Source: Candidatus Omnitrophota bacterium (lineage in GTDB: Bacteria > Omnitrophota > Gorgyraeia > Aquiviventales > Aquiviventaceae). Taken from it: 64,000 nt of DNA. The position numbers and the translations under genes were made by a program. The DNA lies in assembly GCA_023247255.1 (NCBI GenBank), contig JAHFGV010000004.1, positions 20,023 through 84,022 of the forward strand. The letters run 5' to 3'. Positions 1 through 64,000 of this stretch are shown here, piece after piece (positions within the stretch are counted from its first letter, which is position 1; each line of letters starts with the position of its first letter). The notes under the pieces were generated by a model that made no database searches, had not been told where the DNA came from, and worked only from the letters and a program-made list of their open reading frames with translations.

Positions 1-486
1 TCCCTTGGCAATGGGAATCGCGGCATCCAGCATTCGCGTGCCAGTCTCTAAGGTCTGATCGACGGGAACACGTTCCATAACCCCCGGTGCTTCTCCAAAG
101 AGAGCCTCTCGCCCATCGGATGGAATCGGCCCTGCTCCATCCACTGGCTCGCAAAGGCTGTTGACCACCCGGCCTACAAAGGATTCTCCGATGGGTACAC
201 GGAACTCTTCTCCCCGGTTGTAAACCTCATCCCCCGCTCGAATCTGCCCCTTGCCTCCAAAGGCTAAAACCTGCACTTCGTGTTCTGTAAAACCCATGAC
301 CATCCCCCGCGCACCGTTGGCAAATTCGACCTTCTGACCATTCATACAGGAGGGAAGGCCGATGACTCTGACAATGAGCTCACGGACGGATTTAACCATT
401 CCAACCTCTCGTATTTCAAATCCCGAAGTAGACAAAGGATGCCTCTCCACCACCGATGAACGATTTTCTGTCACCGTCTTTTCCAT
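1..486 (-). CDS. atpA: F0F1 ATP synthase alpha subunit, N-terminal part (gene runs off the window)
   Basis: Minus-strand translation starts MEKTVTENRSSVVERHPLSTSGFEIREVGMV...RVPIGESFVGRVVNSLCEPVDGAGPI and matches the AtpA N-terminal beta-barrel. The ATG is at ~484-486 and the frame is open to the window edge. Confidence 0.85.
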   Translation of the reverse strand, partial: MEKTVTENRSSVVERHPLSTSGFEIREVGMVKSVRELIVRVIGLPSCMNGQKVEFANGARGMVMGFTEHEVQVLAFGGKGQIRAGDEVYNRGEEFRVPIGESFVGRVVNSLCEPVDGAGPIPSDGREALFGEAPGVMERVPVDQTLETGTRMLDAAIPIAKG

Positions 487-535
487 GGCCCAATCATTCC
501 TTCAGTTTTCTACGGTCATTTTCGTGTAGCTAAAT

Positions 536-1303
536 CTAGGGATTGGAACCTACACGACGGGCGACTTGTCGAAGCTTATAGGAGAAGCTGCCATCGAGAA
601 CCAGGCTGCCGATCGTAATGGTAAGACCCGCGATAAGCATGGCATCCGTGGCTTCCATGAGAGTTATTTCCCTTCCCAATTTTCCTTTTAGCCACATCCC
701 TATGGCCTGTCGCTGATGGGGATTCAAAGGTAATGCCGAGACCACCCGGGCTTCATGGATATGGTCCTGCGTTGTGACCGACTGAAGCTGGGCCAATCCG
801 TTATGGATGAGTTCATCCAGCCAATGCGACTGCATATCCATCCGCAACTGACCGGGTAATATCTCTTGGACCATCTCACAGGCACGTTCGATAGCACGGG
901 CTTCCATTCTCTGTTCCAATTCTTTCTGAATGGCTTGACGGCTTTCCAAACCTTGCTGAACGATACGTTCGCTTTCACTCCTCGCCTCCTGAAGCAACTG
1001 CGCTCGGGAGGATTCCGTCTCTTGTCTGGCTTTGGACACAATCTGGTCGGCTTCTGTCTTGGCCCGCGTCATCTGCTCCATGTACTGCTGTTCAGCCGCT
1101 TCCAGACGTTGCTTTAACTCTTCCTGACGACGGATGTACTCTGCACTGAGCGCCTGGAGGCGCCCGCTTGCATCCATCAGATGATGCCCCAGGATGCGAC
1201 GCAGGACAAATACAAAAGCGATGAAAACGATAACCTGCAATAACAGAAATGGCCCGAATGGCATTTTCCGCCTATCCCTTTGCACTGAAGAGTTGCCAGA
1301 CAA
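536..1303 (-). CDS. atpF: ATP synthase b / delta (OSCP) fusion subunit
   Basis: One N-terminal TM helix and a long charged coiled coil (b subunit). The C-terminus (LIAGLTITIGSLVLDGSFSYKLRQV) resembles the delta-subunit C-terminal motif. The likely true start is the internal Met at ~1264, which avoids overlap with the c-subunit gene. Confidence 0.65.
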   Translation of the reverse strand: MSGNSSVQRDRRKMPFGPFLLLQVIVFIAFVFVLRRILGHHLMDASGRLQALSAEYIRRQEELKQRLEAAEQQYMEQMTRAKTEADQIVSKARQETESSRAQLLQEARSESERIVQQGLESRQAIQKELEQRMEARAIERACEMVQEILPGQLRMDMQSHWLDELIHNGLAQLQSVTTQDHIHEARVVSALPLNPHQRQAIGMWLKGKLGREITLMEATDAMLIAGLTITIGSLVLDGSFSYKLRQVARRVGSNP

Positions 1304-1511
1304 TCAGAAATGCTACGATGGCCACCGATTCTGCAAAGATGAGCGTAATCGTCATGGCTGTCATGATCTTCGGCGCTGCTGAAGGATTTCTACCTAATGC
1401 CCCGATGCTCGAAAATCCCGTTGCCGCCATGACTAGGGATGGTCCCAAGATGCCTATAATAAAAATGATCGTCAATGCGAAGTTCCGGCTCATCTTTTCC
1501 ACATTTCGCAT
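1272..1511 (-). CDS. atpE: ATP synthase F0 subunit c
   Basis: Two-helix proteolipid: GIGALGRNPSAAPKIMT...FAESVAIVAFLIVWQLF. The likely start is Met7 (MSRNFALT) at ~1493. Confidence 0.85.
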   Translation of the reverse strand: MRNVEKMSRNFALTIIFIIGILGPSLVMAATGFSSIGALGRNPSAAPKIMTAMTITLIFAESVAIVAFLIVWQLFSAKG

Positions 1512-1829
1512 TCAAACCGTTTCTATAACCGCAATCACCCTGTCGCTTGCTACACGAACGACTCCCCGTCGGATGGTGATCGACCGGCCGTCAATGGATA
1601 GTTCTCCCTTAACCAGTCGGCTCAGCAATGATCGGTGGAGAGGCAGGATTTCAAAAACCCCCTGCTCTCCTGGAAACGATAGGCTTTGGGCTCTTCCCTC
1701 AAACATCACTTGACTGGGGCTCACCACAAGAACCTCCAACTGTTTCTGCGCGGCTTTTTCCTTGACGTTGGGCATCGCACTCATCGATCCATCCGCTGTT
1801 CTGCAAAACGCAGAAAGGAGGGGGTCCAC
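1512..1829 (-). CDS. ATP synthase epsilon-chain-like protein (N-terminal beta-sandwich only)
   Basis: LEVLVVSPSQVMFEGRAQSLSFPGEQGVFEILPLHRSLLSRLVKGELSIDG fits the F1 epsilon N-domain pattern (l.ivtPe..vf.g.v..v..pg.eGe.giLp.H.pllt.L.pG). The C-terminal helical hairpin is absent. Start is likely at an internal Met (~1784). Confidence 0.5.
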   Translation of the reverse strand: MDPLLSAFCRTADGSMSAMPNVKEKAAQKQLEVLVVSPSQVMFEGRAQSLSFPGEQGVFEILPLHRSLLSRLVKGELSIDGRSITIRRGVVRVASDRVIAVIETV

Positions 1830-1908
1830 ACCCTCCTCTGATAGTCTGCTTCTTATTGGTCTGTTTGGTCTGGGCTTGGGAAGAAGCTGGGCAGACTCCC
1901 TCAGAAGC

Positions 1909-2714
1909 CTATGGCGCTACCTCCGGTCTTCCTCCCAGTACTTGATCCTGTGATTGGGATTGCGGGAATTGCGATGAACGCCCCTCCGAAAAAGTCGTGT
2001 GCTTTATCCGTCGATGCCAGGTGAAGAAGAACTGGCCGGCCAAGAGTCCCATAAAGATCACGATCAGGAAAATCACCAGCCATGTCGTTGTGGTTGAAGG
2101 GGCATCTGACTTGAGTGGAGATTCCTCAAGCATTTCCGGAATCGGCGGCCCGCCTGTGAATGACAAGAGCTTTTCCAGCCGCGTGAGATCATCTTTGATC
2201 TGTTCCAACATCAACAAGTTGCGTCGATAAGCACCGATCCGCTGCTTGCGACTGATCGTCTCATCTACTTGTATCTGCTCAATATTACTCAGCCGATTTA
2301 AGATGGATTCTCCCAGTGACTTAGCAGAATCAGCGTATTCGCTCTGTCCCAGACGTTTCAATATAAGCTCGGTCTGTGTTCGCAACCCAAGAATCTCCTC
2401 TGAAGGGATGAACCACACATCGCGCACAATAACCTCGAATACGCGCATTTGCTTGGGAGCCAACGTCACTTCTGGCTTGTGGACGTAGTAAAGGGATTTG
2501 TCCGTATCGAACTCCACCTCCATATCCCCTTGCTCTAAAATATCCGTTGGTTTGACCTCTTGGGGAAGATCGATACGGATAGGGACGGTCCGGTTTTTAT
2601 CGGAAGAGGGATTAACCGCAACAATACGTAGGGTCATCGGCTCTCGCTCAGCAACTATAGCCGCCTCGATGGAAGAAGTCATGAAGCCACAACCGATCAG
2701 CATCATTACCATGG
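1909..2714 (-). CDS. hypothetical lipoprotein/membrane protein with coiled-coil region and C-terminal TM helix
   Basis: The ORF is open to 3192, but the upstream 480 nt is a repeat array. The likely start is MVMMLIGCGF (lipobox-like LIGC) at 2712-2714. It has a coiled-coil middle and a C-terminal hydrophobic helix (WLVIFLIVIFMGLLAGQFFF). No homolog recognised. Confidence 0.45.
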
Positions 2715-2734
2715 CGATTTTGTGGAGCCCCACA

Positions 2735-3150
2735 GGATGAGCCTGTCGCACTGATAACTTCTCCCCTCCCAAGGAATCATGAGAAACTGCCTTGGAATTT
2801 TCGATTCTCGATTTTGGATTTTCGATTGGAAGCCCCCTGTTCAATCGAAAATCGACAATCGTCAATCGACAATCCCACGGGATGAGCCTGTGGCACTGAT
2901 AACTTCTCCCCTGCCAAGGAATCATGAAACTGCCTGGGAATTTTCGATTCTCGATTTTGGATTTTCGATTGGAAGCCCCCTGTTCAATCGAAAATCGACA
3001 ATCGTCAATCGACAATCCCACGGGATGAGCCTGTCGTACCGGCAAGTCCGCCCCGATCGGGGCGACATCCCGCCAACCCAATCGGCTCTGCACTAGCGTG
3101 TCGCCCACAGCCTTCGGCCGTGGCGCAATGGCAGGGTTGATAAATTCCGC
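2735..3150. repeat. Composite repeat array: two ~145-bp units (hairpin CCACAGGATGAGCCTGTGG plus family-B palindrome) followed by one full family-A element (3015-3150)
   Basis: The unit cacaggatgagcctgtggcactgataacttctcccctgccaaggaatcatgaaactgcctgggaattttcgattctcgattttggattttcgattggaagccccctgttcaatcgaaaatcgacaatcgtcaatcgacaatc occurs twice, near-identical. It is followed by cacgggatgagcctgtcgtaccggcaagtccgccccgatcggggcgacatcc...ccttcggccgtggcgcaatggcagggttga. Confidence 0.85.
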
Positions 3151-3160
3151 GAAGCGAAAG

Positions 3161-6100
3161 TTATTGATAGATGACGTGAACCACCGGATCATCGATTCCT
3201 CCCAGCTTGTTCTCCATCAAAAGCTGCATCACCTCGGTTGCTCCTTGAACAGTATCTGTCTTCTTACGAATGTTTTGGATGGAGTCGGATTTCTCCAAAC
3301 CTTTCTCCACACCCATCTCCATGAGTTGGCTAAAATCATAGCCTTCATCCCCCGCCAAGGCACTGATCCGCTCGGCGACGTCGTTAATCGCCTGCTTCAT
3401 GCGGACGTTCGAGCCTTCTTCGGCCACTGCCTTGGGGATACGATCGATCCGTTGTTTGAGCACCTCGAGCTTTTGACCAAGTTGTCCATCACCTCCCAGG
3501 CTTCCCTGTAGATTCTTCACCGCTGTGTAGGTATCCTGGATCACTCCTCGTGAGGCACTGGAAGCAGCAATCTGTCCTGAGAGATCATCGAGAGAAGTCC
3601 CCGTGAACTGGAAAGAGCCTTGATCGAAGAACCCGGTGAGCGACTCGGTGACTAACGCGACCACCGACTTGCCTATCGGCACCAAGCTTCCGACCGATTC
3701 CGGAACGAGGTACTCGAAAGTAGTCACCTTCCCATCGCTGCCTACCTTCTTCATGGGGGTCTTGGCGGTCAGGACGACGCCATCCGCCGACAGTTCGATA
3801 AGCGGTGTCCAGTTATCCGCTCCAGCCAACTGAATGCTGATTGTCTCTCCAATCTTTGCACTGGTTTTCATCAGGAGTCGCCCCTCAGGACGTTTAACGA
3901 AGATCGTCCCCACCTGGAAACTCCCAATCGCATCATCCTTCACGGTAACGGTAATCGTTTTTCCAGGTTGGAACTTCGTTGCGGTTATCACCTGCTCCGC
4001 CAAGCCCCACTCGGAACTCCACTCGAACAGGTTCTGTGCACCGGAAATAGGCTGCATAGCGACTTCAGAAACCACCGCTATCTTGTCAAAGTTCTCAATG
4101 GTGATTTTGGGAGACAAACTGAGCCCCTGAGTATCGCGTGGGCCACGCCACCGAATGATAAGAGGAAGGCCTGTGTTGATTTCTTGTGGCGTTAGGAGCT
4201 TGGCACTTTGTTGATTGGCGACCGTCCTTAAATCGTTGGCTGTCGCCTGGCTTTGATTCGCAGCGCTGATGAGGGTATTGGAAGCCGTCTGGCTGTTTTT
4301 GGCCGCAGTATCCAGCGTGGATATCGATGTGCTGATGGAATGGGTGAAAGTGTCGAGGGTCCCTTGGATATCGGTACGCACCTGGGACAAGGGAACATCC
4401 AGATTTTTATTCACCTCATGTTTCACGTCTTGCAATTTCTGCTCCACATTAATGGTCAGCGTCCGCGGGGTTTTAAACACCCCTCCGGTTGCAATATTGA
4501 TCGTTGTGACTACGCTGTAAACCTTTCCTGCCGTGAGGGAGGTCGGACTCCAGGTGAAGTTGTACTGCGGACTGGAGTAGAAACCCAGGGCATTCGGAGG
4601 GCCATTAGCAACGAATGATTGGATAAGGGTCGCGCCATCGTAGATGTCCACTTGACAGAGCACCGGGCCGGTCACCGTTGAGCCGTCGCGACGAAGCGTG
4701 GAAGTCACGGTAAGAGAGTCGGCAACTGCAGCAATAGGTGGATTAAGATTCGGCAGTGCTTGGACCGCAGGCACGTAAGCAAATTCCGTCACCGCCTCCC
4801 AGATATGCACCACTTGCGTTTCCATGAACACATCCAAGGGCGCCGTTTCCGGATAGTCTCGGTCGACCACGAAGTTAAGTGTCTGATCTCCATAGGACAC
4901 ACGGCTGAACTTAGCCGACCAGGAACCATATTGAAGCGGTTTGTCCTTGATGATCGAGGACAACCCGGACTCAGTCCAAGTGTAGGCAGGCGGTTGCGTC
5001 GAGCCAGGCTGGCTAGGCGTACCGGCACTGACCGTTAACTGATCCAGGTGGTTGTTGGTCAGAAGATCTCGAACGCGGAACGAAACCTTGTACAAATCAA
5101 TTTTAAAGTCGGCATCCGACTGATCCGACACCGTTACATCAGCGGTATTCACCACACGCACACGGGAAGTCATCGAGACGGTATTCGGCACAAGCCAATT
5201 GTAACTTCCAGTGTTCGTCAGCAAAGCCACGATCACGTTGCCTGCAGGATAGGTGGCACCACCGTCGGTCGAATACTCAAGTTTTACGGTAGGCAGGGTG
5301 CCGGCTGTCGTCCATGAAATCGTACGTATTTCATTCACTACCCAGCGCTCGAGCCCATTCGGCGTGACAATGTTGAGGCGTCCCTGGATCTTGAAATCCG
5401 CATTGGAAACATCAGAAACATTGGCATCGTTGACATCTTCAATACGGACCCTGACAGCCGAAGAAATGCTATCCGGGACCATCCAGGCATAGTTGAAGGT
5501 ACCGCTGGAGCCCACCCCATTGGGAGCCGAATTCGCGATTACGTCGGAATACGTGCTTCCGCTGTTAGTCGAGTAGGTCAGTTTGACGTTCGGAATCGTA
5601 CCACCCCAGCTCCAGGCAATATTTCGGCTCTCACCGACACTCCAAAGCTCTCCACCGTTGGGTGCGCTGATCGTAAAGTTACCCTGGATATTAAAGCTCG
5701 CATCGGAGGCGTCGAACACCGTGGCATCACTCACATCCTCAACTTTGACTCGTGCCATCGTGGTGGGTGCATCTGCCACCGTCCAGGGATAGAAGGTCGG
5801 ATTTGCAGGAGTCGATGCGACGATGACGTTCGGATAGGTCGTGCCTGCGTCCGTTGAGTAGGTGATCTTCACGTTTGCAATCGACCCGAGCCTCAGCCAA
5901 CTGATGTCTCGCAATTGGCCTATCGGGAAGTTTTCGCCGCCATTGGGATTCGTGATGGTGAGGCTGCCCTGAATCTTAAAGTTCCCGTCCGAAGCGTCGT
6001 TGGCGTCGGAATCAGTCGAGGACGACACCCGGATACGCACTTGTGTGGAGATGGCGTCTTCCACCGTCCAGGTGTACGCGCCTGTGTTTTGGACCACGCC

Positions 6101-9100
6101 GTCATTTAGGGTCTGATAGTTTTCTTGAATGGGTTGGTATGCGGTCCCACCGTTAGTGGAAAGTTCCAACTTCACTAAGGATACGGTACCTGTATTCGTC
6201 CAGGCAATAGTCCTGGACTGAGCCACCGTCCAGATTTCGGCACCGTTGGGCGCGGTCAGGGTAAAACCGGCCTTGATCTTGAAGTCCGCATTCGAGATAT
6301 CGTTGGCTGTCGCATCGACAGGATCACTCAAACGCACACGGCCCTGGGCGGTAATCGTATCTGGAATCGTCCAGGCAAAGGTACCATTGTTAGGAGTCAG
6401 ACCAGCGATTGTCGTCCATGTGCCGCCGGAATTGGTGGAATACTCAATCTTGGCATTGGATACCGAACCGGTCTTAGCCCATGTAATGTTCTGCACACTT
6501 CCTACCACCCATTGCTCGGTCCCGTTAGGAGCAGTCACCGTGAAGTCTCCAGTAATGCGGAAATCGGCATTGGAGTCGTCCAAAGCTCCAATATCATTCG
6601 GATCGGACACCCGCACCCGAACTGTGTTTGAGATGGCATCTGGAACCGTCCACCCGTAGCTGCCGATACTGGGGGCGCTAGCGTTGATGGTCTGCAAGTC
6701 GGCGTTGAAGCCATCGCGGGAGTACTGGAGCTTGACATTCGGAATCGTGCCCACGATTCCCCAGGTGATGTTCTGAACCTGCCCCACCCGCCACTGCTCG
6801 GCACCGTTCGGTGAGGTCAAGGTGAAGATTACCCGTATTCGGAAGTCGCCATCCGAGGTGTCGAAGGCCTCGGCATCGGTTGTCTGCGATACACGCACCC
6901 TCACGCTGCCGGTCACATTGTCCGGTACGGTCCATCCGTAACTGCCGGTGTTGCTGGTTGAGCTTGTAATCAGGTTCGGGAAACTCGAGCCACTGTCTGT
7001 AGAATAGTCGATCTTCACGAAACTAACCGTACCGTTCGTCAGCCATGTGATTGTCCGCGCGCTGCCTACTGCCCACACTTCACCGCCGTTGGGCGCGGTC
7101 ACTGTAAAACCTGCTTGGATCTTAAAGATGACATCGGAGGCGTCATTGACGGTGGCGTCGTTCGTATCGCTGACCTTGACCAGACAGTTGGTTGAAATAT
7201 TGTCAGGGATAGCCCAGGCGAAGCTACCCGTATTGGATGTGGATGCGGTGATGGGGGCGTAGAGGCCGCCGCCATTCGTTGAAAATTCCAGTTTAACGAA
7301 CGGAATGGATCCGTTTCGATCCCATGTAACCGTGCGAACCGAGCCGACGGTCCATTTCTCCCCGCCGTTGGGGGCCGTGATCCGCAGGAAACCTTGAATC
7401 TTGAAATTAGTGTTTGAGGCGTCGCTAGCCGTGGTATCGTTCACATCCGATACCTTGAGGCGCGCGGCTGTCGTAATGGCGTCTGGGATCGTCCAGGCGT
7501 ACGTGCCAATATTCGCTATCGAAGATGCAACGACGCTCGGGTAGGTTGCCCCACCATCCGTAGAATATTCAAGCTTAACGTTCGCCACAGTCCCTGCACT
7601 GATCCAGGTGATGTTCTGTACACTGCCCACCGTCCAGGCTTCGCCTCCGTTGGGGGCGGTGACTGTGAAACCGGCCCGGATCTTGAAGTTGCCGTTGGAG
7701 GTGTCAAAGGCATCAACGGTATCGGTGACATCCGACACACGGATTCTCACCGTCGCTGAAATCGCATCGGGAACCGTCCACGCAAAGGTCCCTGTGTTGG
7801 GCGCGGAGGTGGCGATCCCGTTGGGATACGTGGTGCCGCCATTCGTCGAATACTCAAGCTTGACGTTGGCCACCGTCCCCGCAGTCGTCCAAGTAATACC
7901 CTGACTCACTCCAACCACCAACACCTCGCCTCCGTCCGGTGCTGTCATTGCGAAGCTGGCCTTGACTTTGAAGTCCGCATCCGAGGCGTCGAACGTACCG
8001 GCATCGGCCGCATTGGATACGCGAAGGCGCATAGTCGTGGTGATTGCGTTCGGAATCGTCCAGTTGTAGCTGCCCGTATTTGACGAAGCGGCCGTGATGA
8101 CGTTGGGATAGCTAGAACCCCCGTCCGTCGAGTACTCGAGCCTGACGTTGGGTATCGTCCCAAAGGTCGACCATAGGATGGATTGTGTCGTACCGACGGT
8201 CCATTTCTCCCCACCGTTGGGAGCCGTCAGGTTGAAGCTACCACGAATCGTGAAGCTGGCGTTTGACTCGTCATAGACCGTCGCATCCGTCACGTCGGTA
8301 ACCTTTACCTTCACCGTGGTCGATATCGCATCCGGAATGGTCCATGCAAAGGGCGTTCCAGTCGTCGCGTTGAGCGACGTGGCAATGAGGCTGCCAACCG
8401 GATAGGTCGTGCCACCGTCTGTTGAGTATTCGAGTTTAACATTGGCGATCGAACCGGCTTTGGTCCAGCTAATGTTCTGGTTGGATTCAACGGTCCAAAT
8501 CTCTCCCCCGTTGGGCGAGCTCAAGGTGAGGGACCCCTTAATCTTGAAGTTGGCGTTGGACTCGTCATAGGCATCCGGATCCAGCACATCTTCAACCTTG
8601 ACCCGCAACGTCGTTCCGATCGCATCTGGAATCGTCCAGGCATAGGACCCCGTGTTTGTCGTCGATGCGCTGATCGCGTTGGGATACGTCGTGCCACCAT
8701 TGACAGAGTAAGAGAGTTTCACATTGGCAACGTTGCCCACCGTTGTCCAGGTAATGTTGCGGGTTTCCCCAACGACCCAGACTTCCCCACCGTTGGGGGA
8801 ACTGAGCACGAACCCCCCCATGATCTTGAAGTTAGCGTTGGAGGCGTCAAACACAGTGGAATCCGATACATCGGTGATCCGGACTCGAACCTGTGTGCTC
8901 GTGGTGGTTCCCAAGACCCACGCGTAGCTGAGGGCACTGGCAGGGGTAGTCGCCACGATCAAGTTAGGATAGGTTGTTCCACCGTCGGTTGAGTATTCCA
9001 GCTTAGCGTTGACCATCGATCCGGTCTTGGTCCAGGTAATCGATTGTGTGGAACCGGCCGGCCACTTTTCTCCCCCGTTAGGCGATAGGAGCGTAAAAGA

Positions 9101-12100
9101 ACCGGCGATCTTGAAATTGCCGTTTGATGCGTCGAACACCGTAGAATCCGACGTATCGGTAATCTTGACTTTCACCGTGGAGGACATGTTGTCGGGAGTC
9201 GTCCAGGCAAAGCTGAGTGCCGAAGCGCTGACTGAGGAAGTAATCGCGCTCGGATAGCTCACCCCACCATCGGTGGAGTAGTCCAAACGTGCCGTGGCGA
9301 TTGAACCCGTCTTCGTCCAGGTGATGTTCTGGGTCGCACCAACGATCCAAACCTCCCCGCCGTCCGGCGCGGTGAGGGTGAAGGAACCGGCGATCTTAAA
9401 GTTCCCATTCGATGTGTCATTTACGGTTGCATCCGTCAGATGAGTGATTTTCACTCTAACCGTCGATGAAAGGGTGTCCGGAATCGACCAGACGTAACTG
9501 AGCGCAGCGGCTGGACTCGAGAGTGTAATGACATTCGGGTATGTCGATCCGCCGTCGGTGGAGTACTCAAGCTTCACAGTGACAATGGTACCGGTCTTCG
9601 CCCAGGTAATGTTCTGGGAGGAGCCGACGATCCATGTCTCGCCACCGTTGGGGGCATTGAGCGTCAAGGATGCCTTGATCGTAAAGTTGGCATCTGAAAC
9701 ATCCACCACAGTCGCATCGTTCTCATCGCTGATTTTGACCTTCAGGCTGGTGTTAATAGCATCAGGGATCGTCCAGGCATAGCTCAGCGGCGCCGCAGGT
9801 GCCGATGCAGTGATCAGATTCAAATAGGTCGTCCCACCATCCGTTGAATATTCGAGCTTCACGTTCGCAAAGGAACCCGTTCGCGTCCACGTAATGTTCC
9901 GGGAGGCACCGACGATCCAGACTTCAGCGCCATTGGGTGAGGTGAGGGTCACCGACCCCTTGATCTTGAAATTGGCGTCCGAAACATCTGTCACAGCTGA
10001 GTCACCCGTATCCGTGATCTTCACCCTGACCCCTGTTGAAAGGGCGTCCGGCACGATCCACGCGTAGCTCAGCGTCCCGGCCGATGTGGAAGCCGTGATG
10101 AGACTGGGATAGGTCGTGCCTCCATCGGTCGAATAGCGCAACTCCACGTTCGGAAAGGATCCTGTCCGCATCCAAGTGATAGCGCGACTCTCCCCCACCA
10201 CCCAGACCTCGCTACCGTTTGGTTCACTCAGAGTCACGGAACCCCGGATGTTGAAGTTCGCGTTCGACTCATCGTACACGCTGGAATCCGCTGTATTCGT
10301 TACCTTGATCTTGGCCTGCGTCGTTGGCGTATCGGGAATCACCCACGCGTAGGGAGTCCCCGTCGTTGCTGAAACCGACGCCACGATCAAATTCGGATAG
10401 CTCGTACCCCCATTGGTGGAATATTCGAGTTTCACGTTGGCGATCGAGCCGGTCCTCGTCCAGGTGATGTTCTGCGTCGTCGCGATGAGCCATGCCTCCG
10501 CCCCATTGGCAGCGGTGACGGTCAGGCTACCTGCGATCTTGAAGTTGGTGTTCGAGATATCAAACACAGAGGAGTCGCTCACATCGGTCACCTTGACGCG
10601 GGCGGTGGTTGTGATCGCGTCGGGAATCGTCCAGCTATAGCTGCCGGCCGATGCAGAAGTGGAGGCCAGGATGACATCCGGATAGCTGACGCCACCGTCG
10701 CTTGAGTATTCCAACTTCACATTGGCAATCGAACCGACCTTGGACCAAGTGATTGGCTGGCTTGCCCCAACAATCCACGTTTCGCCGCCATTCGGGGCAT
10801 TGAGTGTCAGCGAACCCTTAATGGCAAAGTAAGCGTTGGAGACAGCGCTCACCGTAGGATCGCTTACGTTGCTCAAGCGGACTTTCACCGTATTGCTAAT
10901 AGCGTCAGGAATCGTCCATGCGTAAGCAGACGGCGTGGACGGCACCGAGGCGGTAATCAGGAAGGTCTGCAGTTCATCGGCAAAACCGTTCTTCGAATAC
11001 TCGAGCTTCACGTTCGGAATGGTCCCAGTCTTTGTCCAGGTGATGTTCTGGGTATCAGCCACGACCCATATCTCACCACCATTCGGCGCCGTGACGGTGA
11101 GGGAACCCTTGATACCTAAGTTGGCATTAGAATCATCGAAAACACTCGTGTCACCCGTGTCGGTGATGCGAACCTTTACGGTGTTTGAAATATCATCTGG
11201 AATCGTCCATGTGTAACTCAGGGTAGCGGCAGCGGTGGAAGCAATGATGACTTTTCCCGGATCCGGCCAGGTGATACCACCGTCAGTCGAATACTGCAGC
11301 TTCACATTTAAGATCGAGCCAAATTTCGTCCAGGTGATGTTATAGGAGGAGCCGACGATCCATACTTCACCCCCATTGGGTGCTGTAATCGTCAACAGAC
11401 CCTGGATCTTGAAGTTCGCGTTGGATTCATCAAAGACCGTGGAATCCGACACATCACTCACCCGCACCTTCACCGTTGTGGCTGGGGCATCCGGAATGGT
11501 CCAGGCATAGGGGGTACCGCTCGTTGCAAAGACTGAGGCGATAATCAAATTCGGGTAGGTGGCGCCGCCATCGGTTGAGTATTCCAGCTTCACGTTGGCA
11601 ATAGAGCCCATCTTTGACCAGGTGACGTTCTGAGTCGTTGAAATGGGCCAGGCTTCACCGCCGTTGGGCGAAATCAACAACAAGGAGCCGCGGATCTTGA
11701 AGTTACCGTTTGACACATCGAACGCATTGGCATCCGACGCATCGCTGATACGAACCTTGACTGTAGTCGAGATCGCATCGGGCACGGTCCAGGCGTAGGT
11801 GCCGGTGTTTGAAGTCGAGGCAATAATGAGATTCGGGTAGGTAGCGCCGCCATCCGTCGAGTATTCGAGCTTAACGTTCACCACGGAGCCCGCGGTCGTC
11901 CAGGTGATGTTGCGACTTTCCCCGACCGCCCATACCTCCCCGCCGTTCGGTGAGGTCAGGACAAAACCACCCATAACTTTGAAGTCAGCGTTGGAAGTAT
12001 CGTAAACCGTCGAGTCCGAGGCATCCGTAACCTTCAGCCGTACCGTTGCAGAGATCGCGTCGGGAATCGTCCACGCGTAGATACCGGTGCCGGCTCCCGT

Positions 12101-15100
12101 AGAAGCCGTGATGAGATTCGGATAGCTGGTCCCTCCATTCGTCGAATACTCAAGTTTCACGTTCGTGATCGATCCGACTTTAGTCCAACTCACGTTCTGT
12201 GAAGTGCCCACGGCCCAGGCCTCGCTGCCGTTCGGGGCGATGAGAGTCAGCGAACCGACGATCTTGAAATTCGCATCCGACGCATCGTTCACCGTCGTAT
12301 CAGCGTTGCTGGTGACATTGACCCGCAGTTGAGTCCCGATCGCATCGGGAATGGTCCAAGCATAAGGGGTACCGGTCACGGCATCTGCAGAAGCGGAAAT
12401 AACCGTGGGATAGGTGCTGCCGCCATCCGTCGAGTATTCGAGCTTCACCGTCGCAAACGTGCCCTGCTTCGTCCAGGTAATGTTCTGGCTGGTGCCTACG
12501 ATCCAGACTTCCCCGCCGTTGGGGCTGGTGAGGGCAATTTGACCTTTGATCTCGAAGTTCGCGTTGGAGGCATCGTTGACTGTAGCATCCCCGGTATGGG
12601 TGATCTTTACGCGCAGCTGGGTACCTATCGCATCGGGAACCGACCAGGTATAGCTGCCGCTCGTCGCGCTCGTTGAGGAAGCAATGATGTTGGGGTAGGT
12701 CGTGCCGCCATTCGTTGAGTACTCGAGTTTGACCGTCGCGATGGTGCCGGTCTTCGTCCAGGTGATGTTGCGACTCTCGCCAACCTTCCAGACCTCGACG
12801 CCATTCGGAGAGGTCACTGTGAGTGAGCCTTTAATCTCAAAGTGAGCGTTGGAGATATCCACTACCGTGATGTCTGCAGCATCGCTGGCCCGGACCTTGA
12901 GCGTTGTGCCGATGGCATCGGGAACCGTCCAGGCAAAGTTCAAGGGGCTGGCTGGGGCGGAGGCGCTGATTAAGAAAGTCTGGAGCTCATCGGAAAAACC
13001 GTTCGTCGAGTACTCCAACTTCACGTTGGCAAACGAACCGGTTCGCGTCCATGCGATGTTCTGGCTCGCACCCACGATCCACGTCTCACCCCCATTGGGG
13101 GCGCTTACCGTAATCGAGCCTCGGATTTTGAAATTGGCATCAGAATCATCGAAAACCGATGCGTCGGCGGCATCGCTCACCCGAACCCGCAGCTGTGTTC
13201 CGATCACATCGGGAATGGTCCATGAATACTGGCCGTTGTCCGCACCGACAGGTGGATCCGTATTCGCGCTCGTCGAAGCCGTGATAAGATTGCCAGCGGG
13301 CCATGTGGCCCCGCCATCCGTCGAGTACTGCAGTTTCACATTCGTAATCGCTCCAAAGACATTCCAGGTGACGTTCTGGGTCGCCCCAACGACCCAAACC
13401 TCACTACCATTCGGGGCCGTCAGTGTCACACTCCCTTTAATCGAGAGATTGGCGTTGGAAAGATCGCTGACCGTTGCGTCGGAGGCATCAGAGACCCGAA
13501 GTTTCACCGTAGCCGATGGGGTGTTCGGAATCGTCCAGGCGTAGAGCCCGTTGTTGTCAACCGGCGGAGGATCAGCCGGTGCAGAGGCGGTGATGACGTA
13601 GGTCTGGAGCTCATCGGAAAAACCATTCGTCGAGTATTCGAGCTTGACGTTGGGCAGCGAGCCGGTCCGGGTCCAGGTGATGTTTTGCACGGTGTTGATC
13701 TGCCATCCCTCGCCACCATTGGGGGCGGTCAACAGGAGGCTTCCACGAATCTTGAAGTTGACGTCCGAGGTATCGAAAGCATCCGTATCTGCTGCGTCGC
13801 TCACTTTCACTCGCACGGTCGTTGAGATCGCATCCGCCACCGTCCAGGAGTAGGATCCGCTGTTGGAGGCCGAGGCCGTGATAACATTCGGGTAGGTGCT
13901 GCCGCCGTCGGCGGAGTATTCCAATTTCACATTGGCTGCGGTTCCAACAGTCGTCCAAGTAATGTTCTGGGCGCTGCCAACGGTCAAGACCTCCCCGCCG
14001 TTGGGGGCAGTGAGGGTAAGACCCGCCTTGATCTTGAAGTTCGCGTCCGATACATCTGAGACATCGCTTGGGAAGTCCACATCGGATACCTTTACCTTAA
14101 CGGTGGCGCTCGGGGTGTTGGGGATAGTCCAAGCATAGCTGAGCGATGAAGCCACTGTGGTTGCCACAATCAGGTTCGGGTAGGTCGTCCCGCCGTCGGT
14201 CGAGTATTCGAGTTTGGCGTTGGCGATGGATCCGATACGCGTCCAGGTGACGTTCTGGGAATTTCCTACCGTCCACTTCTCGCCACCGTTTGGAGCAGTC
14301 AGGGTCAGCACACCGACAATCTTGAAGACCGCGTTCGACTCATCCTGCACTGTGGCATCGCTTGTGTCACTCACCCGAACCTTGGCCGTCGCCGTAATCG
14401 CATCCGGCAGAGTCCAGGCGTAGGTACCGGTCGCGGCATCTGTCGATGCAGTGATCAGATTTGGATAGGTGGATCCGCTGTTCGTAGAGTACTCAAGCTT
14501 AACGTTGGTGATGGAACCGGTCCTTGTCCAGGTGACAGCGCGGCTGCTGTTAACCGTCCAGAGTTCCGCGCCATTGGGTGCGGTAAGCGTCAAGGCCCCT
14601 TTAATCGTAAAGTTGGTATTGGATACGTCGTTCACGGTAGAGTCGCTGGCATCAGACACACGAACCTTCAATTGCGCGCCGATGGCGTCTGCGATGGTCC
14701 ATGCGTAGCTCAGCGGTGCTGCCGGTGTCGATGCGACGATGGTAAACGTCTGGAGCTCATCGGCGAAACCGTTCTTTGAATACTCCAGTTTCACGTTAGC
14801 GATCGAACCCTGCTTCGTCCAAGTAACGTTCTGAGAGGAACCGACGATCCAGGTTTCCCCACCGTTGGGAGCAGTGAGCGTTACAGAACCCTTGATCGTG
14901 AAGTTCGCGTTGGTGTCATCGGTCACCGTTACGTCATCCACATTTGTGATCCTCACCCGAAGCTGTGTGCCGATGGAATCGGGAATCGTCCAGGCGAAGC
15001 TTAAGCTCGATCCGGCCGTGGAAGACACGATCACATTCGGATAGGTGGTGCCGCCGTTTGTCGAATACTCGAGCTTAACGTTTGGAATGGTCCCAGTCTT

Positions 15101-18100
15101 GGCCCAGGTGATGTTCCGACTATCGTTGACGATCCACGTCTCACCGCCGTTGGGTGAACCCAACGTCAGTGTTCCCTTAATGGTGAAATTTCCGTTGGAG
15201 GCATCCGTCACGGTGTTGTCGTTGACGTCGGTAATCCGGACGCGCAGATCGGTATCGATTTCATCCGGAAGGGTCCAGGCATAGCTGAGATTCGCGGCAG
15301 GCGTTGATGCGGTGATCGCAATGGGAAACGTGGCACCGCCATCCTTTGAGAGATCAAGCTTCGCGTTGGCGATCGATCCCCCTCGTGTCCACGTAATGTT
15401 TCGGCTCTCGCTGACTTTCCAGACCTCGCCACCGTCCGGTGCTTGGATGAAAAGCGATCCCTTGATGCTGAAATTCGCATCCGATGGGTCCGTTACATTC
15501 GTGTCGTCGAGCTGGGTGATTCGGACACGTCCCTGCGTGGTCGGGTTATCCGGAACGGTCCAAGCATAACTCGTATCCGTAGCAGGAACCGTGTTGCTGA
15601 TCAGATTGCCCACGGGATAGGTCGTACCACCATCGGTCGAATATTCGAGCTTGAGATTCCCAGTCAGTGTTCCCGTCTTCACCCAGGTGATATTCTGTGT
15701 CGCGTTGATCGGCCAGCCTTCATTACCGTTAGGTGCAGTGACGGTAATCGAGCCACGAATCGTGAAGTCGGCATCCGAGGTGTCGTTTAGGTCGAGGACA
15801 TCGGGTGTGGTGTCGTAGGTAACCTTCACGCGCCGCGTGGTCCCGATAGAATCCGGAATGGTCCAGGGATAGCTCAGATTTCCACCCGATGTGGAGGCGA
15901 CGATAAGATTCGTATAGCTCACACCACTGTTGGTTGAGTACTCCAACTTAACGTTCGGTAGCGTTCCCGTCTTGGTCCAGGTAATGTTTTGGGTCGTCCC
16001 CACAACCCAGGACTGGCCTCCGTTAGGAGCCGTCAAAGCAAGGGAACCCCTGATGGTGAAATCTGCATCGGAGGCATCGATGACCGAAGCATCTGAGGCA
16101 TCACTGATCCGGATCCGGCACTGGGCGCTGATGCCATCGGCCACTATCCAGGTGTAGCTACCGGCGCCCGCAGGCGTTGAGGAGACGATGACATTGCCGG
16201 CAGGCCATGTTGAGCCGCTGTCCGTCGAGTATTCCAGTTTTGCGTTGGCGATAGCCCCCAGGGTTGTCCAGGTAATGTTCTGGGGATCTGCGACTACCCA
16301 AGTCTGGCCGCCGTTGGGCGCTGTGATGGTCAGTTTGCCCTTTAGCCGAAAGTTATTCTCTGACGCATTTGCCGCAGCCTTACCTGCCGTGACCGGTGTG
16401 ATTCTCACCCGGGCTGTCGTCGATAGGGGCGCATTAGACGGAATCGTCCAGGCATACTGCCCGTTATTCCCACCAGTCGGTGGATCGGTATCCGATGGGG
16501 TAGAGGCAATGATGAGGTTCGGGTAAGTAGATCCTCCATCCGTCGAGTACTCCAGTTTGACGGCCCCTACCGTACCGGTGAGGTTCCAGGTAATGTTCTG
16601 GCTCGTCCCAAGCTCCCAAACCTCTCCGCCATCAGGAAAGGTGATGTTGAGAGATCCTTGTATCGTGAAGTTGGCGTCCGATTCATCCGTAACAGAAGTC
16701 TCGTTGAGGTATACGATCTTAACCCGCAGATCATTGTCGATCGCATCGGGGACGGTCCATGCGTAGCTGCCAGCGGTAACCGCCACGGAATTAGTAATCA
16801 TGTTGCCTGGATCGGGGTAGGTCGCCCCGCCATCCGTCGAGTAAAGCAACTTGACGTTGCCACTCAAGGTGCCGGTCTTCGTCCAGGTAATGTTCTGCGT
16901 ATCTCCGACTACCCAGCTCTGACTCCCATTGGGTGCCGTGAGGGTTAACGTACCCTTCACCGTGAAGCCGGTGTCCGAATCATCGTAGACCGTGCTGTCG
17001 GCCGCATTCTCCAAGCGCACTTTAACATTCGTTCCAATGATGTCGGGAACAGGGTTCCAGTTGTATGAACCCACATTCGAGATCGACGCTCCACCTGCAA
17101 TCGGGTTGCTGAAAGTAGCGCCATCGGTGGCGTAGTAGAGCTTTACGCCGGAGACGGTCCCATTCGTGTTCCAGGTAATGTTCCGGGTCGTGTCCCCAAC
17201 AAACCAGATAAGATTCGTATTGGGCTGCGTCACGGTGAGCTGGCCTTTGATCGTGAAGTTGGCATCCGAGGTATCGAAGACCGTGGTGTCAGTGACCAGC
17301 GTCACCTTAACGCGAAGCTGAGTCTCGATAGCATCTGGGATCGGGTTCCAGTTGTATGACAGCGCGCTGGCAGCCGTGGTGCTGTTGATCAGGGTGTCGT
17401 AACTTGTACCACCGTTGGTCGAGTAACGCAGCTCGACATTGCCGGCCATCGAACCCGTGGTTCCCACTCGCGTCCACGTAATGTTGCGGTTCGTCTCGCC
17501 GACCTTCCAGACCTCGCCGTTGTTGGGTGCAACGAGGGTCAGCGTTCCCTTGATGGAAAAGTTGGCATCTGATTGATCCTCAACACTCGTATCGGTCACC
17601 AACCGCACGCGCACCCGGATATCGCTGTCGATGTCATCCGGGGTGGCCCAGTTGTACGGCGTACCGGAGACTGGATCCAAACCCGTGGCAATCAGTTTGC
17701 CTGCTGGAAACGTCGCCCCGCCGTCCGTTGAGTAGTGCAGCTCTACGTTGCCAATCGAACCGGTCTTGGTCCAGCTGACCGGACAGGATTGGCCGACGGT
17801 GCAGGTGCCACCGCCATTGGGCGCTCCCAAGACCACGGTCCCCTTGATGGAAAAGTTGGAGTCTGAGGCGTCATCGGCGACGTTAACGGTATCTGAAGGA
17901 ATAACTCTGACTTTCACCGTGTTGTTGATCCCGCCGGTGACATCAGGAATCGGAGACCAGCTGTAGCTCCCGCTTGCCCCTCCGATCGGAGTCGAGGCCA
18001 CAATGACATTCGGGTAGGTGCTGCCTCCATCCGTCGAATAGCGAATTTCCACTGTGCCAGAGACCGTGCCGTTGTTGTTCCAGGTGATGTTGCGCGAGCT

Positions 18101-21043
18101 ACCAATCGGAAAGACGTCGCTGCCGTTGGGGGAAGTCACCTGAACGGCTCCCTTGATTCGAAAGACGTTGTTGGAGGTATCAAAGATGGCGGGCGCATCT
18201 ACATTGCTGATCTTGACGCACGTGTTGCCACCGATGGCATCCGGAATCGTCCACGGGAAGCTTCCGGCCGAGGCCAGCGTCGATGCTACGATCGATGTGT
18301 ACGTACCCCCGCATCCTGTGCTTGAATACTCCAACTTCACGTTATTGACGCCAGTACCGTTGATGGTCCAGGTAATGTTCTGCGTGGTGCCGACAAGCCA
18401 CACCTCGGTTCCACTGTTAGGGCTGTCGACGACAATCGAGGCCACGATTGTGAAATCCGCATCGGATTCATCGAACGTCGTGGCATCCCCGTTTTGCTCC
18501 ACTTTAATTCGCGAGAACGACCCGATTGCAGCAGTCGGAATGGTCCAGGCATAAGTACCCGTTGCCGAAGCGGCTGTCACGATCGTATCTCCGTTTGGCG
18601 CTGCGTAGGAACCCCCACTGTTCTTGGAATAGTAGATGTTCACGCCTGTGGGGGGCAATGTTCCGGTAGAGGTCCAAGTGATGTTGTAGGTCTTTAGGGT
18701 TTCCCAGTTCGGGCTCTGGGGTCCGTTTGGCGTAGTGACGGTGATTCGCCCTTTAATGCTGAAATCAATGTCGGACTGGTCGTTTACACCTGAGGCATCT
18801 GAGGAAAGTTCGGCACCGACCCGTAGGTCGGTGCGAATCTTGTCCGGAACCGGTGTCCAGTTGTAGGTCCCGACGCTGGGAGTCAACCCTGTCGCAATCG
18901 TGCTATCGAAAGTGGTACCGCTGGCTGTATAAAGCTTCAACGTCACGGTGCCGTTGTCATCCAAGTTCCCCGTCCGACCCCATGTGATTGTGCGGCAGTT
19001 CGCTCCAGGACAAGAGTCGCCTACGAACCAGGACACCGCGGTGTTCGGAGAGGTCACCGTGAGTGTTCCTTTAACAGTGAAGTCGGCATTGGAAACATCA
19101 GAGTTCCGAACGAGCAGGTCCAAGTCGGTGATCTTCACCCTCAATGTAGACACGTCGAGATCCGTCGCCCCAATGCTCGCGGGAATCGTCCAGGGAATGG
19201 TATCCAGATTCGCGCAGACGTCGGAGGCAATGCCCAACGGGTAGGTGCTGCCGCCGTTCGTTGAAAGCTCAATCTTCAGTCTGTGTGCAGGCCCTGCTGA
19301 ATTGCACGTTCCACTTGATTCCAGCTCGGCGGCGTGCTTCCAGGTGATATTGTGGCTCTCTCCGACTTTCCATACCTCGCTGCCGTTGGGGCTTTTGACA
19401 GTCAACGGCGTAAACTCAGTGACGAAATATTGGACATCGGCTGCAATCGCCGCAGCGATGCTCTGGTTGGTTCCTGAGCGCACGCTGGCAAAAGTGGTCG
19501 AGGTGGTGGCCGCTCCAATTGGCGGTAGCAGCTCCACGGCAAACCCAAGATCATCCGCATAGTCTCTGGTCGTGTTGCTGGAACCTGTCGCCGTCGTTGT
19601 CGCTGCTCCAAGAACCAGTGTCCGGCTAGGTCTCACCGCGGTGAGTGAGGCGGTTTTCTGAGCCGGTAGAACATAGCCAGTCGTGCCACCGGCTCCCAGG
19701 CCGTGCGAAGCAGAACCGCTCAGTTTCAACTGTGTGGATGTGCAGGCGGGTGAGCAGTCGCTGCCGGTAAGAACGTGCCAGTTACCGTTCACTGGGTTGC
19801 TGACGGAACCCCCAACGCTATGGCCGCTTACATTGATCAGATCGCCGGTACTCAAGCCGTGAGCAGCGCTTGTCGTTATCATGATCGGCGTAGCGTCCGT
19901 CGATGAAGAAATCGCAATGCGGGCGGGTGTGCCGCCCGTGCCGCCTCCCCAGGAGTGGGTGCCTTTTTGAACCAAGCTGATTCCATCGATGAGATCCACA
20001 ACGTGGTAGCGTATACGTCCCTCGCTATTTGTGTTGGTCGACGCATAGCCTCTGGTAAAAGTAATGGTGGTGCCGCTCGTTACTGTGCCCCGAGCGTAGA
20101 TTTGATTGTCCCATCCTGCTATCCCTGAGCCACCGGTGAAAGAGGTGAACAACAACGCGTTCGCCCCGCCGCTGGAAAGACCAGGGCTCAGGGGCCCGGA
20201 GTTGACAGGCAGCGGCCCTCCACCGTCGGGATCCAGTCCGTTGTTCGTGGCGGTTTGGTTCGTGGCTGCGGTGCCAGGCACCGGCAGCGAGACTATCCCG
20301 GTGTAAACTGTCGTATCCGTCAAAAACTCGATGACCTGCCACACGATCTGAGTGGCTTTGGTGCCTGTGCCAGCAAACCGCTCGACTCTCAGATTGGAGT
20401 TATCGATAAACGAAGGGAGTAGGTAGAGTTGATGCGTCTGGTTTTGGCTGGTGAAGGCGCCTTTGGTCATGACAATCGGCACGGCGTGACAGGGAAAGGT
20501 TATGGGAGTACACCCGCTCGTATCCAACGCCATCGGGATAGTGATGGTCTTGTTCAAGTCTGTCGGCTGCAGGCTCGAAATGCCTCGCTGTACGCTGACT
20601 CCATCGACGAACTCAATAACCTGCCAGGAGACGCTCGCGCCGCTGGTGCCACCCCCACGCTCGATGTCAATGGTGTTGTTATCCTCAAACTGGGCGACGA
20701 AAAACCAGTTCTGATCGCGTTGTTGGCTAATGCTGTCGGCTTCGGTAGACAGCAAGATGATGGATTTGGATTGGTCCACCGGGTAGGTCAGGTTGATGGC
20801 TTGAACGACGTCGTCCGTGTCAAAGTTGGCGATGCCGCTTTGTATCCTTTTAATCTGCACGGCTTCTGCAAGGGGGCCCCAGAAACTCCAGATGAGGACA
20901 GCAATGAGCGCTGTCCAACCGGCGAGAAACCGTGGAACAAAAACGGTCGGTCGCGCCCGTACAGGCCGCATCAGAAAATCAGGGGCGTCATTGCTGTGCA
21001 TCATCAGCATCTGTGGGAATGCCTTCCGAAAGCTCCGGCTCAA
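3161..21043 (-). CDS. giant repetitive cell-surface protein (~5,960 aa; ~50 tandem Ig-like/Kre9_KNH-like ~85-90-aa repeats; adhesin/S-layer-like)
   Basis: Single uninterrupted 17.9-kb ORF. The N-terminus has a hydrophobic signal or anchor (FLAGWTALIAVLIWSFWGPLAEA). The probable start is MRPVRARP at ~20971, which removes the overlap with the upstream lipoprotein gene. A ~640-aa unique N-region precedes about 50 repeats of consensus GSLTLTAPNGGExWxVGxxQNITWTxxGxIxNVKLEYSTDGGxTYPNxIxAST...YAWTIPDAIxTxxRVRVSDxxDxTVxDxSDANFKI. A ~900-aa unique C-terminal region is Ser/Thr- and coiled-coil-rich. Confidence 0.85.
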   Translation of the reverse strand: MSRSFRKAFPQMLMMHSNDAPDFLMRPVRARPTVFVPRFLAGWTALIAVLIWSFWGPLAEAVQIKRIQSGIANFDTDDVVQAINLTYPVDQSKSIILLSTEADSISQQRDQNWFFVAQFEDNNTIDIERGGGTSGASVSWQVIEFVDGVSVQRGISSLQPTDLNKTITIPMALDTSGCTPITFPCHAVPIVMTKGAFTSQNQTHQLYLLPSFIDNSNLRVERFAGTGTKATQIVWQVIEFLTDTTVYTGIVSLPVPGTAATNQTATNNGLDPDGGGPLPVNSGPLSPGLSSGGANALLFTSFTGGSGIAGWDNQIYARGTVTSGTTITFTRGYASTNTNSEGRIRYHVVDLIDGISLVQKGTHSWGGGTGGTPARIAISSSTDATPIMITTSAAHGLSTGDLINVSGHSVGGSVSNPVNGNWHVLTGSDCSPACTSTQLKLSGSASHGLGAGGTTGYVLPAQKTASLTAVRPSRTLVLGAATTTATGSSNTTRDYADDLGFAVELLPPIGAATTSTTFASVRSGTNQSIAAAIAADVQYFVTEFTPLTVKSPNGSEVWKVGESHNITWKHAAELESSGTCNSAGPAHRLKIELSTNGGSTYPLGIASDVCANLDTIPWTIPASIGATDLDVSTLRVKITDLDLLVRNSDVSNADFTVKGTLTVTSPNTAVSWFVGDSCPGANCRTITWGRTGNLDDNGTVTLKLYTASGTTFDSTIATGLTPSVGTYNWTPVPDKIRTDLRVGAELSSDASGVNDQSDIDFSIKGRITVTTPNGPQSPNWETLKTYNITWTSTGTLPPTGVNIYYSKNSGGSYAAPNGDTIVTAASATGTYAWTIPTAAIGSFSRIKVEQNGDATTFDESDADFTIVASIVVDSPNSGTEVWLVGTTQNITWTINGTGVNNVKLEYSSTGCGGTYTSIVASTLASAGSFPWTIPDAIGGNTCVKISNVDAPAIFDTSNNVFRIKGAVQVTSPNGSDVFPIGSSRNITWNNNGTVSGTVEIRYSTDGGSTYPNVIVASTPIGGASGSYSWSPIPDVTGGINNTVKVRVIPSDTVNVADDASDSNFSIKGTVVLGAPNGGGTCTVGQSCPVSWTKTGSIGNVELHYSTDGGATFPAGKLIATGLDPVSGTPYNWATPDDIDSDIRVRVRLVTDTSVEDQSDANFSIKGTLTLVAPNNGEVWKVGETNRNITWTRVGTTGSMAGNVELRYSTNGGTSYDTLINSTTAASALSYNWNPIPDAIETQLRVKVTLVTDTTVFDTSDANFTIKGQLTVTQPNTNLIWFVGDTTRNITWNTNGTVSGVKLYYATDGATFSNPIAGGASISNVGSYNWNPVPDIIGTNVKVRLENAADSTVYDDSDTGFTVKGTLTLTAPNGSQSWVVGDTQNITWTKTGTLSGNVKLLYSTDGGATYPDPGNMITNSVAVTAGSYAWTVPDAIDNDLRVKIVYLNETSVTDESDANFTIQGSLNITFPDGGEVWELGTSQNITWNLTGTVGAVKLEYSTDGGSTYPNLIIASTPSDTDPPTGGNNGQYAWTIPSNAPLSTTARVRITPVTAGKAAANASENNFRLKGKLTITAPNGGQTWVVADPQNITWTTLGAIANAKLEYSTDSGSTWPAGNVIVSSTPAGAGSYTWIVADGISAQCRIRISDASDASVIDASDADFTIRGSLALTAPNGGQSWVVGTTQNITWTKTGTLPNVKLEYSTNSGVSYTNLIVASTSGGNLSYPWTIPDSIGTTRRVKVTYDTTPDVLDLNDTSDADFTIRGSITVTAPNGNEGWPINATQNITWVKTGTLTGNLKLEYSTDGGTTYPVGNLISNTVPATDTSYAWTVPDNPTTQGRVRITQLDDTNVTDPSDANFSIKGSLFIQAPDGGEVWKVSESRNITWTRGGSIANAKLDLSKDGGATFPIAITASTPAANLSYAWTLPDEIDTDLRVRITDVNDNTVTDASNGNFTIKGTLTLGSPNGGETWIVNDSRNITWAKTGTIPNVKLEYSTNGGTTYPNVIVSSTAGSSLSFAWTIPDSIGTQLRVRITNVDDVTVTDDTNANFTIKGSVTLTAPNGGETWIVGSSQNVTWTKQGSIANVKLEYSKNGFADELQTFTIVASTPAAPLSYAWTIADAIGAQLKVRVSDASDSTVNDVSNTNFTIKGALTLTAPNGAELWTVNSSRAVTWTRTGSITNVKLEYSTNSGSTYPNLITASTDAATGTYAWTLPDAITATAKVRVSDTSDATVQDESNAVFKIVGVLTLTAPNGGEKWTVGNSQNVTWTRIGSIANAKLEYSTDGGTTYPNLIVATTVASSLSYAWTIPNTPSATVKVKVSDVDFPSDVSDVSDANFKIKAGLTLTAPNGGEVLTVGSAQNITWTTVGTAANVKLEYSADGGSTYPNVITASASNSGSYSWTVADAISTTVRVKVSDAADTDAFDTSDVNFKIRGSLLLTAPNGGEGWQINTVQNITWTRTGSLPNVKLEYSTNGFSDELQTYVITASAPADPPPVDNNGLYAWTIPNTPSATVKLRVSDASDATVSDLSNANLSIKGSVTLTAPNGSEVWVVGATQNVTWNVFGAITNVKLQYSTDGGATWPAGNLITASTSANTDPPVGADNGQYSWTIPDVIGTQLRVRVSDAADASVFDDSDANFKIRGSITVSAPNGGETWIVGASQNIAWTRTGSFANVKLEYSTNGFSDELQTFLISASAPASPLNFAWTVPDAIGTTLKVRASDAADITVVDISNAHFEIKGSLTVTSPNGVEVWKVGESRNITWTKTGTIATVKLEYSTNGGTTYPNIIASSTSATSGSYTWSVPDAIGTQLRVKITHTGDATVNDASNANFEIKGQIALTSPNGGEVWIVGTSQNITWTKQGTFATVKLEYSTDGGSTYPTVISASADAVTGTPYAWTIPDAIGTQLRVNVTSNADTTVNDASDANFKIVGSLTLIAPNGSEAWAVGTSQNVSWTKVGSITNVKLEYSTNGGTSYPNLITASTGAGTGIYAWTIPDAISATVRLKVTDASDSTVYDTSNADFKVMGGFVLTSPNGGEVWAVGESRNITWTTAGSVVNVKLEYSTDGGATYPNLIIASTSNTGTYAWTVPDAISTTVKVRISDASDANAFDVSNGNFKIRGSLLLISPNGGEAWPISTTQNVTWSKMGSIANVKLEYSTDGGATYPNLIIASVFATSGTPYAWTIPDAPATTVKVRVSDVSDSTVFDESNANFKIQGLLTITAPNGGEVWIVGSSYNITWTKFGSILNVKLQYSTDGGITWPDPGKVIIASTAAATLSYTWTIPDDISNTVKVRITDTGDTSVFDDSNANLGIKGSLTVTAPNGGEIWVVADTQNITWTKTGTIPNVKLEYSKNGFADELQTFLITASVPSTPSAYAWTIPDAISNTVKVRLSNVSDPTVSAVSNAYFAIKGSLTLNAPNGGETWIVGASQPITWSKVGSIANVKLEYSSDGGVSYPDVILASTSASAGSYSWTIPDAITTTARVKVTDVSDSSVFDISNTNFKIAGSLTVTAANGAEAWLIATTQNITWTRTGSIANVKLEYSTNGGTSYPNLIVASVSATTGTPYAWVIPDTPTTQAKIKVTNTADSSVYDESNANFNIRGSVTLSEPNGSEVWVVGESRAITWMRTGSFPNVELRYSTDGGTTYPSLITASTSAGTLSYAWIVPDALSTGVRVKITDTGDSAVTDVSDANFKIKGSVTLTSPNGAEVWIVGASRNITWTRTGSFANVKLEYSTDGGTTYLNLITASAPAAPLSYAWTIPDAINTSLKVKISDENDATVVDVSDANFTIKASLTLNAPNGGETWIVGSSQNITWAKTGTIVTVKLEYSTDGGSTYPNVITLSSPAAALSYVWSIPDTLSSTVRVKITHLTDATVNDTSNGNFKIAGSFTLTAPDGGEVWIVGATQNITWTKTGSIATARLDYSTDGGVSYPSAITSSVSASALSFAWTTPDNMSSTVKVKITDTSDSTVFDASNGNFKIAGSFTLLSPNGGEKWPAGSTQSITWTKTGSMVNAKLEYSTDGGTTYPNLIVATTPASALSYAWVLGTTTSTQVRVRITDVSDSTVFDASNANFKIMGGFVLSSPNGGEVWVVGETRNITWTTVGNVANVKLSYSVNGGTTYPNAISASTTNTGSYAWTIPDAIGTTLRVKVEDVLDPDAYDESNANFKIKGSLTLSSPNGGEIWTVESNQNISWTKAGSIANVKLEYSTDGGTTYPVGSLIATSLNATTGTPFAWTIPDAISTTVKVKVTDVTDATVYDESNASFTIRGSFNLTAPNGGEKWTVGTTQSILWSTFGTIPNVRLEYSTDGGSSYPNVITAASSNTGSYNWTIPNAITTTMRLRVSNAADAGTFDASDADFKVKASFAMTAPDGGEVLVVGVSQGITWTTAGTVANVKLEYSTNGGTTYPNGIATSAPNTGTFAWTVPDAISATVRIRVSDVTDTVDAFDTSNGNFKIRAGFTVTAPNGGEAWTVGSVQNITWISAGTVANVKLEYSTDGGATYPSVVASSIANIGTYAWTIPDAITTAARLKVSDVNDTTASDASNTNFKIQGFLRITAPNGGEKWTVGSVRTVTWDRNGSIPFVKLEFSTNGGGLYAPITASTSNTGSFAWAIPDNISTNCLVKVSDTNDATVNDASDVIFKIQAGFTVTAPNGGEVWAVGSARTITWLTNGTVSFVKIDYSTDSGSSFPNLITSSTSNTGSYGWTVPDNVTGSVRVRVSQTTDAEAFDTSDGDFRIRVIFTLTSPNGAEQWRVGQVQNITWGIVGTIPNVKLQYSRDGFNADLQTINASAPSIGSYGWTVPDAISNTVRVRVSDPNDIGALDDSNADFRITGDFTVTAPNGTEQWVVGSVQNITWAKTGSVSNAKIEYSTNSGGTWTTIAGLTPNNGTFAWTIPDTITAQGRVRLSDPVDATANDISNADFKIKAGFTLTAPNGAEIWTVAQSRTIAWTNTGTVSLVKLELSTNGGTAYQPIQENYQTLNDGVVQNTGAYTWTVEDAISTQVRIRVSSSTDSDANDASDGNFKIQGSLTITNPNGGENFPIGQLRDISWLRLGSIANVKITYSTDAGTTYPNVIVASTPANPTFYPWTVADAPTTMARVKVEDVSDATVFDASDASFNIQGNFTISAPNGGELWSVGESRNIAWSWGGTIPNVKLTYSTNSGSTYSDVIANSAPNGVGSSGTFNYAWMVPDSISSAVRVRIEDVNDANVSDVSNADFKIQGRLNIVTPNGLERWVVNEIRTISWTTAGTLPTVKLEYSTDGGATYPAGNVIVALLTNTGSYNWLVPNTVSMTSRVRVVNTADVTVSDQSDADFKIDLYKVSFRVRDLLTNNHLDQLTVSAGTPSQPGSTQPPAYTWTESGLSSIIKDKPLQYGSWSAKFSRVSYGDQTLNFVVDRDYPETAPLDVFMETQVVHIWEAVTEFAYVPAVQALPNLNPPIAAVADSLTVTSTLRRDGSTVTGPVLCQVDIYDGATLIQSFVANGPPNALGFYSSPQYNFTWSPTSLTAGKVYSVVTTINIATGGVFKTPRTLTINVEQKLQDVKHEVNKNLDVPLSQVRTDIQGTLDTFTHSISTSISTLDTAAKNSQTASNTLISAANQSQATANDLRTVANQQSAKLLTPQEINTGLPLIIRWRGPRDTQGLSLSPKITIENFDKIAVVSEVAMQPISGAQNLFEWSSEWGLAEQVITATKFQPGKTITVTVKDDAIGSFQVGTIFVKRPEGRLLMKTSAKIGETISIQLAGADNWTPLIELSADGVVLTAKTPMKKVGSDGKVTTFEYLVPESVGSLVPIGKSVVALVTESLTGFFDQGSFQFTGTSLDDLSGQIAASSASRGVIQDTYTAVKNLQGSLGGDGQLGQKLEVLKQRIDRIPKAVAEEGSNVRMKQAINDVAERISALAGDEGYDFSQLMEMGVEKGLEKSDSIQNIRKKTDTVQGATEVMQLLMENKLGGIDDPVVHVIYQ

Positions 21044-21422
21044 GACTCGGTGCTGGTGCTCGACTGACCAAGGCCAACCGAATCGCAGTCCGCGATGAGC
21101 GGCTATACTTTCCCTGACCGTCTTTCATGAGTATCTCCCGATATTCCACCAGGACGGTATCGCCGGAATGAATCTCTCCTATCGATGAGATCCCTTGCAG
21201 TTTAAGCTTGGAATCGAAGGGCAGGTACAGCTCGCTTGCGCCCGTCTCCGTGCGGGAGTGCTCAACGGCAACGCCATGATTGTTGATCGCAGAAATGGTA
21301 CCCTGTAGGAGTTTAAAACTCGTGTATCCTTCTTCAACCCCAGCCCATACACCTGCTCCAAAACCACAGAGGCAGCTGTAGATCACGATCCCTAAAAACA
21401 GTTTTTTAGTCATAGGATTCAC
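20988..21422 (-). CDS. hypothetical lipoprotein (144 aa)
   Basis: Signal peptide with Cys (MNPMTKKLFLGIVIYSCLCGFGAG). It sits directly upstream of the giant gene and overlaps it. No recognisable family. Confidence 0.5.
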   Translation of the reverse strand: MNPMTKKLFLGIVIYSCLCGFGAGVWAGVEEGYTSFKLLQGTISAINNHGVAVEHSRTETGASELYLPFDSKLKLQGISSIGEIHSGDTVLVEYREILMKDGQGKYSRSSRTAIRLALVSRAPAPSLEPELSEGIPTDADDAQQ

Positions 21423-21426
21423 AGGA

Positions 21427-22857
21427 TCAGGTCTCGCTGGTTACCTGACTTGCGTCGCGTCCGGGCTGGCTGGTCCCTACGAAACGAAAGGTGATGGCCG
21501 GTTGTCCCATCGCCTGACGGGTTAGAATACCGTGCATCGTTCGGCCATCCCATTCCCCTCGCCAGCAGATGATCTCGCCACGAGGACCGGTCTGCATCGT
21601 TTCCCAGAGTATCGTTCCATCGGACTGAACGCTCAACGAATAGTTTGAACTCTCAAAACCCTGATCGCTGAGGGACGTAGAGGTAACCTTTCCCGCTTCG
21701 AATTGGAGACGATCGATCTGCGGCGCCACGTCACCGGTAGCATCCAGAGGACGAATCTGTACCTGCCAGATCGTTCCGGCTAATCGGGATGGCTGGATAA
21801 AATTCGCCAATTGAGTCGTTGGACCCGCGGGGAGTGCATCCACAGGGTCCAGAATCGGTAGCGTCTGTTCCGTGGCGAGTGAGCGCAGCGCCTGCCGCAT
21901 AGTCGCGAGATTTTTAGCATAGAGCCCAGCGGCGCAGAGTAATAGGATCGCAACCGACAGGCTTGCAGTCAAAAACAAGGAGGGCCCTGGATGCGGATAA
22001 CTATCTTGTACGGATCGAGACATCAGACGAGGATCGTCGGACCTCGACGCCAAAGCCGGTTCCGGTCCAGAGTAAACCGGTGCGCGATCCTCACGGTGCG
22101 TTTCATCAGCAGGACGATAGGCGTGTTTCGACCGCTCACGAACCGACGTCACGAACGCCGCTGAGCCGATAATCCCATGGGATGTCAATTCCTGAACGAA
22201 CCGATCCCATGCAGAAATCGGCACCGAGTGCAGGTAATCCTCATAGCTTACCCCAGGCTGTTCGCGGCGGATTAGCTCGAGAACCTCGCTCGATTCAACC
22301 GACAGCAACGGTCTGACCGTAGGGGAGGGTAAGGTAGAAATAGAAAGAAGATAACTCGGGTAGCTACTCCACGGGTAAGCGTATGGATCGTCCGTTAGGC
22401 CGAGCCGTCGTGGTTGGACATGGAGATAACCAGTGATTCGAAGCAGCGAAGGCGCCTTTTCCAGAATCGTCGATTTGAATCGTTCGCGAAACACATGGCC
22501 CGTGCGACCGTAGCGACGGTTAACGTACTTGGTGTAGCGCGAATTCACCCCATGCATGATATCGGAGACGGTTGCCCGATCCGTCAGCTCAAGACACAAC
22601 TCGATGGAATCTGGCAGGAGAACATACCCAAAGACCTTGAAACCGGAGGACTGGCGGTACTGCTCCAGCAATCCAAGATAATGGGTGTAGTCTTGGTCAT
22701 CCCGAAACAGACTCATCCCTTCGGCAGCCCTAGCAGCGACGTAGTACAGTGCCCCTTCGACATGGATGCGTAGAGGTCGTGGCATCGTATTACTGCGCCC
22801 TCCAACCGGTTGGTGCCTGGCACTGGGTGGGTGCCTGGCACCCGGTGCCAGGCACAA
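21427..22857 (-). CDS. Y1/HUH transposase-like (RAYT/IS200-like) domain protein with degenerate active site, fused to a TM helix and a periplasmic domain
   Basis: The N-terminal ~130 aa fit the IS200/RAYT fold pattern (LRIHVEGALYYVAARA...FGYVLLPDSIELCLEL...MHGVNSRYTKYVNRRYGRTGHVFRERFKSTIL). The HUH position reads SIE and the GRYK Tyr is Phe (ERFKS). The TM helix is LFLTASLSVAILLLCAAGLYA, and the C-terminal domain is shared with the 229-aa secreted protein. The probable start is MPRPLRIHVEG at ~22785. Confidence 0.6.
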   Translation of the reverse strand: MCLAPGARHPPSARHQPVGGRSNTMPRPLRIHVEGALYYVAARAAEGMSLFRDDQDYTHYLGLLEQYRQSSGFKVFGYVLLPDSIELCLELTDRATVSDIMHGVNSRYTKYVNRRYGRTGHVFRERFKSTILEKAPSLLRITGYLHVQPRRLGLTDDPYAYPWSSYPSYLLSISTLPSPTVRPLLSVESSEVLELIRREQPGVSYEDYLHSVPISAWDRFVQELTSHGIIGSAAFVTSVRERSKHAYRPADETHREDRAPVYSGPEPALASRSDDPRLMSRSVQDSYPHPGPSLFLTASLSVAILLLCAAGLYAKNLATMRQALRSLATEQTLPILDPVDALPAGPTTQLANFIQPSRLAGTIWQVQIRPLDATGDVAPQIDRLQFEAGKVTSTSLSDQGFESSNYSLSVQSDGTILWETMQTGPRGEIICWRGEWDGRTMHGILTRQAMGQPAITFRFVGTSQPGRDASQVTSET

Positions 22858-22885
22858 AAAAACTGCGGCACACGCTGCCGCAGCT
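22855..22885 (-). terminator. Rho-independent terminator (minus strand): hairpin ctgcggcagcgtgtgccgcag followed by TTTTTTT
   Basis: Read on the minus strand, a perfect 8-bp stem (ctgcggca/tgccgcag) is followed by a 7-T run at 22855-22861. It lies within a REP-like hairpin cluster (22811-22854: GTGCCTGGCAC repeated twice direct and once inverted). Confidence 0.5.
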
Positions 22886-23271
22886 ACGCTTGGAACCTGT
22901 GATGGACTGAACCCAGTTTTCTCTGCTACGTATTGGGGTCATTAGAAACAAAAACGCCCTCCGAAATTCGGAGGACGCTTATCCTCGCTGGCAACCCGGC
23001 TACCCTTCGTACTTGTTTCAGGGCCCGTGGTTTTGCCCCACATGTTTCGCGACACGAAACAATCTGTGGGGCTCCGCATGTTTTGCTTCGCAAAGCATGC
23101 GGAGCGTCCTACCCTTTCGGATAGTTTGCCCCTCACCCCATTGAGCCGGGATGAGTTCCCTTTCGGGATTTCTCAGTCGTCGATCAATTTGTCGTCAATC
23201 GAACCGTTACTTGAAGGGTACCTGATCCCTCCTTCGCGTGTCAAGGGACATCCACTCCAAAAATGTACAGC

Positions 23272-25977
23272 CTATCGGGGAACTGGCCGTACAAAGATAG
23301 TATCTCCATGCTCTAACGAAAGTGGCTCCTGGACCTCTCCCTGAATATAGGCAATCGCCAATCCTGAGCTGTCGATCTCGGTAACCTCGACTTCAAGGTT
23401 AGATTGACGGCCGGTATCCAGAAGGAGTCGCTCACCTTCTTGGACGTCTTCGAGTCCTCTGAGGATTACAAATCCCAACTCTGTGCTGATTCCAATGACT
23501 TCGATGACAGAGCTGCCTTTAGTGGGAGGGCTTGACTGTTTATCCATCGCTCTTTTATCTATGGAAGACTGTAATGGAACGGACCCGGTTTTATGGGCAG
23601 CCGCAGATTCATACTGGGTGAGCTTGGCCTCTCGTTTCGCAATCTGCTCTTTAAGCTGCGTGATGTAGCGTTCCTGCGAAGCAATCTGTTCGAGGGCACT
23701 TGAAAGTTGCGAGTCAGACTCGTGGAGCCCAACGGGATGAGCCTGTGGCACCGGTAAGTCCGCTTCGAGTGAGGCGACATCTCGCCCACCCAGTCGGCCC
23801 TGCACTGCCGTGTCGGCCATGGCTTTCGGCCTTGGCGCAACGGCGGGATTAACGTACTGCACCGAGTGCGATTCGAACAAACGCTTATCAAAACCAGCTA
23901 CCGTCGTCGCATGTATATTTTGACTGGCACGTAGCAGCTCAATCTCTTTGGCCAACTCGCGCTCACGCGTTCGTGACTGTGCCCATTGGCGTTGGAGTTG
24001 CTCCAGTTGCTCTGTAAGATGCGAACGGTCCGCCTGAAAACGCAAGAGATCTTGTTCACGGCTCATCAAAGCGTCAGTAGATTCTTTGAGTTGGCTTTCC
24101 AATTCGGCAACCCGTTGTTGAGATCGACTCAGGCTTTCTTTCAACTGCAAATGAGACTTGCGACTCGGCTCAACATCTTCAGAAAACTTTGCATACTTGT
24201 CCTCTGCAACCGTCAATTGTCGGGTAAGCACCTCTACGCGTTCTTGATACTGATGCTGAGTCGTTTCCAGCTGACTGACTTGTTTCGTCCAATGATCACG
24301 AAGAGAATCCACTCCTTTGATGAGCTGAGTCTGCGCTTGTTGCGCCTCTGTCAATTGTGCGGTACGCGCGTGAAGCATTTGTTGCAGTTGCTGATCGTGG
24401 GTCTTCAACGTATCCCTCTCGGATTTAAGCGCTGTGGCGATCTGACTCAACTGGTTGTGCTCCTGCTGACCATCCGCAACCACCCTCTGAAGCTCCGCAA
24501 CCTTCTGCCGCATCCCTTGAAGCTCATCGGTCAGAGTTTGCATACGGACTTTTTCTACCTTTGCATCTTCCATCACCCGGGCTAATTCCCTCTGCGACTG
24601 ATCCAGTGCCTGATTGAGTCGTTGCCCTGTTGCGCGGATTTGTTGAAGATCAACAGCGTCTTTTCTTGCGTTTTCGAGCCGAACCTGGGCATCCTTGAGT
24701 GCCGTCGTCAGCTCTTGATTCGATTGTTCAAAACTACTGGCTGTCTGAGTCTGCGCCTTGAGTTGTTCACTGAGTGTTGCATTCGCCTGCTGGAGTTCGA
24801 GCAGCTCATCCATCGCCTGCTGCCATTGTTCTTGTAGAGACGTCAATGCCGCTCGCGCAGTCACCGACTCTTCCTGCCGGTAAGTCAACTCCGTCCGTAA
24901 CTCCTCCCGACGGCCTTCCCATTGAGCCAGCTGCTGGCTGCTTGCGTCTAATTTACTCTGGGCGGATTCTAGGGCTTCCGTTAATTGAACGTTAGTCTGC
25001 TGCACAGTTTCCGATTCCTTCTTCAACTTCCCATTAACTTCTCGCAGACCTCCCAAATCCTGCTGCCGCTCGGTGAGTAATGCCTGAAGCTGCGTCAATT
25101 GCTGCTGCGTGTGCTGCTGGCTGTCCTGTAGCATATGAGAATTTTCTTTTTCGGTAAGCAACGCCTGAAGAAGTCGCTGGCGATCCCGTCCTACCTTGAG
25201 TAACTCTTGACCCAACTGTTGGGTCTGTTGGGTTTTACCGGTTAATGCCTCTCGTAATTGCTTGATCTGTTGTTGGTTACCCGAAACCCGTTGCCGCAGT
25301 ACAGTCGCTTCTTTCTCTTGAGTCTCACGTCGAGCCTGGAGTCCTGCGAGTTGGTCATTCAGTTGCCGTAACGCCTCTTGCACCTGGGTCAGCACCTCTG
25401 TTTTCCGAGTCAGTTGTTCGTCTAAAGACGCTTTAGCCTCTTTCACAGTGGCCAGTTCTGCTTGCGCCGCTAGACTCTCCTTGCCCAAACGCGATGATTC
25501 ACTCTGAAGCTCATCGAAACGGGTCTGGAGCTGAGCCATCGCCTCCTGAGCTTGATGCAGCGCTTCCTCCTTGAAGGTCAACGTTTCTTGCAATTGCTGG
25601 CTTACCTCGGCCCGTTCTTTCACGGCACGTTCATAGTCACTTTGGAGCTGGCGCAATCGATCTTGAGACGATGCTGCCTGTTCCTTATATGTGGTCAGAT
25701 CGGTGGTTGCTCGACTGAGATTGGCTTCTGTATTTGACAAAGCCTGCGCCAACTGTTTCCGCTCCTGCTCACTGTCTTCGAGACTCGCGGTAAGCCCTCT
25801 CAAAGCATCATAGACCGACTCTTCGTTCTGGCCCGTGCGTGTGACAGGCTCACCCGAAACAAAGGACATCCAAGACAAACTCCCGATAATCACAAGTCCA
25901 AACAATGTCTTCCGGAACCTTACTTTCATCGGTTGTCCAATTTCATCTTTATTGAGAAATAATAAGGGTTGTTTCAT
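23272..25977 (-). CDS. long coiled-coil envelope protein (901 aa) with N-terminal signal/TM, C-terminal PilP/GspC-like beta domain, and an in-frame family-A element
   Basis: N-terminal hydrophobic segment (LFGLVIIGSLSWMSFVSG) and ~650 aa of heptad-rich Q/E/L/R coiled coil. Residues ~705-745 (NPAVAPRPKAMADTAVQGRLGGRDVASLEADLPVPQAHPVGL) are encoded by the family-A element at 23735-23860. The C-terminal tail is a beta-domain (GFVILRGLEDVQEGERLLLDTG...GDTIFVRP). Confidence 0.7.
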   Translation of the reverse strand: MKQPLLFLNKDEIGQPMKVRFRKTLFGLVIIGSLSWMSFVSGEPVTRTGQNEESVYDALRGLTASLEDSEQERKQLAQALSNTEANLSRATTDLTTYKEQAASSQDRLRQLQSDYERAVKERAEVSQQLQETLTFKEEALHQAQEAMAQLQTRFDELQSESSRLGKESLAAQAELATVKEAKASLDEQLTRKTEVLTQVQEALRQLNDQLAGLQARRETQEKEATVLRQRVSGNQQQIKQLREALTGKTQQTQQLGQELLKVGRDRQRLLQALLTEKENSHMLQDSQQHTQQQLTQLQALLTERQQDLGGLREVNGKLKKESETVQQTNVQLTEALESAQSKLDASSQQLAQWEGRREELRTELTYRQEESVTARAALTSLQEQWQQAMDELLELQQANATLSEQLKAQTQTASSFEQSNQELTTALKDAQVRLENARKDAVDLQQIRATGQRLNQALDQSQRELARVMEDAKVEKVRMQTLTDELQGMRQKVAELQRVVADGQQEHNQLSQIATALKSERDTLKTHDQQLQQMLHARTAQLTEAQQAQTQLIKGVDSLRDHWTKQVSQLETTQHQYQERVEVLTRQLTVAEDKYAKFSEDVEPSRKSHLQLKESLSRSQQRVAELESQLKESTDALMSREQDLLRFQADRSHLTEQLEQLQRQWAQSRTRERELAKEIELLRASQNIHATTVAGFDKRLFESHSVQYVNPAVAPRPKAMADTAVQGRLGGRDVASLEADLPVPQAHPVGLHESDSQLSSALEQIASQERYITQLKEQIAKREAKLTQYESAAAHKTGSVPLQSSIDKRAMDKQSSPPTKGSSVIEVIGISTELGFVILRGLEDVQEGERLLLDTGRQSNLEVEVTEIDSSGLAIAYIQGEVQEPLSLEHGDTIFVRPVPR

Positions 25978-26114
25978 GTTTTATGAATTATGTGTTCTTT
26001 TTCATGACACATAACACATGACTCATGAAACAGACGTGAGTATTGCCTTAGAAGATTTACTTTCTTCTTGGCCCTCGGCCCCTAGCCTCGATGCCTTTTG
26101 CAACACCTCAGACA

Positions 26115-26804
26115 CTAGCGACCGAACCATCCCTTGCGTTTCTTGGAAGCTGGTTTTTCCGAGGACGGAGTCGGTGACTGTATCGCTGATGACTGATCTT
26201 GAACCTGCTTTTGAACCGCTGATTTTTCTACGGCGTGCTTTCCTGCTGCCGAATTGCTATTGCTTCGTTGACCGGAAAAAGAAAAATCCTCTGCATTTCC
26301 CTCGAGGGGATGCTTGCTGACTATCCCTCGCATGGCCGAATCATGAAGCTCCCCTCGCCAAAACACGACCCCTTCGTTTTCTTTGGTTTGCATCGTCTCC
26401 CAAACCACCATCCCGTCGTCTCCAATAGTAATCGTATAGTTGGATGATGGATACCCCTCCTTCATCAACCGTTTAGATGAGACTTTGGCAGAATCAAACT
26501 GTATGGTATCTTGTCGAGTCTTGAGTGGCTCGCCAGGGGATATCGCAGTAAGTTCCAATGTCCATTCGGTCCCATTTAATTGAACCCGTATTTCCTCCTC
26601 AGCTGATTGGGGTCTTGCTGAAGTTGTTTCAGTCGTTGCCGAAGCAGGAGAATCTGCGATTGTGTCTGCTACGGAAACAACTGAGCCGGCCGATAGACTT
26701 CCTTGCGGTTTAGCATCCTCCGCACGTACCGTTACGATAGGAAGATGAATTAAGACACTGCTTAAAAGAACCCACACTACAATCTGCATCCTCCGTTGCA
26801 TCAT
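26115..26804 (-). CDS. secreted hypothetical protein (229 aa) with a domain paralogous to the C-terminus of the RAYT-like fusion protein
   Basis: Signal peptide (MQIVVWVLLSSVLIHLPIVTVRA). The block IQFDSAKVSSKRL...SSNYTITIGDDGMVVWETMQTKENEGVVFWRGELHDSAMRGIV aligns to LQFEAGKVTSTSL...SSNYSLSVQSDGTILWETMQTGPRGEIICWRGEWDGRTMHGIL in the 21427..22857 protein. Confidence 0.6.
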   Translation of the reverse strand: MMQRRMQIVVWVLLSSVLIHLPIVTVRAEDAKPQGSLSAGSVVSVADTIADSPASATTETTSARPQSAEEEIRVQLNGTEWTLELTAISPGEPLKTRQDTIQFDSAKVSSKRLMKEGYPSSNYTITIGDDGMVVWETMQTKENEGVVFWRGELHDSAMRGIVSKHPLEGNAEDFSFSGQRSNSNSAAGKHAVEKSAVQKQVQDQSSAIQSPTPSSEKPASKKRKGWFGR

Positions 26805-26863
26805 TGCGACCTTTCCTCCTTATCTTTTCTCTGTTCGGGGGTTTGACACTCTAACCGGCACGA

Positions 26864-28030
26864 TCACTCCAAACGTTCTTCTCCCTCCCATGCCCGCCAG
26901 GTAGCGATATACTGTTTGGCCCAGCTCACATCCTCCCCCTTTGGGCTTACTGCTAAATAACGCTGAAAATACTTGATCGCCTTCTCTCGGTCAAGCAGAT
27001 GTTCCGCGTAGACAATCCCTAAGTTGTAGTAAGCACCTGAGTCGTCCGGCCTCAGCTCGATCACTTTCTTAAATTCTTTTGAGGCTCGGACATAGTCCTT
27101 TTTTTTTACGAACATGACCCCCATATTATAATGGGTATCGGCAAGATCCCGGATGAGTCGCTCGTGTTCTTTGGCAATGGTCCCTACTTCTTTGGGTAAA
27201 GCGTTTACCTGGCGCCTCAATGAAGCGTTTTCGGACACTTGTTGAGTATATTGATTTTGAAGATCCTCTAAACGTTGCTCAAACTTCGTAAGGTCTTTCG
27301 CAGTAGTAGCTTCTCGCTGGGATGCTGTTTGAAGGGACCGTTTGGCATCGCGAAGTTCCCTTTGAAGAACCGTCTGTTTCTTGGCCATCTGCGTCAAACG
27401 CAAGCGCAGGGCTTTTTCCTGGGAACGCTGTTTGACATCCTGGAGTTGTTTTTCAAGCGTTTCACGTTCTTGAAGAAGCCGCGTCTGGGCCGTTTGAAGA
27501 ATCGTTACCTGCTCCTTAAGCGGCGTGAGTCGATACAACAGCTCCGAGCGTTGTTGTCCGGTTCGCTGAAGCAGCTGTTCGAGAAGACTGCGTTCCGCCT
27601 CTGCCTGGGTGTGTTGTTGTGCGATGCGTTGTACCTGGGTTAAAAGATTATCCCGGTCACTGGTAATCTGTTCGTATTGCTGGGAGAGATTCGCGTAGCG
27701 CTGTTGCATATCTTGAAACTGATGTCCAACCCAGGCGCTTTGCTCTTGAGCGATTAGGCGTTGGACATCTGTCAAACGAAGTTCCGCGTTGAACGCCTGC
27801 CAGGCACAAACCCCACCGATAACGACCGTAGCTGCCGATACAAAAGCGATGATTGCCCAAATCGTTACCTTGCCCTTTAATCCTAAATGGAACCCCACAG
27901 GATGAGCCTGTGGCATCGGTAAGTCTGCCCCGATGGAACCGACATCCCGCCCACCCATCGGCCTCTGTACTGCCGTGCCGCCCACGGACGAAGACCGTGG
28001 CACAATGGCGAGGTTGCGAGAGAAAATCAT
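26864..28030 (-). CDS. FimV/HubP-like membrane protein: N-terminal family-A-encoded peptide, TM helix, coiled coil, C-terminal TPR repeats
   Basis: N-terminus is MIFSRNLAIVPRSSSVGGTAVQRPMGGRDVGSIGADLPMPQAHPVGF (element-encoded), followed by a TM helix (VTIWAIIAFVSAATVVIGGVCAW), coiled coil, then TPR-like HYNMGVMFVKKKDYVRASKEFKKVIELRPDDSGAYYNLGIVYAEHLLDREKAIKYFQRYLAV. Its ATG overlaps the secretin stop (ATGA). Confidence 0.6.
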   Translation of the reverse strand: MIFSRNLAIVPRSSSVGGTAVQRPMGGRDVGSIGADLPMPQAHPVGFHLGLKGKVTIWAIIAFVSAATVVIGGVCAWQAFNAELRLTDVQRLIAQEQSAWVGHQFQDMQQRYANLSQQYEQITSDRDNLLTQVQRIAQQHTQAEAERSLLEQLLQRTGQQRSELLYRLTPLKEQVTILQTAQTRLLQERETLEKQLQDVKQRSQEKALRLRLTQMAKKQTVLQRELRDAKRSLQTASQREATTAKDLTKFEQRLEDLQNQYTQQVSENASLRRQVNALPKEVGTIAKEHERLIRDLADTHYNMGVMFVKKKDYVRASKEFKKVIELRPDDSGAYYNLGIVYAEHLLDREKAIKYFQRYLAVSPKGEDVSWAKQYIATWRAWEGEERLE

Positions 28031-29712
28031 TTACGCGCTCCCGCAGAGGACTCATCAGACAGCGTCGGGGCATAATCGCGGTATTCATCCCGAATCGTCG
28101 ACTCGTCTCCGCTCCTCAATTCATCCCCTTCCACGATATGGGGGGTGATAAAGACGACAAGCTCCGTGAGCTGGTCATCTCGATCGGTATCCTTAAACAG
28201 CAAAGGACCCAGCAGAGGAACGTGTCCGAGATAGGGCACCTGTTTGTTCGAGAATTTTTTCTCATCCTTGCGCAATCCTCCGATCACAATCGTCGTTCCA
28301 TCTGCAACCATCACATGGGTCTCTGCGATAGAAGTGTCTACAATGGGTATTTGGTTTTTACTGGGGGTGGTCAGCGTCCGGACGACGCTGGAGACCTCTG
28401 GCTTTATCTTCATGGTGACGAACCCATCCTTGTTGATGAACGGGGTCACGGCCAATTGAATTCCGACGTCGATAAACTGAACATCCTCAGCGGTTGTCGA
28501 TGTGGTTTGTCCGGTAGTGGTCGTCGTTGTGACATAGGCCTCCCGAGTGCCCACATGAATCTTAGCTTCCTGATTCTCGGTAACTAAAAGCCGTGGGTTT
28601 GACATGATTTTCGTTTCACCCAGGGTCTGTAAATATCGGAAAAGCTCATAACCATCCCGCGAGACTGTCCCAAACAGAAGGTTGCCCAATTTGATGGATT
28701 CACCCGCACCCGAACCGGTCAGTTGGATTTCGGGAATGCGCAGCTTGTTCACCGCAGGAACCTCAGAGGGAGCGGTGCCGATTGTGGCATTCCGGAAATC
28801 CCCGAATCCCCCAGGACCGGGTTGTTCAATCCCATGAAACTTGAGATTCGAAAATACCGAATCCCAATCAATGCCAGAATCCATGCTGTTGGAATAGGCG
28901 ACCTTGACGATTTTGGCATCGATCAAAACTTCCCGCGTCTTGCGATCTAAGGCCTGAACCACTTGTTCCAGTTCTCGCATGCGCTCGGGAAACGTCTTGA
29001 TGATCAACTGATTGGTGCGCTCATCCGCCTTGATGTATCCCAACTTGTTCACCTCGATGTGCTCATTGAGCCGTTCCTCAACGTCTTTTGCTTTGGCATA
29101 CCGAAGATCGATGATGCGAGTCATCCCTCCTTGCTCCAAGGTAGCCAGAGCCCTTTCCATCTGGAGAAGATTATCGGTGGTGTCTATCACCATCACGGTC
29201 CCTGAATCCTCATCGACCAGCAATCGACCGATCTCGCTCTTAAGCGTATCCAGCAGATTAAAAGCTTGTTGGGGAATAGCATACTGAAGCCGAAACGTCT
29301 TCACTTGACGCAGATCAGAAAATTTACGGCCATAAAAGCTCCGATATTCCTCTTCGGTCATGATATTGTAGACGTTTCCTTGCTTGTCGTAGGCCAGATC
29401 GTTGCTCCTGAGGATTAAGTCGAAAACGTCCCGGATCGGAACATCGGTTAGAAAGAGATTCACGCGTCCGCTGACATTCTTGCTCATGGCAATGTTTAAA
29501 CCACCCTTTGTCGCCAGATACTTCAGGGCATCGGTCGCTTCGGTGGAACGCAAATCTAGGGATATCAACTGATCCATTCCGCTACCCACCATCTCTGGTT
29601 GAAGATCAACCGGCAGTGAAGCCAGTTCCTGATGAGAAGCTTGGACCCAACCCGTCGATAGTACGAAGATAAGTGCCGTCACCCCAATAACACGATTAAC
29701 ACGTAACGGCAT
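28027..29712 (-). CDS. pilQ: type IV pilus / T2SS secretin
   Basis: Signal peptide, N0/N1-like domains and a C-terminal secretin domain (...NPRLLVTENQEAKIHVGTREAYV...VPYLGHVPLLGPLLFKDTDRDDQLTELVVFITPHIV). Confidence 0.85.
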   Translation of the reverse strand: MPLRVNRVIGVTALIFVLSTGWVQASHQELASLPVDLQPEMVGSGMDQLISLDLRSTEATDALKYLATKGGLNIAMSKNVSGRVNLFLTDVPIRDVFDLILRSNDLAYDKQGNVYNIMTEEEYRSFYGRKFSDLRQVKTFRLQYAIPQQAFNLLDTLKSEIGRLLVDEDSGTVMVIDTTDNLLQMERALATLEQGGMTRIIDLRYAKAKDVEERLNEHIEVNKLGYIKADERTNQLIIKTFPERMRELEQVVQALDRKTREVLIDAKIVKVAYSNSMDSGIDWDSVFSNLKFHGIEQPGPGGFGDFRNATIGTAPSEVPAVNKLRIPEIQLTGSGAGESIKLGNLLFGTVSRDGYELFRYLQTLGETKIMSNPRLLVTENQEAKIHVGTREAYVTTTTTTGQTTSTTAEDVQFIDVGIQLAVTPFINKDGFVTMKIKPEVSSVVRTLTTPSKNQIPIVDTSIAETHVMVADGTTIVIGGLRKDEKKFSNKQVPYLGHVPLLGPLLFKDTDRDDQLTELVVFITPHIVEGDELRSGDESTIRDEYRDYAPTLSDESSAGARK

Positions 29713-29750
29713 TTAAGGTGTTCCTTTTCTGGAAGTGAAAAGCAAAGTTT

Positions 29751-30437
29751 CTATTGAAGGAGAATCTCTTCATGGCCATCTGTCAGCGTAACGCCTCGTT
29801 CATCAATGGACTTGACGGTGAGCCCGTTGAGCTGATCTGCCACCTTAAGAAAATGAGTACGCTGAATGCTGGAGTCTTCGATGAGGGCCTCCGGTTCTCG
29901 TCCTCGATTAATGCCGACTACCGTAAGCGTCTGGGTCAATTCTTCCAAGCGGGTTTTGCCCGACGAAGCAATAACGGCCCCCTCACTTCCGGAGCTGCTT
30001 AAACCGAAGGGGTTGCGTCGAACTAATAAATCCCGATACTGCTCGAGAGGTTTGAGCCGTTCTTCAGCGGTCAGGGTCGTAACCCGTGAAGGGTGAGAAC
30101 CCTGTACCGACCCTCCCAAAGGGGATAATGACAACGTCGGAGGCTTCAGATTGAATAGAAGCAGATCCACAATGATATAAAATCCCAAAGCTGCTAAGAT
30201 CAGCCACATCAGCCGCTGCGCCAATTGCAAGCGAATCAGCAAAGTGTCGGATCGATTGCGGGTATAGGCGTAGGAAGGAATCGCCCGCCGCCAGAGAGCC
30301 TCCCACCATACCTGAGTCTGTGCGATGAACCCGTTGAATGTCATCTGTCGGACGGATTTTCGAGGGGAACCCGAACCCACAGGCCCCTCGATCATACGCA
30401 GGAGGCGCTCTTCTGCAGTCTCTTTGGAAGTACCCAT
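29751..30437 (-). CDS. TM protein with PilP/GspC-like periplasmic beta-domain (possible GspB/ExeB-like partner of the GspA ATPase)
   Basis: TM helix (LMWLILAALGFYIIVDLLLF). The C-terminal part (TLTVVGINRGREPEALIEDSSIQRTHFLKVADQLNGLTVKSIDERGVTLTDG) matches the PilP/GspC HR-domain pattern. Start is possibly at the internal Met (~30395). Confidence 0.45.
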   Translation of the reverse strand: MGTSKETAEERLLRMIEGPVGSGSPRKSVRQMTFNGFIAQTQVWWEALWRRAIPSYAYTRNRSDTLLIRLQLAQRLMWLILAALGFYIIVDLLLFNLKPPTLSLSPLGGSVQGSHPSRVTTLTAEERLKPLEQYRDLLVRRNPFGLSSSGSEGAVIASSGKTRLEELTQTLTVVGINRGREPEALIEDSSIQRTHFLKVADQLNGLTVKSIDERGVTLTDGHEEILLQ

Positions 30438-31330
30438 CCCGCATCCACTTCTTCATGCACCAGTTCTTCGACGATATCCTCTTCAATCACACGGTCCTTG
30501 CGCATAACCAGCGCTCGAAGCGCCCGGTGACAGAGCATCGCGATGCGTCGAGGATAGCCTTCGGAATATTCGTGGATGGCTTCGACGGCGTCATCGGTAA
30601 ACAACCCCAGTGACGAACGGTAGCCCGCTTCACGCAGTCGAAACTGAATCATGTCTTTGGTTTGATTGACGTCTAATGGCTCCAAGGTTGCCTTAAGACT
30701 GATGCGATCGTAGAGATTAGGCATCCGAATCAGCAACGGTAATAACTCCATCTGGCCTAATAGCACCAGCTGCAACAACTTGGCTTCGTTCGTCTCGTAA
30801 TTCAGCAATATCCGCAACACCTCCAAAGACATCCCGTTTAACTTATGCGCTTCATCAATAATAAGGACTACCGTCTGACGTTCTTGAACCGCTTTATGAA
30901 ACAGATAGCGCTCCAGAAATTCTCGGTAATCCACCAACGTGGGAACCTGCGAGGATAGCTCGATCCCTAAGGTCCGGATCAAGCTGCTGAAAAACAAATC
31001 TTCGGAGGGATAGGTGGGATCTAAGACGAGATGGAAACTGAACACCTCGCGTTCCTTGAGCATCTGGATCAGTTTCCTGGCCAGCGTGGTTTTACCGGTT
31101 CCGATATCACCAAGCACGACACTCAATCCGCGCTTGAGTCGGAATTCGATGAGCAAATTGGCCAGGACAATCCGGTGCTTTGGAGATTGATAAAAGAAGG
31201 CGGGATCAGGACTGGTGGAAAACGGTTCTCGGTCAAGTCCTAGAACGCGGTAATAACTCATTCCCCGGTTTTTTACCAATGGCTGGATGAGTGCTCCGGA
31301 ACGTAGCCTCCGGCATCCACTCGCCGCCAC
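30392..31330 (-). CDS. gspA: GspA/ExeA-like AAA ATPase (AAA_22)
   Basis: YYRVLGLDREPFSTSPDPAFFYQSPKHRIVLANLL...VVLGDIGTGKTTLARKL (Walker A) and VLIIDEAHKL (Walker B). The likely start is MSYYRVLG at ~31261. Confidence 0.75.
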   Translation of the reverse strand: MAASGCRRLRSGALIQPLVKNRGMSYYRVLGLDREPFSTSPDPAFFYQSPKHRIVLANLLIEFRLKRGLSVVLGDIGTGKTTLARKLIQMLKEREVFSFHLVLDPTYPSEDLFFSSLIRTLGIELSSQVPTLVDYREFLERYLFHKAVQERQTVVLIIDEAHKLNGMSLEVLRILLNYETNEAKLLQLVLLGQMELLPLLIRMPNLYDRISLKATLEPLDVNQTKDMIQFRLREAGYRSSLGLFTDDAVEAIHEYSEGYPRRIAMLCHRALRALVMRKDRVIEEDIVEELVHEEVDAGWVLPKRLQKSASCV

Positions 31331-31556
31331 CGACCAGACGGTTCCTCAGAACAGTCTGGCCAGCGCATCCGTGAATCCAAGTCACACGTACCGTCGGTGG
31401 TCACAACCGTGTGGCTCCACCGTTGATCATCAGCTGCGGCGTCGTTGCCCGGGTGTCAGCGACGCCGCCCTTCGGCCTCCATACTCCCTACGTACAGAAG
31501 ACGTTAGCAAATTTATCTATCCTTGTCTAGGACAAAGTTTAGGGATACAGCCGGCG

Positions 31557-31916
31557 TCAGTCGGCCGGCAGGCGGTCCCCTGTCCGCACGGTTTCGCGTC
31601 GCAGCCCCTGCTCCACAACGATACTATCCGGCTGGATGGCGATGACCTGCCATGTGCCCACCCTCTGACCCAAGCGTACAGGTTCTCCATCGACAAGCGC
31701 AAGCGGGCTCTTCATATCCCACAAGATTCCGGTGAGCAACGCCTGAGCCTGCGAATCGATGGATTGACGCGGACCAAACATAAAGGGATCCCGCAGTTCC
31801 TCAGCCTCCAGAGGAAATTCCACCCCACACAACCCCATTCCCAACAAGAGACCTATCCTCAAAAGTGGGTTCTTCCTAAGACCTTTGAGACAGAATCGGC
31901 TAGGAACCATGGACAT
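31557..31916 (-). CDS. pilP: PilP-like pilus assembly lipoprotein
   Basis: Signal/lipobox-like N-terminus (LLLGMGLCG). The C-terminal part (LTGILWDMKSPLALVDGEPVRLGQRVGTWQVIAIQPDSIVVEQG) matches the PilP beta-domain. Sits in the pilM-N-O-P-Q gene order. Confidence 0.55.
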   Translation of the reverse strand: MSMVPSRFCLKGLRKNPLLRIGLLLGMGLCGVEFPLEAEELRDPFMFGPRQSIDSQAQALLTGILWDMKSPLALVDGEPVRLGQRVGTWQVIAIQPDSIVVEQGLRRETVRTGDRLPAD

Positions 31917-32550
31917 ACAGCACCACTTTAAGCGTGACGTTTAACAGAGCAATGGACCCATGCTTGGCTTCGAGATCCATCCCTTCCACTCGGACAAGAC
32001 AAGGAAACGTTTTTCCCGTAACCGCTTCGAGATAATCCAGGACGTCACGGAATCGACCCTCTACGTTGAGGACAAGAGGAAGACGCAAACAGACTGAGCC
32101 GTTGAACTTGACCGTTTGGCCTTCTCCATCCTTAGCGGACTCCAGGTTACCCTGCGCGACATTCACTAAGCGAAGATTCGAATGCCCCACTTGTTTTACC
32201 AACACATCTAAGAGTCGCGGGATTTGTTCACTGGATGGAAAGCGCTCAGCCAACTGTTGAAGAATCTGGTTTTGCTCTTCCATCCAAGCGGCAGCTCCAC
32301 CGGCTTCTTGAAGGAAGCTTTCTGTCTGGTGAACCTGTCGGGATAATTGGTCGATCTGGTTTCGCAGCTGTCGGGATTTCTGTGCCGTCGGTAGATACTG
32401 AAGGGTCCAGGTGAGCCCTGTCAGGGCGACACCGATCAAGGCTACAGAGCTGTAGAAGACACGCGGATCTATAACCCGTTCCAAAATCATCGCGGGTTTC
32501 GGATTTCTGATTGTCGATTTTTCCATCGTTCGATCTTCAACCATACGCAA
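31900..32550 (-). CDS. pilO: PilO-like type IV pilus assembly protein
   Basis: Bitopic protein with a TM helix (VALIGVALTGLTWTLQY), a coiled coil and a periplasmic alpha/beta domain. Sits between the PilM-PilN and PilP genes. Confidence 0.55.
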   Translation of the reverse strand: MRMVEDRTMEKSTIRNPKPAMILERVIDPRVFYSSVALIGVALTGLTWTLQYLPTAQKSRQLRNQIDQLSRQVHQTESFLQEAGGAAAWMEEQNQILQQLAERFPSSEQIPRLLDVLVKQVGHSNLRLVNVAQGNLESAKDGEGQTVKFNGSVCLRLPLVLNVEGRFRDVLDYLEAVTGKTFPCLVRVEGMDLEAKHGSIALLNVTLKVVLYVHGS

Positions 32551-32578
32551 TGCAAAATCGCACGCTTTCCTCTCGTCT

Positions 32579-34162
32579 TTACAGGTGGGGTACCTTGCGC
32601 GATTTTGATTGACAGGTCAGGGTAAAATTCACAAGCCCGGTATCATTGCCACTGCGTTGGCTAGAGCCCAAACGGACATCTTCACAGAAACGATCTTTGG
32701 CCAACCACATAGCCATCTCCGACACGTAGCCTTCGGGAGATTCCTCACGGGTCTGGGCTTCAGCGTTCATCTCGATTCCTTCAGGATAAATCGACAACTT
32801 CCTGAGACGCACAGGGCTGGGAAACTTGCGGGCAAGTCGTTTTAACCATTCGGCAGAGAGCGATTCCTCAGTTTCACTCAACTGGTGGACCACCTGAGTT
32901 TGCTCGGTAACCGTGTTGGCAACCGAGGTCATCGGCTCCAGGACCTTCCAGCGTTGTTGCCATTGAGCAAGCTGTCGCTGATACTGGGACTGTTGCCATA
33001 GGGTAGTGCCAATCACCAGCCACAATCCCAAAAGGACAAGACACAAGCCTTGAATAGCGATCCGCTCGAATCGAATCCAGCGATGGATGACTCGAGACGA
33101 CTGAGGTAAAAGATTTACGGTCGAAGCTTCCTCTGCCAGAAGCAATCCACAGGTCGGACTATAGGCGGGAAGATCCTGTCCCAATAAGGAATGAACGGTC
33201 AATCGTTTCACGGCAAGGCCCGAGTGCCGTGAGAGCCAGCGATCAAACCCAGCAAGCTGAGATCCACCGCCGCAGAGTAATAGCTGTTGCGGTTCTACTT
33301 CAGGATGGCTCTGGACGCAAAAGGCTATCGTCCGCTGAATCTCTCCCAGCCATTGTTCCAACACGGGCTGCAGCATAGCCCGATAAGTCGCTACCGGAAG
33401 GCGACCTTCCAGAAGAGAAATCGCGGCATCATCTTCGGGCAATCCCACCTGACATTTGAGCGCTTCGGCCTGTTCCCAAGAAAGCTTTAGCATCTGTTCA
33501 TCGGATACCACGACTTGAGTCATTAATACTTCGGTGAGGGAGTTTGACCCAAGCGCAAGCTCTCGAGCAAAAAGCAAGTGTCGCTGAGCGACGATCGCCA
33601 AAGTGGAATGTCGGGCTCCCAGTTCGAACAAAAGGGTTGGATCCTGCTCAAACCAATCCTGGGTCTGAGCGAGTGCGACGAGGGCTTCAGCCGTCGAATA
33701 GATATGGGTTGGAATCCATCCCGCCTGCCAAAGGATCTGCACCTGTTCCTGTAGATGCTGGACATCACAGGCTGCAGCTTGAATCGTACATTCCAAAGCC
33801 CCATTGACCGGGCGCTTGCTCAACAACCGATAACGAACATGACGCCGCTGTGCCTCAAATGGAAACAAGCTGGGCAAACGATCTTGCAAGGCCTTAGGAA
33901 TCTGATCCGTGGAGGAGACAGAGAGCTTGAGCACACGCAGATGGCTTTGAGGAGCAGCCATCACCACCTGAGACTCATAACGCAACCGCCTCAGCGGATA
34001 CAGAAGCTGGCGCAAATTCCTGGCCACATCTTCCAATGAATCAGAACTCAGTCGAGGCTTCTGATCGAAATGCCACTGGGCAGGTTGTGTCCGTGAAGAA
34101 CCGACCCATACCACCTTGACGGTATGGGCACCAATCTCAATACCCACTCGAATACGATTCAT
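32579..34162 (-). CDS. pilM: PilM-PilN fusion (actin-like ATPase-fold cytoplasmic domain, TM, periplasmic domain)
   Basis: N-terminus MNRIRVGIEIGAHTVKVVWVGSS (PilM/FtsA-like). Internal TM helix IAIQGLCLVLLGLWLVIGTTLW, followed by a PilN-like coiled coil and periplasmic region. Confidence 0.7.
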   Translation of the reverse strand: MNRIRVGIEIGAHTVKVVWVGSSRTQPAQWHFDQKPRLSSDSLEDVARNLRQLLYPLRRLRYESQVVMAAPQSHLRVLKLSVSSTDQIPKALQDRLPSLFPFEAQRRHVRYRLLSKRPVNGALECTIQAAACDVQHLQEQVQILWQAGWIPTHIYSTAEALVALAQTQDWFEQDPTLLFELGARHSTLAIVAQRHLLFARELALGSNSLTEVLMTQVVVSDEQMLKLSWEQAEALKCQVGLPEDDAAISLLEGRLPVATYRAMLQPVLEQWLGEIQRTIAFCVQSHPEVEPQQLLLCGGGSQLAGFDRWLSRHSGLAVKRLTVHSLLGQDLPAYSPTCGLLLAEEASTVNLLPQSSRVIHRWIRFERIAIQGLCLVLLGLWLVIGTTLWQQSQYQRQLAQWQQRWKVLEPMTSVANTVTEQTQVVHQLSETEESLSAEWLKRLARKFPSPVRLRKLSIYPEGIEMNAEAQTREESPEGYVSEMAMWLAKDRFCEDVRLGSSQRSGNDTGLVNFTLTCQSKSRKVPHL

Positions 34163-34194
34163 CCAATTACCAAGAATGCCGGTGGGAGCAATCG

Positions 34195-34385
34195 CGTGCC
34201 CTCAATCCAGTGGCGAGGAGGTGTTAGCAGGCTGGGAAAAAGTCCCGCAGCGCTCAAGGCTGAGAGAATTTTCGATTGTCGATTTGTTGTGTTTTTCAAT
34301 CGGCAATCGACGATTGACAATCGACAATTCGTTGGGCCTCCGCCTCCAGCCAACCGCTAACAGCCCCGATCCCTGAACAAATAGG
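34195..34385. repeat. family-A fragment plus family-B palindromic element copy
   Basis: Reads gagaattttcgattgtcgatttgttgtgtttttcaatcggcaatcgacgattgacaatcgacaattcgttgggcc, which is related to the 2800-3010 and 61420-61510 / 62070-62300 copies. Confidence 0.6.
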
Positions 34386-34402
34386 TGTTTTCCCGTAACC
34401 TG

Positions 34403-34624
34403 TTAGCGCAACCTAAGCCACACATAGAGCGCGGAGGCCAGGCAAAAAACCCCTGAACCTAAAAGGCACAGACCGACACTCATACGGTACTGCATCACTA
34501 CTTGATCCAGCTTACCCCAGGATCGGCTGGTAGACTTACTGAGTCTCTGGAATTGTTTGGAAAACCAAAGCAGACCAATGCCGCCGACCACCGAAATGAT
34601 CCCTGCAATCATTGTGAGAATCAT
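34403..34624 (-). CDS. small two-TM membrane protein (hypothetical)
   Basis: 73 aa with two hydrophobic helices (MILTMIAGIISVVGGIGLLWF; VGLCLLGSGVFCLASALYVWL). Confidence 0.3.
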   Translation of the reverse strand: MILTMIAGIISVVGGIGLLWFSKQFQRLSKSTSRSWGKLDQVVMQYRMSVGLCLLGSGVFCLASALYVWLRLR

Positions 34625-34689
34625 CAGTCAACCTCACTCTTTGAACACCCGCAAGAACGCTGGCCTATCGGAACCGAATGGCAACTGAA

Positions 34690-34990
34690 GAACTGACGTC
34701 ACGCCGCGCCTCTGCTTCATCGATATCTCCATTACCCGTTTGAACGACAAACGCAACGTCGACTCGTCGAATACTGCCTGTAGCCGGCCCATATCCGGGT
34801 GCTGCAATCTAAGGTTCCCGTGGCATCATAATACCGGAACAAGGCTCGTGAGGGCAAGTCTGAGTACACACAAAAGACTGGGCTGATGCGCTTCGCCGAT
34901 CGGCATCGCTCGTCCCACCACCGGCTGGGTTCACGCAACGCGAACGGCAGCCGTGCTCCTTACCTGTGGCGAGAGAGCAAGTGGTGGAAT
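34690..34990 (-). pseudogene. degenerate duplicate of the 3' end of the upstream minor-pilin-like gene (35095..35778)
   Basis: DNA and protein similarity: DLPSRALFRYYDATGTL here versus DSPSRRLFRYYDTNGMA in the 227-aa protein. Similarity continues with frame changes, and there is no start, signal or class-III pilin N-terminus. Confidence 0.5.
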
Positions 34991-35094
34991 CGTCGTCGAC
35001 GTATCGCTCAGGACTGATCCGTCTTCCTCCTCGTTCCGTGCGCAGCTTACACCTAAAACCCAGCGCGACCGCGTTGGTATTTTGTTAGGGGCTC

Positions 35095-35778
35095 TTAAGG
35101 AAAGCGAATCGCTATAGAGGAAGTCACATCCACACGGGCATCTGCGCGATCAAAATTCCCAGCACCTGTCTGAGCAACGAAGGCGATGTCGATCCGACGA
35201 ATCGACGAAAGCCCTGCTCCGCAGCCAGGTGCCGTCATCGCCATACCATTTGTATCGTAATATCGGAATAACCGACGCGATGGAGAATCCAACACGCGCA
35301 CAACCCCTACGGCATCATAGGGGATAACCTCCTCTGATGATGGCGACGGAGGGGAACAGGCATTGTTGGAATAAATGCTCCGTTTAATCGACTCGCCGTC
35401 CAGACGAAGGAGAACGTACTGATTATCAGCCGTCGTAGCAGGGTTGTGCGGAAGGAGAAACCCAACTCTTTGATCTTCGGCAATCCAGATGGCGTTTTGT
35501 AAGGGGCTCGATTGCCTAGCCGCGTACCGTAAACCAGGCAGGGCCTGCCCAGTAAGCGTTGAGAAACTCCCCTCCACACAGGCATGGATGACTTCAAGCG
35601 CCGTACGATTGACGAGTTGCGAGCGTGGCAAAAACATAAACGAACGGCTTCCCTGCAATACCAATGGAGGTACGCTGATGGCAAGAATCCCCACCAAGCC
35701 TATCACGAGAGCTAATTCGACAAGCGTCAACCCTCGGCAATATCCTGATACAACATGCGACGGCGACAAGCGACTCAT
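35095..35778 (-). CDS. minor pilin / pseudopilin (prepilin-type N-terminal methylation domain)
   Basis: RGLTLVELALVIGLVGILAISVPPL class-III signal-like N-terminus (G/LTLVE). Confidence 0.65.
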   Translation of the reverse strand: MSRLSPSHVVSGYCRGLTLVELALVIGLVGILAISVPPLVLQGSRSFMFLPRSQLVNRTALEVIHACVEGSFSTLTGQALPGLRYAARQSSPLQNAIWIAEDQRVGFLLPHNPATTADNQYVLLRLDGESIKRSIYSNNACSPPSPSSEEVIPYDAVGVVRVLDSPSRRLFRYYDTNGMAMTAPGCGAGLSSIRRIDIAFVAQTGAGNFDRADARVDVTSSIAIRFP

Positions 35779-35779
35779 G

Positions 35780-36205
35780 TCACATACCGAACAAGACGTG
35801 TTTCGTCCGATAGCTGATTAACCTAGCCAGCGGATCACTCGAACCGGCTTTGGTTACAGTAACTTGAAGGCGTTTCACACCTTGTTGCGTGGTAGCCGTG
35901 GAACAGCATTCACCGAGCACACAACTTACTTGCCGCGTCAGATCGTACGGATAGCCCTTATAGAGAGGAATAACCGTCGTCACCGGTCTTCCGCTAGGAC
36001 AATCAATAGCTGGTGAAGTGAAGAAATCATTAAAGCTATCGAGATACTCCATCTCGTACTGAGCCAGTTGGGTTGCGACGACTGAATCCTGCGATCCCAA
36101 GGCAGCCCACATGTGCTGATGCAGCAACAGCCCTGTCGGAATGCCAATAATCCCCAGAAGCCCAATCGTCAGTGCTAATTCTACCATCGTCAAGCCACGT
36201 CTCAT
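35780..36205 (-). CDS. minor pilin / pseudopilin (GspI/PilV-like)
   Basis: MRRGLTMVELALTIGLLGIIGIP class-III signal-like N-terminus. Confidence 0.65.
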   Translation of the reverse strand: MRRGLTMVELALTIGLLGIIGIPTGLLLHQHMWAALGSQDSVVATQLAQYEMEYLDSFNDFFTSPAIDCPSGRPVTTVIPLYKGYPYDLTRQVSCVLGECCSTATTQQGVKRLQVTVTKAGSSDPLARLISYRTKHVLFGM

Positions 36206-37290
36206 GGGCTTTTAGTAGCCAACTCCCGATACGAGAGTAGCCGACCTATCCCTGTTCGCTCTTCTGCGTCACTGTCACACTGGTTTGTCGCGCTAATCGT
36301 GGCACAAGCTCGATATTCAGCCTGGAGCCGGCGCCAAAGGACAAATGGAAAAGCCCCTTTGCGTACCTCGCCTATGGATCGGATCGTGAAGTCAGCGGAG
36401 CGATTGGATATGCCCGGCTCGTAGCGACTGCTCCGTGTCGAGGCATCGCTCATCGTAAAATCCACACGTATCCACTCCTTGCTGCTCATGTCTAGAGTGA
36501 AGTAGATGCGGTTATCGGTCCAGCGTTGCCCTGGTGAAATCGCTCTATCCGTGATATTGATGGACGTGCCACTTCCGGGTGGTGTCGTGCAGCTCGGCGT
36601 CGTCCAGACTGTATTGTTGTTCTGCAACCTGATGCTTAGAACTCCTTCACCCAAATTTGGGGACCAACTAATGGCCATGCGATCTATAACCAAGGAAGAG
36701 CCACCGTTAGCCAAGACATTCCTAACAACCCACGATTGGAAGCGATTGCGCGACCCACATACAGAGGACCCTCCACCTGTAGTGGCAAACGAACCAGGTT
36801 TCATATTAACTAGCAAGAAATCAGCCATTGGACCGTTAGCCTGTTCGTTGCCCAGGATAAATACATCATCATCACTCTGGCCTGACAAGGATCCTGCGTC
36901 TACTGTGTAGTCTGGCTGAAGACCAAGCCTCACGCCAGTGCCCTGTCTGAAATCATAGAGTGCCTGCATGACGCCGGCTTGGGCGAGGCTGATGGCTTCG
37001 ATCTCGTTTTCTCGAAGGCTCAAGACCCGTCGGCTCTCTGCCAAGGTTAGAGACACCCCGCTCATAGCAGTAAAGACGCTGCTCAAGATGACAATCAGCC
37101 CCACCAACACCCAGCCTTGCTCAGGGACCCCTTTGGCAGCTTCCCCGCTCTGTCTGCCGTCACACATGATACCTTTCCCAACCCAATCACTCAAACCTCC
37201 CTGTTGCCTGGGTGTAGGTATAGGTGACGTCGGTGCCAACCGGGGCATCGAACTTGTAGGTATTGGCGCTTTCCTGACTCCAGTTCCCAT
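36202..37290 (-). CDS. GspK/PilX-like large minor pilin
   Basis: Hydrophobic N-terminal helix (EQGWVLVGLIVILSSVFTAMSG) followed by a ~300-aa periplasmic domain. Lies between the major pilin and the minor pilins. The likely start is ~37167, which avoids overlap with the pilin gene. Confidence 0.45.
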   Translation of the reverse strand: MGTGVRKAPIPTSSMPRLAPTSPIPTPRQQGGLSDWVGKGIMCDGRQSGEAAKGVPEQGWVLVGLIVILSSVFTAMSGVSLTLAESRRVLSLRENEIEAISLAQAGVMQALYDFRQGTGVRLGLQPDYTVDAGSLSGQSDDDVFILGNEQANGPMADFLLVNMKPGSFATTGGGSSVCGSRNRFQSWVVRNVLANGGSSLVIDRMAISWSPNLGEGVLSIRLQNNNTVWTTPSCTTPPGSGTSINITDRAISPGQRWTDNRIYFTLDMSSKEWIRVDFTMSDASTRSSRYEPGISNRSADFTIRSIGEVRKGAFPFVLWRRLQAEYRACATISATNQCDSDAEERTGIGRLLSYRELATKSP

Positions 37291-37648
37291 CGGATAGAGG
37301 CTGGGTCAGCACCAATTCAAAACAAGGACTACCCATTCCTGTACTGCAACTGGATGGAAAATCCCCAGCACCCGGTTGTGTTCCACCCGTAGTCCCTCCC
37401 CATGTCGCTTCCAGATCATCCGGAAAGGTATCCGAATCAGGAGTAGCTTGGACTTGATTCTTTGACGCCACCAACATGATCCCAGCCCTGAGGGATCCGA
37501 CTATCCCATCCCGCTGAGCCGTGTAGGCTTGGGTCCGGATGTCAATGAATCGAGGAACAGCAATTGCCGCAAGGATCCCCAAGATTGAAATGACGACGAC
37601 CAATTCGATCAATGTAAAACCTAAAGAACGTCTCTTGATGCGGTTCAT
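37187..37648 (-). CDS. pilA: type IV major pilin / GspG-like pseudopilin
   Basis: MNRIKRRSLGFTLIELVVVISILGILAAIAVPRF is the canonical prepilin leader with G/FTLIE and the N-terminal alpha helix. Confidence 0.85.
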   Translation of the reverse strand: MNRIKRRSLGFTLIELVVVISILGILAAIAVPRFIDIRTQAYTAQRDGIVGSLRAGIMLVASKNQVQATPDSDTFPDDLEATWGGTTGGTQPGAGDFPSSCSTGMGSPCFELVLTQPLSDGNWSQESANTYKFDAPVGTDVTYTYTQATGRFE

Positions 37649-37651
37649 TTC

Positions 37652-38725
37652 TCAACCTCCTGACTGTTTGAACAACTTCACCATATCCCACATGGGAACT
37701 AATACCGCCGTGGCCATAAGCAAAACACCCAGGCTCACTACAATCAACAGGGCCGGCTCAATATAAGTGATCAACCTCTTCACCAGATACGTCACCTGTT
37801 GGTCGTAGTAGTCGGCGATGCTCCCCAACAACTCATCCAAACGACCTGTTTCTTCCCCCGTCCTGACCATTTGAAGGACGATGGGTGGAAACAGATGATC
37901 GGCCGCTAAGGCGCGCGCCAACGTCTCACCTCCCTTCACTCGTTCGCGTACCCCTGACAATCCTTTTTGGATATACCTGTTATTAATGCTGTCCCCAGAC
38001 AGCGCGAGGGTATCCAGAATCGGCATTCCGCTTGCAGTCAACGTGGAAACCATGCGGGCAAAACGAGACATCAACAATTCCATATACAACTTTCCCATGA
38101 TCGGAAGACGTAGAAGATTGCGATGCCACCAGAGTTTCCCTCGCTCGGTACGCAGCAAACGCCACCAAGCACAACCCGCTGCGAGCAGCCCGAGTCCTAA
38201 CAACCATCCATATCCAACCAACAGTCGACTGAGTCCCATGACCAATCGCGTCTGAATCGGCAACTGAATCTTCATCGAACTGAAAAATTCAGTAAATCGA
38301 GGCAGGACAAACACGATCATCACCGACAGAGCGACAAGTAAAGTGGCCACCACGATGATGGGATATTGCAAGGCTTGAGCGATCTTAGACCGCAGCTCAA
38401 TCTCCCATGCCGTTAGATCGGCAATGCGCTTCAGGACATCATCGAGCGCCCCAGCCTGTTCTCCAACACGGATCAGCCCGACGAATAGAGGATCGAATAC
38501 ACCGGACTGCCGGGCAAAGGCCTGGGAGAGGGTATGACCATTCGTGAGATCTTGATAAATGACTTCCAGGACTTGTCGTAGACGACTGGATGGCAATTGC
38601 TCCTCCAAAGATTGAAGGCTGGAAAGGATAGGCACCCCTGCGCGCTGCAACACATGAAGTTGCCGAGCGAACAGATAACGATCCTCCAAGCTGACTCGTT
38701 GCGAGAATTTCAGTCTCCGAAACAT
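37652..38725 (-). CDS. pilC: type IV pilus / T2SS inner-membrane platform protein
   Basis: GspF/PilC family: ...FARQLHVLQRAGVPILSSLQ...GLIRVGEQAGALDDVL...VRTGEETGRLDELL...PALLIVVSLGVLLMATAVLVPMWDM. Confidence 0.85.
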   Translation of the reverse strand: MFRRLKFSQRVSLEDRYLFARQLHVLQRAGVPILSSLQSLEEQLPSSRLRQVLEVIYQDLTNGHTLSQAFARQSGVFDPLFVGLIRVGEQAGALDDVLKRIADLTAWEIELRSKIAQALQYPIIVVATLLVALSVMIVFVLPRFTEFFSSMKIQLPIQTRLVMGLSRLLVGYGWLLGLGLLAAGCAWWRLLRTERGKLWWHRNLLRLPIMGKLYMELLMSRFARMVSTLTASGMPILDTLALSGDSINNRYIQKGLSGVRERVKGGETLARALAADHLFPPIVLQMVRTGEETGRLDELLGSIADYYDQQVTYLVKRLITYIEPALLIVVSLGVLLMATAVLVPMWDMVKLFKQSGG

Positions 38726-38731
38726 CTCTTC

Positions 38732-40468
38732 CTAGGCTGTGGGTATTGGCTGTATCTCTTCAGGAACCACGCGATCCAGCTCATCCAACGTCGTTAACCC
38801 TTCCTGCACTTTGCGCAATCCATCCATGCGCATAGTCTTCATCCCCGCAGAAAGTGCCATCTCTTTGAGTTTATGCGTGGGACAACGTTCGGCTACCAAA
38901 GCCTTGCTTCGCTCATCGATGCGAAACAATTCAAAGACACCCATGCGTCCTGAAAATCCCGTCTGGCGGCAAAATCGACAGCCTCGCCCACGAAAGAGTT
39001 TCTGAAGATGGGGGTGGCGCTGCTGAACCTGAAGCGGAGGCTTTTCTTCTTGACGACAGCTCGTACAAATTTTTCTGACCAATCGTTGCGCCACGATCCC
39101 CAGGAGGGTGCTGGACAAAAGATAGGATTCTACACCCATATCAATCAGCCGGGCAACGGTTCCTACTGCATCGTTGGTATGCAGAGTCGACAGTACCAAA
39201 TGACCCGTGAGTGCAGCGTGGATCGCGATTTCGGCAGTCTCACGGTCCCGGATCTCACCGACCATGATCACATCGGGATCTTGCCGAAGGAGCGAGCGAA
39301 GCCCTGTAGCGAAAGTAACCCCCGCTTTCAGATTGATCTGCGTCTGCCGGATCAGTGGCAGTCGATACTCTACCGGGTCTTCAATGGTCATGATGTTCTT
39401 GGCCACTGAGTTGATCTGCGTTAAAGCCCCATACAAGGTCGTCGTCTTGCCGGATCCTGTTGGCCCGGTGACCAAGACCATTCCATGCGGACGCTGGATA
39501 AGGTCAGCAAACTGGGCCAAGACCTGTGCCGAAAACCCCAAGGCCTCCAGGCTTAGGAGAAGGCTTTGATGGTCCAAGAGACGAAGCACAAGATTTTCCC
39601 CAAACAGAGTCGGGTACGTGGACAACCGAACATCGATCAATCGTCCTTCAACAGTCAATGGGAAATGACCGTCTTGCGGCAAGCGATGTTCGGTGATATC
39701 CAGTTTAGCCAGCAACTTTATCCGCGAGGTCATCGCTTCATGCAACGTGACAGGAAGCAGTTTCACTTCTAGGAGCACACCGTCCACCCGATACCGAATC
39801 CGCAGGTTGTTTTCTTCGGGTTCAAGATGGATATCTGAAGCCTTCGCTTCAATCGCTTCCCTCATCAAAGCATCAACCAGTTTTACCACAGGGACTTCTT
39901 CAGCCACGGACGAAACGGCCACAAGCTTCTCTTTCCCAGAAATCCCAACGCTCGATGGAGTCGAAACCCCCGTGAGTGTGGAAGAACTCACCGAGTGCTG
40001 AGCCGCTTGCTCGACAACCCGATGTCCGTAATGACGATCGATCGCTTTACGAATCGCACTGGGATTGCTCACCACAGGCTGGATCACCGGTACCTGGCTG
40101 GCCAAACGCACCTCATCGATCGCAATGGCATTCCACGGGTCAGTAATGGCCACCGTCAGGGAATTACCAATCCGATAGAGGGGCAGCAGGGTATGTTTAC
40201 GCGCCACAGACTCAGGGACTAGCTCAAGTACCTTGGAATCAATCTGGTAGTCCAAGACTTCAAGATAAACGACACCGGACGATTCCGCCTTCAGCTGCGC
40301 AATCGCCTCCTCAGTCAAAATCCCGGAATGAATCAACACTTCCACGACATCCTGGCCGGTCTGCCGGGATTTGGCTTGCGCCGATTGAAGATCGGTCTCC
40401 TTGAGGAACCCCTTGCTGAGCGCCTGACGTTGCCAACCTTCTTTCAAACGCACCAATGCCTCAGTCAT
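38732..40468 (-). CDS. pilB: type IV pilus / T2SS assembly ATPase
   Basis: GspE/PilB: N-terminal GSPII_E_N-like domains, Walker A LVTGPTGSGKTTTLY, the Asp box, and a C-terminal tetracysteine (CTSCRQ...CRFCRQ). Confidence 0.9.
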   Translation of the reverse strand: MTEALVRLKEGWQRQALSKGFLKETDLQSAQAKSRQTGQDVVEVLIHSGILTEEAIAQLKAESSGVVYLEVLDYQIDSKVLELVPESVARKHTLLPLYRIGNSLTVAITDPWNAIAIDEVRLASQVPVIQPVVSNPSAIRKAIDRHYGHRVVEQAAQHSVSSSTLTGVSTPSSVGISGKEKLVAVSSVAEEVPVVKLVDALMREAIEAKASDIHLEPEENNLRIRYRVDGVLLEVKLLPVTLHEAMTSRIKLLAKLDITEHRLPQDGHFPLTVEGRLIDVRLSTYPTLFGENLVLRLLDHQSLLLSLEALGFSAQVLAQFADLIQRPHGMVLVTGPTGSGKTTTLYGALTQINSVAKNIMTIEDPVEYRLPLIRQTQINLKAGVTFATGLRSLLRQDPDVIMVGEIRDRETAEIAIHAALTGHLVLSTLHTNDAVGTVARLIDMGVESYLLSSTLLGIVAQRLVRKICTSCRQEEKPPLQVQQRHPHLQKLFRGRGCRFCRQTGFSGRMGVFELFRIDERSKALVAERCPTHKLKEMALSAGMKTMRMDGLRKVQEGLTTLDELDRVVPEEIQPIPTA

Positions 40469-40487
40469 GATGTTCTGAATCTGTCCT

Positions 40488-41009
40488 TCAAACGTTTGGC
40501 GAGCGATCAGGAGTTTCCTTGGGAACTAAAGAATAGATCTGTTTCAACAATTCATGAGCCTTGAACGGCTTTCGAATATAGAGATCAGCCCCGCATTCGA
40601 TTCCGAGTTTCTCATCCTGCTCTTGGGTTCTTGCTGTGAACATCATGATGGGTATGTGCTTAAATTTCTGGTCGAATTTCAACAGACGGCATACTTCATA
40701 ACCGTTTAATTTGGGAAGCATCAGGTCAAGGATAATCAAATGGGGTTGATCCATTTGAGCCTTCTTCAACGCTTCTTGACCATCTGAGGCTATGCTGATT
40801 TCATAACCTTCGGCTTCCAAGCGCCGGCCAAGCATCTTCACAATTAAAGGTTCATCATCGACGAGCAGAATGCGTATTTTTTCAGACATCCACAACCTCC
40901 TTCTTTCCCCAACGAGCGGGCACAATCCCAGATGGTTCACGGGACACAATGCCACGGGCGGACGATAACAATTCCTCCGGTGTACGACCATCTTCGGGAA
41001 AACAGGCAC
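40488..41009 (-). CDS. single-domain response regulator (CheY-like receiver)
   Basis: ILLVDDEPLIVKMLGRRLEAEGYEISIASDGQEALKKAQMDQPHLIILDLMLPKLNGYEVCRLLK. The likely start is MSEKIRILLVDDE at ~40889. Confidence 0.8.
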   Translation of the reverse strand: MPVFPKMVVHRRNCYRPPVALCPVNHLGLCPLVGERRRLWMSEKIRILLVDDEPLIVKMLGRRLEAEGYEISIASDGQEALKKAQMDQPHLIILDLMLPKLNGYEVCRLLKFDQKFKHIPIMMFTARTQEQDEKLGIECGADLYIRKPFKAHELLKQIYSLVPKETPDRSPNV

Positions 41010-42855
41010 TTCCCAGTCGCACGGGCAACTGCTCGCGATGCAACACCCACTGTAAGCGTTCCATCATTGCCAAAAGACCCGGTTGATTAGTCACGGCGAT
41101 AATGATCAGGGTGTGTCCATCCACCCTCACAAATCGATCTCCGCGATGGGTGTGGCTGCGCAATAACGTTTCTGTGCGTTGCACGAGCTGGGAAGCATCG
41201 GAAACGGTTGGATCCGCAGGAACCACTAGGACCAACCCAAACTGCTCCTGTTCATATTCAGATTCCTCCTGGGCCAAACGGCAAGACTCTTCGAGAAGAA
41301 ACTGTGGACTTGCAATCGGCAACGAAAATGTCACCGTCAGCCCATGACCTGGGGAGGACTCAGCCCGGATGGTTCCGTGGTGGCGTTCCACGAGTTGACG
41401 GCAAAAGGCTAACCCAAGACCGGTTCCCTGAGAACCAGGCGCTTCCGGAGTGTGTACATGCACAAAAGGTTGAAAGAGGTGGCCGATCTGATCTTCAGTC
41501 AGCCCGGGTCCATCATCACGAACCGACACCTCCACCTCCCGTTCGCGCAGTTGTGTCCAGACCAACACCTCAGTTTGTCTCGGTGCGTGGCGAAAGGCAT
41601 TGCGAAGCAGATGGCCCATCATTTCCTGGATAGCTCTCGCATCCATGTAGACCGGTGGCAATGGGCCGCAGGAAAGCCGGATCGTGTGTGACCCCGCAAG
41701 CTGCCAATCGGTTTGCGACTGATGCAACAAAGACTCCAAATCATCGGCTCGGCAGTTCAGGGGTCGTCGTCCCGTCCGGACAAGCGACAGGTTCAAGGCG
41801 TTTTCAATAAGCTCACTGAGTCGGGTCGCACCTTTCTCCATGGCAGCTACCAAGACTTGTTGCTGCTGACTCAGCGGCCCCACAATTCCATCACGCAATT
41901 GCATTAAACTCTCCACCATGACCATTAATGGGGTCCGGAATTGGTGGCTGATCGTTGCCAGAAACTCATCTTTGATGTGCGTCAGCTGATCCCGTTGCTC
42001 ATTCACGCGCTGCAATTCCACCACATGCTCCCGCAATCGCGCTTTTTGTCCCTCCACCTCTTGCGCCAACTCATTAAATCCAGAGGCAACGACTCCCAAC
42101 TCGTTCGAGAACGCCACTGGCAGCTTCACTAGACGTCCTGTTTTTCGCATTGCACGAATCCCCTCCGCCATCCGATGAAGCGGAACTGTTAGGAAACGCC
42201 GGATGAGCCAGATACCGAAGAAAAACACCCCAAGCCCACTGGTCATGCATCCCAACAACAACCACCCCGCCCGTAACAAACGGTTCAACGCCATGCTCTC
42301 AGCCCATGCGGAAAGGCTTCGCAGGAAAGTCTTAATTGCGACCTCATCCCGTTCCAGAACAAAAGAGACGCCGTAAACACCCGAACCCTCCACCGCAGCT
42401 TGCTCGAATCCTTGCTCAAGATGGGACCCAGAGCGCTGGACCCATGCCAAGGCTGCATCGAGATGTTCTCTAGACAGATCCCCACGGACAGCCGGAACAG
42501 AAACGAATCGGCCATCGTCTAACAAAACCTCACCACCCCTTTTGAATGTCGTCAGGTTATGCCCCAACTGTGTTAATTGGCGATGGAACCTGCTGAGGGA
42601 TTCCAACTGAATCTTTCCTCCCTGAACCTGTTGCACCAACATCCGTTGCTTCAAAATCACAATCTCATCGGCTAAGCGTTCTTGCTCATGTAAGGCATAG
42701 AGGACCATTGCATCGTGCCGCTGTTGCACAGTCAATCCTAATGCCAGCGTCCCTGCGATAACCGTGCAAACCAAGAGCGCGCCAAACACCAGATCCAGCC
42801 GTCTGCGAAGTGAATAGCTCCGGTAAATTTCTTGGTGCACTGAATCTTCAGCCAT
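40882..42855 (-). CDS. sensor histidine kinase (2 TM, periplasmic sensor, HAMP, HisKA, HATPase_c) with C-terminal degenerate GGDEF-like tail
   Basis: HisKA H-box FLATISHQFRTPL. HATPase G-boxes (DDGPGL, GTGLGLAFCRQLVERHHG). The ~130-aa C-terminus (GDRFVRVDGHTLIIIAVTNQ...RLGSACFPEDGRTPEELLSSA) resembles the second half of a GGDEF domain with the GGDEF motif lost. Confidence 0.8.
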   Translation of the reverse strand: MAEDSVHQEIYRSYSLRRRLDLVFGALLVCTVIAGTLALGLTVQQRHDAMVLYALHEQERLADEIVILKQRMLVQQVQGGKIQLESLSRFHRQLTQLGHNLTTFKRGGEVLLDDGRFVSVPAVRGDLSREHLDAALAWVQRSGSHLEQGFEQAAVEGSGVYGVSFVLERDEVAIKTFLRSLSAWAESMALNRLLRAGWLLLGCMTSGLGVFFFGIWLIRRFLTVPLHRMAEGIRAMRKTGRLVKLPVAFSNELGVVASGFNELAQEVEGQKARLREHVVELQRVNEQRDQLTHIKDEFLATISHQFRTPLMVMVESLMQLRDGIVGPLSQQQQVLVAAMEKGATRLSELIENALNLSLVRTGRRPLNCRADDLESLLHQSQTDWQLAGSHTIRLSCGPLPPVYMDARAIQEMMGHLLRNAFRHAPRQTEVLVWTQLREREVEVSVRDDGPGLTEDQIGHLFQPFVHVHTPEAPGSQGTGLGLAFCRQLVERHHGTIRAESSPGHGLTVTFSLPIASPQFLLEESCRLAQEESEYEQEQFGLVLVVPADPTVSDASQLVQRTETLLRSHTHRGDRFVRVDGHTLIIIAVTNQPGLLAMMERLQWVLHREQLPVRLGSACFPEDGRTPEELLSSARGIVSREPSGIVPARWGKKEVVDV

Positions 42856-42920
42856 TCTACGCCTCCACGTCCGCCAGATGATTTTTCCACACCCGCGATG
42901 GACGGTGATATATCCAGTGT

Positions 42921-44990
42921 CTACCCGGATGATCCATCCAACACCGGTTCCCCAGAAAGATGTTTACGCGCATAATCAAACAGAGCGACCGCATGGATGC
43001 CATGAATGGGGTACAAGGCGGCTCCCAATTGTACGGACTCCCCTCTAAACGCTTCCCGGAGCCTTTGGATAATCGCTTTTAGCCCCTTGGCATCAACGGA
43101 AGCTAGAACAACGATCCAGTCATGCTTCATTACTATCAACAAATCTCCCCGGTGAAGCCGACGTCGCACTTCCTCAACCCAGCGGTCGTAAGCAGCATGT
43201 CGTTGGTCATCTTCCATCAGACTACCATCGGTGAAACTTCCGAGTTGGATAGCGATCAATCCGATGGACCGATTGTTATCGGATGGGCCGACATCTAACA
43301 ACTCCTTGAAACTTTCTATCAGCGCGAATTCATCGGTATAAACGGGAAGCGAAACGGTAAACGTACTTCCACGCCCGAGATCAGAGACGACAGAAATATT
43401 TCCATGATGGAGTTCAACCAGTTCTTTGCACACCGCCAACCCAAGACCTGTACCTTGAATGCGTCGGTTATTCTGTTGGCCCACCTGTGAGAACTTCTGG
43501 AAAAGCTTAGAAAGATCCTCGGGAGCGATTCCCGTTCCATCATCCTCTACCGAAGCCTTGATCTGTTCCGCCTCATGGCTGATATGAAAGGTAATCGTCC
43601 CATCGTCTCGGGTAAATTTAACCGAGTTGGAAAGGAGATTCCCGAAAATTTGCATCATTCGATGAGCATCGGCAAACACCGCAGGGGTGGGAGTGTAGTC
43701 ACGGACAATGCGTCGCGTTCCAATCATCATACGATAACTTTCCAGTGTGGAATCGACTACCTCCTGCAAGCGCAATTTCCGACGAGACAGGTGCATACGC
43801 CCCGCTTCGATCCTCGATAGATCCAGCAAGTTCGTGATGAGTTCGGTGAGACGATCGATGCTCTGCTCCACACCTTTCAGAAATTCCTGTTGTTCGTCAT
43901 TTAAGCTTCCCAGGATCCCATCCAACATCAGACTGATCCCATGCTCAATGGCTGTAAGGGGAGTGCGAAGTTCATGACTCACAGTGGCGACGAACTCGTC
44001 TTTCAAAACCCCAAGCTGAAGCAGTCTCCGATTGGCTTCCTGCAAGGATTTCTGCTGTTCTTCCAAGCGGGTCTTGGATAGCCGCAGCTCATCCAACAGT
44101 CGGCGCATGTCCTGCTCCCGACGCACCAATTCTGTATTGGATCGTTCCAGTTCATTCGTTTTCTGCTTTACATCGATCTCCAATTTCCTGCGTTCTGTAA
44201 TATCGGCACCAAGCATCAGGCAATCCCAGTACCCGTTTTGACTTTCCCCAATCGCATTTATGGTAAAGGCCACCACTCCATCTTCTCCGTTGGATCGCCG
44301 AAACCGGATGTTGTCCAATCGGGTCACACGGCCATATTTCTGGCATTCAACCAGTCCCGCCAGTACAGTCTGGATATCCCAAACAATCCGACAGGCCGTT
44401 AGTGGCCGATGAATGGCTTCTGCAGTAGCGACCCCAAAGGTGGCCGCGGCGACTCGATTCCAATGCGTGATCAAACCACTCACATTGACACCGATGAGAA
44501 TAGACGTCAATGAGGACAGAAATTGTTCACTCTCAGACTGTAGCTGTTGCAGCTGTCGATCGAGACATCTGTTCTCGACTGCATAGCGCACCGCACGCGC
44601 CCATGCATGTTGGTCCATCGGGGATTTCAAAAGATAGTCCTGGGCGCCCTGTTGCATCGCTTCTATCGCCAGGGCCTCCTGGCTAGAGTCAATGAGGATA
44701 ATAATCGGCGTCTGGGGGGCAGATTGACGGATATTGATAAAGACCTCCAATGGCCGGATTCCAGGCAAGACCCAGTCCAGCAGCACCACATCCCAATTTC
44801 CTCCTTGAAGACGTCTCACACCCTCTTTCAGCTCGGACACAGATTCAAGCGTCACTTGAAACGATCCCCCGTTGCCCGCTATCTTTTGAATCGTCGAGCC
44901 ATCACTGGAGTTGGGTGTGATCAACAAACCATGAATGGTATTACGAAGATTGTTCATTGGCTCTAAAACGCTCAAGGGTAATTTGGTCAA
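42921..44990 (-). CDS. hybrid sensor histidine kinase (N-terminal receiver, PAS, HisKA, HATPase_c, C-terminal degenerate GGDEF-like tail)
   Basis: Receiver domain (WDVVLLDWVLPG). PAS region (ITHWNRVAAATFG). H-box FVATVSHELRTPLTAI. GTGLGLAVCKELVELHHGNI. The C-terminus (HRGDLLIVMKHDWIVVLASVDAKGLKAIIQRLREAFRGESVQLGAALYPIHG) is homologous to the tail of the neighbouring kinase. Confidence 0.8.
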   Translation of the reverse strand: MTKLPLSVLEPMNNLRNTIHGLLITPNSSDGSTIQKIAGNGGSFQVTLESVSELKEGVRRLQGGNWDVVLLDWVLPGIRPLEVFINIRQSAPQTPIIILIDSSQEALAIEAMQQGAQDYLLKSPMDQHAWARAVRYAVENRCLDRQLQQLQSESEQFLSSLTSILIGVNVSGLITHWNRVAAATFGVATAEAIHRPLTACRIVWDIQTVLAGLVECQKYGRVTRLDNIRFRRSNGEDGVVAFTINAIGESQNGYWDCLMLGADITERRKLEIDVKQKTNELERSNTELVRREQDMRRLLDELRLSKTRLEEQQKSLQEANRRLLQLGVLKDEFVATVSHELRTPLTAIEHGISLMLDGILGSLNDEQQEFLKGVEQSIDRLTELITNLLDLSRIEAGRMHLSRRKLRLQEVVDSTLESYRMMIGTRRIVRDYTPTPAVFADAHRMMQIFGNLLSNSVKFTRDDGTITFHISHEAEQIKASVEDDGTGIAPEDLSKLFQKFSQVGQQNNRRIQGTGLGLAVCKELVELHHGNISVVSDLGRGSTFTVSLPVYTDEFALIESFKELLDVGPSDNNRSIGLIAIQLGSFTDGSLMEDDQRHAAYDRWVEEVRRRLHRGDLLIVMKHDWIVVLASVDAKGLKAIIQRLREAFRGESVQLGAALYPIHGIHAVALFDYARKHLSGEPVLDGSSG

Positions 44991-45165
44991 GAACCCAAGA
45001 ATCCAACACGTCCTCTCTGAATCGCCACTGTCCTCCGATCTTAAAACCGGGCAGCTTGCCTTGCTGCACCAAGCGATAGACGGTGCTCATAGTCACACCA
45101 AAACGCTTGGCCACGTCTGAAACGCTCAAGTAAGCTTGAGCCATCGATGCTGACTCCGCTGCCAC
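44941..45165 (-). CDS. excisionase-family (HTH_17/MerR-like) DNA-binding protein
   Basis: YLSVSDVAKRFGVTMSTVYRLVQQGKLPGFKIGGQWRFREDVLDSW. The track start is a GTG; an ATG (MAQAYL) at ~45144 is more likely. Confidence 0.6.
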   Translation of the reverse strand: MAAESASMAQAYLSVSDVAKRFGVTMSTVYRLVQQGKLPGFKIGGQWRFREDVLDSWVLDQITLERFRANEQSS

Positions 45166-45168
45166 TTC

Positions 45169-45202
45169 AAAAAAAAACAGCCCAACCGAACTGGATGGGC
45201 TG
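45169..45202 (-). terminator. Rho-independent terminator (minus strand): hairpin cagcccatccagttcggttgggctg followed by T9
   Basis: On the minus strand, a 7-bp perfect stem (cagccca/tgggctg) is followed by nine T (45169-45177). It lies ~470 nt downstream of the yajQ stop and immediately 5' of the HTH gene. Confidence 0.55.
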
Positions 45203-45673
45203 TGAAATCTTCACGAAATACTTCATGCTGGCAACCCTGCTATCCCACACCAGTCTGTTCCCGCCGCTAGGTGGGACGGCTGACGTATGCCAGCCGCCTG
45301 CCTTTGGCAGGCCAGACATATGGTGGGACCAGTGGTTTTGCGCCCGATCCTCTCGGACCGTTTGCCCCCCGCATGCTTCGCTTTGTCCCTGGAAATTGCA
45401 AAGCGTGCGGGGCCCCTCAATGGGGGTTGATTCAGCTGACACTGTCCAAAGAACGATAAATCTTGCTAATGGTAGTTAAAGCGTACCTGTTTTGCGAATT
45501 GTTTGTCAACCTAAGGGTTCGTTAAGGAATAACTGCATCCATTTGACCGGGGGCTTTTGACCCATGGCTGCGTTGCTCATCGCTTACATCCTCATCGAGG
45601 ATGCTCGCTCTTCGCGCCTTGCCCTGAGTCAAAATCCCCACGGCCAAATAGTGCAGTCATTTCTTAACGAATC

Positions 45674-46201
45674 CTAACGGTAGTTTTCCGCTTGGATAGG
45701 CACCCCGAAATCCTTTGATTTTACAGTCTGAATAACCATCCGTAAATCATCGACCTGCTTGCCTGAGACCCTTACCGTGTCTCCGTCAATTCGTGGCTGT
45801 ACCTTCAATCCGAGAGACTTGATCACCCTTACGATCTCCTTAGCCTTTTCTGAAGAAAGTCCCTGCTGAAGAACCGCTTGTTGCTTCACCCCCCCTGCAG
45901 GCAAAAGCTCGGGGGCCTTCCAGGCTAAGGCTGTAAGCGAAACTCCACGTTTGGCTAGCTTGGTCTCGATCACATCAATGACACTCTTGATTTGTGCTTG
46001 ATGGTCAGCCGTGACTTTGACGTTCAGTAAGGCTTCCTCAAAAGTCACGCTGGCACTGCTGTTTCGAAAGTCAAAACGTGTGCCAATCTCTTTTTGCGCC
46101 AGCTGAATGGCGTTGCGAAACTCCTGAAGATTGACTTTCGAAACCAGATCCATGCTGTGTTCTTGAGCCATCAGCGATGTCCGACTGAGGAAGACAGACA
46201 A
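45674..46201 (-). CDS. yajQ: YajQ-family (UPF0234) nucleotide-binding protein
   Basis: MDLVSKVNLQEFRNAIQLAQKEIGTRFDFRNSSASVTFEEALLNVKV... matches the YajQ pattern (FDIVSEVDLQEVRNAV..A..E...RFDFRG). The likely start is ~46153. Confidence 0.75.
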   Translation of the reverse strand: MSVFLSRTSLMAQEHSMDLVSKVNLQEFRNAIQLAQKEIGTRFDFRNSSASVTFEEALLNVKVTADHQAQIKSVIDVIETKLAKRGVSLTALAWKAPELLPAGGVKQQAVLQQGLSSEKAKEIVRVIKSLGLKVQPRIDGDTVRVSGKQVDDLRMVIQTVKSKDFGVPIQAENYR

Positions 46202-47100
46202 GCCTCAAGGGCTGGGAGCAACTGCCCGTAGCGAAATCGATAGCCCGCTTGAAGGCAAACGCGTGGGAAGACTCGTTGTCCCGTAAGCAATAAAGTCGCC
46301 ATCTCCCCAAGCATAACACGCAATGCCACGGCGGGCACCGGCACCCAACAGGGACGATGCATCCGATCGGCAAGGCTGCGGCAAAACGCACGCATCGTCA
46401 CCGGCTCTGGAGCGGTGGCGTTAACTGCACCAGTCACCTGGGCATGACTCAACAACCACTCTATAAGAGCGACGAGATCATCCCGATGGATCCAGGATAC
46501 CCATTGACGCCCGCTGCCCAACACACCCCCTACAAAGAATCGAAAGGGATCGACCATTTTTGCCAGAGCCCCTGCCCCCGCAGCCAAAACCAGACCGATG
46601 CGAAGTCGAATCACACGAACCCCTAAAGACTCCGCACGAGAAGCTTCGTTCTCCCACATCTGGCAGATATGGGCTAGAAAACCCTTTCCTGCGGGAGCGC
46701 TTTCGTCCAACAACTCGTCTGAGTGGGGACCATAATAGCCAATCGCTGAGGCGTTGATCAAAACATTCGGTCTTCGGCTAAGACGAGTCATCGCATCGAC
46801 CAACCGATGGGTAGATTGAATGCGACTCTCCCGAATCTGAATCTTCTGCCTCCGACTCCAGCGCTTGGATGCAATCGATTCCCCGGCAAGATTAACCAGG
46901 CCATCACAGGTCTCAAGAACGTGTGGCCATTCGGAACCCTCCCACTCAAGAAACCGGATGGGAGAAAGCGAATCTCCTTTTTCCACATTCAATCTCCGAG
47001 ACTGACGGGTCAGTACAAACACCTCATGGCCATGCCGGATTAAATGAGAACACAATGCCTGACCGATGAATCCCGTCCCTCCGGTGATGAGCAATCTCAT
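46171..47100 (-). CDS. yfcH: TIGR01777-family NAD-dependent epimerase (YfcH-like, C-terminal DUF1731)
   Basis: MRLLITGGTGFIGQALCSHLIRHGHEVFVLTR...VNLAGESIASKRWSRRQK...GSGRQWVSWIHRDDLV... is collinear with E. coli YfcH. Confidence 0.8.
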   Translation of the reverse strand: MRLLITGGTGFIGQALCSHLIRHGHEVFVLTRQSRRLNVEKGDSLSPIRFLEWEGSEWPHVLETCDGLVNLAGESIASKRWSRRQKIQIRESRIQSTHRLVDAMTRLSRRPNVLINASAIGYYGPHSDELLDESAPAGKGFLAHICQMWENEASRAESLGVRVIRLRIGLVLAAGAGALAKMVDPFRFFVGGVLGSGRQWVSWIHRDDLVALIEWLLSHAQVTGAVNATAPEPVTMRAFCRSLADRMHRPCWVPVPAVALRVMLGEMATLLLTGQRVFPRVCLQAGYRFRYGQLLPALEACLSSSVGHR

Positions 47101-47104
47101 TTTT

Positions 47105-47225
47105 TAAGAACGGATGCCCCACCCCGATCGGGACGACAGGATGTCGTCCCCCCTAAGTCTTGCTCCACCCTGTGGCCCATAGCCTTCAGCCGTGGCGCAA
47201 TGGCGGGGTTGATGGTTTAACAGGA
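47105..47225. repeat. family-A palindromic element, diverged intergenic copy
   Basis: Reads ...ccccgatcgggacgacaggatgtcgtccc...ccaccctgtggcccatagccttcagccgtggcgcaatggcggggttgatgg, including a 9-bp stem (gggacgaca/tgtcgtccc). Confidence 0.6.
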
Positions 47226-47345
47226 TGCTGAAAAACCCTCGATTGGCTCTAGGCTCAAGGCTGGAGGCTCCAGGGAACGATTCGGTCATCGTCGAGAAGC
47301 CTGTTCTTTCCTCGAGCCTTGAGCGCTGCGGGGCTTTTTCCGCAG
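47215..47345. repeat. family-C MITE-like element (short variant)
   Basis: Termini are ttaacaggatgctgaaaaaccc ... ggctttttccgcagcctgctaaag. The internal stem is ctcaaggctggagg/cctcgagccttgag. Confidence 0.6.
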
Positions 47346-47357
47346 CCTGCTAAAGCG

Positions 47358-47615
47358 TTACCGACCGTTTCCAGGCTGTTGGCGTCGTCGACGAACGATA
47401 CGTTCTGCTTCAAACCAGTCTTGTTGGTCGAAACCCTCCCGCCTGCCCCGACGCTCAAACAGTTCATAAGCGACTTGAGCGACCTCTTCATTGCTGATGG
47501 TCCCCTGAGCCTGCGATACCGTAGACTTTGACGTAGGCTTTGAGCGAGTCAGGGCTGTCTCTGCAAGCGTGACACCGCTTCGCTTCGATCCCGATGAAAA
47601 ACCCATCCGTGGCAT
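47358..47615 (-). CDS. DUF2934-family small protein
   Basis: EEVAQVAYELFERRGRREGFDQQDWFEAERIV matches the DUF2934 core (IA.rAY.lwe.rG...G.d..DWl.AE..l). The N-terminal part of the ORF reads through the MITE, so the start is uncertain. Confidence 0.5.
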   Translation of the reverse strand: MPRMGFSSGSKRSGVTLAETALTRSKPTSKSTVSQAQGTISNEEVAQVAYELFERRGRREGFDQQDWFEAERIVRRRRQQPGNGR

Positions 47616-47719
47616 CTTACTCTCCTAATGTTTATCCTCCGCTCCATTGATTTCTACTTGTGCATCTTTCATCTTAACCACTTAGGCCCCCAGCGACAAC
47701 TTTTTCTTATCCATTTTTC

Positions 47720-50038
47720 TTATCGATCCGGCCTTGTGGATGTTCCTTCATCCAATCGCTCGGCTAAGATCCTGGGATCGGTAGTCGGCAAAGTGCAGAC
47801 ATATCCTTGACACATATAAGCCGTGGGTTGTCCATTCACAGGACCCTGATGTTGCACATAAGGAGCGAAACCCTCCAACTCCTTCGCCTCCGAGCCTGTA
47901 GGACGTAACACCGTCACCGTCCTGGGTAGAAAGCGTTGATCGATCACTTCAATCATTTCTTTCGTTCTGGAATCGTCTCTATCACCGACGATGACGATCT
48001 CTCGTATTGGACCGAGTGCGAAATCCCAGTCAATCAAAAGTTGGGGATATCGAAAGGGCTCGGATTCCACTAGCGCCACCACACTCTCCAGCGCCCGACG
48101 ACCGAGATCTTCCAGATGAGGATCAGCCCTCAAGCGTCCCAGTCGCAACAGCAGCCCAATGGCCATGGAATTTCCGGATGGCGTTGCCCCGTCGTAGAAC
48201 TCTTTGACGGGAGCAATCAACTCGGGCTCTGTCCGATCCCTTAGAAAGAATCCTTCCTGTTGCGGATCCCAAAACCGCTCGATCATTACATCGACTAGTC
48301 GTTTGGCCCAAACCAAGTACTTCACGTCATATCCCGATTCATACACCTCCAGAAGGCCGTAGCCGAAAAAAGCGTAGTCTTCCAGTGTCCCGGGATAAGC
48401 GGCCTCTTTCTCGCGGTAGCGCCTGAGCAGCAATCCATCCTGTTGAAGGTGCTGCCAGATGAAGTCTGCCGCTTGGCGGGCCTTTATCAAATAGGAAGGT
48501 TCATGAAGGGTGGAAGCCCCGTAAGCCAGGCTGGCAATCATCAACCCATTCCACGAGGTCAAGATCTTGTCGTCTCGATGAGGACGCTTGCGTCTGGCAC
48601 GTTTGGCAAGAAGCTGCACCCGGTTTTGGGCAAGGCGCTCATCGAACGCCCTTGCCTTTAGACCGTTGCGTTTGGCGAACATCTCCAAAGGTTGTGTGAC
48701 ATGCAGAATACTCTTGCCATGCTCGAAATTTCCTTCCGGTGTGAGCCCGTAATACCGATTAAACCACTCGGCATCTTTTTCCCCCAATAGCTCGGTGATT
48801 TCTGCAGGCGTCCAGACATAGAATTTACCTTCTTGTCCCTCACTGTCAGCATCTTCAGCCGAATAGAAAGCGCCTGCTGCATCGGAAAGATCCCTCAGGA
48901 CATAATCCAATATCCCACGAGCCACCCTCGCGTACTCTTGACGTTGGGTAACCCGATAAGATTCAAGGAATGCCCTTGCCAACAAGGCTTGGTCATACAG
49001 CATCTTCTCAAAGTGAGGAACCAGCCACTGCGCATCGGTCGAATAGCGGTGAAAACCTCCTCCCAAATGGTCGTGAATCCCTCCCTGGGAAAGATGATCG
49101 AGGGTCGTTGTCACTAGCTCAAGCGCCTGATGAGTCTGAGTCCGAAGCCAATAGTGAAGCAGAAAAGAAAGCTCATGACCCCTGGGAAACTTCGGAGCGT
49201 TACCGAATCCGCCGTAGGTGGAATCGAACCACGCCACCGCCTGATTGAAAGCTCGATGAAGCGGATCGATGGTGAGTGTTCCAGAAGCGTGGGGGGTGGA
49301 TAGCCGCTCTTTCAGGATTGTGGTCAGCCGCTCAGCGGAGCTCAGCAGCTCTTCACGCCGATTCTTCCAAGCCTCTGCCACAGCAGGCAGGAGCTCTTGA
49401 AGCCCGATGAGATCGCCCCGACGCTGCGGTGGGAAATACGTACCTCCAAACACAGCTCTTCCATCCGGAGTCAGAATCACCGTCAAAGGCCATCCGCCGG
49501 CGCCTGTCATCAGCATCACGGCACTCATGTAGATATGGTCGATGTCTGGGTATTCTTCTCGATCGACTTTGATGGATACAAACCAACGGTTCAGCATTTC
49601 GGCAGTCTCAGCATCCTCAAACGATTCGTGTGCCATCACATGACACCAGTGACAGGTGGAATAACCGATGGATAAAAAAACAAGTTTGTCCTCTTGATTG
49701 GCTTTTTCGAAGGCATCTTTCCCCCAGGGATACCAGTCGACGGGATTGTAGGCGTGCTGCAACAGGTAGGGGCTTTTCTCTTGGATGAGCCTATTCGGTT
49801 TTGCTGGACTACGTTGGGCGTGATCCATTTTATCTTCCGAACCTCTTTCGGAAACTTTGGATGGAGCGTGTGGGCAACCGATAAGCGATACCGTCAGGAA
49901 CGATACGATGAGAATCTGCGCAAGCACTCTGCTTTGGAATAGAACTGTGGCGAATACAGAGATAGAACCAATCACCCTCGATGGCTTCGAACACATTCGA
50001 GATAAAAACCTCTTCGCCCTTTCGATAGGGTAGTTCAC
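47720..50038 (-). CDS. thioredoxin-domain protein, DUF255/YyaL (SPATA20-like) family with N-acyl-glucosamine-epimerase-like (alpha/alpha)6 domain
   Basis: [82 protein letters not shown]-terminal signal with lipobox-like LIGC. Start uncertain. Confidence 0.8.
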
Positions 50039-50129
50039 CTTCTCCCATTCGTCAAGTTATGGATGCCCCCCGGCCTTACCCCGCCCTTCTGGGGCTTTCC
50101 CAAAAGGGTGGGGCTTACGGTCGTGGTCC

Positions 50130-50292
50130 CTCCATCTATTCTAACAGGATGCTTAAAAATGCCAGTCGGTTCAGGGTTCGGGGTTCTGGGCTGGGGGCCA
50201 GGACCCGTCTCACCGACGAGCCGTGGTGTATTTGCCCCGAACCCTGAACCCTCAACCCAGAATTACGAAGGGTTTTTCCGCAGCCTGCTAAA
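50130..50292 (+). repeat. family-C MITE-like palindromic element (full copy)
   Basis: Reads taacaggatgcttaaaaatgccagtcggttcagggttcggggttctgggctgggggccagg...ccccgaaccctgaaccctcaacccagaa...tttttccgcagcctgctaaatc. It has terminal inverted repeats and an internal long stem. It lies in the divergent promoter region between the DUF255 gene and comF. Confidence 0.8.
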
Positions 50293-50399
50293 TCTACCTT
50301 GGGATATGCGACACTCGGGTGAGGCATTCGAAATCCCACCATCTATGTTCGGTCCGGGTAAGTCGAAACAGCGTGCATCCCCGTCCGTGATTCCTTACG

Positions 50400-51161
50400 T
50401 TGACAGTCAAAGTCATCTCATGCTATCTTGCCTGTCCCATGCTTCGTCACATCTGGGCAATGGCCGAGCTGGTCTACCCTCCTATGTGCAGCCTCTGTCG
50501 GGCACATCTTGGCTGCCCCTCTGAGATCATCTGTCATGACTGCAGGATGGACATGTCACGCAATAGCCCGCCGGTCTGCACCCAATGCGGACTGGGGCTC
50601 TCCGGGGCTTTTGACGCAAAGCTGTTGTGCACCGGATGCCGAAGAAAACCACCGGCGTTTGACATGGCCAGGGCCCCCTGGTGCTATCGTGGCCCTGTGC
50701 AACAAGCGATTCAGCAGTTCAAATATAACCACTGCTGGCGTTTGACGGACTGGCTGGTCCAAGGTATGGCCCGTTCGGCACTGACTGATTTGCCGATGGA
50801 GCAAATTGATTTCGTCGTTCCTGTCCCGATGCATTGGCTTAAGAAACGCCTGAAGGGTTTCGATCATACAGTCTTTTTGGCCCGATCGGTGGCGAGAATC
50901 CTAAATAAACCATTTGCTCCACAGCTGCTTCAAAGTATCCGATGGACGAAAAGCCAAACCCGTCTGGGGTTCACTCATCGATTTCGAAACGTCCGAGGGA
51001 AGTTTCGAGCAAGATCGGTTCCTCACTCGATCCCTCTGTTGGTCGATGACGTGCTAACCAGTGGGGCAACCGCTCACGCTTGTGCGAAGGCACTCAAAGA
51101 AGCCGGTGCCAGACAGGTCTTTGTCATCACCGCTGCCAGAACACCCTTGAGCCTCCAATGA
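50400..51161 (+). CDS. comF: ComF-family protein (double zinc ribbon plus phosphoribosyltransferase domain)
   Basis: CxxC...CxxC zinc ribbons (PPMCSLCRAH...CHDCRMD...CTQCG...CTGCRRK). PRT motif LLVDDVLTSGATAHACAKAL. The likely start is MAELVYPPMC at ~50460. Confidence 0.75.
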   Translation: MTVKVISCYLACPMLRHIWAMAELVYPPMCSLCRAHLGCPSEIICHDCRMDMSRNSPPVCTQCGLGLSGAFDAKLLCTGCRRKPPAFDMARAPWCYRGPVQQAIQQFKYNHCWRLTDWLVQGMARSALTDLPMEQIDFVVPVPMHWLKKRLKGFDHTVFLARSVARILNKPFAPQLLQSIRWTKSQTRLGFTHRFRNVRGKFRARSVPHSIPLLVDDVLTSGATAHACAKALKEAGARQVFVITAARTPLSLQ

Positions 51162-52252
51162 AAATCTTGCGAACCTACGTGCTGTGTGAACATCTGAACC
51201 CATTTTTCGTTACCCTGGGAGGATTGACTGGCGTCTTGCTGCTAGGCAACACGGTCAAATTCGCGGATCTAGTCATCGCCAAGGGAGTCAGCTTTTTTGA
51301 CTTGTTACGATTGCTCATCTACCTCATTCCTTACATGCTGAGTTTCACCGTTCCCATGGCCTGCCTGGTTGCTATGATCCTAGCCTTTGGCCGACTCAAT
51401 ATGGATTACGAACTGATCGCCATGCGCGCATCGGGAATCGCACCCATTCGCCTGGTTTTTCCTTTCCTAACCCTGGGCCTACTCATCAGCGTCTTCATGG
51501 TCGCTCTTAACGATCGGGTCGTCCCATCGGCTCATCTTGCCTTCCGCCAACAACTCAAGGCGCTCGGCATCAAACAACCCACAGCGTATCTGGAAGCGGG
51601 AACATTCATCAAAGACTTTTCGCCCTACGTTATGTTCGTCTATCGAGTCGATGGACAGATGCTTCACAATGTCCGGATTTATGAGCCGCAGCCCAATGGT
51701 CCGACGCGCACGGTCATCGCTGATCGTGGAGAGTTCAACCCATTATCCAACAAAAAGCAGGGAGTGCGGTTGACGCTATTCAACGGGGTTGTAGATGAAT
51801 GGGACCCCATTCATCCGGGATCGTTACAGAAAGTCTCATTCGCCACCTACACCATGAATCTCCAATCAGACCAGCAAGACGCCGAGCGAATCGGAAAGAA
51901 AATTAAAGAGCTTACCTTCCAGGAACTCTTGGAAGAACGCCGTCGTCTGGCCGCGCAAGATATCGAAACCCTCCCAGTGAGCTTGGAACTCCATCGCAAG
52001 ATCGCTTCTTCTTTTGCACCCCTGACATTCATCCTGTTTGGACTGGGCTTCGGGCTGCGATTGAACCATCAAGAACGGCTGACCCCCTATCTTTGGGCCC
52101 TGGGAGTATTCCTTTGTTATTATCTGGGCAGCGTTGGAATGGACGTCCTAGCGCTCAAAGGTTGGTTGAGTCCCTGGTCAGCCATGTGGATACCTAATTT
52201 TGCGGGAATCCTCATCAGCGGAGTTCTGCTTTTTCGCACGCTGAATCGCTGA
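51080..52252 (+). CDS. lptF: LPS export ABC permease LptF
   Basis: MKILRTYVLCEHLNPFFVTLGGLTGVLLLG... of the LptF/LptG family. The likely start is 51158, overlapping the comF stop (ATGA). Confidence 0.75.
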   Translation: MCEGTQRSRCQTGLCHHRCQNTLEPPMKILRTYVLCEHLNPFFVTLGGLTGVLLLGNTVKFADLVIAKGVSFFDLLRLLIYLIPYMLSFTVPMACLVAMILAFGRLNMDYELIAMRASGIAPIRLVFPFLTLGLLISVFMVALNDRVVPSAHLAFRQQLKALGIKQPTAYLEAGTFIKDFSPYVMFVYRVDGQMLHNVRIYEPQPNGPTRTVIADRGEFNPLSNKKQGVRLTLFNGVVDEWDPIHPGSLQKVSFATYTMNLQSDQQDAERIGKKIKELTFQELLEERRRLAAQDIETLPVSLELHRKIASSFAPLTFILFGLGFGLRLNHQERLTPYLWALGVFLCYYLGSVGMDVLALKGWLSPWSAMWIPNFAGILISGVLLFRTLNR

Positions 52253-52253
52253 C

Positions 52254-53333
52254 ATGCGTATCCTCGACCGTTATGTCGTCAGACAATGGATGCCCGCCTG
52301 GTGCTGGGGAATAGCGATCTTCTTGCTCCTCAGTTGCCTGTTGGACTTGTTCGGACATTTGGATGAAATCTTCCGCTATCGTATTGCCGCACTTACGCTC
52401 ATCCAATACTACGTTAACTTTTCTCCATTGGTATTCGTGCACGCCGCTCCCTTTGCCTCGCTTTTGGCCACGGCCTTCGTGACTAGCCGCCTCACCCGCA
52501 ACCATGAACTTTTGGCACTCAGCGCCAGTGGAACCAGCCTACTGCGAAGCAGCCTTCCCTTTCTCTTTATGGGCTGGTGCGTTGGGCTTTGTGTATTCGC
52601 TGTCAATGAACGTGTGATCCCGCATACTTCTCGTATTCAAGAGCATATCCAGCGGGAGGCCTTCCGTGAGCAGAACAAAGAAAACGTCATTGAAAACGTG
52701 GCCATCATTGATAGCGCCAACCGTCTGTATCACGCTCGGAAGCTGCATGTGAAGACTCAAGAACTGCATGAGTTGACCGTGCTGGAACACGATTCTGCCA
52801 ACCGCCCCACGAGTATCCTGCACGCCAGCCGCGCGATTTGGACGAAGGATGGCTGGTTACTGCTTTATGGAACGTTTTATCGTGAGGGGACATCGGAAAT
52901 CTCGAAAGAAAATCCACAACCCTTTATGGAACGGTTGATCCCCTACCCGGTCAATCTCCAATCGTTTAGCGAACCCCAGACACGTACGGAGACTATGCGG
53001 TACGGGCAATTGCGTCTGTTTATCATTCACTTAAAACAGATGGGGATCACTACCTTGAGGCGCTATTACGTAGAACTCGTGGCGAAGGTCACTGTGCCGT
53101 TTATGAATGTGGTTATCTGCTTGATCGCCTTCGTGGGCACCAGCTCAAAGAACCTGCGTGGAAATCTGAAGGGACTGGGTGTCAGCCTTGGGTGGGGAAC
53201 ACTCTACTTTATCGGTGTCCACGTAGCAATCGCAATGGCCAAAGCGTGGGACGTACCCATCTTTATCACTGCGATACTGCCACATGTTATTGCCCTGTGG
53301 AAGTGCTTTCGGATTCTTCGTCGGGCGACTTAA
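52254..53333 (+). CDS. lptG: LPS export ABC permease LptG
   Basis: MRILDRYVVRQWMPAWCWGIAIFLLLSCLLDLFGHLDEI... Six TM helices, paralogous to the preceding gene. Confidence 0.75.
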   Translation: MRILDRYVVRQWMPAWCWGIAIFLLLSCLLDLFGHLDEIFRYRIAALTLIQYYVNFSPLVFVHAAPFASLLATAFVTSRLTRNHELLALSASGTSLLRSSLPFLFMGWCVGLCVFAVNERVIPHTSRIQEHIQREAFREQNKENVIENVAIIDSANRLYHARKLHVKTQELHELTVLEHDSANRPTSILHASRAIWTKDGWLLLYGTFYREGTSEISKENPQPFMERLIPYPVNLQSFSEPQTRTETMRYGQLRLFIIHLKQMGITTLRRYYVELVAKVTVPFMNVVICLIAFVGTSSKNLRGNLKGLGVSLGWGTLYFIGVHVAIAMAKAWDVPIFITAILPHVIALWKCFRILRRAT

Positions 53334-53426
53334 AATCCGCAATTCGCAATCCCAAATCCGAAATTAAAAACTTGCTCCTTGCCCCATACTGACGCCCAGA
53401 GTCGAAAGGGGTTTCCCAACCGTCTG

Positions 53427-54689
53427 CTAAGTACCCAGCTCCCAACTGGAAAGATAATGTTTCTGGGCAGCGCTCAGACGATCGATGGATACCCCCAGGG
53501 ATTGAAGTTTCAATCGAGCGATCTGCCGGTCCAACTCCACAGGCACCGGGTAAACGCGGTTATCCATCCGATGGGCATGGGTTTTCAAATATTCGCAACT
53601 CAGGGCCTGATTGGCGAAAGACATGTCCATCACTCCTGGAGGATGTCCCTCGGCACAGGCGAGATTGACCAACCGGCCCTCTGCCAGAACATTGATCCGC
53701 CGGCCATCGTTCAGCACGTACTGGTGAATGCCATTGCGGATCCCTGCGTGCCGACGGCTCATCTTTTTCAATACAGCTAAGTCGATTTCAACATCAAAGT
53801 GACCCGCATTCGCAACGATCGCACCATCCTTCATCCTCGCAAAATGAACGCCGGTGAGAACCTGGTTGCAGCCGGTGACGGTCACAAACAGATCTCCACT
53901 TCGAGCAGCCTCGGTCAGTGGCATGACCTGAAAACCATCCATGACGGCTTCCAGGCTCTTGATGGGGTCCACTTCACACACGATCACACGGGCTCCCATC
54001 CCTTTTGCCCGCTGGGCTAAGCCCTTGCCACACCAACCATAGCCGCAGACTACGAATAGGGATCCCGCAAGCAACTGATTGGTCGCTCGCAGGATGCCAT
54101 CGATGGTGGATTGTCCCGTCCCGTAGCGATTGTCAAAAAGATGCTTGGTGCTGGCGTCGTTGACGGCGATCACCGGGTAACGTAACTTTCCCTGTGCTTC
54201 CAGACTTCGAAGGCGAATCACCCCTGTGGTAGTCTCTTCGGTTCCCCCGACGATATTTTTCCCAAAGCAGTGAGGCTCTTTGTGGATCATCGAGACCAAA
54301 TCCGCCCCGTCATCCATAGTGGCATGGGGCGATAGGTCCAGCGCCTGCTGAAGGTGCCTATAGTACGTCTTGCGATTCTCTCCACGGATGGCATAAACCG
54401 GAATCCCGAAATCCGTCACCAGGCTCGCTGCGATATCATCCTGAGTGGAGAGTGGGTTCGACGCACAGAGGGCAATCTGGGCACCGGCTGCTTTCAGGGT
54501 GATCATCAAATGAGCGGTCTCCGTCGTAACGTGAAGGCAGCAAGCGACGCGCAAACCCCTCAGCGGACGGCTACGTCCCATTCGCAAGCGGATACTCAAA
54601 AGCACCGGCATCTGACGTTCTGCCCAGAGGATCTTAGACTTTCCTGACGGGGCCAGGGCTCGGTTTTTAATGTCGCAAGATGGACTCAC
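53427..54689 (-). CDS. ahcY: adenosylhomocysteinase
   Basis: [33 protein letters not shown]...[20 protein letters not shown]...[43 protein letters not shown]... NAD-binding Rossmann motif. Confidence 0.9.
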
Positions 54690-54749
54690 AACACCCTCCT
54701 TTTTTCATTACAGATTGCAGATTGTGAAAGACACTCATTTGAAAATAGC

Positions 54750-55895
54750 TTAGTGGTGCTTAAACGCTCGCTTCACCTGATCCAGACGATCAAGGGCTTC
54801 CCATGGAAATCCTTCTTGTTCACGCCCAAAATGCCCATAGGCGGCGGTCTTGCGATAGATGGGACGACGCAGCTTCAAGGTCTGGATGATGCCGCTTGGG
54901 GTCAGATCGAACACCTGGCGGATGACCTTTACTATATGCTCGTCAGATACCTTGCCCGTTCCATGGGTGTTGACCATGACAGAAACCGGCTCGGCAATCC
55001 CAATTGCGTAGGCCAGTTGGATTTCACAGCGATCCGCAACCCCTGCCGCTACCAAGTGCTTGGCCACATACCGGGCCATGTACGCCGCGGAACGATCCAC
55101 TTTTGTCGGATCCTTCCCCGAAAACGCCCCACCCCCGTGGCCGATCACACCCCCATAGGTGTCCATGACGATTTTTCTTCCCGTCAGACCGGTATCCGCC
55201 ATGGGACCGCCAACCTCAAAACGCCCTGTCGGATTGATAAAGATATTCGTCCGCTTATCCAACCACTCCTTCGGCACGATGGGAGCGATGACCAATCGTT
55301 TCATATCCGCGCGAATCCGTGACAGCGGAACCCCTGCCTTATGGTGAACGCTGACGACTAGCGCATCGATTCGCGCAATCCGCCCATCGTGATACTCGAC
55401 CGTCACTTGCGTCTTACCATCCGGCCGCAGATAACTTAGTAAATGCTGCTTGCGCACTTCTGCAACGCGCCGGGCCAGGCGATGGGCAAGCATAATGGGC
55501 AGCGGCATCAACTCGGGCGTCTCGCGCGTGGCATATCCGAACATCATCCCTTGGTCGCCCGCCCCTCCCTGATCCACACCCAGAGCGATATCGGGCGATT
55601 GCGCTTGAATGGAAGTCACCACCCCGCAGGTTTCATGGGCGAACCCATTCTGTGGCTCCTCGTAGCCAATGATGCGAATCATCTCACGGACGATCTGGGG
55701 AATCTCAATGTAACAGGAAGTGGTAACTTCTCCAGCAACACAGACGAATCCAGTGGTGATTAATGTTTCACAGGCCACGCGGCCGTTGGGATCCTTTTCA
55801 TAGATCGCATCCAACACAGCATCCGAAATCTGGTCCGCCATCTTGTCCGGATGCCCCTCAGTAACCGATTCCGACGTGAAGAACAAACGTTTCAT
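54750..55895 (-). CDS. metK: S-adenosylmethionine synthetase
   Basis: [49 protein letters not shown]...[37 protein letters not shown]. Confidence 0.95.
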
Positions 55896-55928
55896 GAGTA
55901 ACCTCCTTACTAATCTCGATAGAATTGC

Positions 55929-56708
55929 TTATCCCTGCAGTTTCAAACGCTTGGAAACAGCGGGTGAACCCCAAATGTTTACCACTGTCCGATAGGCTTC
56001 AATAGAACCGATATCATACCAGGCACCCGTCATCGGCACGCCGTAGACGGATTCGCGCTCAAGCAGCCACGCAATCAGATGCCCTGGGGCATCCCCGTTT
56101 TGTCCCTCGTCAAGAAACTGCCGGATTCTGAAAACCATGGGCTGTGGAAAGTAATAGACGCAAAGGGCCACTTCCTTGGAAGACGGCTGGGGTGACTTCT
56201 CGACGAAGGAGATAATACGCGACGACGGTTCCCTCTTGACGACCCCGAACTGTCTGGCCGCCTCCAGGCGAGGAGCTTCCCATAAAGCCACACTCGCAGA
56301 CGGCCAATACCGTTTGGCCGTAGCCACAAACTCGGCAACGGACCAGTCAAATAAGTTGTCCGTCCCAATCACAAGCAAATCGTTGAGATCCCCTGTCTGT
56401 GTCCTGGCAAGCTCCAGATCGCGCACGGCGCCCAAACGACCTTCGGGGTTGCGCGTCCCATCGTCGACGATCTGGATATTGACATCGCGTGCGCGCTGCC
56501 AGGCGCGAAACCGATCGGCAAAAAGCGTGTTGGTAACCAAGACACACCGCTTCCCCTCAGGCACGTCGGGGAGGGTACGGATGATGGCATCCAAAATCAC
56601 GCCTTCACCCAGGGGAAGCAACGCCTTGGGGGTGTCTTTCGTTAAAGGATACAACCGCGTCCCATATCCTGCAGCCAGCAAAACTACCGTCACCGGCATA
56701 TCCCTCAC
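55929..56708 (-). CDS. sugar-phosphate nucleotidyltransferase (NTP_transferase family)
   Basis: VVLLAAGYGTRLYPLTKDTPKALLPLGEGVILD is the G-x-G-T-R-L N-terminal signature. The sugar specificity is not determinable. Confidence 0.7.
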   Translation of the reverse strand: MRDMPVTVVLLAAGYGTRLYPLTKDTPKALLPLGEGVILDAIIRTLPDVPEGKRCVLVTNTLFADRFRAWQRARDVNIQIVDDGTRNPEGRLGAVRDLELARTQTGDLNDLLVIGTDNLFDWSVAEFVATAKRYWPSASVALWEAPRLEAARQFGVVKREPSSRIISFVEKSPQPSSKEVALCVYYFPQPMVFRIRQFLDEGQNGDAPGHLIAWLLERESVYGVPMTGAWYDIGSIEAYRTVVNIWGSPAVSKRLKLQG

Positions 56709-58444
56709 TCCGTGAGGTCTGGGACTATCTGCTTCAATGTCGCCGTAAGAAACGCTTCCACTTCCTTGCCTGTTTTAAGCGTCAGGACCTGTTCGACCAC
56801 CGAACGGGCAAAGGAGTGTTCGACCGATCGAATCACACGTTTGACCAACGGCAACTGGACCGGCGAGGTGGAGAACTCATCCAACCCCATTCCCATCAAC
56901 AGCAGCGTCATAACGGGCTCCCCGGCCATTTCTCCACACATACCCACCCAGAGATTGGCCGAGTGCCCCACTTCAATCACCCGCTGGATGAGCCTCAGGA
57001 TGGCCGGATGGGTAGGCTCGTAGAGATAGGCGATTTTTTCATTGACCCGATCAACGGCCAGGGCATATTGAATCAAATCATTGGTTCCAATGGAGAAAAA
57101 ATCCACCTCCTTCGCCAACAGATCACAGGTCAAAGCCGCGGAGGGAACCTCGATCATCGCTCCCACTTCAAAACGTTCAGCCATCGGTGCACCCTCTCGC
57201 GAGAGCTCCTCGCGGACGTCCCGGAAGATTTCGTTGGCTCGCTGCAATTCCTCAAGGCTTGAGATCATGGGGTACATCATCTTGAGGTTGCCATGGATGC
57301 TGGCTCGAAGAATGGCACGCAGTTGCACACGGAAAATCTCCGGGCGGGCCAGGCTAAACCGAATGGCACGCCAACCCATGAAGGGGTTCATCTCGGAAGG
57401 CAGTTGCAAGGGAGAAAGAAATTTATCTCCACCCAGATCCATGGTGCGGATAACGACTGGTTGTCCTTTAAGGCGTTCTGCCACCGATCGGTAGGCGTCA
57501 TACTGTTCCTCCTCGGTTGGCAAATCCAACCGGTTCAGATAAAGGAACTCCGTGCGGAAAAGTCCGATGCCATGGGCCCCATGGGCGATAACCGATGGCA
57601 ATTCGTCGGGAAGCTCGATATTGGCCGACAGGGTCACTGAATGATGATCGAGCGTCTCTGCCGGCAGGTCCTTTAAATGGAGCAACTGGCGGTTGATCTC
57701 TTGGGCTCGTCGGTGCTCCAGCTCGTAGCGCTCTACCGTGGAGGGATCGGGATCAATGAGCACATCCCCATGCGTACCATCTACAATCATAAACGATCCT
57801 TCAGAAATCCGTTTTGTCGCTGAAACCAGCCCCACGACGGCTGGAATCTCCAGGGATTTAGCCATAATGGCCGTATGGCTGGTGCGTCCCCCGACATCGG
57901 TGACAAAAGCCAGGATGTTGTGCCTGTGCATCAGAGCCGTTTCAGAAGGAGACAGATCCCTTGCCACGAGGATGACCCGCTGGCTGAGTCTCTCCAGAAC
58001 ATCCGTCTGCTTGCCCAAGAGGTTTCGAAGCACACGCTTGCGGACATCTTCCACATCAGCCGTTCGTTCTCGCAAATATTCGTCGTTGGTTCGAGAAAAC
58101 GCTTTGAGGTGACGCAAGACCACCTCATTGAAAATGGTCTCGACATTGAGGTGCTGCGATTTTAAACCAGTGATGATTTCTTCTCGAAGGGATTGGTCCT
58201 CGAGGACCAAAAGGTGGGCGTTGAAGATTTCCGCTTGTTCCTGCCCCAGTTCTTCGGCGAGCCGTTTCTGGATGCCACTGATTTGATGGCGGGTTTGAAT
58301 CAAAGCCTCTTCCAATCGGAGAACCTCAGCGGGAATCTCACCATCACTGATGGATCGCTTAGGCACAAGCAGCTCCTCTCTGAAGAGCAAGGCCTTGCCC
58401 ATAGCGATACCCGGAGCCGCTGGAATTCCTTTAAGTGCGATCAT
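56705..58444 (-). CDS. ptsI: phosphoenolpyruvate-protein phosphotransferase (PTS Enzyme I)
   Basis: ...AFVTDVGGRTSHTAIMAKSLEIPAVVG (active-site His region), PEP-utilizing TIM-barrel C-domain, ...MCGEMAGEP. Shows 4-nt overlaps with both neighbouring genes. Confidence 0.9.
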   Translation of the reverse strand: MIALKGIPAAPGIAMGKALLFREELLVPKRSISDGEIPAEVLRLEEALIQTRHQISGIQKRLAEELGQEQAEIFNAHLLVLEDQSLREEIITGLKSQHLNVETIFNEVVLRHLKAFSRTNDEYLRERTADVEDVRKRVLRNLLGKQTDVLERLSQRVILVARDLSPSETALMHRHNILAFVTDVGGRTSHTAIMAKSLEIPAVVGLVSATKRISEGSFMIVDGTHGDVLIDPDPSTVERYELEHRRAQEINRQLLHLKDLPAETLDHHSVTLSANIELPDELPSVIAHGAHGIGLFRTEFLYLNRLDLPTEEEQYDAYRSVAERLKGQPVVIRTMDLGGDKFLSPLQLPSEMNPFMGWRAIRFSLARPEIFRVQLRAILRASIHGNLKMMYPMISSLEELQRANEIFRDVREELSREGAPMAERFEVGAMIEVPSAALTCDLLAKEVDFFSIGTNDLIQYALAVDRVNEKIAYLYEPTHPAILRLIQRVIEVGHSANLWVGMCGEMAGEPVMTLLLMGMGLDEFSTSPVQLPLVKRVIRSVEHSFARSVVEQVLTLKTGKEVEAFLTATLKQIVPDLTE

Positions 58445-58734
58445 GTCGTGCGAGAAGAAGATGAAATGTCAGGTAGGGGTTCACTCACTAACTGGCACAA
58501 CCGCTCAAGGGCCTCGACCGCATCGGAACCTTCTGCCATAACCACAATACGCGAGCCCGGGTGGGCAGCAAGCGTCAACAGCCCCATGATCGATTTTCCA
58601 TCAACGATCTTCCGTCCCTTCTTGACAGTCACCCGGCTAGAATACTGCTTGGCCATCTGCACAAATATGGCTGCGGGACGGGCATGCAAGCCTTGGCGAT
58701 GCACCACAGTAACGGTACGCTGCACCCGCACCAT
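58441..58734 (-). CDS. ptsH: phosphocarrier protein HPr
   Basis: MVRVQRTVTVVHRQGLHARPAAIFVQ... carries the GLHARPA His15 motif. ...KSIMGLLTLAA is the Ser46 region. Confidence 0.85.
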   Translation of the reverse strand: MVRVQRTVTVVHRQGLHARPAAIFVQMAKQYSSRVTVKKGRKIVDGKSIMGLLTLAAHPGSRIVVMAEGSDAVEALERLCQLVSEPLPDISSSSRTT

Positions 58735-58749
58735 CTTTAGATCGGTCCT

Positions 58750-58972
58750 TTAACAGGCTGCTGAAAAAGGCGCATCTGCTGCGTTACATCCCTTACGGCT
58801 TCGTCAGCGTACTTTCTAGTACGCGCCTCCTCAGCCGAATCGAGCTGCGCCTTGCATCTCGCACCTTTTTGAGCAGCCTAAGAGTGCCTAACATAATGAG
58901 CACATGGCTGCGATCATTATGTTAGGCACTCTAGTATCCCGTGGGTTTTTCAGCAATCTGTTAAACCGAGAT
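58750..58972. repeat. family-C MITE-like element (long variant) between ptsH and yvcK; its terminus overlaps the yvcK stop codon
   Basis: Termini ttaacaggctgctgaaaaagg ... tttttcagcaatctgttaaacc. There is an internal second palindrome (gtgcctaacataatgagcaca...cattatgttaggcac). The TAA stop of yvcK is the TTA of the terminal ctgTTAaacc. Confidence 0.75.
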
Positions 58973-60253
58973 GGCCGACGGCAAAATCGATGGATCGGTC
59001 GGCGGTCCATTCGTAGTCACGGTTCGATTCCGTGAACCAACGATGAGGTTAATGATGCTCCGCGCCACTTTTTCGGGATCATGACGAACCACCCCATCGG
59101 TACTCACCAAATCGTCGGCAACCACTTGATAGCCCAACGCTCGGATCCGTTGAATATCGGACTCGACTGGAAATGCGTCTTCTTGTCGATACCGATCCAG
59201 AAAAGCATCCGGAATCGGACCGGTATTGACCAGACACACCTGGATGATACCCGGATTAGTGTGGGACACCAAAGCCCGGACATGATCGCTCGCCTTATAC
59301 GCATGGGTCTCACGAGTTTGGGTCATCACATTGCAGATATATAATTTCAAGGCCTTGGATGCTACAATCGCATCCACCATCCGATCCACTAACAAATTAG
59401 GAATGATGCTGGTGTATAACGATCCGGGACCGAGCACAATGGCGTTGGCATCACGGATCTGGGCCAACGCCTCAGCAGTGGGTTGGCATCCGGCAGGTTC
59501 CAGATATACTCGGCGGATGGGCACCGGCGCTTTGGAAATCTGAGTTTCTCCACGGGTGACGCTGCCATCTTCATGCTCGGCAATCAGACATACTTTCGCA
59601 TTTGTCGCAGGCACCACCCGTCCTCGAATGGCCAACACTTTACTCGAAGCCTGCACCGCCTGCTCGAAATCTCCGGTGATCTGTGTCATAGCGGTAATGA
59701 AAAGGTTACCGAAATTGTGCCCGCGCAAAGGAGAATTGCCGCCAAATCGGTACTGGAACAACTGCTGCATGAGGGGTTCGGCATCTGCCAACGCAACCAG
59801 ACAGTTGCGGATGTCTCCTGGAGGCAATATGTCAAACTCCTCCCGAAGGCGTCCGGAGCTGCCTCCATCATCAGCAACGGTGACTATGGTAGTGATATTC
59901 GTGGTGTATTGTTTTAATCCATGAAGGATGGTTGACAGTCCTGTTCCACCCCCGATAGCCACAATCCGGGGCCCTTTCTCCAGATGCCGCCGTTGAAACA
60001 CCCTTTCGACCAGATCTTGTTGCGGTCGCGGGGAAACCACGTCCAACAGCGAACGGACAATGAGCACCACCCCCATGCTGAGCGAAGTCAACCCAATCAC
60101 TAGAATCCCCAAGCTGATGGCACGCTGGAAAATGTTATTTTCCACAGGCAAAAGCGCAGAACCAATGCCAAAACAGAACACCCCACCCAACGCCAGAAGA
60201 ACCCAGCGCTTAACCTGCATTCCAGGATAAAGCCATTTCAGAAATCGCATCAC
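58961..60253 (-). CDS. yvcK: YvcK/UPF0052-family gluconeogenesis factor (CofD-like) with N-terminal membrane anchor
   Basis: IVAIGGGTGLSTILHGLKQYTTNITTIVTVADDGGSSGRLREEFDILPPGDIRNCLVALAD... Two N-terminal hydrophobic helices. Confidence 0.85.
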   Translation of the reverse strand: MMRFLKWLYPGMQVKRWVLLALGGVFCFGIGSALLPVENNIFQRAISLGILVIGLTSLSMGVVLIVRSLLDVVSPRPQQDLVERVFQRRHLEKGPRIVAIGGGTGLSTILHGLKQYTTNITTIVTVADDGGSSGRLREEFDILPPGDIRNCLVALADAEPLMQQLFQYRFGGNSPLRGHNFGNLFITAMTQITGDFEQAVQASSKVLAIRGRVVPATNAKVCLIAEHEDGSVTRGETQISKAPVPIRRVYLEPAGCQPTAEALAQIRDANAIVLGPGSLYTSIIPNLLVDRMVDAIVASKALKLYICNVMTQTRETHAYKASDHVRALVSHTNPGIIQVCLVNTGPIPDAFLDRYRQEDAFPVESDIQRIRALGYQVVADDLVSTDGVVRHDPEKVARSIINLIVGSRNRTVTTNGPPTDPSILPSAISV

Positions 60254-60439
60254 AGCTTCTGCTCCTTAAAAACTCTCAGACGAAATAATCCGTAATCTAA
60301 AATCCGGAATCGACCCCGCCATCGGGCCAACAGCCGAAGGCATAGACCCAGTTGGTTTGCTTAAGCGAACGGCTGGGGCTATATTCCTACGTGTTTGACG
60401 TCGAGCGTTTCACTCGTCACTGATCACTGGCCACTGACT

Positions 60440-60600
60440 TAGCAGGCTGCGGAAAAACCCTTCGGGGTTCTGGGTTGAGGGTTCAGGGTTCGGGGCAAAT
60501 ACACCACCGCTCGTCGGTGATACGGGTCCTGGCCCCCAGCCCAGAACCCCGAACCCTGAACCGACTGGCATTTTTCAGCATCCTGTTAGTGGCGACGCTC
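60440..60600 (-). repeat. family-C MITE-like element, inverted copy of the 50130-50292 element; its terminus overlaps the ptsN stop codon
   Basis: The reverse complement is near-identical to 50130-50292 (ccactaacaggatgctgaaaaatgccagtcggttcagggttcggggttctgggctgggggccaggacccgt...). The ptsN TAA lies inside the terminal ctgttagtgg. Confidence 0.8.
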
Positions 60601-61077
60601 ATCCTCTTCACGAAGAATCTTCAGAAGGGTCTTTTCATCTTTAGCGGCGCGTAGACCTTCCCGAAAGTGCCGATCCTTAAGTAACCGAGAAATCCGAGCC
60701 AGTGCTTTCAGATGGGGACCCGCGGAATCCACTGGGGCAACGAGGAGGAAAATCAAATGAACCGTCTCCCCGTCAAGGGCGTTGAAATCCAGTCCCGATC
60801 GAGACACCCCAAACGCAGAGATCAATTCAGCTACGCAATCGGATTTTCCATGAGGAATCGCAACCCCTTGCCCAATTCCGGTAGATCCTAATGCTTCCCG
60901 CTCCATAAGCACTTGAATGAGCCGTTCCACATCTTTAGACTTGATCGCTCCCGCTTTCACCAACAAGCCAACCAACTCACGAATAGCCTCTTCTTTTGTC
61001 TGAGCCTTGACATCACATGAAATCGCGCGTTCGTTGAGAAACCCCATAATGTTCATAGGTTCACCTAAAATTTTCAC
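60586..61077 (-). CDS. ptsN: PTS EIIA-Ntr (nitrogen regulatory IIA protein)
   Basis: PTS_EIIA_2 fold: ...KEEAIRELVGLLVKAGAI...GIGQGVAIPHGKSD... (active-site His). Confidence 0.8.
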   Translation of the reverse strand: MKILGEPMNIMGFLNERAISCDVKAQTKEEAIRELVGLLVKAGAIKSKDVERLIQVLMEREALGSTGIGQGVAIPHGKSDCVAELISAFGVSRSGLDFNALDGETVHLIFLLVAPVDSAGPHLKALARISRLLKDRHFREGLRAAKDEKTLLKILREEDERRH

Positions 61078-61334
61078 CGCTTCTTATTCTATAAAGAATA
61101 AGGAGCGGCCCCCTTTCCCGCTATACTCCGTGGCAAGTCCACCGTACATGGAAATCTAATTAGTCTTGTCTAATCTCCAATGTTCTGTGAATTTTACGAA
61201 TGACTATTCACCCGCCGCCTTCTCCGCCAAAGGCGGATCCCCTCCGGTGAAAAATCCCATCACCCTCCTTGCCCTATCGTCACCCCTCTATACTTCGCAA
61301 CGCCTCAGTATCCTTCAGCTCCAGATCAATCGAG

Positions 61335-61510
61335 AGCGGGTGATGGGATTTGGCGCTCTCCATCCTTCGCTTACGCTCGGAACTCCCAGTCGGCCACCCG
61401 TCTCGCCTAAGGAATCATGAAATTACCTGGGAATTTTCGATTGTCGATTTTGGATTTTCGATTGGAAGACGGCCGTTCAATCGAAAATCGACAATCGTCA
61501 ATCGACAATT
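61335..61510. repeat. repeat block downstream of tRNA-Gly: an 18-nt copy of the tRNA-Gly 3' end, a conserved ~65-nt segment, and a family-B palindrome
   Basis: agcgggtgatgggatttg (61335-61352) is identical to the 3' 18 nt of tRNA-Gly. It is followed by gcgctctccatccttcgcttacgctcggaactcccagtcggccacccgtctcgcctaaggaatcatg and gggaattttcgattgtcgattttggattttcgattggaagacggccgttcaatcgaaaatcgacaatcgtcaatcgacaat. Confidence 0.7.
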
Positions 61511-61577
61511 TCCTCGGCTCTCTTGATTGACCGAAGGCTCGGCTCCCTTCAAATCCCATCACAAGAGTCTAAAACCC

Positions 61578-61649
61578 AGCGGGTGATGGGATTTGAACCC
61601 ACGACTTTCACGTTGGCAACGTGACGCTCTACCACTGAGCTACACCCGC
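61578..61649 (-). tRNA. tRNA-Gly (anticodon GCC)
   Basis: The minus strand reads GCGGGTG TA GCTC AGTGGTA GAGC G TCACG TTGCCAA CGTGA AAGTC GTGGG TTCAAAT CCCAT CACCCGC T. It folds as a cloverleaf with a 7-bp acceptor stem, and the anticodon loop carries GCC. Confidence 0.85.
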
Positions 61650-61700
61650 ATCAAGAACCGTAACGAGTAACACGTTACAAGAAACAAGTCACTGTCTGCG

Positions 61701-61850
61701 TGGGCGAGAGAGGAGTTGGCGCCTTCCGCTCGTCACTGCGCTCCTCGCTTCAGGTCGGCCACCCGCCGCTCCTAAGGAATGTCAATCCTCCTATCCGTCG
61801 GATCGACGTTATTCGAAGTCGCGGCTCCTTTCAACTCCTCTCCTTTACGA
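61701..61850. repeat. repeat block downstream of tRNA-Leu: an 18-nt copy of the tRNA-Leu 3' end plus a conserved ~65-nt segment
   Basis: tgggcgagagaggagttg (61701-61718) is identical to the 3' 18 nt of tRNA-Leu. It is followed by gcgccttccgctcgtcactgcgctcctcgcttcaggtcggccacccgccgctcctaaggaat, homologous to the segment after the tRNA-Gly copy. Confidence 0.7.
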
Positions 61851-61853
61851 AAC

Positions 61854-61935
61854 TGGGCGAGAGAGGAGTTGAACCTCCACCCCTTTCGGGACAGGCTCCT
61901 AAGGCCTGCGCGTCTGCCAGTTCCGCCACTCGCCC
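61854..61935 (-). tRNA. tRNA-Leu (anticodon TAG)
   Basis: The minus strand reads GGGCGAG TG GCGG AACTGGCAGA CGCG CAGGC CTTAGGA GCCTG TCCCGAAAGGGGT GGAGG TTCAACT CCTCT CTCGCCC A. It has a long variable arm, U33, G37, anticodon UAG and discriminator A73. Confidence 0.8.
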
Positions 61936-62024
61936 GAATCTTCTTGAAGTACTTCATAACCGGCAGGACGCGCCTGCCTGTTTTTCCACTCGTCCTTCTC
62001 CAACGGCACGCGGCAAGAAATTTC

Positions 62025-62345
62025 GTGGAGCCCCACAGGATGAGCCTGTGGCACAGGCACTCCCACACCTTGGGATTTTCGATTGTCGATTTTGGATTGT
62101 CGATTGGAAGACGGTTGTTCAATCAAAAATCGACGATCGTCAATCGACAATTTCCTCGGCTCTCTTGATTGAAAGCTCATCTTCCTTCGATCTCCTTAGG
62201 ACGTTCAAAGAAACTGCCTTGGGATTTTCGATTGTCGATTTTGGATTTTCGATTGGAAGACGGCCGTTCAATCAAAAATCGACAATCGTCAATTGACAAT
62301 ATCGTGATGCAACCGTCGAGGGTTGGGGGCGCAATGGCGGGATTG
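62025..62345. repeat. family-A 5' fragment, two family-B palindromes, and a family-A 3' fragment
   Basis: ccccacaggatgagcctgtggcac (62025), then ttttcgattgtcgattttggattgtcgattggaagacggttgttcaatcaaaaatcgacgatcgtcaatcgacaat (62070-62150) and a second copy (62225-62300), then gggggcgcaatggcgggattgc (62315-62340). Confidence 0.7.
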
Positions 62346-62483
62346 CTTAGCCTGTGCCATCCGCATTCTGACTATCTTCTCGGAAACTCTATCATTTATC
62401 TGGCATCCGTAAGTTTGAACAAAGATGGTCTTGCTCATCCGCAGTCACATCTCAGAAAAATAAGAACCGTCCCCTATTTTCCG

Positions 62484-63206
62484 TCAACGCGCCCGCTCAA
62501 TGAAGATGTGGGTGGCACGCTCACCGTTCACCGTCCTGGACGGCGCATACCCCAGCTCGTGCCAGTTGATCCCGCTGAACAGATGCTCCCCTGCTCCCAT
62601 GAACACGGGCGAGAGCGCAAGATGCAGTTCATCGATGTGGCCGGCGGTGAGATACTGGCGCACGGTGGCGACACCTCCGCCAATCCGCACATCCTTTCCC
62701 TGAGCCGCCTCTCTGGCCTGCCTCAAGGCGGACTCGATGCCATCCGTGACAAAGTAAAATGTGGTCCCGCCGCTCATGGCCAGCGGAGCGCGTGCGTGGT
62801 GCGTCAGGACGAAGATCGGCACATGGTAAGGAGGCGTGTCGCCCCACCATCCTTTCCACGAGTTGTCCTTCCACGGACCGCGGACCGGGCCGAACATGTT
62901 CCGCCCAAGGATCCACGCCCCGACGTGCTCGAATGATTGCCGGGCCATGTCGTTGTCGATGCCGGTCGCCCCGCCGCTTTGGCCATACATGGTCTTGAAA
63001 ACTTCGGTCTCGAATAACCATTGAACCAGCTCCGGTCCCCGAACGCCGAGCGGATGATTGCGATCCTGCCGGGGTCCGGCGCCGTAGCCATCGAGCGAGA
63101 CGGAGAACGCCGCGACTCTCACCTTCCCCGTGGCCATCAGTCCAGAATCTCTGGCTCGACGAGTTTCGCAAGCAGGATCAGCGATTCCTGCCAGCCGAGA
63201 TAACAC
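62484..63206 (-). CDS. dihydrofolate reductase-family protein (RibD C-terminal domain-like)
   Basis: MATGKVRVAAFSVSLDGYGAGP...WILGRNMF...PIFVLTHH...RIGGGVATVRQYLTAGHIDELHLALSPVFMGAGEHLF. The likely start is ~63137. Confidence 0.65.
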   Translation of the reverse strand: MLSRLAGIADPACETRRARDSGLMATGKVRVAAFSVSLDGYGAGPRQDRNHPLGVRGPELVQWLFETEVFKTMYGQSGGATGIDNDMARQSFEHVGAWILGRNMFGPVRGPWKDNSWKGWWGDTPPYHVPIFVLTHHARAPLAMSGGTTFYFVTDGIESALRQAREAAQGKDVRIGGGVATVRQYLTAGHIDELHLALSPVFMGAGEHLFSGINWHELGYAPSRTVNGERATHIFIERAR

Positions 63207-63583
63207 CCCTCGGGAGGAATGGCAGCGGGCACCTCTTCCTGCACGATGCTCACTTCAGTGCCGCACGACACTTTTTTCAGGGTGACGGTTGTCTGCATTT
63301 CGCCCGGCAGGTTTGGGTCGTCGAATATGTCCGTGTGGCGGATGCGTTCGTGCGGCACCAACTCCAGATACTTCCCGCCAAAGGAGTGGGTCTTGCCGGT
63401 GGTGAAGTTCGTGAACGACATCTTGTACGTGCCGCCAATTTTCGCCTCCAACTGGTGCACCTTGCCGGTGAATCCGTGCGGCGGTGACCATTTGGCCATC
63501 GCGTCGGCGTCGAGGAACGCCCGATAGATTTTTTCCGGCGCTGCGCGAAGCACACGGTGAAGTCGAATGGTGCTGGTTGACAT
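63137..63583 (-). CDS. SRPBCC-superfamily protein (AHSA1/Aha1-like START fold)
   Basis: IRLHRVLRAAPEKIYRAFLDADAMAKWSPPHGFTGKVHQLEAKIGGTYKMSF... is typical of the AHSA1-domain family. Confidence 0.6.
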   Translation of the reverse strand: MSTSTIRLHRVLRAAPEKIYRAFLDADAMAKWSPPHGFTGKVHQLEAKIGGTYKMSFTNFTTGKTHSFGGKYLELVPHERIRHTDIFDDPNLPGEMQTTVTLKKVSCGTEVSIVQEEVPAAIPPEGCYLGWQESLILLAKLVEPEILD

Positions 63584-63602
63584 CCGTTATCTCCTTTCCA
63601 AC

Positions 63603-63965
63603 TCAAGAATCCCGCTGTTTCACTTCGACCAGGTACGTCGTCAGTTGCTTGATTTTCCCACGTTCCATAGTAAATACATCGCAGAAGATGGCGTTGAGCA
63701 CACCGCAGGCCTTCCGCTGTGCCCGAACCGCGCCCTCTGCGACAACAATATCATGCTCCTCGGTCATCCGGCTCACGGTGATGGCCGGGCGGCCGACAAA
63801 CGCAGGATTCTCAATTTCTTTGTCGAACGCATCCCGTCCTACCAGACGAAACATCCCCGCCATCTCCCACTCCACATCCTCGGTGAGACACGAAAGAATC
63901 TGGGCGTGGTCGGACTTCCTGAAGCCATCCATGTATCGTCCAACTGTCCTTTTGTTCTCGGTCAT
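63603..63965 (-). CDS. NTF2-like / SnoaL-like small protein
   Basis: MTENKRTVGRYMDGFRKSDHAQILSCLTEDVEWEMAG... is typical of nuclear-transport-factor-2-fold (ketosteroid isomerase-like) proteins. Confidence 0.5.
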   Translation of the reverse strand: MTENKRTVGRYMDGFRKSDHAQILSCLTEDVEWEMAGMFRLVGRDAFDKEIENPAFVGRPAITVSRMTEEHDIVVAEGAVRAQRKACGVLNAIFCDVFTMERGKIKQLTTYLVEVKQRDS

Positions 63966-64000
63966 CGGTCATCCCATGTCCTGGTACGACTGGTTACGCC

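Follow-up and report, generated by a model that had tools for sequence, protein, structure and literature searches.

An in-frame hairpin array between a conserved start codon and an export signal in Omnitrophota, probably translated as a disposable leader

Where does the gene behind the giant gene begin, and are the hairpin repeats between its start and its export signal read by ribosomes? In the window (the whole 64,000-nt stretch of DNA analysed here), the giant gene (ORF 3161..21043, 5960 aa) is followed by a 427-aa ORF, 1909..3192(-), that crosses a repeat array without a stop. The junction of the two genes carries these features:

3161..3210 (-), 3′ end of the giant gene, encoding ..KLGGIDDPVVHVIYQ*, with the TAA stop at 3163-3161
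3198..3202 (-), Shine-Dalgarno sequence GGAGG, supplied by two giant-gene Gly codons (GGA GGx) and lying 5 nt ahead of ATG 3192
3190..3192 (-), ancestral start ATG, formed by the giant-gene Asp codon GAT and a G-initial codon
3142..3160 (-), remnant of the native n-region coding sequence (..NFRFAEF), unique and not common to other family-A copies

As the initial annotation had described, the ORF stays open through the array (0 stops) and starts some 30 nt within the giant-gene 3′ end, its ATG 3192 overlapping the giant gene by 32 nt. Of the six frames across the array, this is the sole open one.

The start itself is conserved. Of the 17 orthologous Omnitrophota loci examined, all of which keep the giant gene's C-terminal motif KLGGIDDPVVHVIYQ, 16 begin the downstream gene with an ATG some 30 nt within the giant gene, and 13 have GGAGG upstream of the overlapping ATG. 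The Asp codon forming the ATG is GAT in 16 of the 17 loci, in which the giant gene mostly prefers GAC (GAT:GAC, for example, 12:68, 14:57 and 26:78); GAC is found only in L026, which has its own start past the stop codon. Where convincing downstream starts exist, in L011 (MMKR..), L021 (MRRQG.., with a new GGAAGGAG) and L026 (with AAGGAG), GGAGG has decayed to GGCGG or GGCGGC. Non-preferred synonymous codons maintain both the ATG and GGAGG, and the two signals decay once a start is available downstream. Judged by its conservation, ATG 3192 with its GGAGG is the ancestral start of the downstream gene.

Because this start is conserved within the giant gene, the array is an insertion into the n-region of a signal peptide and does not fill a spacer, as had first been proposed; in relatives, the two genes overlap at this point. 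Of 25 aligned orthologues, about 20 open with M[IT]R[WS]xTSxxN, as the window ORF does, and these reach the hydrophobic core after just 12-16 residues. The N-terminal part measures 29-40 aa in most of 120 homologues versus 181 aa in the window protein, and between the giant-gene stop and the mature EREP motif there are 61-94 nt at baseline versus 511 nt in the window. Beyond the insertion, the gene encodes:

2662..2718 (-), native signal-peptide core IAMVMMLIGCGFM and c-region TSSIEA, with likely cleavage after A177
1909..2661 (-), mature protein region: a beta-sandwich, three helices and a C-terminal TM helix, with 231 homologues

The hydrophobic segment (residues 159-171) is modelled as a helix spanning 156-173, and orthologues have AxA-type sites directly before the conserved EREP. 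The mature region is modelled with pLDDT above 90 for residues about 186-345; it belongs to no Pfam family, and a fold search gave no significant match. The leader encoded ahead of it, by comparison, is basic (net charge of residues 1-160, +10) and is modelled without structure (pLDDT below 50). Cleavage is predicted to leave a mature N-terminus at A178 (AIVAER..; AIVAEREPMTLR with the R-E-P site missed). Calling the protein a lipoprotein is doubtful, since the LIGC Cys is not conserved among orthologues: LIGC occurs in the window protein and in P0002, while a lipobox ([LVI][ASTVI][GAS]C) would close a signal peptide with a conserved Cys; most orthologues lack the Cys or have it in a non-canonical setting, and they end in AxA-type sites.

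The insertion is made up of the following parts:

3141..2722 (-), whole insertion, 420 nt = 140 codons, corresponding to codons 18-157
3013..3141 (-), family-A element, 129 nt, with three consecutive hairpins, the last being the short hairpin 3018-3036; read as INPAIAPRPKAVGDTLVQSRLGWRDVAPIGADLPVRQAHPVGL
2874..3016 (-), repeat unit 1, 143 nt: heptad hairpin (about 2927-3022), linker and short hairpin 2875-2893
2729..2873 (-), repeat unit 2, 145 nt: heptad hairpin (about 2784-2879), linker and short hairpin 2730-2748
2722..2728 (-), final bases of the insertion (..GGCTCCAC); the common element end GTGGAGCCCCAC.. recurs at 62020, 23722 and 27886

The inserted block is thus 420 nt (3141-2722), shorter than the 480 nt originally given, and it contains the two units of about 145 bp (143 and 145 nt) and the one complete family-A element (129 nt) recognised at that time. 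The units form a tandem repeat (2729-3036; period 143, 2.1 copies, 95% matches) with a 2-nt indel between them; unit 2 is read in another frame than unit 1, and their combined length is 143+145=288 nt, or 96 codons. In each unit the heptad hairpin is long and imperfect, consisting of (ATTTTCG)x4.4, a loop and (CAATCGA)x4.7, with 82-83% complementarity between arms of 35-39 nt. For the heptad motif, the window contains 19 matches versus 0 expected, and for the short hairpin, CCACAGG-ATGAG-CCTGTGG, it contains 6 at <=2 mismatches versus 0 expected by chance. The hairpin sequence first quoted for the array, CCACAGGATGAGCCTGTGG, occurs there as variants with 1-2 mismatches (2730, 2875 and 3018); its exact copies lie only elsewhere (27895 and 62033). 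The unit lengths of 143 and 145 nt are near the assembler k-mer size (k141), and the copy number could be mis-assembled; as a counterpoint, an identical 427-aa product is on record from three contigs.

Every module is stop-free in two of the three sense frames, so the openness of the array alone is weak evidence; at the window locus the chance of openness together with correct phase is roughly 0.1. The relatives provide a natural experiment, as the site has received insertions independently many times. In 8 of the 17 loci (the window locus, L005, L006, L007, L020, L021, L022 and L027) it carries hairpin or heptad insertions unrelated to one another, the comparison of presence and absence that the initial annotation had proposed, and the frame is kept stop-free in 7 of these 8 (binomial p about 0.003, p0=1/3). 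The ATG frame is the sole open frame at the window locus and in L005 and L006, and it is in phase and open in 15 of the 16 loci that have the ATG. A sister allele, P0002 (95% identical, encoded on a contig of ERZ27297570), carries another array (A+A′ without heptad units), in frame too. In L005 (P0114) and L027 (P0007), the hydrophobic signal-peptide core is encoded by the hairpin, which would thus have to be translated. L021 shows that a broken frame is survivable after a new start has evolved.

We consider the best reading, at somewhat better than an even chance, to be that initiation occurs at ATG 3192 and that ribosomes read through the array, making a leader. A mosaic of family-A, two heptad-hairpin units and short REP-like hairpins would have been inserted into the 5′ coding region just past the giant gene. 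Since the start and its Shine-Dalgarno sequence both lie within the final 32 nt of the giant gene, there is an overlap between the two genes, and their translation is probably coupled. As the insertion places 140 stop-free, in-frame codons between ATG 3192 and the hydrophobic signal-peptide core, ribosomes starting at this ATG would read the repeats. Their product would be a basic 140-residue leader, predicted to lie on the cytoplasmic side and to be lost when signal peptidase cuts after ..IEA, and the site would accept junk sequence provided that the frame is kept. In short, the 420-nt hairpin cluster between the conserved start and the export signal is probably translated as a disposable leader; a second initiation, in parallel, may occur at the element-borne GTG 2751.

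What the sequences show is the ancestral start, the presence and phase of the insertion, the retention of frame across independent insertions and the in-frame elements in other genes; from these we infer that the array leader is translated and cleaved. Predicted tryptic peptides of the translated array are DVAPIGADLPVR, FSIEQGASNR, LTIVDFR, GLPIENPK and AVSHDSLGGEK. Several considerations count against such a leader: the very stable array RNA could hinder ribosomes, a 140-aa extension ahead of a signal peptide is unusually long, and GTG 2751, with an equally good Shine-Dalgarno sequence, would yield a textbook signal peptide, so that the functional form need not be the long one.

The last of these leads to the possibility that the start has moved downstream, with the repeats as untranslated intercistronic RNA and the open frame from 3192 as incidental. 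The start would then be GTG 2751 (MRQAHPVGLHKIAMVMMLIGC..) or ATG 2712, the latter as in one reading of the initial annotation, which took the repeats as a 5′ UTR:

2749..2770 (-), candidate element-borne start: GGGAGGGGAG (2770-2761), a 9-nt spacer and an in-frame GTG (2751-2749); product MRQAHPVGLHKIAMVMMLIGCGF..
2710..2712 (-), ATG of the earlier reading (MVMMLIGC..), with a Shine-Dalgarno energy of -4.7 kcal/mol and no positive charge before the hydrophobic core

We judge a relocated start doubtful, albeit a serious contender. Its best form uses GTG 2751, a credible second start within the last repeat unit and a better downstream candidate than ATG 2712. Here GGGAGGGGAG-N9-GTG at 2770-2749 has the strongest anti-Shine-Dalgarno pairing of the region (-10.7 kcal/mol, next to -10.2 for ATG 3192 and -4.7 for ATG 2712), and initiation there would yield a leader whose n-region is charged (R, K) and which includes a hydrophobic core as well as the LIGC and IEA|A motifs; GTG 2751 does, however, adjoin the stem of a short hairpin. 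ATG 2712 is weaker, as it has no Shine-Dalgarno sequence and an uncharged n-region, and the LIGC Cys would be residue 8, just 8 residues from the N-terminus and too short for a signal peptide. Unrelated secreted proteins such as P0134, in which ..PVGLH is followed at once by a hydrophobic core, fit a relocated start, as do L021, L011 and L026, which prove that downstream starts exist within the gene family, and the chance of about 0.1 that the array is open incidentally. What speaks against it is the fate of the upstream signals. GGAGG has decayed where the start moved, and the frame is also broken in L021, the sole locus with both a relocated start and an insertion. In the window, GGAGG-N5-ATG is intact and the frame is open, and therefore ribosomes should still initiate at 3192. 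Moreover, 7 of 8 independent insertions being in frame would be unexpected were the upstream ATG irrelevant. The other reading of the initial annotation, in which the protein includes the element-encoded peptide, is thus the better supported, given the conserved ATG and GGAGG, an insertion of exactly 140 codons and relatives whose independent same-site insertions also keep the frame.

Copies of the elements elsewhere show how they sit in other genes. Family-A has three full copies and one partial copy in the window and is also present in L024, L017 and L019; the further copies below all lie in the same frame inside ORFs:

23725-23853, family-A copy
27890-28018, family-A copy
L024:10136-10264, family-A copy
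L017, family-A copy
L019, family-A copy

In the window, family-A copies of the same strand and frame are found inside a 901-aa ORF and at the start of a 388-aa ORF. The central loop of an MFS transporter holds two. On a contig of the same metagenome sample, mqnC contains an in-frame composite of family-A, heptad and short hairpin (82 codons); once this is removed in silico, TIGR03699 again matches over its full 1-342 range, and the score rises to 472 bits from 455. Of four in-frame family-A copies (three in the window, one on a same-sample contig), two directly follow an overlapping start codon. Permissive host sites comprise the N-terminal region of mqnC, the MFS central loop, a coiled coil and signal-peptide n-regions. 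The heptad hairpin has five copies in the window and one in L024. In wider searches, a metagenome scan (JGI data) for CCACAGGCTCATCCYGTGGG returned 4 chance matches in unrelated genes, such as FtsH, and no extra copies; a word-indexed protein search with a 16-sequence family-A profile found 6 short ORFs only; a search around the family-A copy of the 901-aa ORF yielded no orthologues, just two other element-bearing proteins; and a plasmid comparison gave no match.

The recurrence of one peptide, NPAIAPRP.AVG..GGRDVAPIG..PVP.A.PVGLH, in 31 representative proteins raises the idea that the element-encoded peptides are functional protein modules under selection at the amino-acid level, which we consider very improbable. 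Its conserved blocks (PRP.AVG, VAPIGAD and PQAHPVG) are plain translations of hairpin stems, a stem change of CAG/CCT to CGG/CCC turns PQAHP into PRALP, and the region is modelled as disordered. Selection on the peptide was rejected by the DNA itself: differences among five copies are spread evenly over the codon positions (95:108:125), and there is therefore no third-position excess.

A further alternative is that the array acts chiefly at the RNA level, as a REP/BIME-like 3′ structure of the 18-kb giant-gene message, with its coding compatibility a side condition. It might then be an exonuclease block, an attenuator or an insulator that uncouples expression of the downstream gene and the ATP-synthase operon from that of the giant gene. 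In E. coli, REP/BIME elements make upstream mRNA more stable and, close to stop codons, can modulate translation, which we count in favour of this role. The array is predicted to fold very strongly (-189 kcal/mol, z = -5.9), on both strands (z = -5.9 and -6.6), and each heptad hairpin does so with an MFE of about -37 kcal/mol (z about -4.4) on either strand, with no strand preference by folding. In addition, 8 of the 17 orthologous loci independently gained a different hairpin a few bases from the giant-gene stop, and the heptad hairpins elsewhere in the window are intergenic, flanking two tRNA genes. Family-A, by contrast, is predicted to fold scarcely more stably than its shuffled versions (z from -1 to -2.3), and its covariation comes from 6 copies only, in which 90% of the cells of its three hairpins pair, a figure reached by 65 of 500 shuffles. 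Rfam has no matching family, at gathering thresholds or at E<=1 (a sub-threshold match to a plant miRNA hairpin, at 29 vs 135 bits, is meaningless), and no promoter-like site was seen downstream on the minus strand. The suggestion that the array is a terminator finds no canonical support: no hairpin is followed by a T-tract, and a search of the minus strand at 2400-3500 for intrinsic (Rho-independent) terminators found no G+C-rich hairpin with a T/U tract. Terminator function is also disfavoured by the copies lying mid-gene in mqnC, the MFS transporter and the 901-aa ORF, where it would be harmful. By analogy a REP-like role in mRNA stability or attenuation is possible; as the chief explanation of the array, we regard an RNA-level role as unlikely.

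A translated leader starting at ATG 3192, our preferred reading, bears on annotation: the true start of a conserved neighbour would be hidden inside the giant gene, and N-termini in these genomes would be inflated or truncated according to where repeats lie. Cleaved signal-peptide n-regions appear to be permissive landing sites, at which repeats may supply new leader sequences, and structured repeats have a hotspot at the giant gene's 3′ boundary, where they may influence mRNA fate. More tentatively, hairpin repeats behind overlapping starts in Omnitrophota could be routinely translated and frame-filtered, a recurrent raw material for N-terminal leaders. If that were true, a free-living, ultra-small phylum would have a lineage-wide, RPE-like system of coding repeats with a modular, BIME-like architecture, in which a hairpin arm may turn into a signal peptide, as seemingly in L005/P0114 and L027/P0007, and one module may bring its own Shine-Dalgarno sequence and GTG start.

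How do these elements compare with known repeats? Cyanobacterial STRRs are heptanucleotide tandem repeats, and the hairpin arms here are likewise made of tandem 7-nt units. Unlike in STRRs, two complementary heptad runs face each other in a hairpin of about 95 nt; the dispersed element that the units make up measures 130-145 nt, and the host is not a cyanobacterium. With E. coli REP/BIME clusters, the array shares short imperfect palindromes combined with other conserved motifs into variable mosaics, strongly folded RNA and a position at gene 3′ ends or between co-transcribed genes. Several of the Omnitrophota copies, however, lie in frame within genes (mqnC, the MFS gene and the 901-aa ORF), unlike REPs, which are strictly extragenic. 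The short hairpin also resembles the 20-40-nt imperfect, many-copy palindromes of REP/RAYT systems, with its 6 copies at <=2 mismatches. The GTAG/CGTC tag typical of RAYT-mobilised REPs (PMC3733652) is not consistently present at its ends, which are flanked by GTGGAGCCC..CCTGTGGCAC or ..CCTGTCGCAC, and no intact RAYT was found in the 64-kb window. The only Y1-like domain in the window, in ORF 21427..22857 (E=9.5e-6), was dropped as a candidate, as its HUH motif (now ..DSIEL..) and its catalytic Tyr (RERFKS) are both gone.

ORF fusions can arise from MITEs and from small mobile sequences of the intragenic ERIC/BOX type (PMC10969869). The elements here are comparable as non-autonomous short repeats with long inverted arms (35-39 nt in the heptad hairpin) and possible in-frame host fusions. 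Neither target-site duplications nor transposase-related terminal repeats were identified in them, and no parent IS was seen; family-A has no TIR, and no direct duplication is recognisable at the junctions of its four copies.

By behaviour, the closest likeness is to the Rickettsia palindromic elements, RPEs (Ogata et al. 2000 Science 290:347, as summarised in PMC10969869). Like RPEs, the array elements are dispersed palindromic repeats of about 100-150 nt in several copies, lie in frame and stop-free inside unrelated coding genes (mqnC, the MFS loop, the 901-aa ORF and the array locus) and would add peptide that the host protein tolerates at permissive sites. Unlike RPEs, they are modular and concatenate into arrays, their translation is predicted from sequence, and their host is an Omnitrophota bacterium, not an obligate intracellular alpha-proteobacterium; the likeness is one of behaviour, with no sequence relationship expected. 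The closest known kinds, by analogy, are thus RPEs in behaviour and BIME/REP clusters in architecture, and Omnitrophota would be a second well-documented lineage, far from Rickettsia, with palindromic repeats inside coding sequence.

All genes around the array lie on the minus strand. The initial annotation had described two ~145-nt units and a family-A element in an open ORF frame, with the downstream ORF beginning inside the 3′ end of the giant gene; both points were confirmed, and of the six frames, the ORF's alone crosses the array without a stop codon:

3161..21043, minus strand, giant ORF, 5960 aa, stop TAA at 3163-3161
1909..3192, minus strand, downstream ORF, 427 aa, ATG 32 nt inside the giant ORF
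2729-2873, repeat unit, 145 nt
2874-3016, repeat unit, 143 nt
3013-3141, family-A element, 129 nt, upstream of the units in the gene's orientation, ending in a short hairpin

Tandem Repeats Finder reports a period of 143 nt over 2729-3036 (2.1 copies, 95% matches). Each unit comprises a short hairpin (variant of CCACAGG-ATGAG-CCTGTGG), a linker and a long imperfect hairpin with heptad runs as its arms, (ATTTTCG)n opposite (CAATCGA)n; the window holds 6 copies of the short-hairpin motif and 19 of the heptad motif, with 0 expected for each. The source is a 121.8-kb metagenome contig (ENA ERZ27276474, k141_1983974), and the number of tandem units may be mis-assembled, though three contigs record an identical 427-aa product. 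The giant gene itself consists largely of at least about 40 tandem units of ~285 nt (95 aa; 60–85% nucleotide identity), has only faint Pfam matches (Kre9_KNH, CHB_HEX_C) and keeps its last 13 residues in all relatives examined.

Orthologous loci, from metagenome-assembled genomes labelled Candidatus Omnitrophota and a few with other labels, conserve the order giant gene, downstream gene, then ATP synthase epsilon, c, b/delta and alpha. Most homologues of the downstream protein measure 255–300 aa, with a conserved mature part from the EREP motif (residue 182 in the window), and about 20 of 25 aligned orthologues share the N-terminus of the window ORF, M[IT]R[WS]xTSxxN, followed after 12–16 residues by a hydrophobic signal-peptide core. 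In the DNA of every locus (n = 17), the giant gene ends in ..GG[ILV]D[DAE]P[VI].. and a stop; the downstream ATG is built from its Asp codon GAT plus the following G, and a GGAGG 5 bases upstream coincides with its Gly-Gly codons, GGA GGx. Sixteen of the 17 loci use GAT, including those with a strong preference for GAC (12:68, 14:57, 26:78, 22:59), and 13 of 17 keep GGAGG. A convincing start beyond the giant gene's stop was found in three loci, L011 (MMKR..), L021 (new GGAAGGAG-ATG, MRRQG..) and L026 (AAGGAG-ATG), and there the signal inside the giant gene has given way to GGCGG or GGCGGC, with GAC as well in L026. The retention of these synonymous sites, and their relaxation where a downstream start exists, is evidence that the overlapping Shine–Dalgarno (SD)–ATG is the functional ancestral start; this start, ATG 3192 in the window, is well supported. 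Since most orthologue starts lie inside the giant gene, the array region is not the spacer it had been taken for.

EREP lies 61–94 nt from the giant gene's stop in repeat-free loci, and 511 nt from it in the window. Comparison with other element copies and orthologues delimits an insertion of 420 nt (3141..2722, codons 18–157) between native n-region (MIRWFTSSINNFRFAEF) and native core (KIAMVMMLIGCGFMTSSIEA|A); the insertion and its phase are well supported. The open frame by itself means little, because each module is stop-free in two of three sense frames; a random concatenation would be open with the correct phase with a chance near 0.1. Each of the two units is read in its own frame. A 2-nt indel distinguishes them, so only the observed 143 + 145 combination (288 nt) keeps phase. 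Comparison across loci gives stronger evidence for the frame. Unrelated hairpin or heptad insertions occupy the same site in 8 of 17 loci (the window, L005, L006, L007, L020, L021, L022 and L027), and in seven of the eight the frame of the conserved ATG is maintained without a stop (binomial p about 0.003 versus 1/3); in three, that ATG sets the sole open frame. A 95% identical allele, protein P0002, carries a different array (two family-A variants, heptad units absent), also in frame.

Three start codons were compared:

3192, minus strand, ATG, conserved ancestral start, GGAGG-N5, anti-SD pairing −10.2 kcal/mol
2751, minus strand, GTG inside the last unit, GGGAGGGGAG-N9, anti-SD pairing −10.7 kcal/mol
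2712, minus strand, ATG without SD sequence, anti-SD pairing −4.7 kcal/mol

The lipoprotein start proposed earlier at ATG 2712 does carry LIGC, with its Cys at residue 8, yet lacks an SD sequence and a charged n-region. Orthologues do not conserve the Cys, which makes the label 'lipoprotein' uncertain. A functionally relocated start, most likely at GTG 2751, is a tentative alternative: its anti-SD pairing is the strongest of the three and its leader would be a textbook signal peptide. The exceptional locus L021 shows what relocation can look like, with a broken frame, a new SD and ATG whose charged n-region adjoins the core, and decay of the old SD. The window shows no such marks: its GGAGG-AATCG-ATG is intact and the frame open. 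On balance, it is more likely than not that reading from ATG 3192 across the array is the main or a substantial mode of translation. The ancestral start and the seven in-frame insertions thus favour the initial annotation's other suggestion, an element-encoded N-terminus, for which we infer translation. The array occupies a disposable signal-peptide n-region behind the overlapping conserved start, and would be translated and cleaved off as part of the leader. In the structural model, the 160-residue N-terminus (net charge +10) is unstructured (pLDDT below 50), residues 156–173 form a signal helix, and the mature part is a confident beta-sandwich with helices and a C-terminal transmembrane (TM) helix; a fold search with the mature part gave no informative match.

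In two relatives, L005 (protein P0114; ~4005-4110) and L027 (P0007; ~1520-1615), a hairpin directly follows the giant gene's stop. One arm reads ..GLGGVRRGNQG.. or ..TEPQKFHRNTE.., the other ..LILLSLALPCSPLL.. or ..FCASVALLWFCGVV.., and because they encode the charged n-region and hydrophobic core of the downstream signal peptide, the repeat must be translated there; these are possible repeat-derived signal peptides.

The same elements occur in other genes. When 1.84 billion representative proteins were searched, without a profile, for matches to the array peptide, 31 hits emerged, the family-A peptide (NPAIAPRP.AVG..GGRDVAPIG..PVP.A.PVGLH) lying at N-terminal, internal or C-terminal positions of unrelated proteins. 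The clearest in-frame case is mqnC (cyclic dehypoxanthinyl futalosine synthase) on L024, a contig of the same sample, where an 82-codon composite of family-A, heptad hairpin and short hairpin (10139-10384) lies between profile positions of about 30 and 31; once it is removed in silico, the TIGR03699 match again spans the full length, 1–342 (455 to 472 bits). The central loop of the MFS transporter P0156 contains family-A twice. Copies in mqnC, P0156 and the window's 901-aa and 388-aa ORFs use the same strand and frame. The peptide is not selected at the protein level, because the three codon positions differ to a similar extent among five DNA copies (95:108:125). Its conserved 'motifs' are translated hairpin stems; the three family-A hairpins are 90% paired over six copies, a level that shuffles also reach in 65 of 500 runs.

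Further copies and neighbouring features in the window are as follows:

61420-61515 (element 61419-61547), heptad hairpin, intergenic, tRNA flank
62065-62157 (element 62061-62189), heptad hairpin, intergenic, tRNA flank
62211-62305 (element 62210-62338), heptad hairpin, intergenic, tRNA flank
62033-62051, short hairpin, intergenic DNA flanking tRNA genes
61578-61649, tRNA-Gly
61854-61935, tRNA-Leu
34266-34330, degenerate heptad hairpin
23725-23853, minus strand, family-A, in frame inside a 901-aa coiled-coil ORF (23272..25977)
27890-28018, minus strand, family-A, in frame from about codon 6 of a 388-aa TPR protein ORF (26864..28030)
47119-47218, partial family-A, adjoining the start codon (47100) of a 309-aa minus-strand ORF (46171..47100)

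The partial copy is extragenic, since an in-frame TAA directly precedes the 309-aa ORF's ATG. The ATG of the 388-aa gene overlaps the TGA of a secretin gene (28027..29712; ATGA) with GGGAG-N7 ahead, and its TM helix follows the family-A copy, a layout of coupled start, in-frame element and hydrophobic segment as at the array locus. Coiled-coil character continues past the copy in the 901-aa ORF; orthologues sought to confirm it as a single gene were not retrieved. Two long plus-strand ORFs crossing the tRNA-flanking repeats (61700..62296 and 62169..62936) are probably spurious. A second heptad-hairpin family (GGTTCAG.. / ..CCCTGAA, ~150 nt) has reverse-complementary copies at 50130-50290 and 60440-60590; they bracket a 10-kb segment, perhaps a block that can invert or move, or they may just be two dispersed copies. 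In a 476-aa minus-strand ORF (21427-22857), an IS200/RAYT-like Y1 domain (E = 9.5e-6; HUH motif and catalytic Tyr lost) is fused with a TM segment and with a C-terminal domain shared with ORF 26115..26804; the Y1 domain resembles a transposase domain that has been domesticated and is inactive.

At the RNA level, the array is strongly folded on both strands, at −189 and −171 kcal/mol (z = −5.9 and −6.6), and matches no Rfam family. On the minus strand, we found neither a T-tract terminator at the array nor a promoter-like site downstream of it; the terminator role once suggested is not borne out, the hairpins lacking a T-tract. The array may also, in a non-exclusive role, influence mRNA stability or coupling as REP elements do. 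We interpret the array as a BIME-like mosaic that behaves like Rickettsia RPEs: as in BIMEs, it is assembled from palindromic repeat modules, and as with RPEs, it resides in frame inside a coding sequence.

Follow-up and report, generated by a model that had tools for sequence, protein, structure and literature searches.

The Omnitrophota are widespread, mostly ultra-small and uncultured bacteria that are thought to live attached to, or to prey on, other cells. We know of no account of how they hold their partners, and to our knowledge their enormous genes are largely unannotatable. Giant adhesin-like ORFs located beside T2SS- or T4P-like loci have been described in Omnitrophota (West-Roberts et al. 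2023, bioRxiv 10.1101/2023.11.21.568195; Seymour et al. 2023, PMC10066038; Nielsen & Lui 2026, bioRxiv 10.64898/2026.06.07.730766). The surveys among these studies used size criteria of more than 20 kb or at least 10,000 aa, and giant genes were defined there by a length above 20 kb, or a product above 30,000 aa, with numerous transmembrane (TM) helices (West-Roberts 2023, bioRxiv 10.1101/2023.11.21.568195; Seymour 2023, PMC10066038). In addition, T4aP clusters were found co-located with non-respiratory F-type ATPases across the Omnitrophota, and the authors linked these enzymes to the type-2/3 ATPases behind Mycoplasma gliding (Seymour et al. 2023, PMC10066038).

We here analyze a giant gene in a 64,000-nucleotide stretch of DNA from an Omnitrophota bacterium (hereafter, the window). 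As in the published cases from this phylum, a long, repeat-rich exported protein, of a type proposed to serve in attachment to other cells, is encoded just downstream of a secretin-containing secretion or pilus locus. However, with 17.9 kb and 5,960 aa the gene falls under the survey cut-offs; its product carries a single signal peptide and is free of internal TM helices; Pfam scans of slices covering the head, first repeats and tail revealed no SecA-DEAD, C39, dockerin or enzyme domains; and downstream come an anchor gene and an ATPase operon, where the published cases have PilZ and sugar-import genes. None of the three studies uses the words Kre9, Ig-like or secretin (West-Roberts 2023, Seymour 2023, Nielsen & Lui 2026). 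The giant-adhesin theme is hence already known in Omnitrophota, while this family and its anchor are so far undescribed. We propose, with a probability of roughly 0.55, that the giant protein is a C-terminally tethered fibrillar adhesin.

Outside the phylum, the closest architectural counterparts are the RTX/T1SS adhesins (LapA, MpIBP, SiiE), which share the stalk-plus-tip design, with tens of tandem Ig-like beta-sandwich repeats as an extender, a distinct terminal region presumed to bind a ligand, and retention of the other end on the cell. The protein described here differs in carrying an N-terminal Sec signal peptide in place of a C-terminal T1SS signal, in lacking RTX repeats and nearby ABC/MFP/TolC genes, and in building its stalk from domains of the Kre9_KNH type. 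Its polarity also appears reversed, with the C-terminus directed to a single-pass inner-membrane protein, whereas the RTX adhesins are held by an N-terminal plug in an outer-membrane pore.

The neighborhood, for its part, resembles a type II secretion system, since a gene for a protein with a Sec signal peptide is adjoined by genes for a GspD-type secretin, a GspE/PilB-type ATPase, a GspF-type platform and pseudopilin-like proteins. Unlike in the T2SS, none of the machine proteins reached its NCBIfam equivalog cutoff (PilB, 601 bits vs 676; GspE, 576 vs 630; GspF, 322 vs 424; PilQ, 255 vs 284; MshL, 167 vs 250), the ATPase carries an MshEN domain, and the secretin is MSHA-like and accompanied by an ExeA/MshM-like AAA22 ATPase and a TPR protein. 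The cluster represents a diverged type IV filament machine whose MshEN, AAA22 and TPR components are MSHA-like. The cargo would differ as well, being a 620-kDa rod that is kept tethered to the inner membrane, for which we know of no precedent.

The giant gene and its domains

The first-pass annotation of the window had described a single uninterrupted 17.9-kb ORF of about 5,960 aa, and this description holds, together with the extent of the ORF, although the coding strand is to be corrected to the minus strand (Table 1). The 5,960 codons are closed by a single terminal stop. A stop-free run of this length has a probability of about 1e-101 given the base composition, and the remaining two minus-strand frames contain 202 and 233 stops over the same region. 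The plus strand opposite the gene carries 43 stretches of 80 aa or more without a stop and 22 SPP[LF]G motifs, matching the long spurious antisense ORFs (SPPLGA-type) reported before. Translation likely begins at ATG 20971 (M25) or ATG 21010 (M12), and the mature protein is acidic (pI 4.6), with a mass of ~620 kDa.

Table 1. Positions of the giant gene, its domains and its neighbors in the window.
Feature	Position	Strand	Description
Giant ORF	3161..21043	-	5,960 codons; stop at 3161-3163
Signal peptide, aa 25-61	20861..20971	-	Sec-type; predicted cleavage between AEA and VQIKRIQ
Head, aa 62-538 (477 aa)	19430..20860	-	Three beta sub-modules, then Gly/Thr-rich domain
Stalk, aa 539-5309	5117..19429	-	Unbroken array of 49 Ig-like repeats (Kre9_KNH, PF10342), located with a repeat-derived profile
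Tail, aa 5310-5960 (651 aa)	3164..5116	-	C-terminus conserved to last residue
Anchor gene (267 aa)	1909..2712	-	Signal peptide, beta domain, helices, C-terminal TM helix, then basic residues
F-type ATPase operon	1..1829	-	Directly downstream of anchor gene; epsilon, c, b/delta, alpha
ATPase epsilon	1512-1829	-	F-type ATPase operon
ATPase c	1272-1511	-	F-type ATPase operon
ATPase b/delta fusion	536-1303	-	F-type ATPase operon
ATPase alpha, N-terminus	1-489	-	F-type ATPase operon
144-aa protein	20988..21422	-	Small, exported; immediately upstream of giant gene in most related loci
476-aa protein	21427..22857	-	RAYT/IS200-like N-terminal domain, TM segment, periplasmic C-terminal domain
229-aa protein	26115..26804	-	Exported; conserved between TPR gene and giant-gene module
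Secretin sub-module	26864..31330	-	Block conserved upstream of giant-gene homologues
AAA_22 ATPase	30392-31330	-	ExeA/MshM type; secretin sub-module
228-aa protein	29751-30437	-	Secretin sub-module
Secretin	28027-29712	-	Secretin sub-module
TPR protein	26864-28030	-	Secretin sub-module
Rest of type IV filament machine	31900..40468	-	Present in the window
PilB/GspE-like ATPase	38732-40468	-	With MshEN domain; type IV filament machine
Platform protein	37652-38725	-	Type IV filament machine
Major pilin	37187-37648	-	Type IV filament machine
Three pilin-like proteins	35095-37290	-	Type IV filament machine
PilM-N-like	32579-34162	-	Type IV filament machine
PilO-like	31900-32550	-	Type IV filament machine

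The contig originates from a short-read MEGAHIT assembly (record k141_1983974) and one of the relatives, L002, contains a frame break, both of which would be in line with mis-joined or collapsed repeats, that is, with an assembly artefact or a decaying pseudogene. Nevertheless, the repeats share on average 55% and at most 69% of their nucleotides in pairwise comparisons, the longest exact repeated word measures 27 nt, far under the k of 141, and the frame is open throughout. Moreover, an orthologue, L005, is colinear with the giant gene across 2,728 codons at 71.5% amino acid identity, with divergence concentrated in third codon positions (nucleotide identities of 0.78/0.83/0.44 by codon position), and independent assemblies yielded sizes of 5,733-6,910 aa, including full-length relatives of 6,457 aa (56 repeats) and 6,910 aa (58 repeats), and independent gene calls of 5,733 and 5,901 aa on other contigs. 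Among 52 related loci, all except L003 and L015 keep the frame open up to where the fetched sequence or the contig stops, six of them for at least 3,645 aa. The diverged repeat DNA and the colinear orthologues of 5,733-6,910 aa rule out an assembly artefact or pseudogene, a reading whose probability we regard as negligible; the frameshifts that the first-pass annotation had named as a way of refuting the gene did not materialize, there being no internal stop. The giant gene is genuine, conserved and under selection. Word-indexed protein searches retrieved two relatives with the head and one with the tail as query, and the family became visible through exhaustive search and DNA-pattern scans.

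Most of the protein is a stalk of 49 contiguous Ig-like repeats, in good agreement with the ~50 Kre9_KNH-like modules claimed previously, albeit with a period of 93-112 aa (mode 95) rather than the ~85-90 aa given for them. The HMM scan that had been suggested as a check matched a 1,033-aa slice to Kre9_KNH (PF10342) with E 1e-28 and 100.3 bits, above the Pfam gathering cutoff of 24.6, and the relatives P0144, L054 and L055 match the same family. Identity among the repeats by codon position (0.61/0.68/0.38, against a chance level of 0.29) supports purifying selection on diverged DNA, as had been proposed. PF10342 was founded on the fungal Kre9/Knh1 proteins, in which a single N-terminal copy is found and which act in beta-1,6-glucan synthesis; since the fold is used here 49 times as a structural stalk, no function can be derived from the fungal proteins. 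N-glycosylation sequons are not enriched in the protein (98 N-x-S/T sites vs 92 ± 9 in shuffles), and a structural role is probable for the conserved NITW motif.

The head has no match in Pfam or NCBIfam, and hence no ligand-binding Pfam domain; it is smaller than the ~640 aa assigned to it at first pass, and comprises three sub-modules rather than two. These end in W/YxV[IV][ED][FL] at aa 140, 235 and 346, the first two as WQVIEF and the third in a degenerate form. A structure model of the head, albeit a weak one, resembles single-chain C1q/TNF-like trimers and H-type lectin or phage receptor-binding modules, weakly suggesting a three-lobed C1q/lectin-like knob. Since the models of head and tail are of low confidence (mean pLDDT 45.7 and 41.6, respectively), this resemblance serves only as a lead. 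A distant homologue of the head forms a module of P0002, a T9SS-sorted surface protein with PF18962, and heads are exchangeable within the family, as L003 carries an insert and P0228 a different N-terminal head; both observations speak for the head as a binding knob.

The tail does not conform to the ~900-aa, Ser/Thr-rich, coiled-coil-like region annotated earlier. It is a mixture of beta and helix with a Ser/Thr content below that of the repeats, and its predicted layout consists of two beta domains, a helix of ~65-80 aa, more beta domains and a helical C-terminal region, which closes with the conserved GATEVMQxLMExKLGGxDxPVVHVxYQ. PDB sequence searches with the repeat block, head, tail and anchor returned nothing meaningful.

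Export signal and membrane anchor

The N-terminal signal or anchor noted previously is a Sec-type signal peptide: its hydrophobic segment (aa 33-52) is the only one in the giant protein, it is followed by a predicted AxA cleavage site (...PLAEA before the cut), and the mature N-terminus, AVQIKR[IV]Q.G, is a conserved signature of the family. Other sorting routes were searched for and rejected by motif and Pfam scans. There are no GG.G.D motifs of RTX repeats; the only LPxTG is internal, at aa 796, and the C-terminus (...DDPVVHVIYQ) has neither this motif nor a TM segment; the tail, which lacks any Pfam match, has no T9SS CTD such as PF18962; and no SLH or other S-layer domain was found by Pfam. 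No PEP-CTERM was seen in the C-terminal sequence, as judged by eye and from the lack of a Pfam match in the tail. The first-pass annotation had likewise seen no T1SS, LPXTG, PEP-CTERM or T9SS signal, and on these grounds had left the export route and function open. The classical motifs are indeed absent, but anchoring can now in part be traced to the downstream gene, whose product is a membrane anchor with homologues joined to the tail in many relatives.

This anchor protein is 44% identical (E 4e-54) to a C-terminal extension of P0144. The tail was found in 122 sequence clusters, 57 of which stop exactly at the tail C-terminus, whereas in 34 of the 91 informative clusters the polypeptide runs on into an anchor homologue with its TM helix and basic residues. 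Because of these fusions, we infer that the fibre is anchored via its C-terminus through the single-pass membrane protein encoded by the next gene. In the split form found in the window, tail and anchor would dock non-covalently.

Conserved partners upstream and the ATPase operon downstream

Gene order confirmed that the giant gene lies downstream of, and in the same orientation as, the type IV filament/secretin cluster. The conserved partners are, however, the secretin sub-module and two or three small periplasmic proteins and not the whole pilus machine, as the closest relatives lack the remaining filament machine genes at the corresponding position. Fifteen loci extend 7.5 kb or more upstream; in nine of these, the genes for the AAA22 ATPase, the 228-aa protein, the secretin, the TPR protein and the 229-aa protein lie directly upstream, and the module also precedes the gene in the two closer relatives L054 and L055, thus bearing out the co-occurrence that was to be checked. 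The secretin-module genes and the giant gene all share one strand. In the other six loci no secretin is found within 10 kb, and glycosylation or ABC-transporter genes adjoin instead, so that linkage to the secretin is frequent but not obligatory. Secretin matches at 57-72% identity all belong, where named, to Candidatus Omnitrophica. The 476-aa protein, which has apparently lost its HUH motif and is conserved beside giant-gene homologues, shares a C-terminal domain of ~110 aa with the 229-aa protein. On the other side of the gene, the alpha fragment of the F-type ATPase aligns well with ordinary F1 alpha subunits.

A possible mechanism and its alternatives

Judging from its parts, the giant protein most likely acts as a long tether for grabbing other cells, and is perhaps threaded through the adjacent secretin. 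The adhesin or fibre role named as one option at first pass is upheld as probable. The protein would be exported by Sec with its N-terminus first, its domains folding outside the cytoplasm, and the tail would dock onto the anchor protein; in the fused relatives the TM helix would function as a stop-transfer anchor, so that the C-terminus would stay at the cytoplasmic membrane with the basic residues inside. At an assumed ~4 nm per Ig-like domain, which is our own estimate, the stalk would be ~0.2 µm long, and would push the head outward as a distal binding knob, whose target is probably a carbohydrate or a ligand on the surface of host or prey cells. The outer membrane would most plausibly be crossed via the co-encoded secretin with the help of the small conserved periplasmic proteins, though we know of no secretin that carries a protein remaining tethered to the inner membrane. 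The neighboring type IV filament machine, through its c-di-GMP-type MshEN ATPase, may control how the fibre is assembled or extended. Exchange of the head, as in relatives with a propeller-like insert or a LamG-like head, would direct an otherwise unchanged stalk and anchor to other targets.

An unlikely alternative is that the protein forms a membrane-tethered envelope coat or sheath layer, periplasmic or S-layer-like, without using the secretin or acting as a specific adhesin. An inner-membrane anchor at the C-terminus is enough to put the protein at the cytoplasmic membrane, the six loci without an adjacent secretin have cell-surface glycosylation genes in its place, and a "coat" role was proposed for another Omnitrophota giant protein (PMC10066038). 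Yet the extended, acidic 49-domain rod with its exchangeable terminal head looks like a stalk plus tip and not like a lattice former, Pfam detected no SLH/S-layer domains, and the secretin module is conserved beside the gene in most loci. We find it very unlikely that the protein is instead a freely released exoprotein, that is, a classical T2SS substrate shed through the secretin, for example as a matrix or biofilm fibre: the Sec signal peptide, the polypeptide without TM segment and the adjoining GspD/E/F-like gene set with pseudopilin-like genes would suit such a role, but the fusion of tail and TM anchor in 34 family clusters, as well as conservation of the split-form tail C-terminus to its last residue, argue for retention on the cell.

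It is also conceivable, though improbable, that the fibre forms a leg or tether in an organelle for powered attachment or motility, being mechanically coupled to the type IV filament machine and/or the downstream F-type ATPase. The analogy is with the Mycoplasma mobile giant surface legs and their F1-like motor, where Gli349/Gli521 are likewise very large membrane-anchored surface proteins with an F-type ATPase-like cluster nearby; the organism studied here, however, is a diderm with LptF/G, and its ATPase linkage comes from one locus. This idea draws on the one-strand order of type IV filament genes, secretin module, giant gene, anchor and ATPase epsilon/c/b/delta/alpha genes, and on the reported link between T4aP clusters and non-respiratory F-type ATPases (Seymour et al., PMC10066038). 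Against it, adjacency of ATPase and giant gene is known from this window alone, as the related loci end before the 3' end of the gene, the alpha fragment aligns with ordinary F1 subunits, and pilus motor genes are absent at the corresponding position in the closest relatives. The most far-reaching proposal, which we consider unlikely, is a new envelope-spanning organelle in which a rod of ~0.2 µm, held covalently or non-covalently at the inner membrane through its C-terminus, passes through a dedicated secretin, bears an exchangeable lectin-like head and is coupled, mechanically or in energy supply, to the filament motor and/or a non-respiratory F-type ATPase. If true, it would amount to a single-polypeptide "pilus" or leg with which nanobacteria catch, hold or move on host cells.

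For the favored reading, a C-terminally tethered fibrillar adhesin, the small size and regularity of the family make it a tractable one, with a definable head, stalk and tail, a separate anchor and few conserved helper genes, in a group in which at least 122 sequence clusters carry the tail. Its parts are amenable to testing: the head for ligand binding, the tail and anchor for complex formation, and the secretin for display of the fibre. Should the fibre cross the secretin while remaining tethered to the inner membrane, this would represent a new use of secretins and a surface filament made from one polypeptide.

The giant reading frame and its parts

The giant ORF proposed by the first-pass annotation is real, and forms a single stop-free frame of 5,960 codons on the minus strand (the strand had not been stated). 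A frame of this length has a chance probability of about 1e-101 given the base composition of the sequence, and the two remaining minus-strand frames over it contain 202 and 233 stops. The spurious antisense ORFs of SPPLGA type noted earlier also exist: 43 stretches of 80 aa or more are free of stops, and SPP[LF]G, the mirror of APNGGE, occurs 22 times.

A repeat-derived profile revealed a stalk of 49 end-to-end copies (aa 539-5309), which the Pfam Ig-like model Kre9_KNH (PF10342) matches well over its gathering score. The earlier count of about 50 tandem repeats was therefore close, but their period is 93-112 aa (mode 95) rather than 85-90 aa. Mean identity between repeats is 49% for amino acids and 55% for nucleotides (maximum 69%), and no exact DNA word longer than 27 nt recurs; this divergence is far too great for the repeats to have collapsed in the source record, a contig assembled by MEGAHIT (k141; 121,763 nt; ENA ERZ27276474). 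Identity between repeats by codon position is 0.61/0.68/0.38 (chance value 0.29), and the orthologue on the related contig L005 is colinear with the giant gene along 2,728 codons, at 71.5% aa identity and with codon-position identities of 0.78/0.83/0.44. Both patterns indicate that the repeats are old duplications kept by purifying selection, as had been suggested, with single repeats orthologous between organisms. The repeat divergence, the third-position-biased divergence and the colinear orthologue together rule out an assembly artefact. Irregularities in relatives, namely one frame switch in the giant homologue of an Omnitrophota MAG (L002, JAQURC010000009, 15627-15763), a stop about 30 nt short of the contig end (L003, 9617), and a stop at 17083 in one but not the other of two otherwise matching metagenome contigs (L015 and L016), are probably assembly or sequencing errors.

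The only hydrophobic segment of the protein (aa 33-52) reads, together with AEA|VQIKRIQ, as a predicted Sec signal peptide, in line with the N-terminal signal or anchor noted earlier. The predicted mature N-terminus (aa 62-68) is near-invariant in the family, enough to serve as a search pattern, and such strong conservation where cleavage is predicted may reflect a role in recognition or docking. With their limits set by this site and by the repeat array, the head spans aa 62-538, shorter than the ~640 aa first proposed, and the tail aa 5310-5960; the latter, described as ~900 aa and Ser/Thr-rich, has 651 aa and less Ser/Thr than the stalk. AlphaFold models of head and tail, built on very shallow alignments, were of poor quality (pLDDT 45.7 and 41.6, with 66-84 for the first ~190 head residues); the low-confidence tail model shows beta domains on both sides of a single long helix, with the C-terminal region helical.

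Heads in this family are modular. A distant head homologue lies within the T9SS-sorted surface protein P0002, in L003 the place of the head's Gly-rich part is taken by ~330 aa of propeller-like repeats (YVTN/NHL-like by eye), and the related protein P0228 (6,941 aa, 55 repeats, divergent tail) has a different N-terminal head of ~1,190 aa, LamG/ConA-like as judged by eye without a scan. These variants agree with the idea that the head binds at the distal end.

Features of the window in transcription order, then short elements and related loci
Feature	Position	Strand	Content
Two histidine kinases	40882-44990	minus	One hybrid with receiver, PAS and GGDEF_2-like parts
Pilus ATPase, PilB/GspE-like	38732-40468	minus	N-terminal MshEN domain, c-di-GMP-binding type
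Pilus motor, platform, pilin and PilMNO genes	31900-40468	minus	The pilus ATPase above, GspF/PilC-like platform protein, pilin, three pilin-like proteins, PilM-N-like, PilO-like
ORF-poor stretch	34162-35095
Secretin sub-module	26864-31330	minus	AAA_22 (ExeA/MshM-like) ATPase, 228-aa protein, secretin, TPR protein
229-aa protein		minus	Exported
901-aa protein	23272-25977	minus	Coiled coil
476-aa protein	21427-22857	minus	Membrane protein
144-aa protein		minus	Exported
Giant gene	3161-21043	minus	Signal peptide, head, stalk, tail
Anchor gene	1909-2712	minus	267 aa
F-type ATPase operon	1-1829	minus	epsilon, c, b/delta fusion, alpha
Predicted mature N-terminus	20840-20860	minus	(A)VQIKR[IV]Q.G
Dispersed element copies	2729-3138; 23729-23850; 27894-28015; 61419-61547; 62061-62338
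L003, propeller-like region	4326-9617
L031, no adjacent secretin	1-7776		Upstream surface-glycan genes: DegT aminotransferase, radical SAM/SPASM, GT4, WbqC, PIG-L, WecA-like GT
L019, no adjacent secretin	3502-7398		Upstream GldG-like ABC_transp_aux/ABC-2 protein, DUF4340
L006, no adjacent secretin	3360-4811		Upstream B12-binding radical SAM protein

A membrane anchor fused to the tail in relatives

The gap between the giant-gene stop and the anchor gene is filled by three tandem copies of a dispersed, palindrome-rich element of ~130-145 nt (families D15, D17 and D20 in a repeat search of the window), with translated motifs such as NPA[IV]APRPKA and IENRKSKIEN. Translated copies form the start of a mechanical ORF (1909-3192) and inflate it; the real start of the anchor gene is most likely ATG 2712. 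Further copies are found within the 901-aa ORF, where the TPR and secretin genes meet, and close to the tRNA-Gly and tRNA-Leu genes.

The anchor protein starts with a signal peptide, continues with a beta domain and helices, and ends in a C-terminal TM helix with basic residues behind it; it shares 44% identity (E 4e-54) with ~250 aa that extend the related protein P0144 beyond its tail. The conserved tail C-terminus is the exact protein end in 57 of the 122 tail-family clusters, as in the window protein, and in 34 it continues into an anchor homologue within one polypeptide. By the classical gene-fusion argument, these 34 clusters suggest that tail and anchor work together. The fused giant proteins have a signal peptide and a C-terminal TM segment, a layout that would hold the fibre C-terminus to the cytoplasmic membrane, with the head as the opposite, far end.

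The anchor gene is directly followed by an F-type ATPase operon of unusual order, with no 'a' subunit gene ahead of c. T4aP clusters and non-respiratory F-type ATPases are co-located across Omnitrophota and have been compared with Mycoplasma gliding motors (Seymour et al., PMC10066038); the operon recalls these loci by gene location, in the window locus only.

The secretin sub-module and other upstream genes

The genes upstream of the giant gene on the same strand encode a divergent type IV filament system with MSHA-like traits, in which none of the machine proteins reached an NCBIfam equivalog cutoff. The reported co-orientation of the giant gene with this cluster holds in the window, but in the two closest relatives (L054 and L055) the secretin sub-module is kept and the pilus ATPase, platform, pilin and PilMNO genes are absent from the corresponding position, where a TPR protein and one of the LysE family are encoded instead. 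This points to the sub-module, and not the whole pilus machine, as the conserved partner, and makes adjacency of the full filament cluster lineage-specific. The co-occurrence check that had been proposed for homologues found the secretin block directly upstream in 9 of the 15 loci with at least 7.5 kb of upstream sequence, in addition to L054 and L055; the other six have glycosylation or ABC-transporter genes there.

Constant across related loci is a core in which the giant gene is preceded by the 144-aa protein and, before that, by a 229-aa-type domain protein and/or the 476-aa protein. The 476-aa protein has an N-terminal REP-associated tyrosine transposase/IS200-like domain (Pfam E 9.5e-6; NCBIfam E 1.9e-13, under the cutoff) with an apparently lost HUH motif (LLPDSIELCL); fused to this domain are a TM segment and a periplasmic domain that also occurs in the 229-aa protein. 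That the 476-aa protein is conserved beside giant-gene homologues in dozens of loci suggests that its transposase-like domain was domesticated and plays a part in the giant-gene system. The 901-aa protein, a signal-anchored coiled coil whose only matches are to SMC-like heptads, contains an in-frame copy of the dispersed element; since it has no match in any related locus, with only short gaps there in L054 and L055, it looks like a window-specific insertion or fused ORF.

The MshEN ATPase and the histidine kinases hint at second-messenger control of the locus. Within the pilus cluster lies a stretch of ~930 nt in which no ORF reaches 100 aa and whose translation contains motifs (CRLSIVDCRLKNTTNRQSKI) resembling those of the dispersed element. 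This stretch may represent a decayed gene, or else a spacer rich in such elements that divides the cluster into two transcription units.

Proposed export and place among Omnitrophota giant ORFs

Word-indexed searches retrieved two relatives with the head query and one with the tail query. Pattern scans from head alignments found four loci in species genomes (two Omnitrophota MAGs, one 'Planctomycetales' MAG and one 'bacterium') and 48 in metagenomes, and the 122 tail-family clusters, defined at 50% identity, came from an exhaustive HMMER search with the tail, in which 53 lay below 1e-30. Full-length members with the same head and tail have 6,457 aa (56 repeats) and 6,910 aa (58 repeats), and independent gene calls for relatives on other contigs have 5,733 and 5,901 aa. 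Among the close homologues of the neighbouring secretin (57-72% identity), every named one belongs to Candidatus Omnitrophica.

We infer that the giant protein would be exported by Sec, tethered to the inner membrane at its C-terminus through the anchor protein, and would present its head on a rod about 0.2 µm long (our own estimate, from ~4 nm for each of the 49 domains). An outer membrane, expected from the LptF/G genes in the window, may be crossed through the adjacent secretin. This is the weakest step, since the linkage is frequent but not universal and no secretin is known to us that carries a protein tethered to the inner membrane; the link to the secretin is thus plausible but unproven.

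The design works like that of fibrillar adhesins. The giant protein fails the tests for an RTX/T1SS adhesin, for sortase or PEP-CTERM sorting (the latter judged by eye) and for T9SS cargo, which agrees with the first-pass annotation (no T1SS, LPXTG, PEP-CTERM or T9SS signal), whose reading was essentially right. Long adhesin-like ORFs downstream of T2SS/T4P-like loci have been described in Omnitrophota (West-Roberts 2023, 10.1101/2023.11.21.568195; PMC10066038; Nielsen & Lui 2026, 10.64898/2026.06.07.730766), and the giant gene fits this theme. It falls under the size cut-offs of those studies, its product is without the many TM helices, SecA-DEAD, C39 and dockerin content of the published ORFs, and Kre9, Ig-like domains and secretins are not mentioned in the three reports. 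The giant protein represents a new, well-delimited family inside a known theme, with a previously unnoticed mode of anchoring.

Follow-up and report, generated by a model that had tools for sequence, protein, structure and literature searches.

Rickettsia genomes carry the palindromic elements RPE-1 to RPE-10 (Ogata et al. 2000, as summarised in PMC10969869), which that summary describes as repeats of ~100-150 bp with palindromic stretches, without a gene of their own and with many copies per genome, a large fraction of them in frame in unrelated and often essential genes, where they add a peptide and are conserved at the DNA level. Intragenic GTAG/CGTC REPs are known from Opitutus terrae, a host from the PVC superphylum, and REPs and REPINs are mobilised by RAYT tyrosine transposases (PMC3733652). 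The enterobacterial ERIC/IRU repeat, an imperfect palindrome of ~127 bp, is transcribed and lies mostly between genes; now and then a copy sits in frame inside a gene and leaves the frame open (PMC2759123).

In the 64,000-nt stretch of DNA analysed here (the window), a recognised unit of 129 nt (43 codons), which forms three hairpins on one strand and has no gene of its own, lies inside the gene for a 901-aa protein. The 129-nt element adds a further family to this class of repeats. It is dispersed, palindromic, non-coding, present in more than 30 copies and frequently inserted in frame, which are the traits of RPE-type repeats, and the RPE-like character proposed by an earlier sequence-only reading holds as an analogy, drawn from the description of RPEs rather than from RPE sequences. 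RPEs reside in Rickettsiales, whereas this element is found in free-living or episymbiotic Omnitrophota/PVC bacteria; as that summary outlines them, RPEs are one long palindrome instead of three separate short hairpins, and the 129-nt element further departs from this outline in being used in both orientations, in swapping hairpin modules and in having a conserved left-flank motif. Common descent is unlikely because the hosts are labelled Omnitrophota or Planctomycetales. Like REPs, the element is a GC-rich hairpin repeat of PVC hosts that lies mostly between genes and sometimes in frame inside them; single-strand movement by a Y1 HUH enzyme is presumed for both, and a RAYT-like gene lies near the 23.7-kb copy. 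A REP, however, measures 20-40 nt and bears a GTAG or CGTC tag, and two REPs in inverted arrangement make a REPIN, whereas the element has a fixed 129-nt length and three hairpins. A conserved tag is absent from it, GTAG or CGTC turning up just here and there in its variable parts (L001, L035, L004). ERIC is similar in size, in its imperfect palindromes, in its mostly intergenic and transcribed placement and in having some in-frame copies; it differs in that a single long imperfect palindrome makes up the whole unit, terminal inverted repeats are present and intragenic copies are rare, and its hosts and sequences are unrelated.

The ends of IS200/IS605 elements and of their transposase-less derivatives (PATEs) carry two similar subterminal hairpins on the same strand, have no terminal inverted repeats, have a short conserved sequence at the left flank only and show strand bias. 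The 129-nt element shares the hairpins and the lack of inverted repeats, its conserved left flank resembles its right terminus (TCRAC vs TCCAC), and it has a strand bias that is confounded with gene orientation; it differs in that no cognate TnpA or full-length parent is present in the 8-kb flanks of its copies. Mobile GC clusters of yeast mitochondrial genes and the 'byp' elements of Magnusiomyces are likewise GC-rich hairpins found within coding sequence whose gene survives the invasion. Ribosomes skip byps, and a byp may lie out of frame, whereas the frame and stop constraints on the 129-nt element point to read-through translation.

Architecture of the element and its copies in the window

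A covariance model of the 129-nt element (R1), run over the window, detects three full copies (117-129 bits, E 1e-23 to 4e-26), one diverged copy and four fragments, all on the minus strand and all running in the sense of transcription (Table 1). The 20-mer of the 3' hairpin occurs six times in the window and never in 100 shuffles. The sequence-only reading had recognised a discrete repeat at 23735-23860, about 10 nt away from its true span, and had counted four full copies, of which three stand and the fourth, at 47 kb, is only a diverged copy of 55 bits; its fragments at 2735, 2880 and 62025/62315 are recovered, but the one at 34200 belongs to another repeat family. The element proper of the 23.7-kb copy is taken as 126 nt because a pair of empty and filled FolP alleles, discussed below, gives this net size; it probably spans 23722-23847, and the first triplet of the copy, AAT, is likely derived from the target.

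Table 1. Coordinates of the element, its hairpins, its host gene and its further copies in the window.
Feature	Position	Strand	Remarks
Host gene, 901-aa protein	23272-25977	minus	signal/TM segment, long coiled coil, variable linker, small C-terminal beta domain
Full copy in the 901-aa ORF	23722-23850	minus	R1 117.3 bits, E 1.4e-23, model positions 1-129
5' hairpin of the 23.7-kb copy	23817-23835	minus	CCAAGGCC GAA AGCCATGG; one A.A mismatch
Middle hairpin of the 23.7-kb copy	23772-23787	minus	GGGCGA GATG TCGCCT; within the most conserved block GGGTGGGCGRGATGTCGCC
3' hairpin of the 23.7-kb copy	23730-23748	minus	CCACAGG CTCAT CCCGTTGG; two mismatches; followed by terminal GGCTCCAC
Full copy, codons 6-48 of a called 388-aa ORF	27887-28015	minus	R1 129.3 bits
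Full copy, spacer past the 5960-aa ORF	3010-3138	minus	R1 118.9 bits
Diverged copy, intergenic	47089-47210	minus	R1 55.3 bits, E 2.3e-10
3' fragment: 3' hairpin and GGGGCTCCAC	62025-62093	minus	R1 24.9 bits; exact 20-mer at 62032-62051
5' fragment (AATCCCGCCATTGCGCC)	62307-62344	minus	R1 14.3 bits, E 0.12
Two 3'-hairpin fragments (2729-2748, 2874-2893)	2722-2911	minus	R1 matches 2722-2821, 2875-2911

The three hairpins named by the sequence-only reading are present, with 92.5% of cells paired over 23 copies as opposed to at most 58% when the partners are slid. The canonical 5' hairpin, CCACGGCC TTC GGCCGTGG, lies 15 nt from the 5' end of the element and comprises helices 1-2, in which 96-99% of cells are paired in alignment pair counts; its palindrome is also matched on the plus strand by R1. 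The middle hairpin (helix 3) has 98.6% of cells paired. A 3' hairpin of the form CCACGGGC-TCT-GCCCGTGG sits 8 nt from the 3' end, and elsewhere it carries G-C for A-T or wholly different stems upon the same CCAC/GTGG foot. The 5' and 3' hairpins are direct, not inverted, copies of one another, and either module can stand at either position (L017, L024, L031). An alternative middle hairpin, CGCCCC-CATC-GGGGCG, was rejected, being often broken without compensation, whereas GGGCGG-GATG-TCGCCC is retained. As DNA, copies from metagenome-assembled genomes (MAGs) have more stable folds than their shuffles (z -2.7 to -3.6). The window copies do no better than shuffles, and their z-scores as RNA are unremarkable; the 23.7-kb copy, which has mismatches in two of its three stems, has z -0.9. 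Rfam at the gathering threshold reports two tRNAs only in the window, and the element remains unmatched at E up to 1 in five element-bearing loci.

The other window copies occupy varied positions. The 27887-28015 copy immediately follows the stop of a secretin gene, which the ATG of the 388-aa ORF (26864-28030; TM/coiled-coil/TPR, the TPR by Pfam) overlaps as ATGA; the copy is either a translated N-terminal insertion or a 5' leader. The 3010-3138 copy lies 23 nt past the end of the 5960-aa ORF. The spacer around it holds other repeats, which are read in two different frames, and the final ~9 nt of the copy give way to other sequence at its border with a family-B repeat. Each 3'-hairpin fragment at 2722-2911 comes after a family-B repeat, and the last stops 12 nt short of the likely start of the downstream gene; the called start of the 427-aa ORF is an artefact, with the likely start at MVMMLIGCGF near 2715. 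Gene callers read through the element both in this 427-aa ORF and in GNAT-DegT and GNAT-GNAT fusions at L026 and L045. The 62025-62093 and 62307-62344 fragments are pieces of one disrupted copy, the interior of which is occupied by two family-B repeats. The 47089-47210 copy terminates at the start codon of an epimerase gene (46171-47100); it retains the 5' hairpin, has its middle hairpin swapped for GGGACGACA TCC TGTCGTCCC and has lost the 3' hairpin. Thus, of the three copies that had been placed in frame within ORFs, the one at 23.7 kb is so placed, the one at 3.0 kb lies in a spacer and not in a real gene, and the one at 27.9 kb lies at the very start of its gene. The peptide PRPKAxxDTxVQxRLGGRDVAxxGADLPxPQAHPVGL, said to be encoded by all three, does describe similar translations, but these are a plain consequence of shared DNA.

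In-frame insertions and the folP alleles

The element forms residues 711-753 of the 901-aa ORF, in frame and with the translation NPAVAPRPKAMADTAVQGRLGGRDVASLEADLPVPQAHPVGLH, which bears out its internal position in a coiled-coil gene, previously put at residues ~705-745. Gene calls on three independent contigs give this protein. The whole 901-aa query returned nothing in a word-indexed protein search, whose candidates were saturated by coiled coils, and homologues were found by an exhaustive HMMER search with the C-terminal 149 residues alone. These homologues (P0005, P0003, P0007, P0011 and others; 24-38% identity) match the protein upstream of the insert, at the RELAxExELLRxS motif, and downstream of it, at the C-terminal beta domain, and the 43-residue segment is absent from every one of them. 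The metagenome scan contains no close orthologue of the gene, hence no near-identical empty site for this copy. Because distant homologues share the architecture on both sides without the segment, as an ortholog presence/absence check had called for, sequence comparison shows that the 23.7-kb copy was genuinely inserted, in frame, into a variable linker of the 901-aa protein. The insert is most likely translated, as a Pro/Gly/Ala-rich stretch of 43 residues; the predicted junction peptides in the 901-aa protein are LFESHSVQYVNPAVAPRPK and the tryptic peptide from DVASLEADLPVPQAHPVGLHESDSQ.

Beyond the window, the element is present at no fewer than 30 further places in Omnitrophota MAGs, one Planctomycetales-labelled MAG and metagenomes: 21 full copies and partial matches among MAG loci, 9 full and 2 contig-truncated copies among metagenome loci, and one copy on an ENA contig. 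Two scans of viral contigs found no copy, and the element peptide as a protein query gave one match only. About a third of the copies lie in real genes with the host frame kept, in both orientations, and the remainder are intergenic. Along with the 901-aa gene, the hosts include FolP, an MqnC/CofH-like radical-SAM enzyme and a BatA/VWA protein, and, with the element in reverse orientation, ProB, PabB/TrpE, a histidine kinase and a dGTPase. Every copy inside a gene has a length that is a multiple of three and brings no stop into the host frame, and all seven forward ones use one frame, that of the window peptides. The pattern that would have spoken against insertion, copies mostly out of frame or intergenic with no frame bias, is not what the genes display: their copies are always frame-open, in both orientations and in unrelated genes. 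Cutting exactly 43 residues also gives back full-length Pfam matches, with Pterin_bind in FolP extending from positions 1-215 to 1-244 of 244 (285.9 to 297.9 bits) and CofH_C from positions 3-89 to 3-119 of 125.

FolP provides an empty allele for direct comparison. The allele P0016, from four metagenomes (L061-L064), has no copy of the element and encodes a protein 95% identical to the FolP of L027; at the nucleotide level the 697 nt leading to the junction are 97.4% identical, and the net difference is 126 nt. The junction reads GTGGAC|GAG in the empty allele and GTCAAC[126 nt ending CAC]GAG in the filled one, which, for this single pair, is compatible with no duplication or with a 2-bp duplication of AC. 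Insertion, excision and transfer by recombination are indistinguishable here because the filled allele looks recombinant, with 97% identity upstream and 85% downstream. The same FolP insertion is known in 129-nt and 150-nt versions, both multiples of three, with a hairpin swapped between them, and filled and empty alleles coexist in one metagenome.

Level of conservation, origin and movement

Conservation of the element is at the level of the nucleic acid and not of the peptide. Entropy is 0.21 at paired positions and 0.51 at unpaired ones. A dN/dS-type comparison among copies gives synonymous/non-synonymous counts of 602/1006 in frame 0 and 601/1028 in frame 2; the ratio is equal across all frames, with no synonymous excess in the 'coding' one. 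Conservation of structure is best evidenced by the exchange of entire hairpins upon the same foot (L017, L020, L024, L031, L054, L058). Of the compensatory stem changes claimed from sequence alone, the hairpin swaps and the greater conservation of stems over loops are upheld; strict covariation is only modest, so alike are the copies (both partners change in 5 of 22 pairs; the 92.5% of paired cells compares with 90.7% in shuffles).

The copies directly establish a repeat family with in-frame intragenic members, an empty allele and nucleic-acid-level conservation, and the 23.7-kb segment is very probably one copy of a non-autonomous selfish DNA repeat, in frame and RPE-like. The family would have spread through Omnitrophota-type genomes, among which the window itself probably belongs, and one copy would have landed in the variable linker of the 901-aa protein, where the gene would stay open because the length is a multiple of three and the host frame has no stop. 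Other copies would have come to lie in co-transcribed spacers, those bringing stops or frameshifts into genes presumably being lost, and selection on DNA or RNA would keep the two subterminal hairpins with their CCAC...GTGG foot, the central block GGGTGGGCGGGATGTCGCC and the defined ends. That the segment is instead an ordinary conserved motif or domain of envelope proteins, its DNA similarity a by-product of selection on the peptide, is scarcely credible: the three window copies do give similar peptides in one frame, which the 7/7 forward in-gene copies also use, but many copies are intergenic or in reverse frames within genes, the supposed frame lacks a synonymous excess, the host proteins are functionally unrelated and have homologues without the segment, and the DNA identity of ~70-95% between Omnitrophota- and Planctomycetales-labelled MAGs far exceeds that of their proteins. 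The fixed 'coding frame' was rejected as proof of peptide selection, since the proposed target motif KCRAY falls at a codon boundary in 50% (96/190) of its occurrences in host genes; 7/7 forward copies in frame 0 is only mildly above expectation, and the reverse frames are explained by stop avoidance. We regard as very improbable the removal of the segment after transcription or its skipping in translation, as for an intron or a byp, which would leave the protein without it. The segment is hairpin-rich and GC-rich, and RNAalifold can pair both ends (CCCCGC with GUGGGG), bringing the flanks together; under such removal, free length and stops would be expected, whereas multiples of three without stops are seen and are kept through the 129-nt to 150-nt swap in folP, and neither similarity to Rfam self-splicing RNAs nor intein-like residues are present.

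It appears improbable that the segment is a structured RNA that serves the host, be it as a cis-regulatory leader, in stabilising or terminating mRNAs or as a small RNA, and was copied because it is useful. Such an RNA would account for the conserved hairpins, for the sense orientation of all window copies and for placements just before start codons or between co-directional genes (e.g. L041, L030, 47089-47210, 27887-28015), but about a third of the copies lie in coding sequence, about half of those antisense, placement relative to genes varies, no Rfam match appears even at E up to 1, a T-run is absent after the 3' hairpin, and the presence/absence polymorphism in folP fits a parasite better than a regulator. 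By analogy with REPs, intergenic copies of a selfish repeat could also affect mRNA stability, which is compatible with the selfish reading. Also unlikely is a classical MITE derived from an insertion sequence with a DDE transposase, moving as double-stranded DNA with a short target duplication. The ~130-nt size and the copy number are typical of MITEs, AC closes the first triplet (mostly RAC) as well as the last (CAC), so that a 2-bp duplication would give the 126-nt net size, and a putative IS3-family end lies 27 nt from the L001 copy. The ends AACCCCGC and GTGGGGCT are, however, only weakly inverted, agreeing at 6/9 positions, which is no convincing terminal inverted repeat; where the left or right Y varies, both agree in only 2/6 copies, the hairpins are direct copies, the strand asymmetry is strong, and the 8-kb flanks of copies contain neither a transposase linked to the element nor a parent insertion sequence with these ends.

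The left flank has the consensus K-C-R-A-Y, with C at -1 in 23/25 copies and T or G at -2 in 23/25. The element strand is the locally G-rich strand at 30/34 copies, a bias confounded with gene orientation and drawn from loci that are not all independent. By analogy with IS200/IS605-derived elements and REPs, we tentatively favour the view that the element may move by single-strand cut-and-paste, catalysed in trans by a HUH/Y1-type transposase and inserting just 3' of KCRAY. The sole Y1/RAYT-like gene nearby, ORF 21427-22785, lies 865 nt downstream of the 23.7-kb copy and matches PF01797 as well as NF047646, the latter at E 1.9e-13 and 50.5 bits, short of the cut-off of 80. It was rejected as the mobiliser: its HUH site reads LLPDSIELC, with S-I-E in place of the histidines, it has a TM segment and a domain in common with ORF 26115-26804, and its flank carries GTGCCWGGCAC palindromes and not the 129-nt element, so that the pairing of gene and repeat seen in REP/RAYT systems is absent here. 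A PDB sequence search with this protein returned nothing.

Implications for Omnitrophota and PVC genomes

A bolder proposal, which we consider rather unlikely, is that the element is the non-autonomous form of an undescribed HUH-type single-strand transposon whose target, KC-RAY, matches codon periodicity. If true, insertion would be preferred at codon boundaries after Asn/Asp codons and would add a benign 42-codon Pro/Gly-rich loop, as befits a parasite adapted to life in essential genes, one that has spread between PVC phyla, is still polymorphic in natural populations and has swappable hairpin modules.

The element accounts for anomalous ORF starts and for ORF fusions among these genomes, and annotators of Omnitrophota should mask it. 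The filled and empty folP alleles offer a natural system for studying both the movement of the element and the tolerance of an enzyme for 42-50 extra loop residues. PVC bacteria that are free-living or episymbiotic also harbour selfish palindromic DNA of the Rickettsia type, in frame within essential genes (folP, proB, pabB), which is therefore not peculiar to reduced intracellular genomes.

The repeat, its copies and its neighbours

Family A is a repeat with defined ends that is scattered through genomes and carries no gene of its own. Its canonical unit is exactly 129 nt, with the layout [K C] RAY CCCGCCATTGCG - CCACGGCC TTC GGCCGTGG - GCGGCATGGTGGTGC - variable - GGGTGGGCGGGATGTCGCC... - variable - GGTG - CCACGGGC TCT GCCCGTGG - GGCTCCAC. 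The window has a G+C content of ~53% and carries most genes on the minus strand. Encoded in it are a repeat protein of 5960 aa, a cluster for type IV pilus and secretin, and a 901-aa ORF (23272-25977). Six occurrences of the 3'-hairpin 20-mer CCACAGGCTCATCCYGTGGG (up to three mismatches), all on the minus strand, are found in the window, against none in 100 shuffles. A covariance model (R1) built from 23 copies was run on the window without filters and matched three full copies, one diverged copy and four fragments. The sequence-only reading had listed four full copies; all four regions can be aligned with one another, three of them well, while the 47-kb region is diverged and aligns partly. 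A fragment claimed at 34200 is absent from the R1 matches, and a different repeat occupies the site.

A protein search with the translated element gave one match, on a small ENA contig, where the copy adjoins an IS3-type transposase gene and the 3' stem has G-C where the window has A-T. Further copies were located in genome and metagenome collections by a DNA pattern covering two conserved blocks; the remaining pattern matches, with other spacings, were rejected as chance. The pattern scans found no copy in viral contigs, and no Rfam family matches the element in the window or in five element-bearing loci.

Copies of the element (family A) and of family B. R1, covariance model; L numbers, loci outside the window
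Feature	Location	Strand or frame	Remark
Full copy	27887-28015	-	R1, 129 bits
Full copy	3010-3138	-	R1, 119 bits
Full copy	23722-23850	-	R1, 117 bits
Diverged copy	47089-47210	-	R1, 55 bits
Fragment	62025-62093	-	R1
Fragment	2722-2821	-	R1
Fragment	2875-2911	-	R1
Fragment	62307-62344	-	R1
Family B	2783-2911
Family B	2926-3054
Family B	~34290-34345
Family B	61419-61547
Family B	62061-62189
Family B	62210-62338
Loci with copy	MAG JACPAW01		9; Candidatus Omnitrophota
Loci with copy	MAG JAUYPJ01		8; Candidatus Omnitrophota
Loci with copy	MAG JACQRD01		2; Candidatus Omnitrophota
Loci with copy	MAG CAYJRJ01		2; labelled Planctomycetales
Copies	JGI/ENA metagenome contigs		9 full, 2 truncated
Copy in gene	window 901-aa gene	forward frame 0
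Copy in gene	L008	forward frame 0	MqnC/CofH-like radical-SAM enzyme
Copy in gene	L027 + L058	forward frame 0	FolP, one site in two assemblies
Copy in gene	L039	forward frame 0	BatA/VWA protein
Copy in gene	L026, 2313-2441	forward frame 0	bridges adjacent GNAT and DegT aminotransferase genes into a single ORF
Copy in gene	L045, 10820-10948	forward frame 0	bridges adjacent GNAT and GNAT genes into a single ORF
Copy in gene	L056	forward frame 0	14 codons from gene end
Copy in gene	L007	reverse	PabB/TrpE
Copy in gene	L011	reverse	dGTPase
Copy in gene	L004	reverse	histidine kinase
Copy in gene	L032	reverse
Copy in gene	L049, 187-336	reverse	glutamate 5-kinase (ProB), 150-nt variant
Second, degenerate copy	L049, 765-845	reverse, different frame	81-nt remnant in the same gene

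Several features of the surrounding DNA deserve description. The bulk of the 5960-aa ORF (3161-21043, minus strand) is a tandem array of ~50 units, each of ~95 aa (285 nt) and only 60-75% identical in DNA, as is usual for the giant surface proteins reported from Omnitrophota. The gene cluster at 50391-56774 is conserved and syntenic in L005 (positions 1891-8000; Omnitrophota MAG JACPAW010000010), with 46-77% amino-acid identity, so the window probably comes from an Omnitrophota relative near the JACPAW01 lineage. A second repeat of ~130 nt, family B, contains an internal inverted repeat of 36 nt, rich in CGATTGTCGATTTT/AAAATCGACAATCG, and is nested in family A, as A5'-B-B-A3' at 62025-62344 and A-B-A3'-B-A3' at 2722-3138. 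The nesting suggests that B lands in the 3'-hairpin region of A, or that A and B were duplicated jointly with a period of 143-149 nt, which is not a multiple of 3. Nearby, the last 18 nt of tRNA-Gly GCC (61578-61649, minus strand) are exactly repeated 243 nt downstream (61335-61352), and those of tRNA-Leu TAG (61854-61935, minus strand) 153 nt downstream (61701-61718). A common 42-nt block precedes each repeat (61374-61415 and 61739-61780, 76% identical), and a perfect inverted copy of the tRNA's own 3' end directly follows each tRNA (61548-61562; 61830-61842). These duplications look like small insertions targeting tRNA 3' ends.

Copies within genes

In-frame intragenic copies exist. The openness of all six frames was measured on both sides of each copy, and the long ones were translated. 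Seven independent copies in long ORFs use forward frame 0, the frame that gives the shared peptide, and at least five copies lie in genes in reverse orientation. All other copies are intergenic; those of L041 and L030 sit just 5' of a ribosome-binding site and start codon, and that of L047/L059 lies between divergent genes. Pfam searches show that the host genes are real, with domains interrupted by the element: removal of exactly 43 residues extends the FolP match from 1-215 to 1-244 of 244 profile positions and lengthens that of CofH_C (125 positions) from 3-89 to 3-119. In the bridged ORFs of L026 and L045 the upstream gene has no stop; either the element has brought about genuine gene fusions, or a stop codon was lost when it inserted close to the 3' end.

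For the 901-aa gene, neither protein search nor metagenome scan yielded a close orthologue. An exhaustive search with the 149 residues C-terminal of the element returned 14 proteins, the long homologues being P0005 (972 aa), P0003, P0007, P0006, P0011, P0014, and P0009. These share the plan of the 901-aa protein, with a coiled coil, the motif RELAxExELLRxS, a variable linker, and a common C-terminal domain. In the alignment, an extra stretch with the 43 residues is unique to the window protein, and P0011 aligns on either side of the insert (ELVRAG before, SYTAQLKELLSKREEVL after). The ORF has no stop 5' of the element and no start codon for ~80 codons 3' of it and is therefore a single gene; the 23.7-kb copy is an in-frame insert, as the sequence-only reading proposed, and lies in the linker. 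That reading placed three copies inside ORFs, of which the 23.7-kb copy is secure and the other two are less so. The 3.0-kb copy falls within a repeat-filled spacer, and its 427-aa ORF reads the spacer repeats in two different frames and starts 5' of the preceding gene's stop. The 27.9-kb copy occupies an ORF from codon 6 onward; the ATG of this ORF overlaps the secretin TGA, and the copy could be either a translated insertion at the N-terminus or a leader.

The use of frame 0 by all seven forward copies has more than one possible source. Of 190 occurrences of the target motif KCRAY in host genes, 96 end at a codon boundary, so target choice accounts for part of the preference. Frame 1 has stops in a third of the copies, and these, perhaps together with a harsher Arg/Cys/Trp-rich frame-2 peptide, may account for the remaining bias. 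In reverse orientation, the motif-favoured frame often has stops, and the frame actually used is the sole always-open one, a choice that purifying selection on translated inserts predicts. It also speaks against the segment being removed prior to or during translation, and we infer that the insert is translated.

Ends, hairpins and the empty folP site

The base preceding the 129-nt unit is C in 23/25 copies, and the one before that is T or G, also in 23/25. The first triplet of the unit is variable (AAC, GAC, AAT, GAT, TAC, CAT, and others), and the first base following it is A in 15/25. Comparison of the copies' ends revealed no real inverted terminal repeats. The element displays presence/absence polymorphism: a search with a 'cured' FolP retrieved P0016, 95% identical and without the insert, in four metagenomes (L061-L064), one of which (Ga0114945) also has the filled allele L058. 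The empty allele reads GTG GAC / GAG and the filled one GTC AAC [CCCGCC...CTCCAC] GAG. The net insertion in this one empty/filled pair is 126 nt, suggesting that the element proper is probably 126 nt long and its leading RAY triplet target-derived; the alternative for the same net length is a 2-bp AC duplication. The folP insertion occurs in two lengths, 129 nt with a 3' hairpin of 19 nt and 150 nt with one of 40 nt, each in frame. Upstream of the junction, the filled allele L027 (MAG JAUYPJ01) shares 97.4% identity with the empty allele, against just 85% downstream, and it is only 91% identical to the other filled allele. This mosaic indicates recombination with a breakpoint within ~10 nt of the element. 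Recombination has thus moved the filled allele around, and the pair fits either gain or precise loss of the element.

Selection acts on the hairpins and the central block. Among 18 canonical copies, variability is evenly spread over codon positions (entropy 0.35, 0.42, and 0.47), and synonymous/non-synonymous single-base differences are similar in frame 0 (602/1006), frame 2 (601/1028), and reverse frame 1 (637/992), whereas paired positions are less variable (0.21) than unpaired ones (0.51). The nucleic acid is therefore under selection, in agreement with the sequence-only reading. The three hairpins have 92.5% of cells paired, compared with 37-58% when the partners are slid. The compensatory stem changes also claimed in that reading are present, with modest covariation: both-sided changes occur only at 5/22 pairs, a number reached by 1/500 shuffles and expected to be low given the close similarity of the copies. 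Exchange of whole hairpins, with the CCAC/GTGG foot retained, is more telling. The CCACCCCGCC-NNN-GGCGGGGTGG hairpin occupies the 5' position in L024 and the 3' position in L031, with a related form at both in L017; L020, L049, and L058 have a 40-nt hairpin in place of the usual 3' one; L054 and L019 have nested insertions within the 3'-hairpin loop; and the middle hairpin is built on a different stem in the 47-kb window copy. When the copies are folded as DNA, those from MAGs do better than shuffles (z -2.7 to -3.6), while those of the window do not (z -0.9 to -1.4), the intragenic copy being the most eroded.

Mobilisation and relation to known repeats

The element would be mobilised in trans, and our preferred candidate is an HUH/Y1 single-strand transposase. 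This preference is based on a pair of similar hairpins, one close to each end and both on the same strand, the lack of inverted repeats, a left-flank motif resembling the right terminus (TCRAC vs TCCAC), and a strand bias. The element strand is the locally G-rich strand at 21/25 copies and at 9/9 further copies; among the four exceptions, three copies run antisense to the host gene, which makes gene orientation a confounder of the bias. No HUH/Y1 enzyme linked to the element was found at the copies' loci and the neighbouring RAYT-like ORF (21427-22785, minus strand) is unsuitable, and for these reasons we regard the HUH/Y1 mechanism as possible and somewhat doubtful. At its N-terminus this ORF carries a Y1 domain resembling that of RAYT/IS200 proteins (Pfam PF01797, E 9.5e-6; NCBIfam REP_Tyr_transpos, E 1.9e-13, under the cut-off), with the Tyr motif retained; it also has a membrane segment, and its C-terminal domain recurs in ORF 26115-26804. 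It was rejected as the mobiliser: S-I-E replaces HUH, and three GTGCCWGGCAC palindromes (22815-22870), instead of the element, lie just upstream. From its sequence, it may be a domesticated or inactive transposase.

In-frame intragenic behaviour is known for Rickettsia palindromic elements (PMC10969869), REPs inside genes have been reported from a number of bacteria, among them Opitutus terrae of the PVC group (PMC3733652), and ERIC-like units are occasionally intragenic (PMC2759123). The element behaves like all of these, and the proposed likeness to the Rickettsia elements holds by analogy. It differs from REPs in lacking their defining size, tag, and RAYT association, and from DDE MITEs in lacking the defining inverted repeats. 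The literature yielded no description of such an element in Omnitrophota, and palindromic elements and MITEs both go unmentioned in a recent preprint on complete genomes of the phylum (10.64898/2026.06.07.730766). We regard the element as a new family of an already known kind. The finding holds, though specialists would not be surprised by it; it is useful for annotation and has some mechanistic promise.
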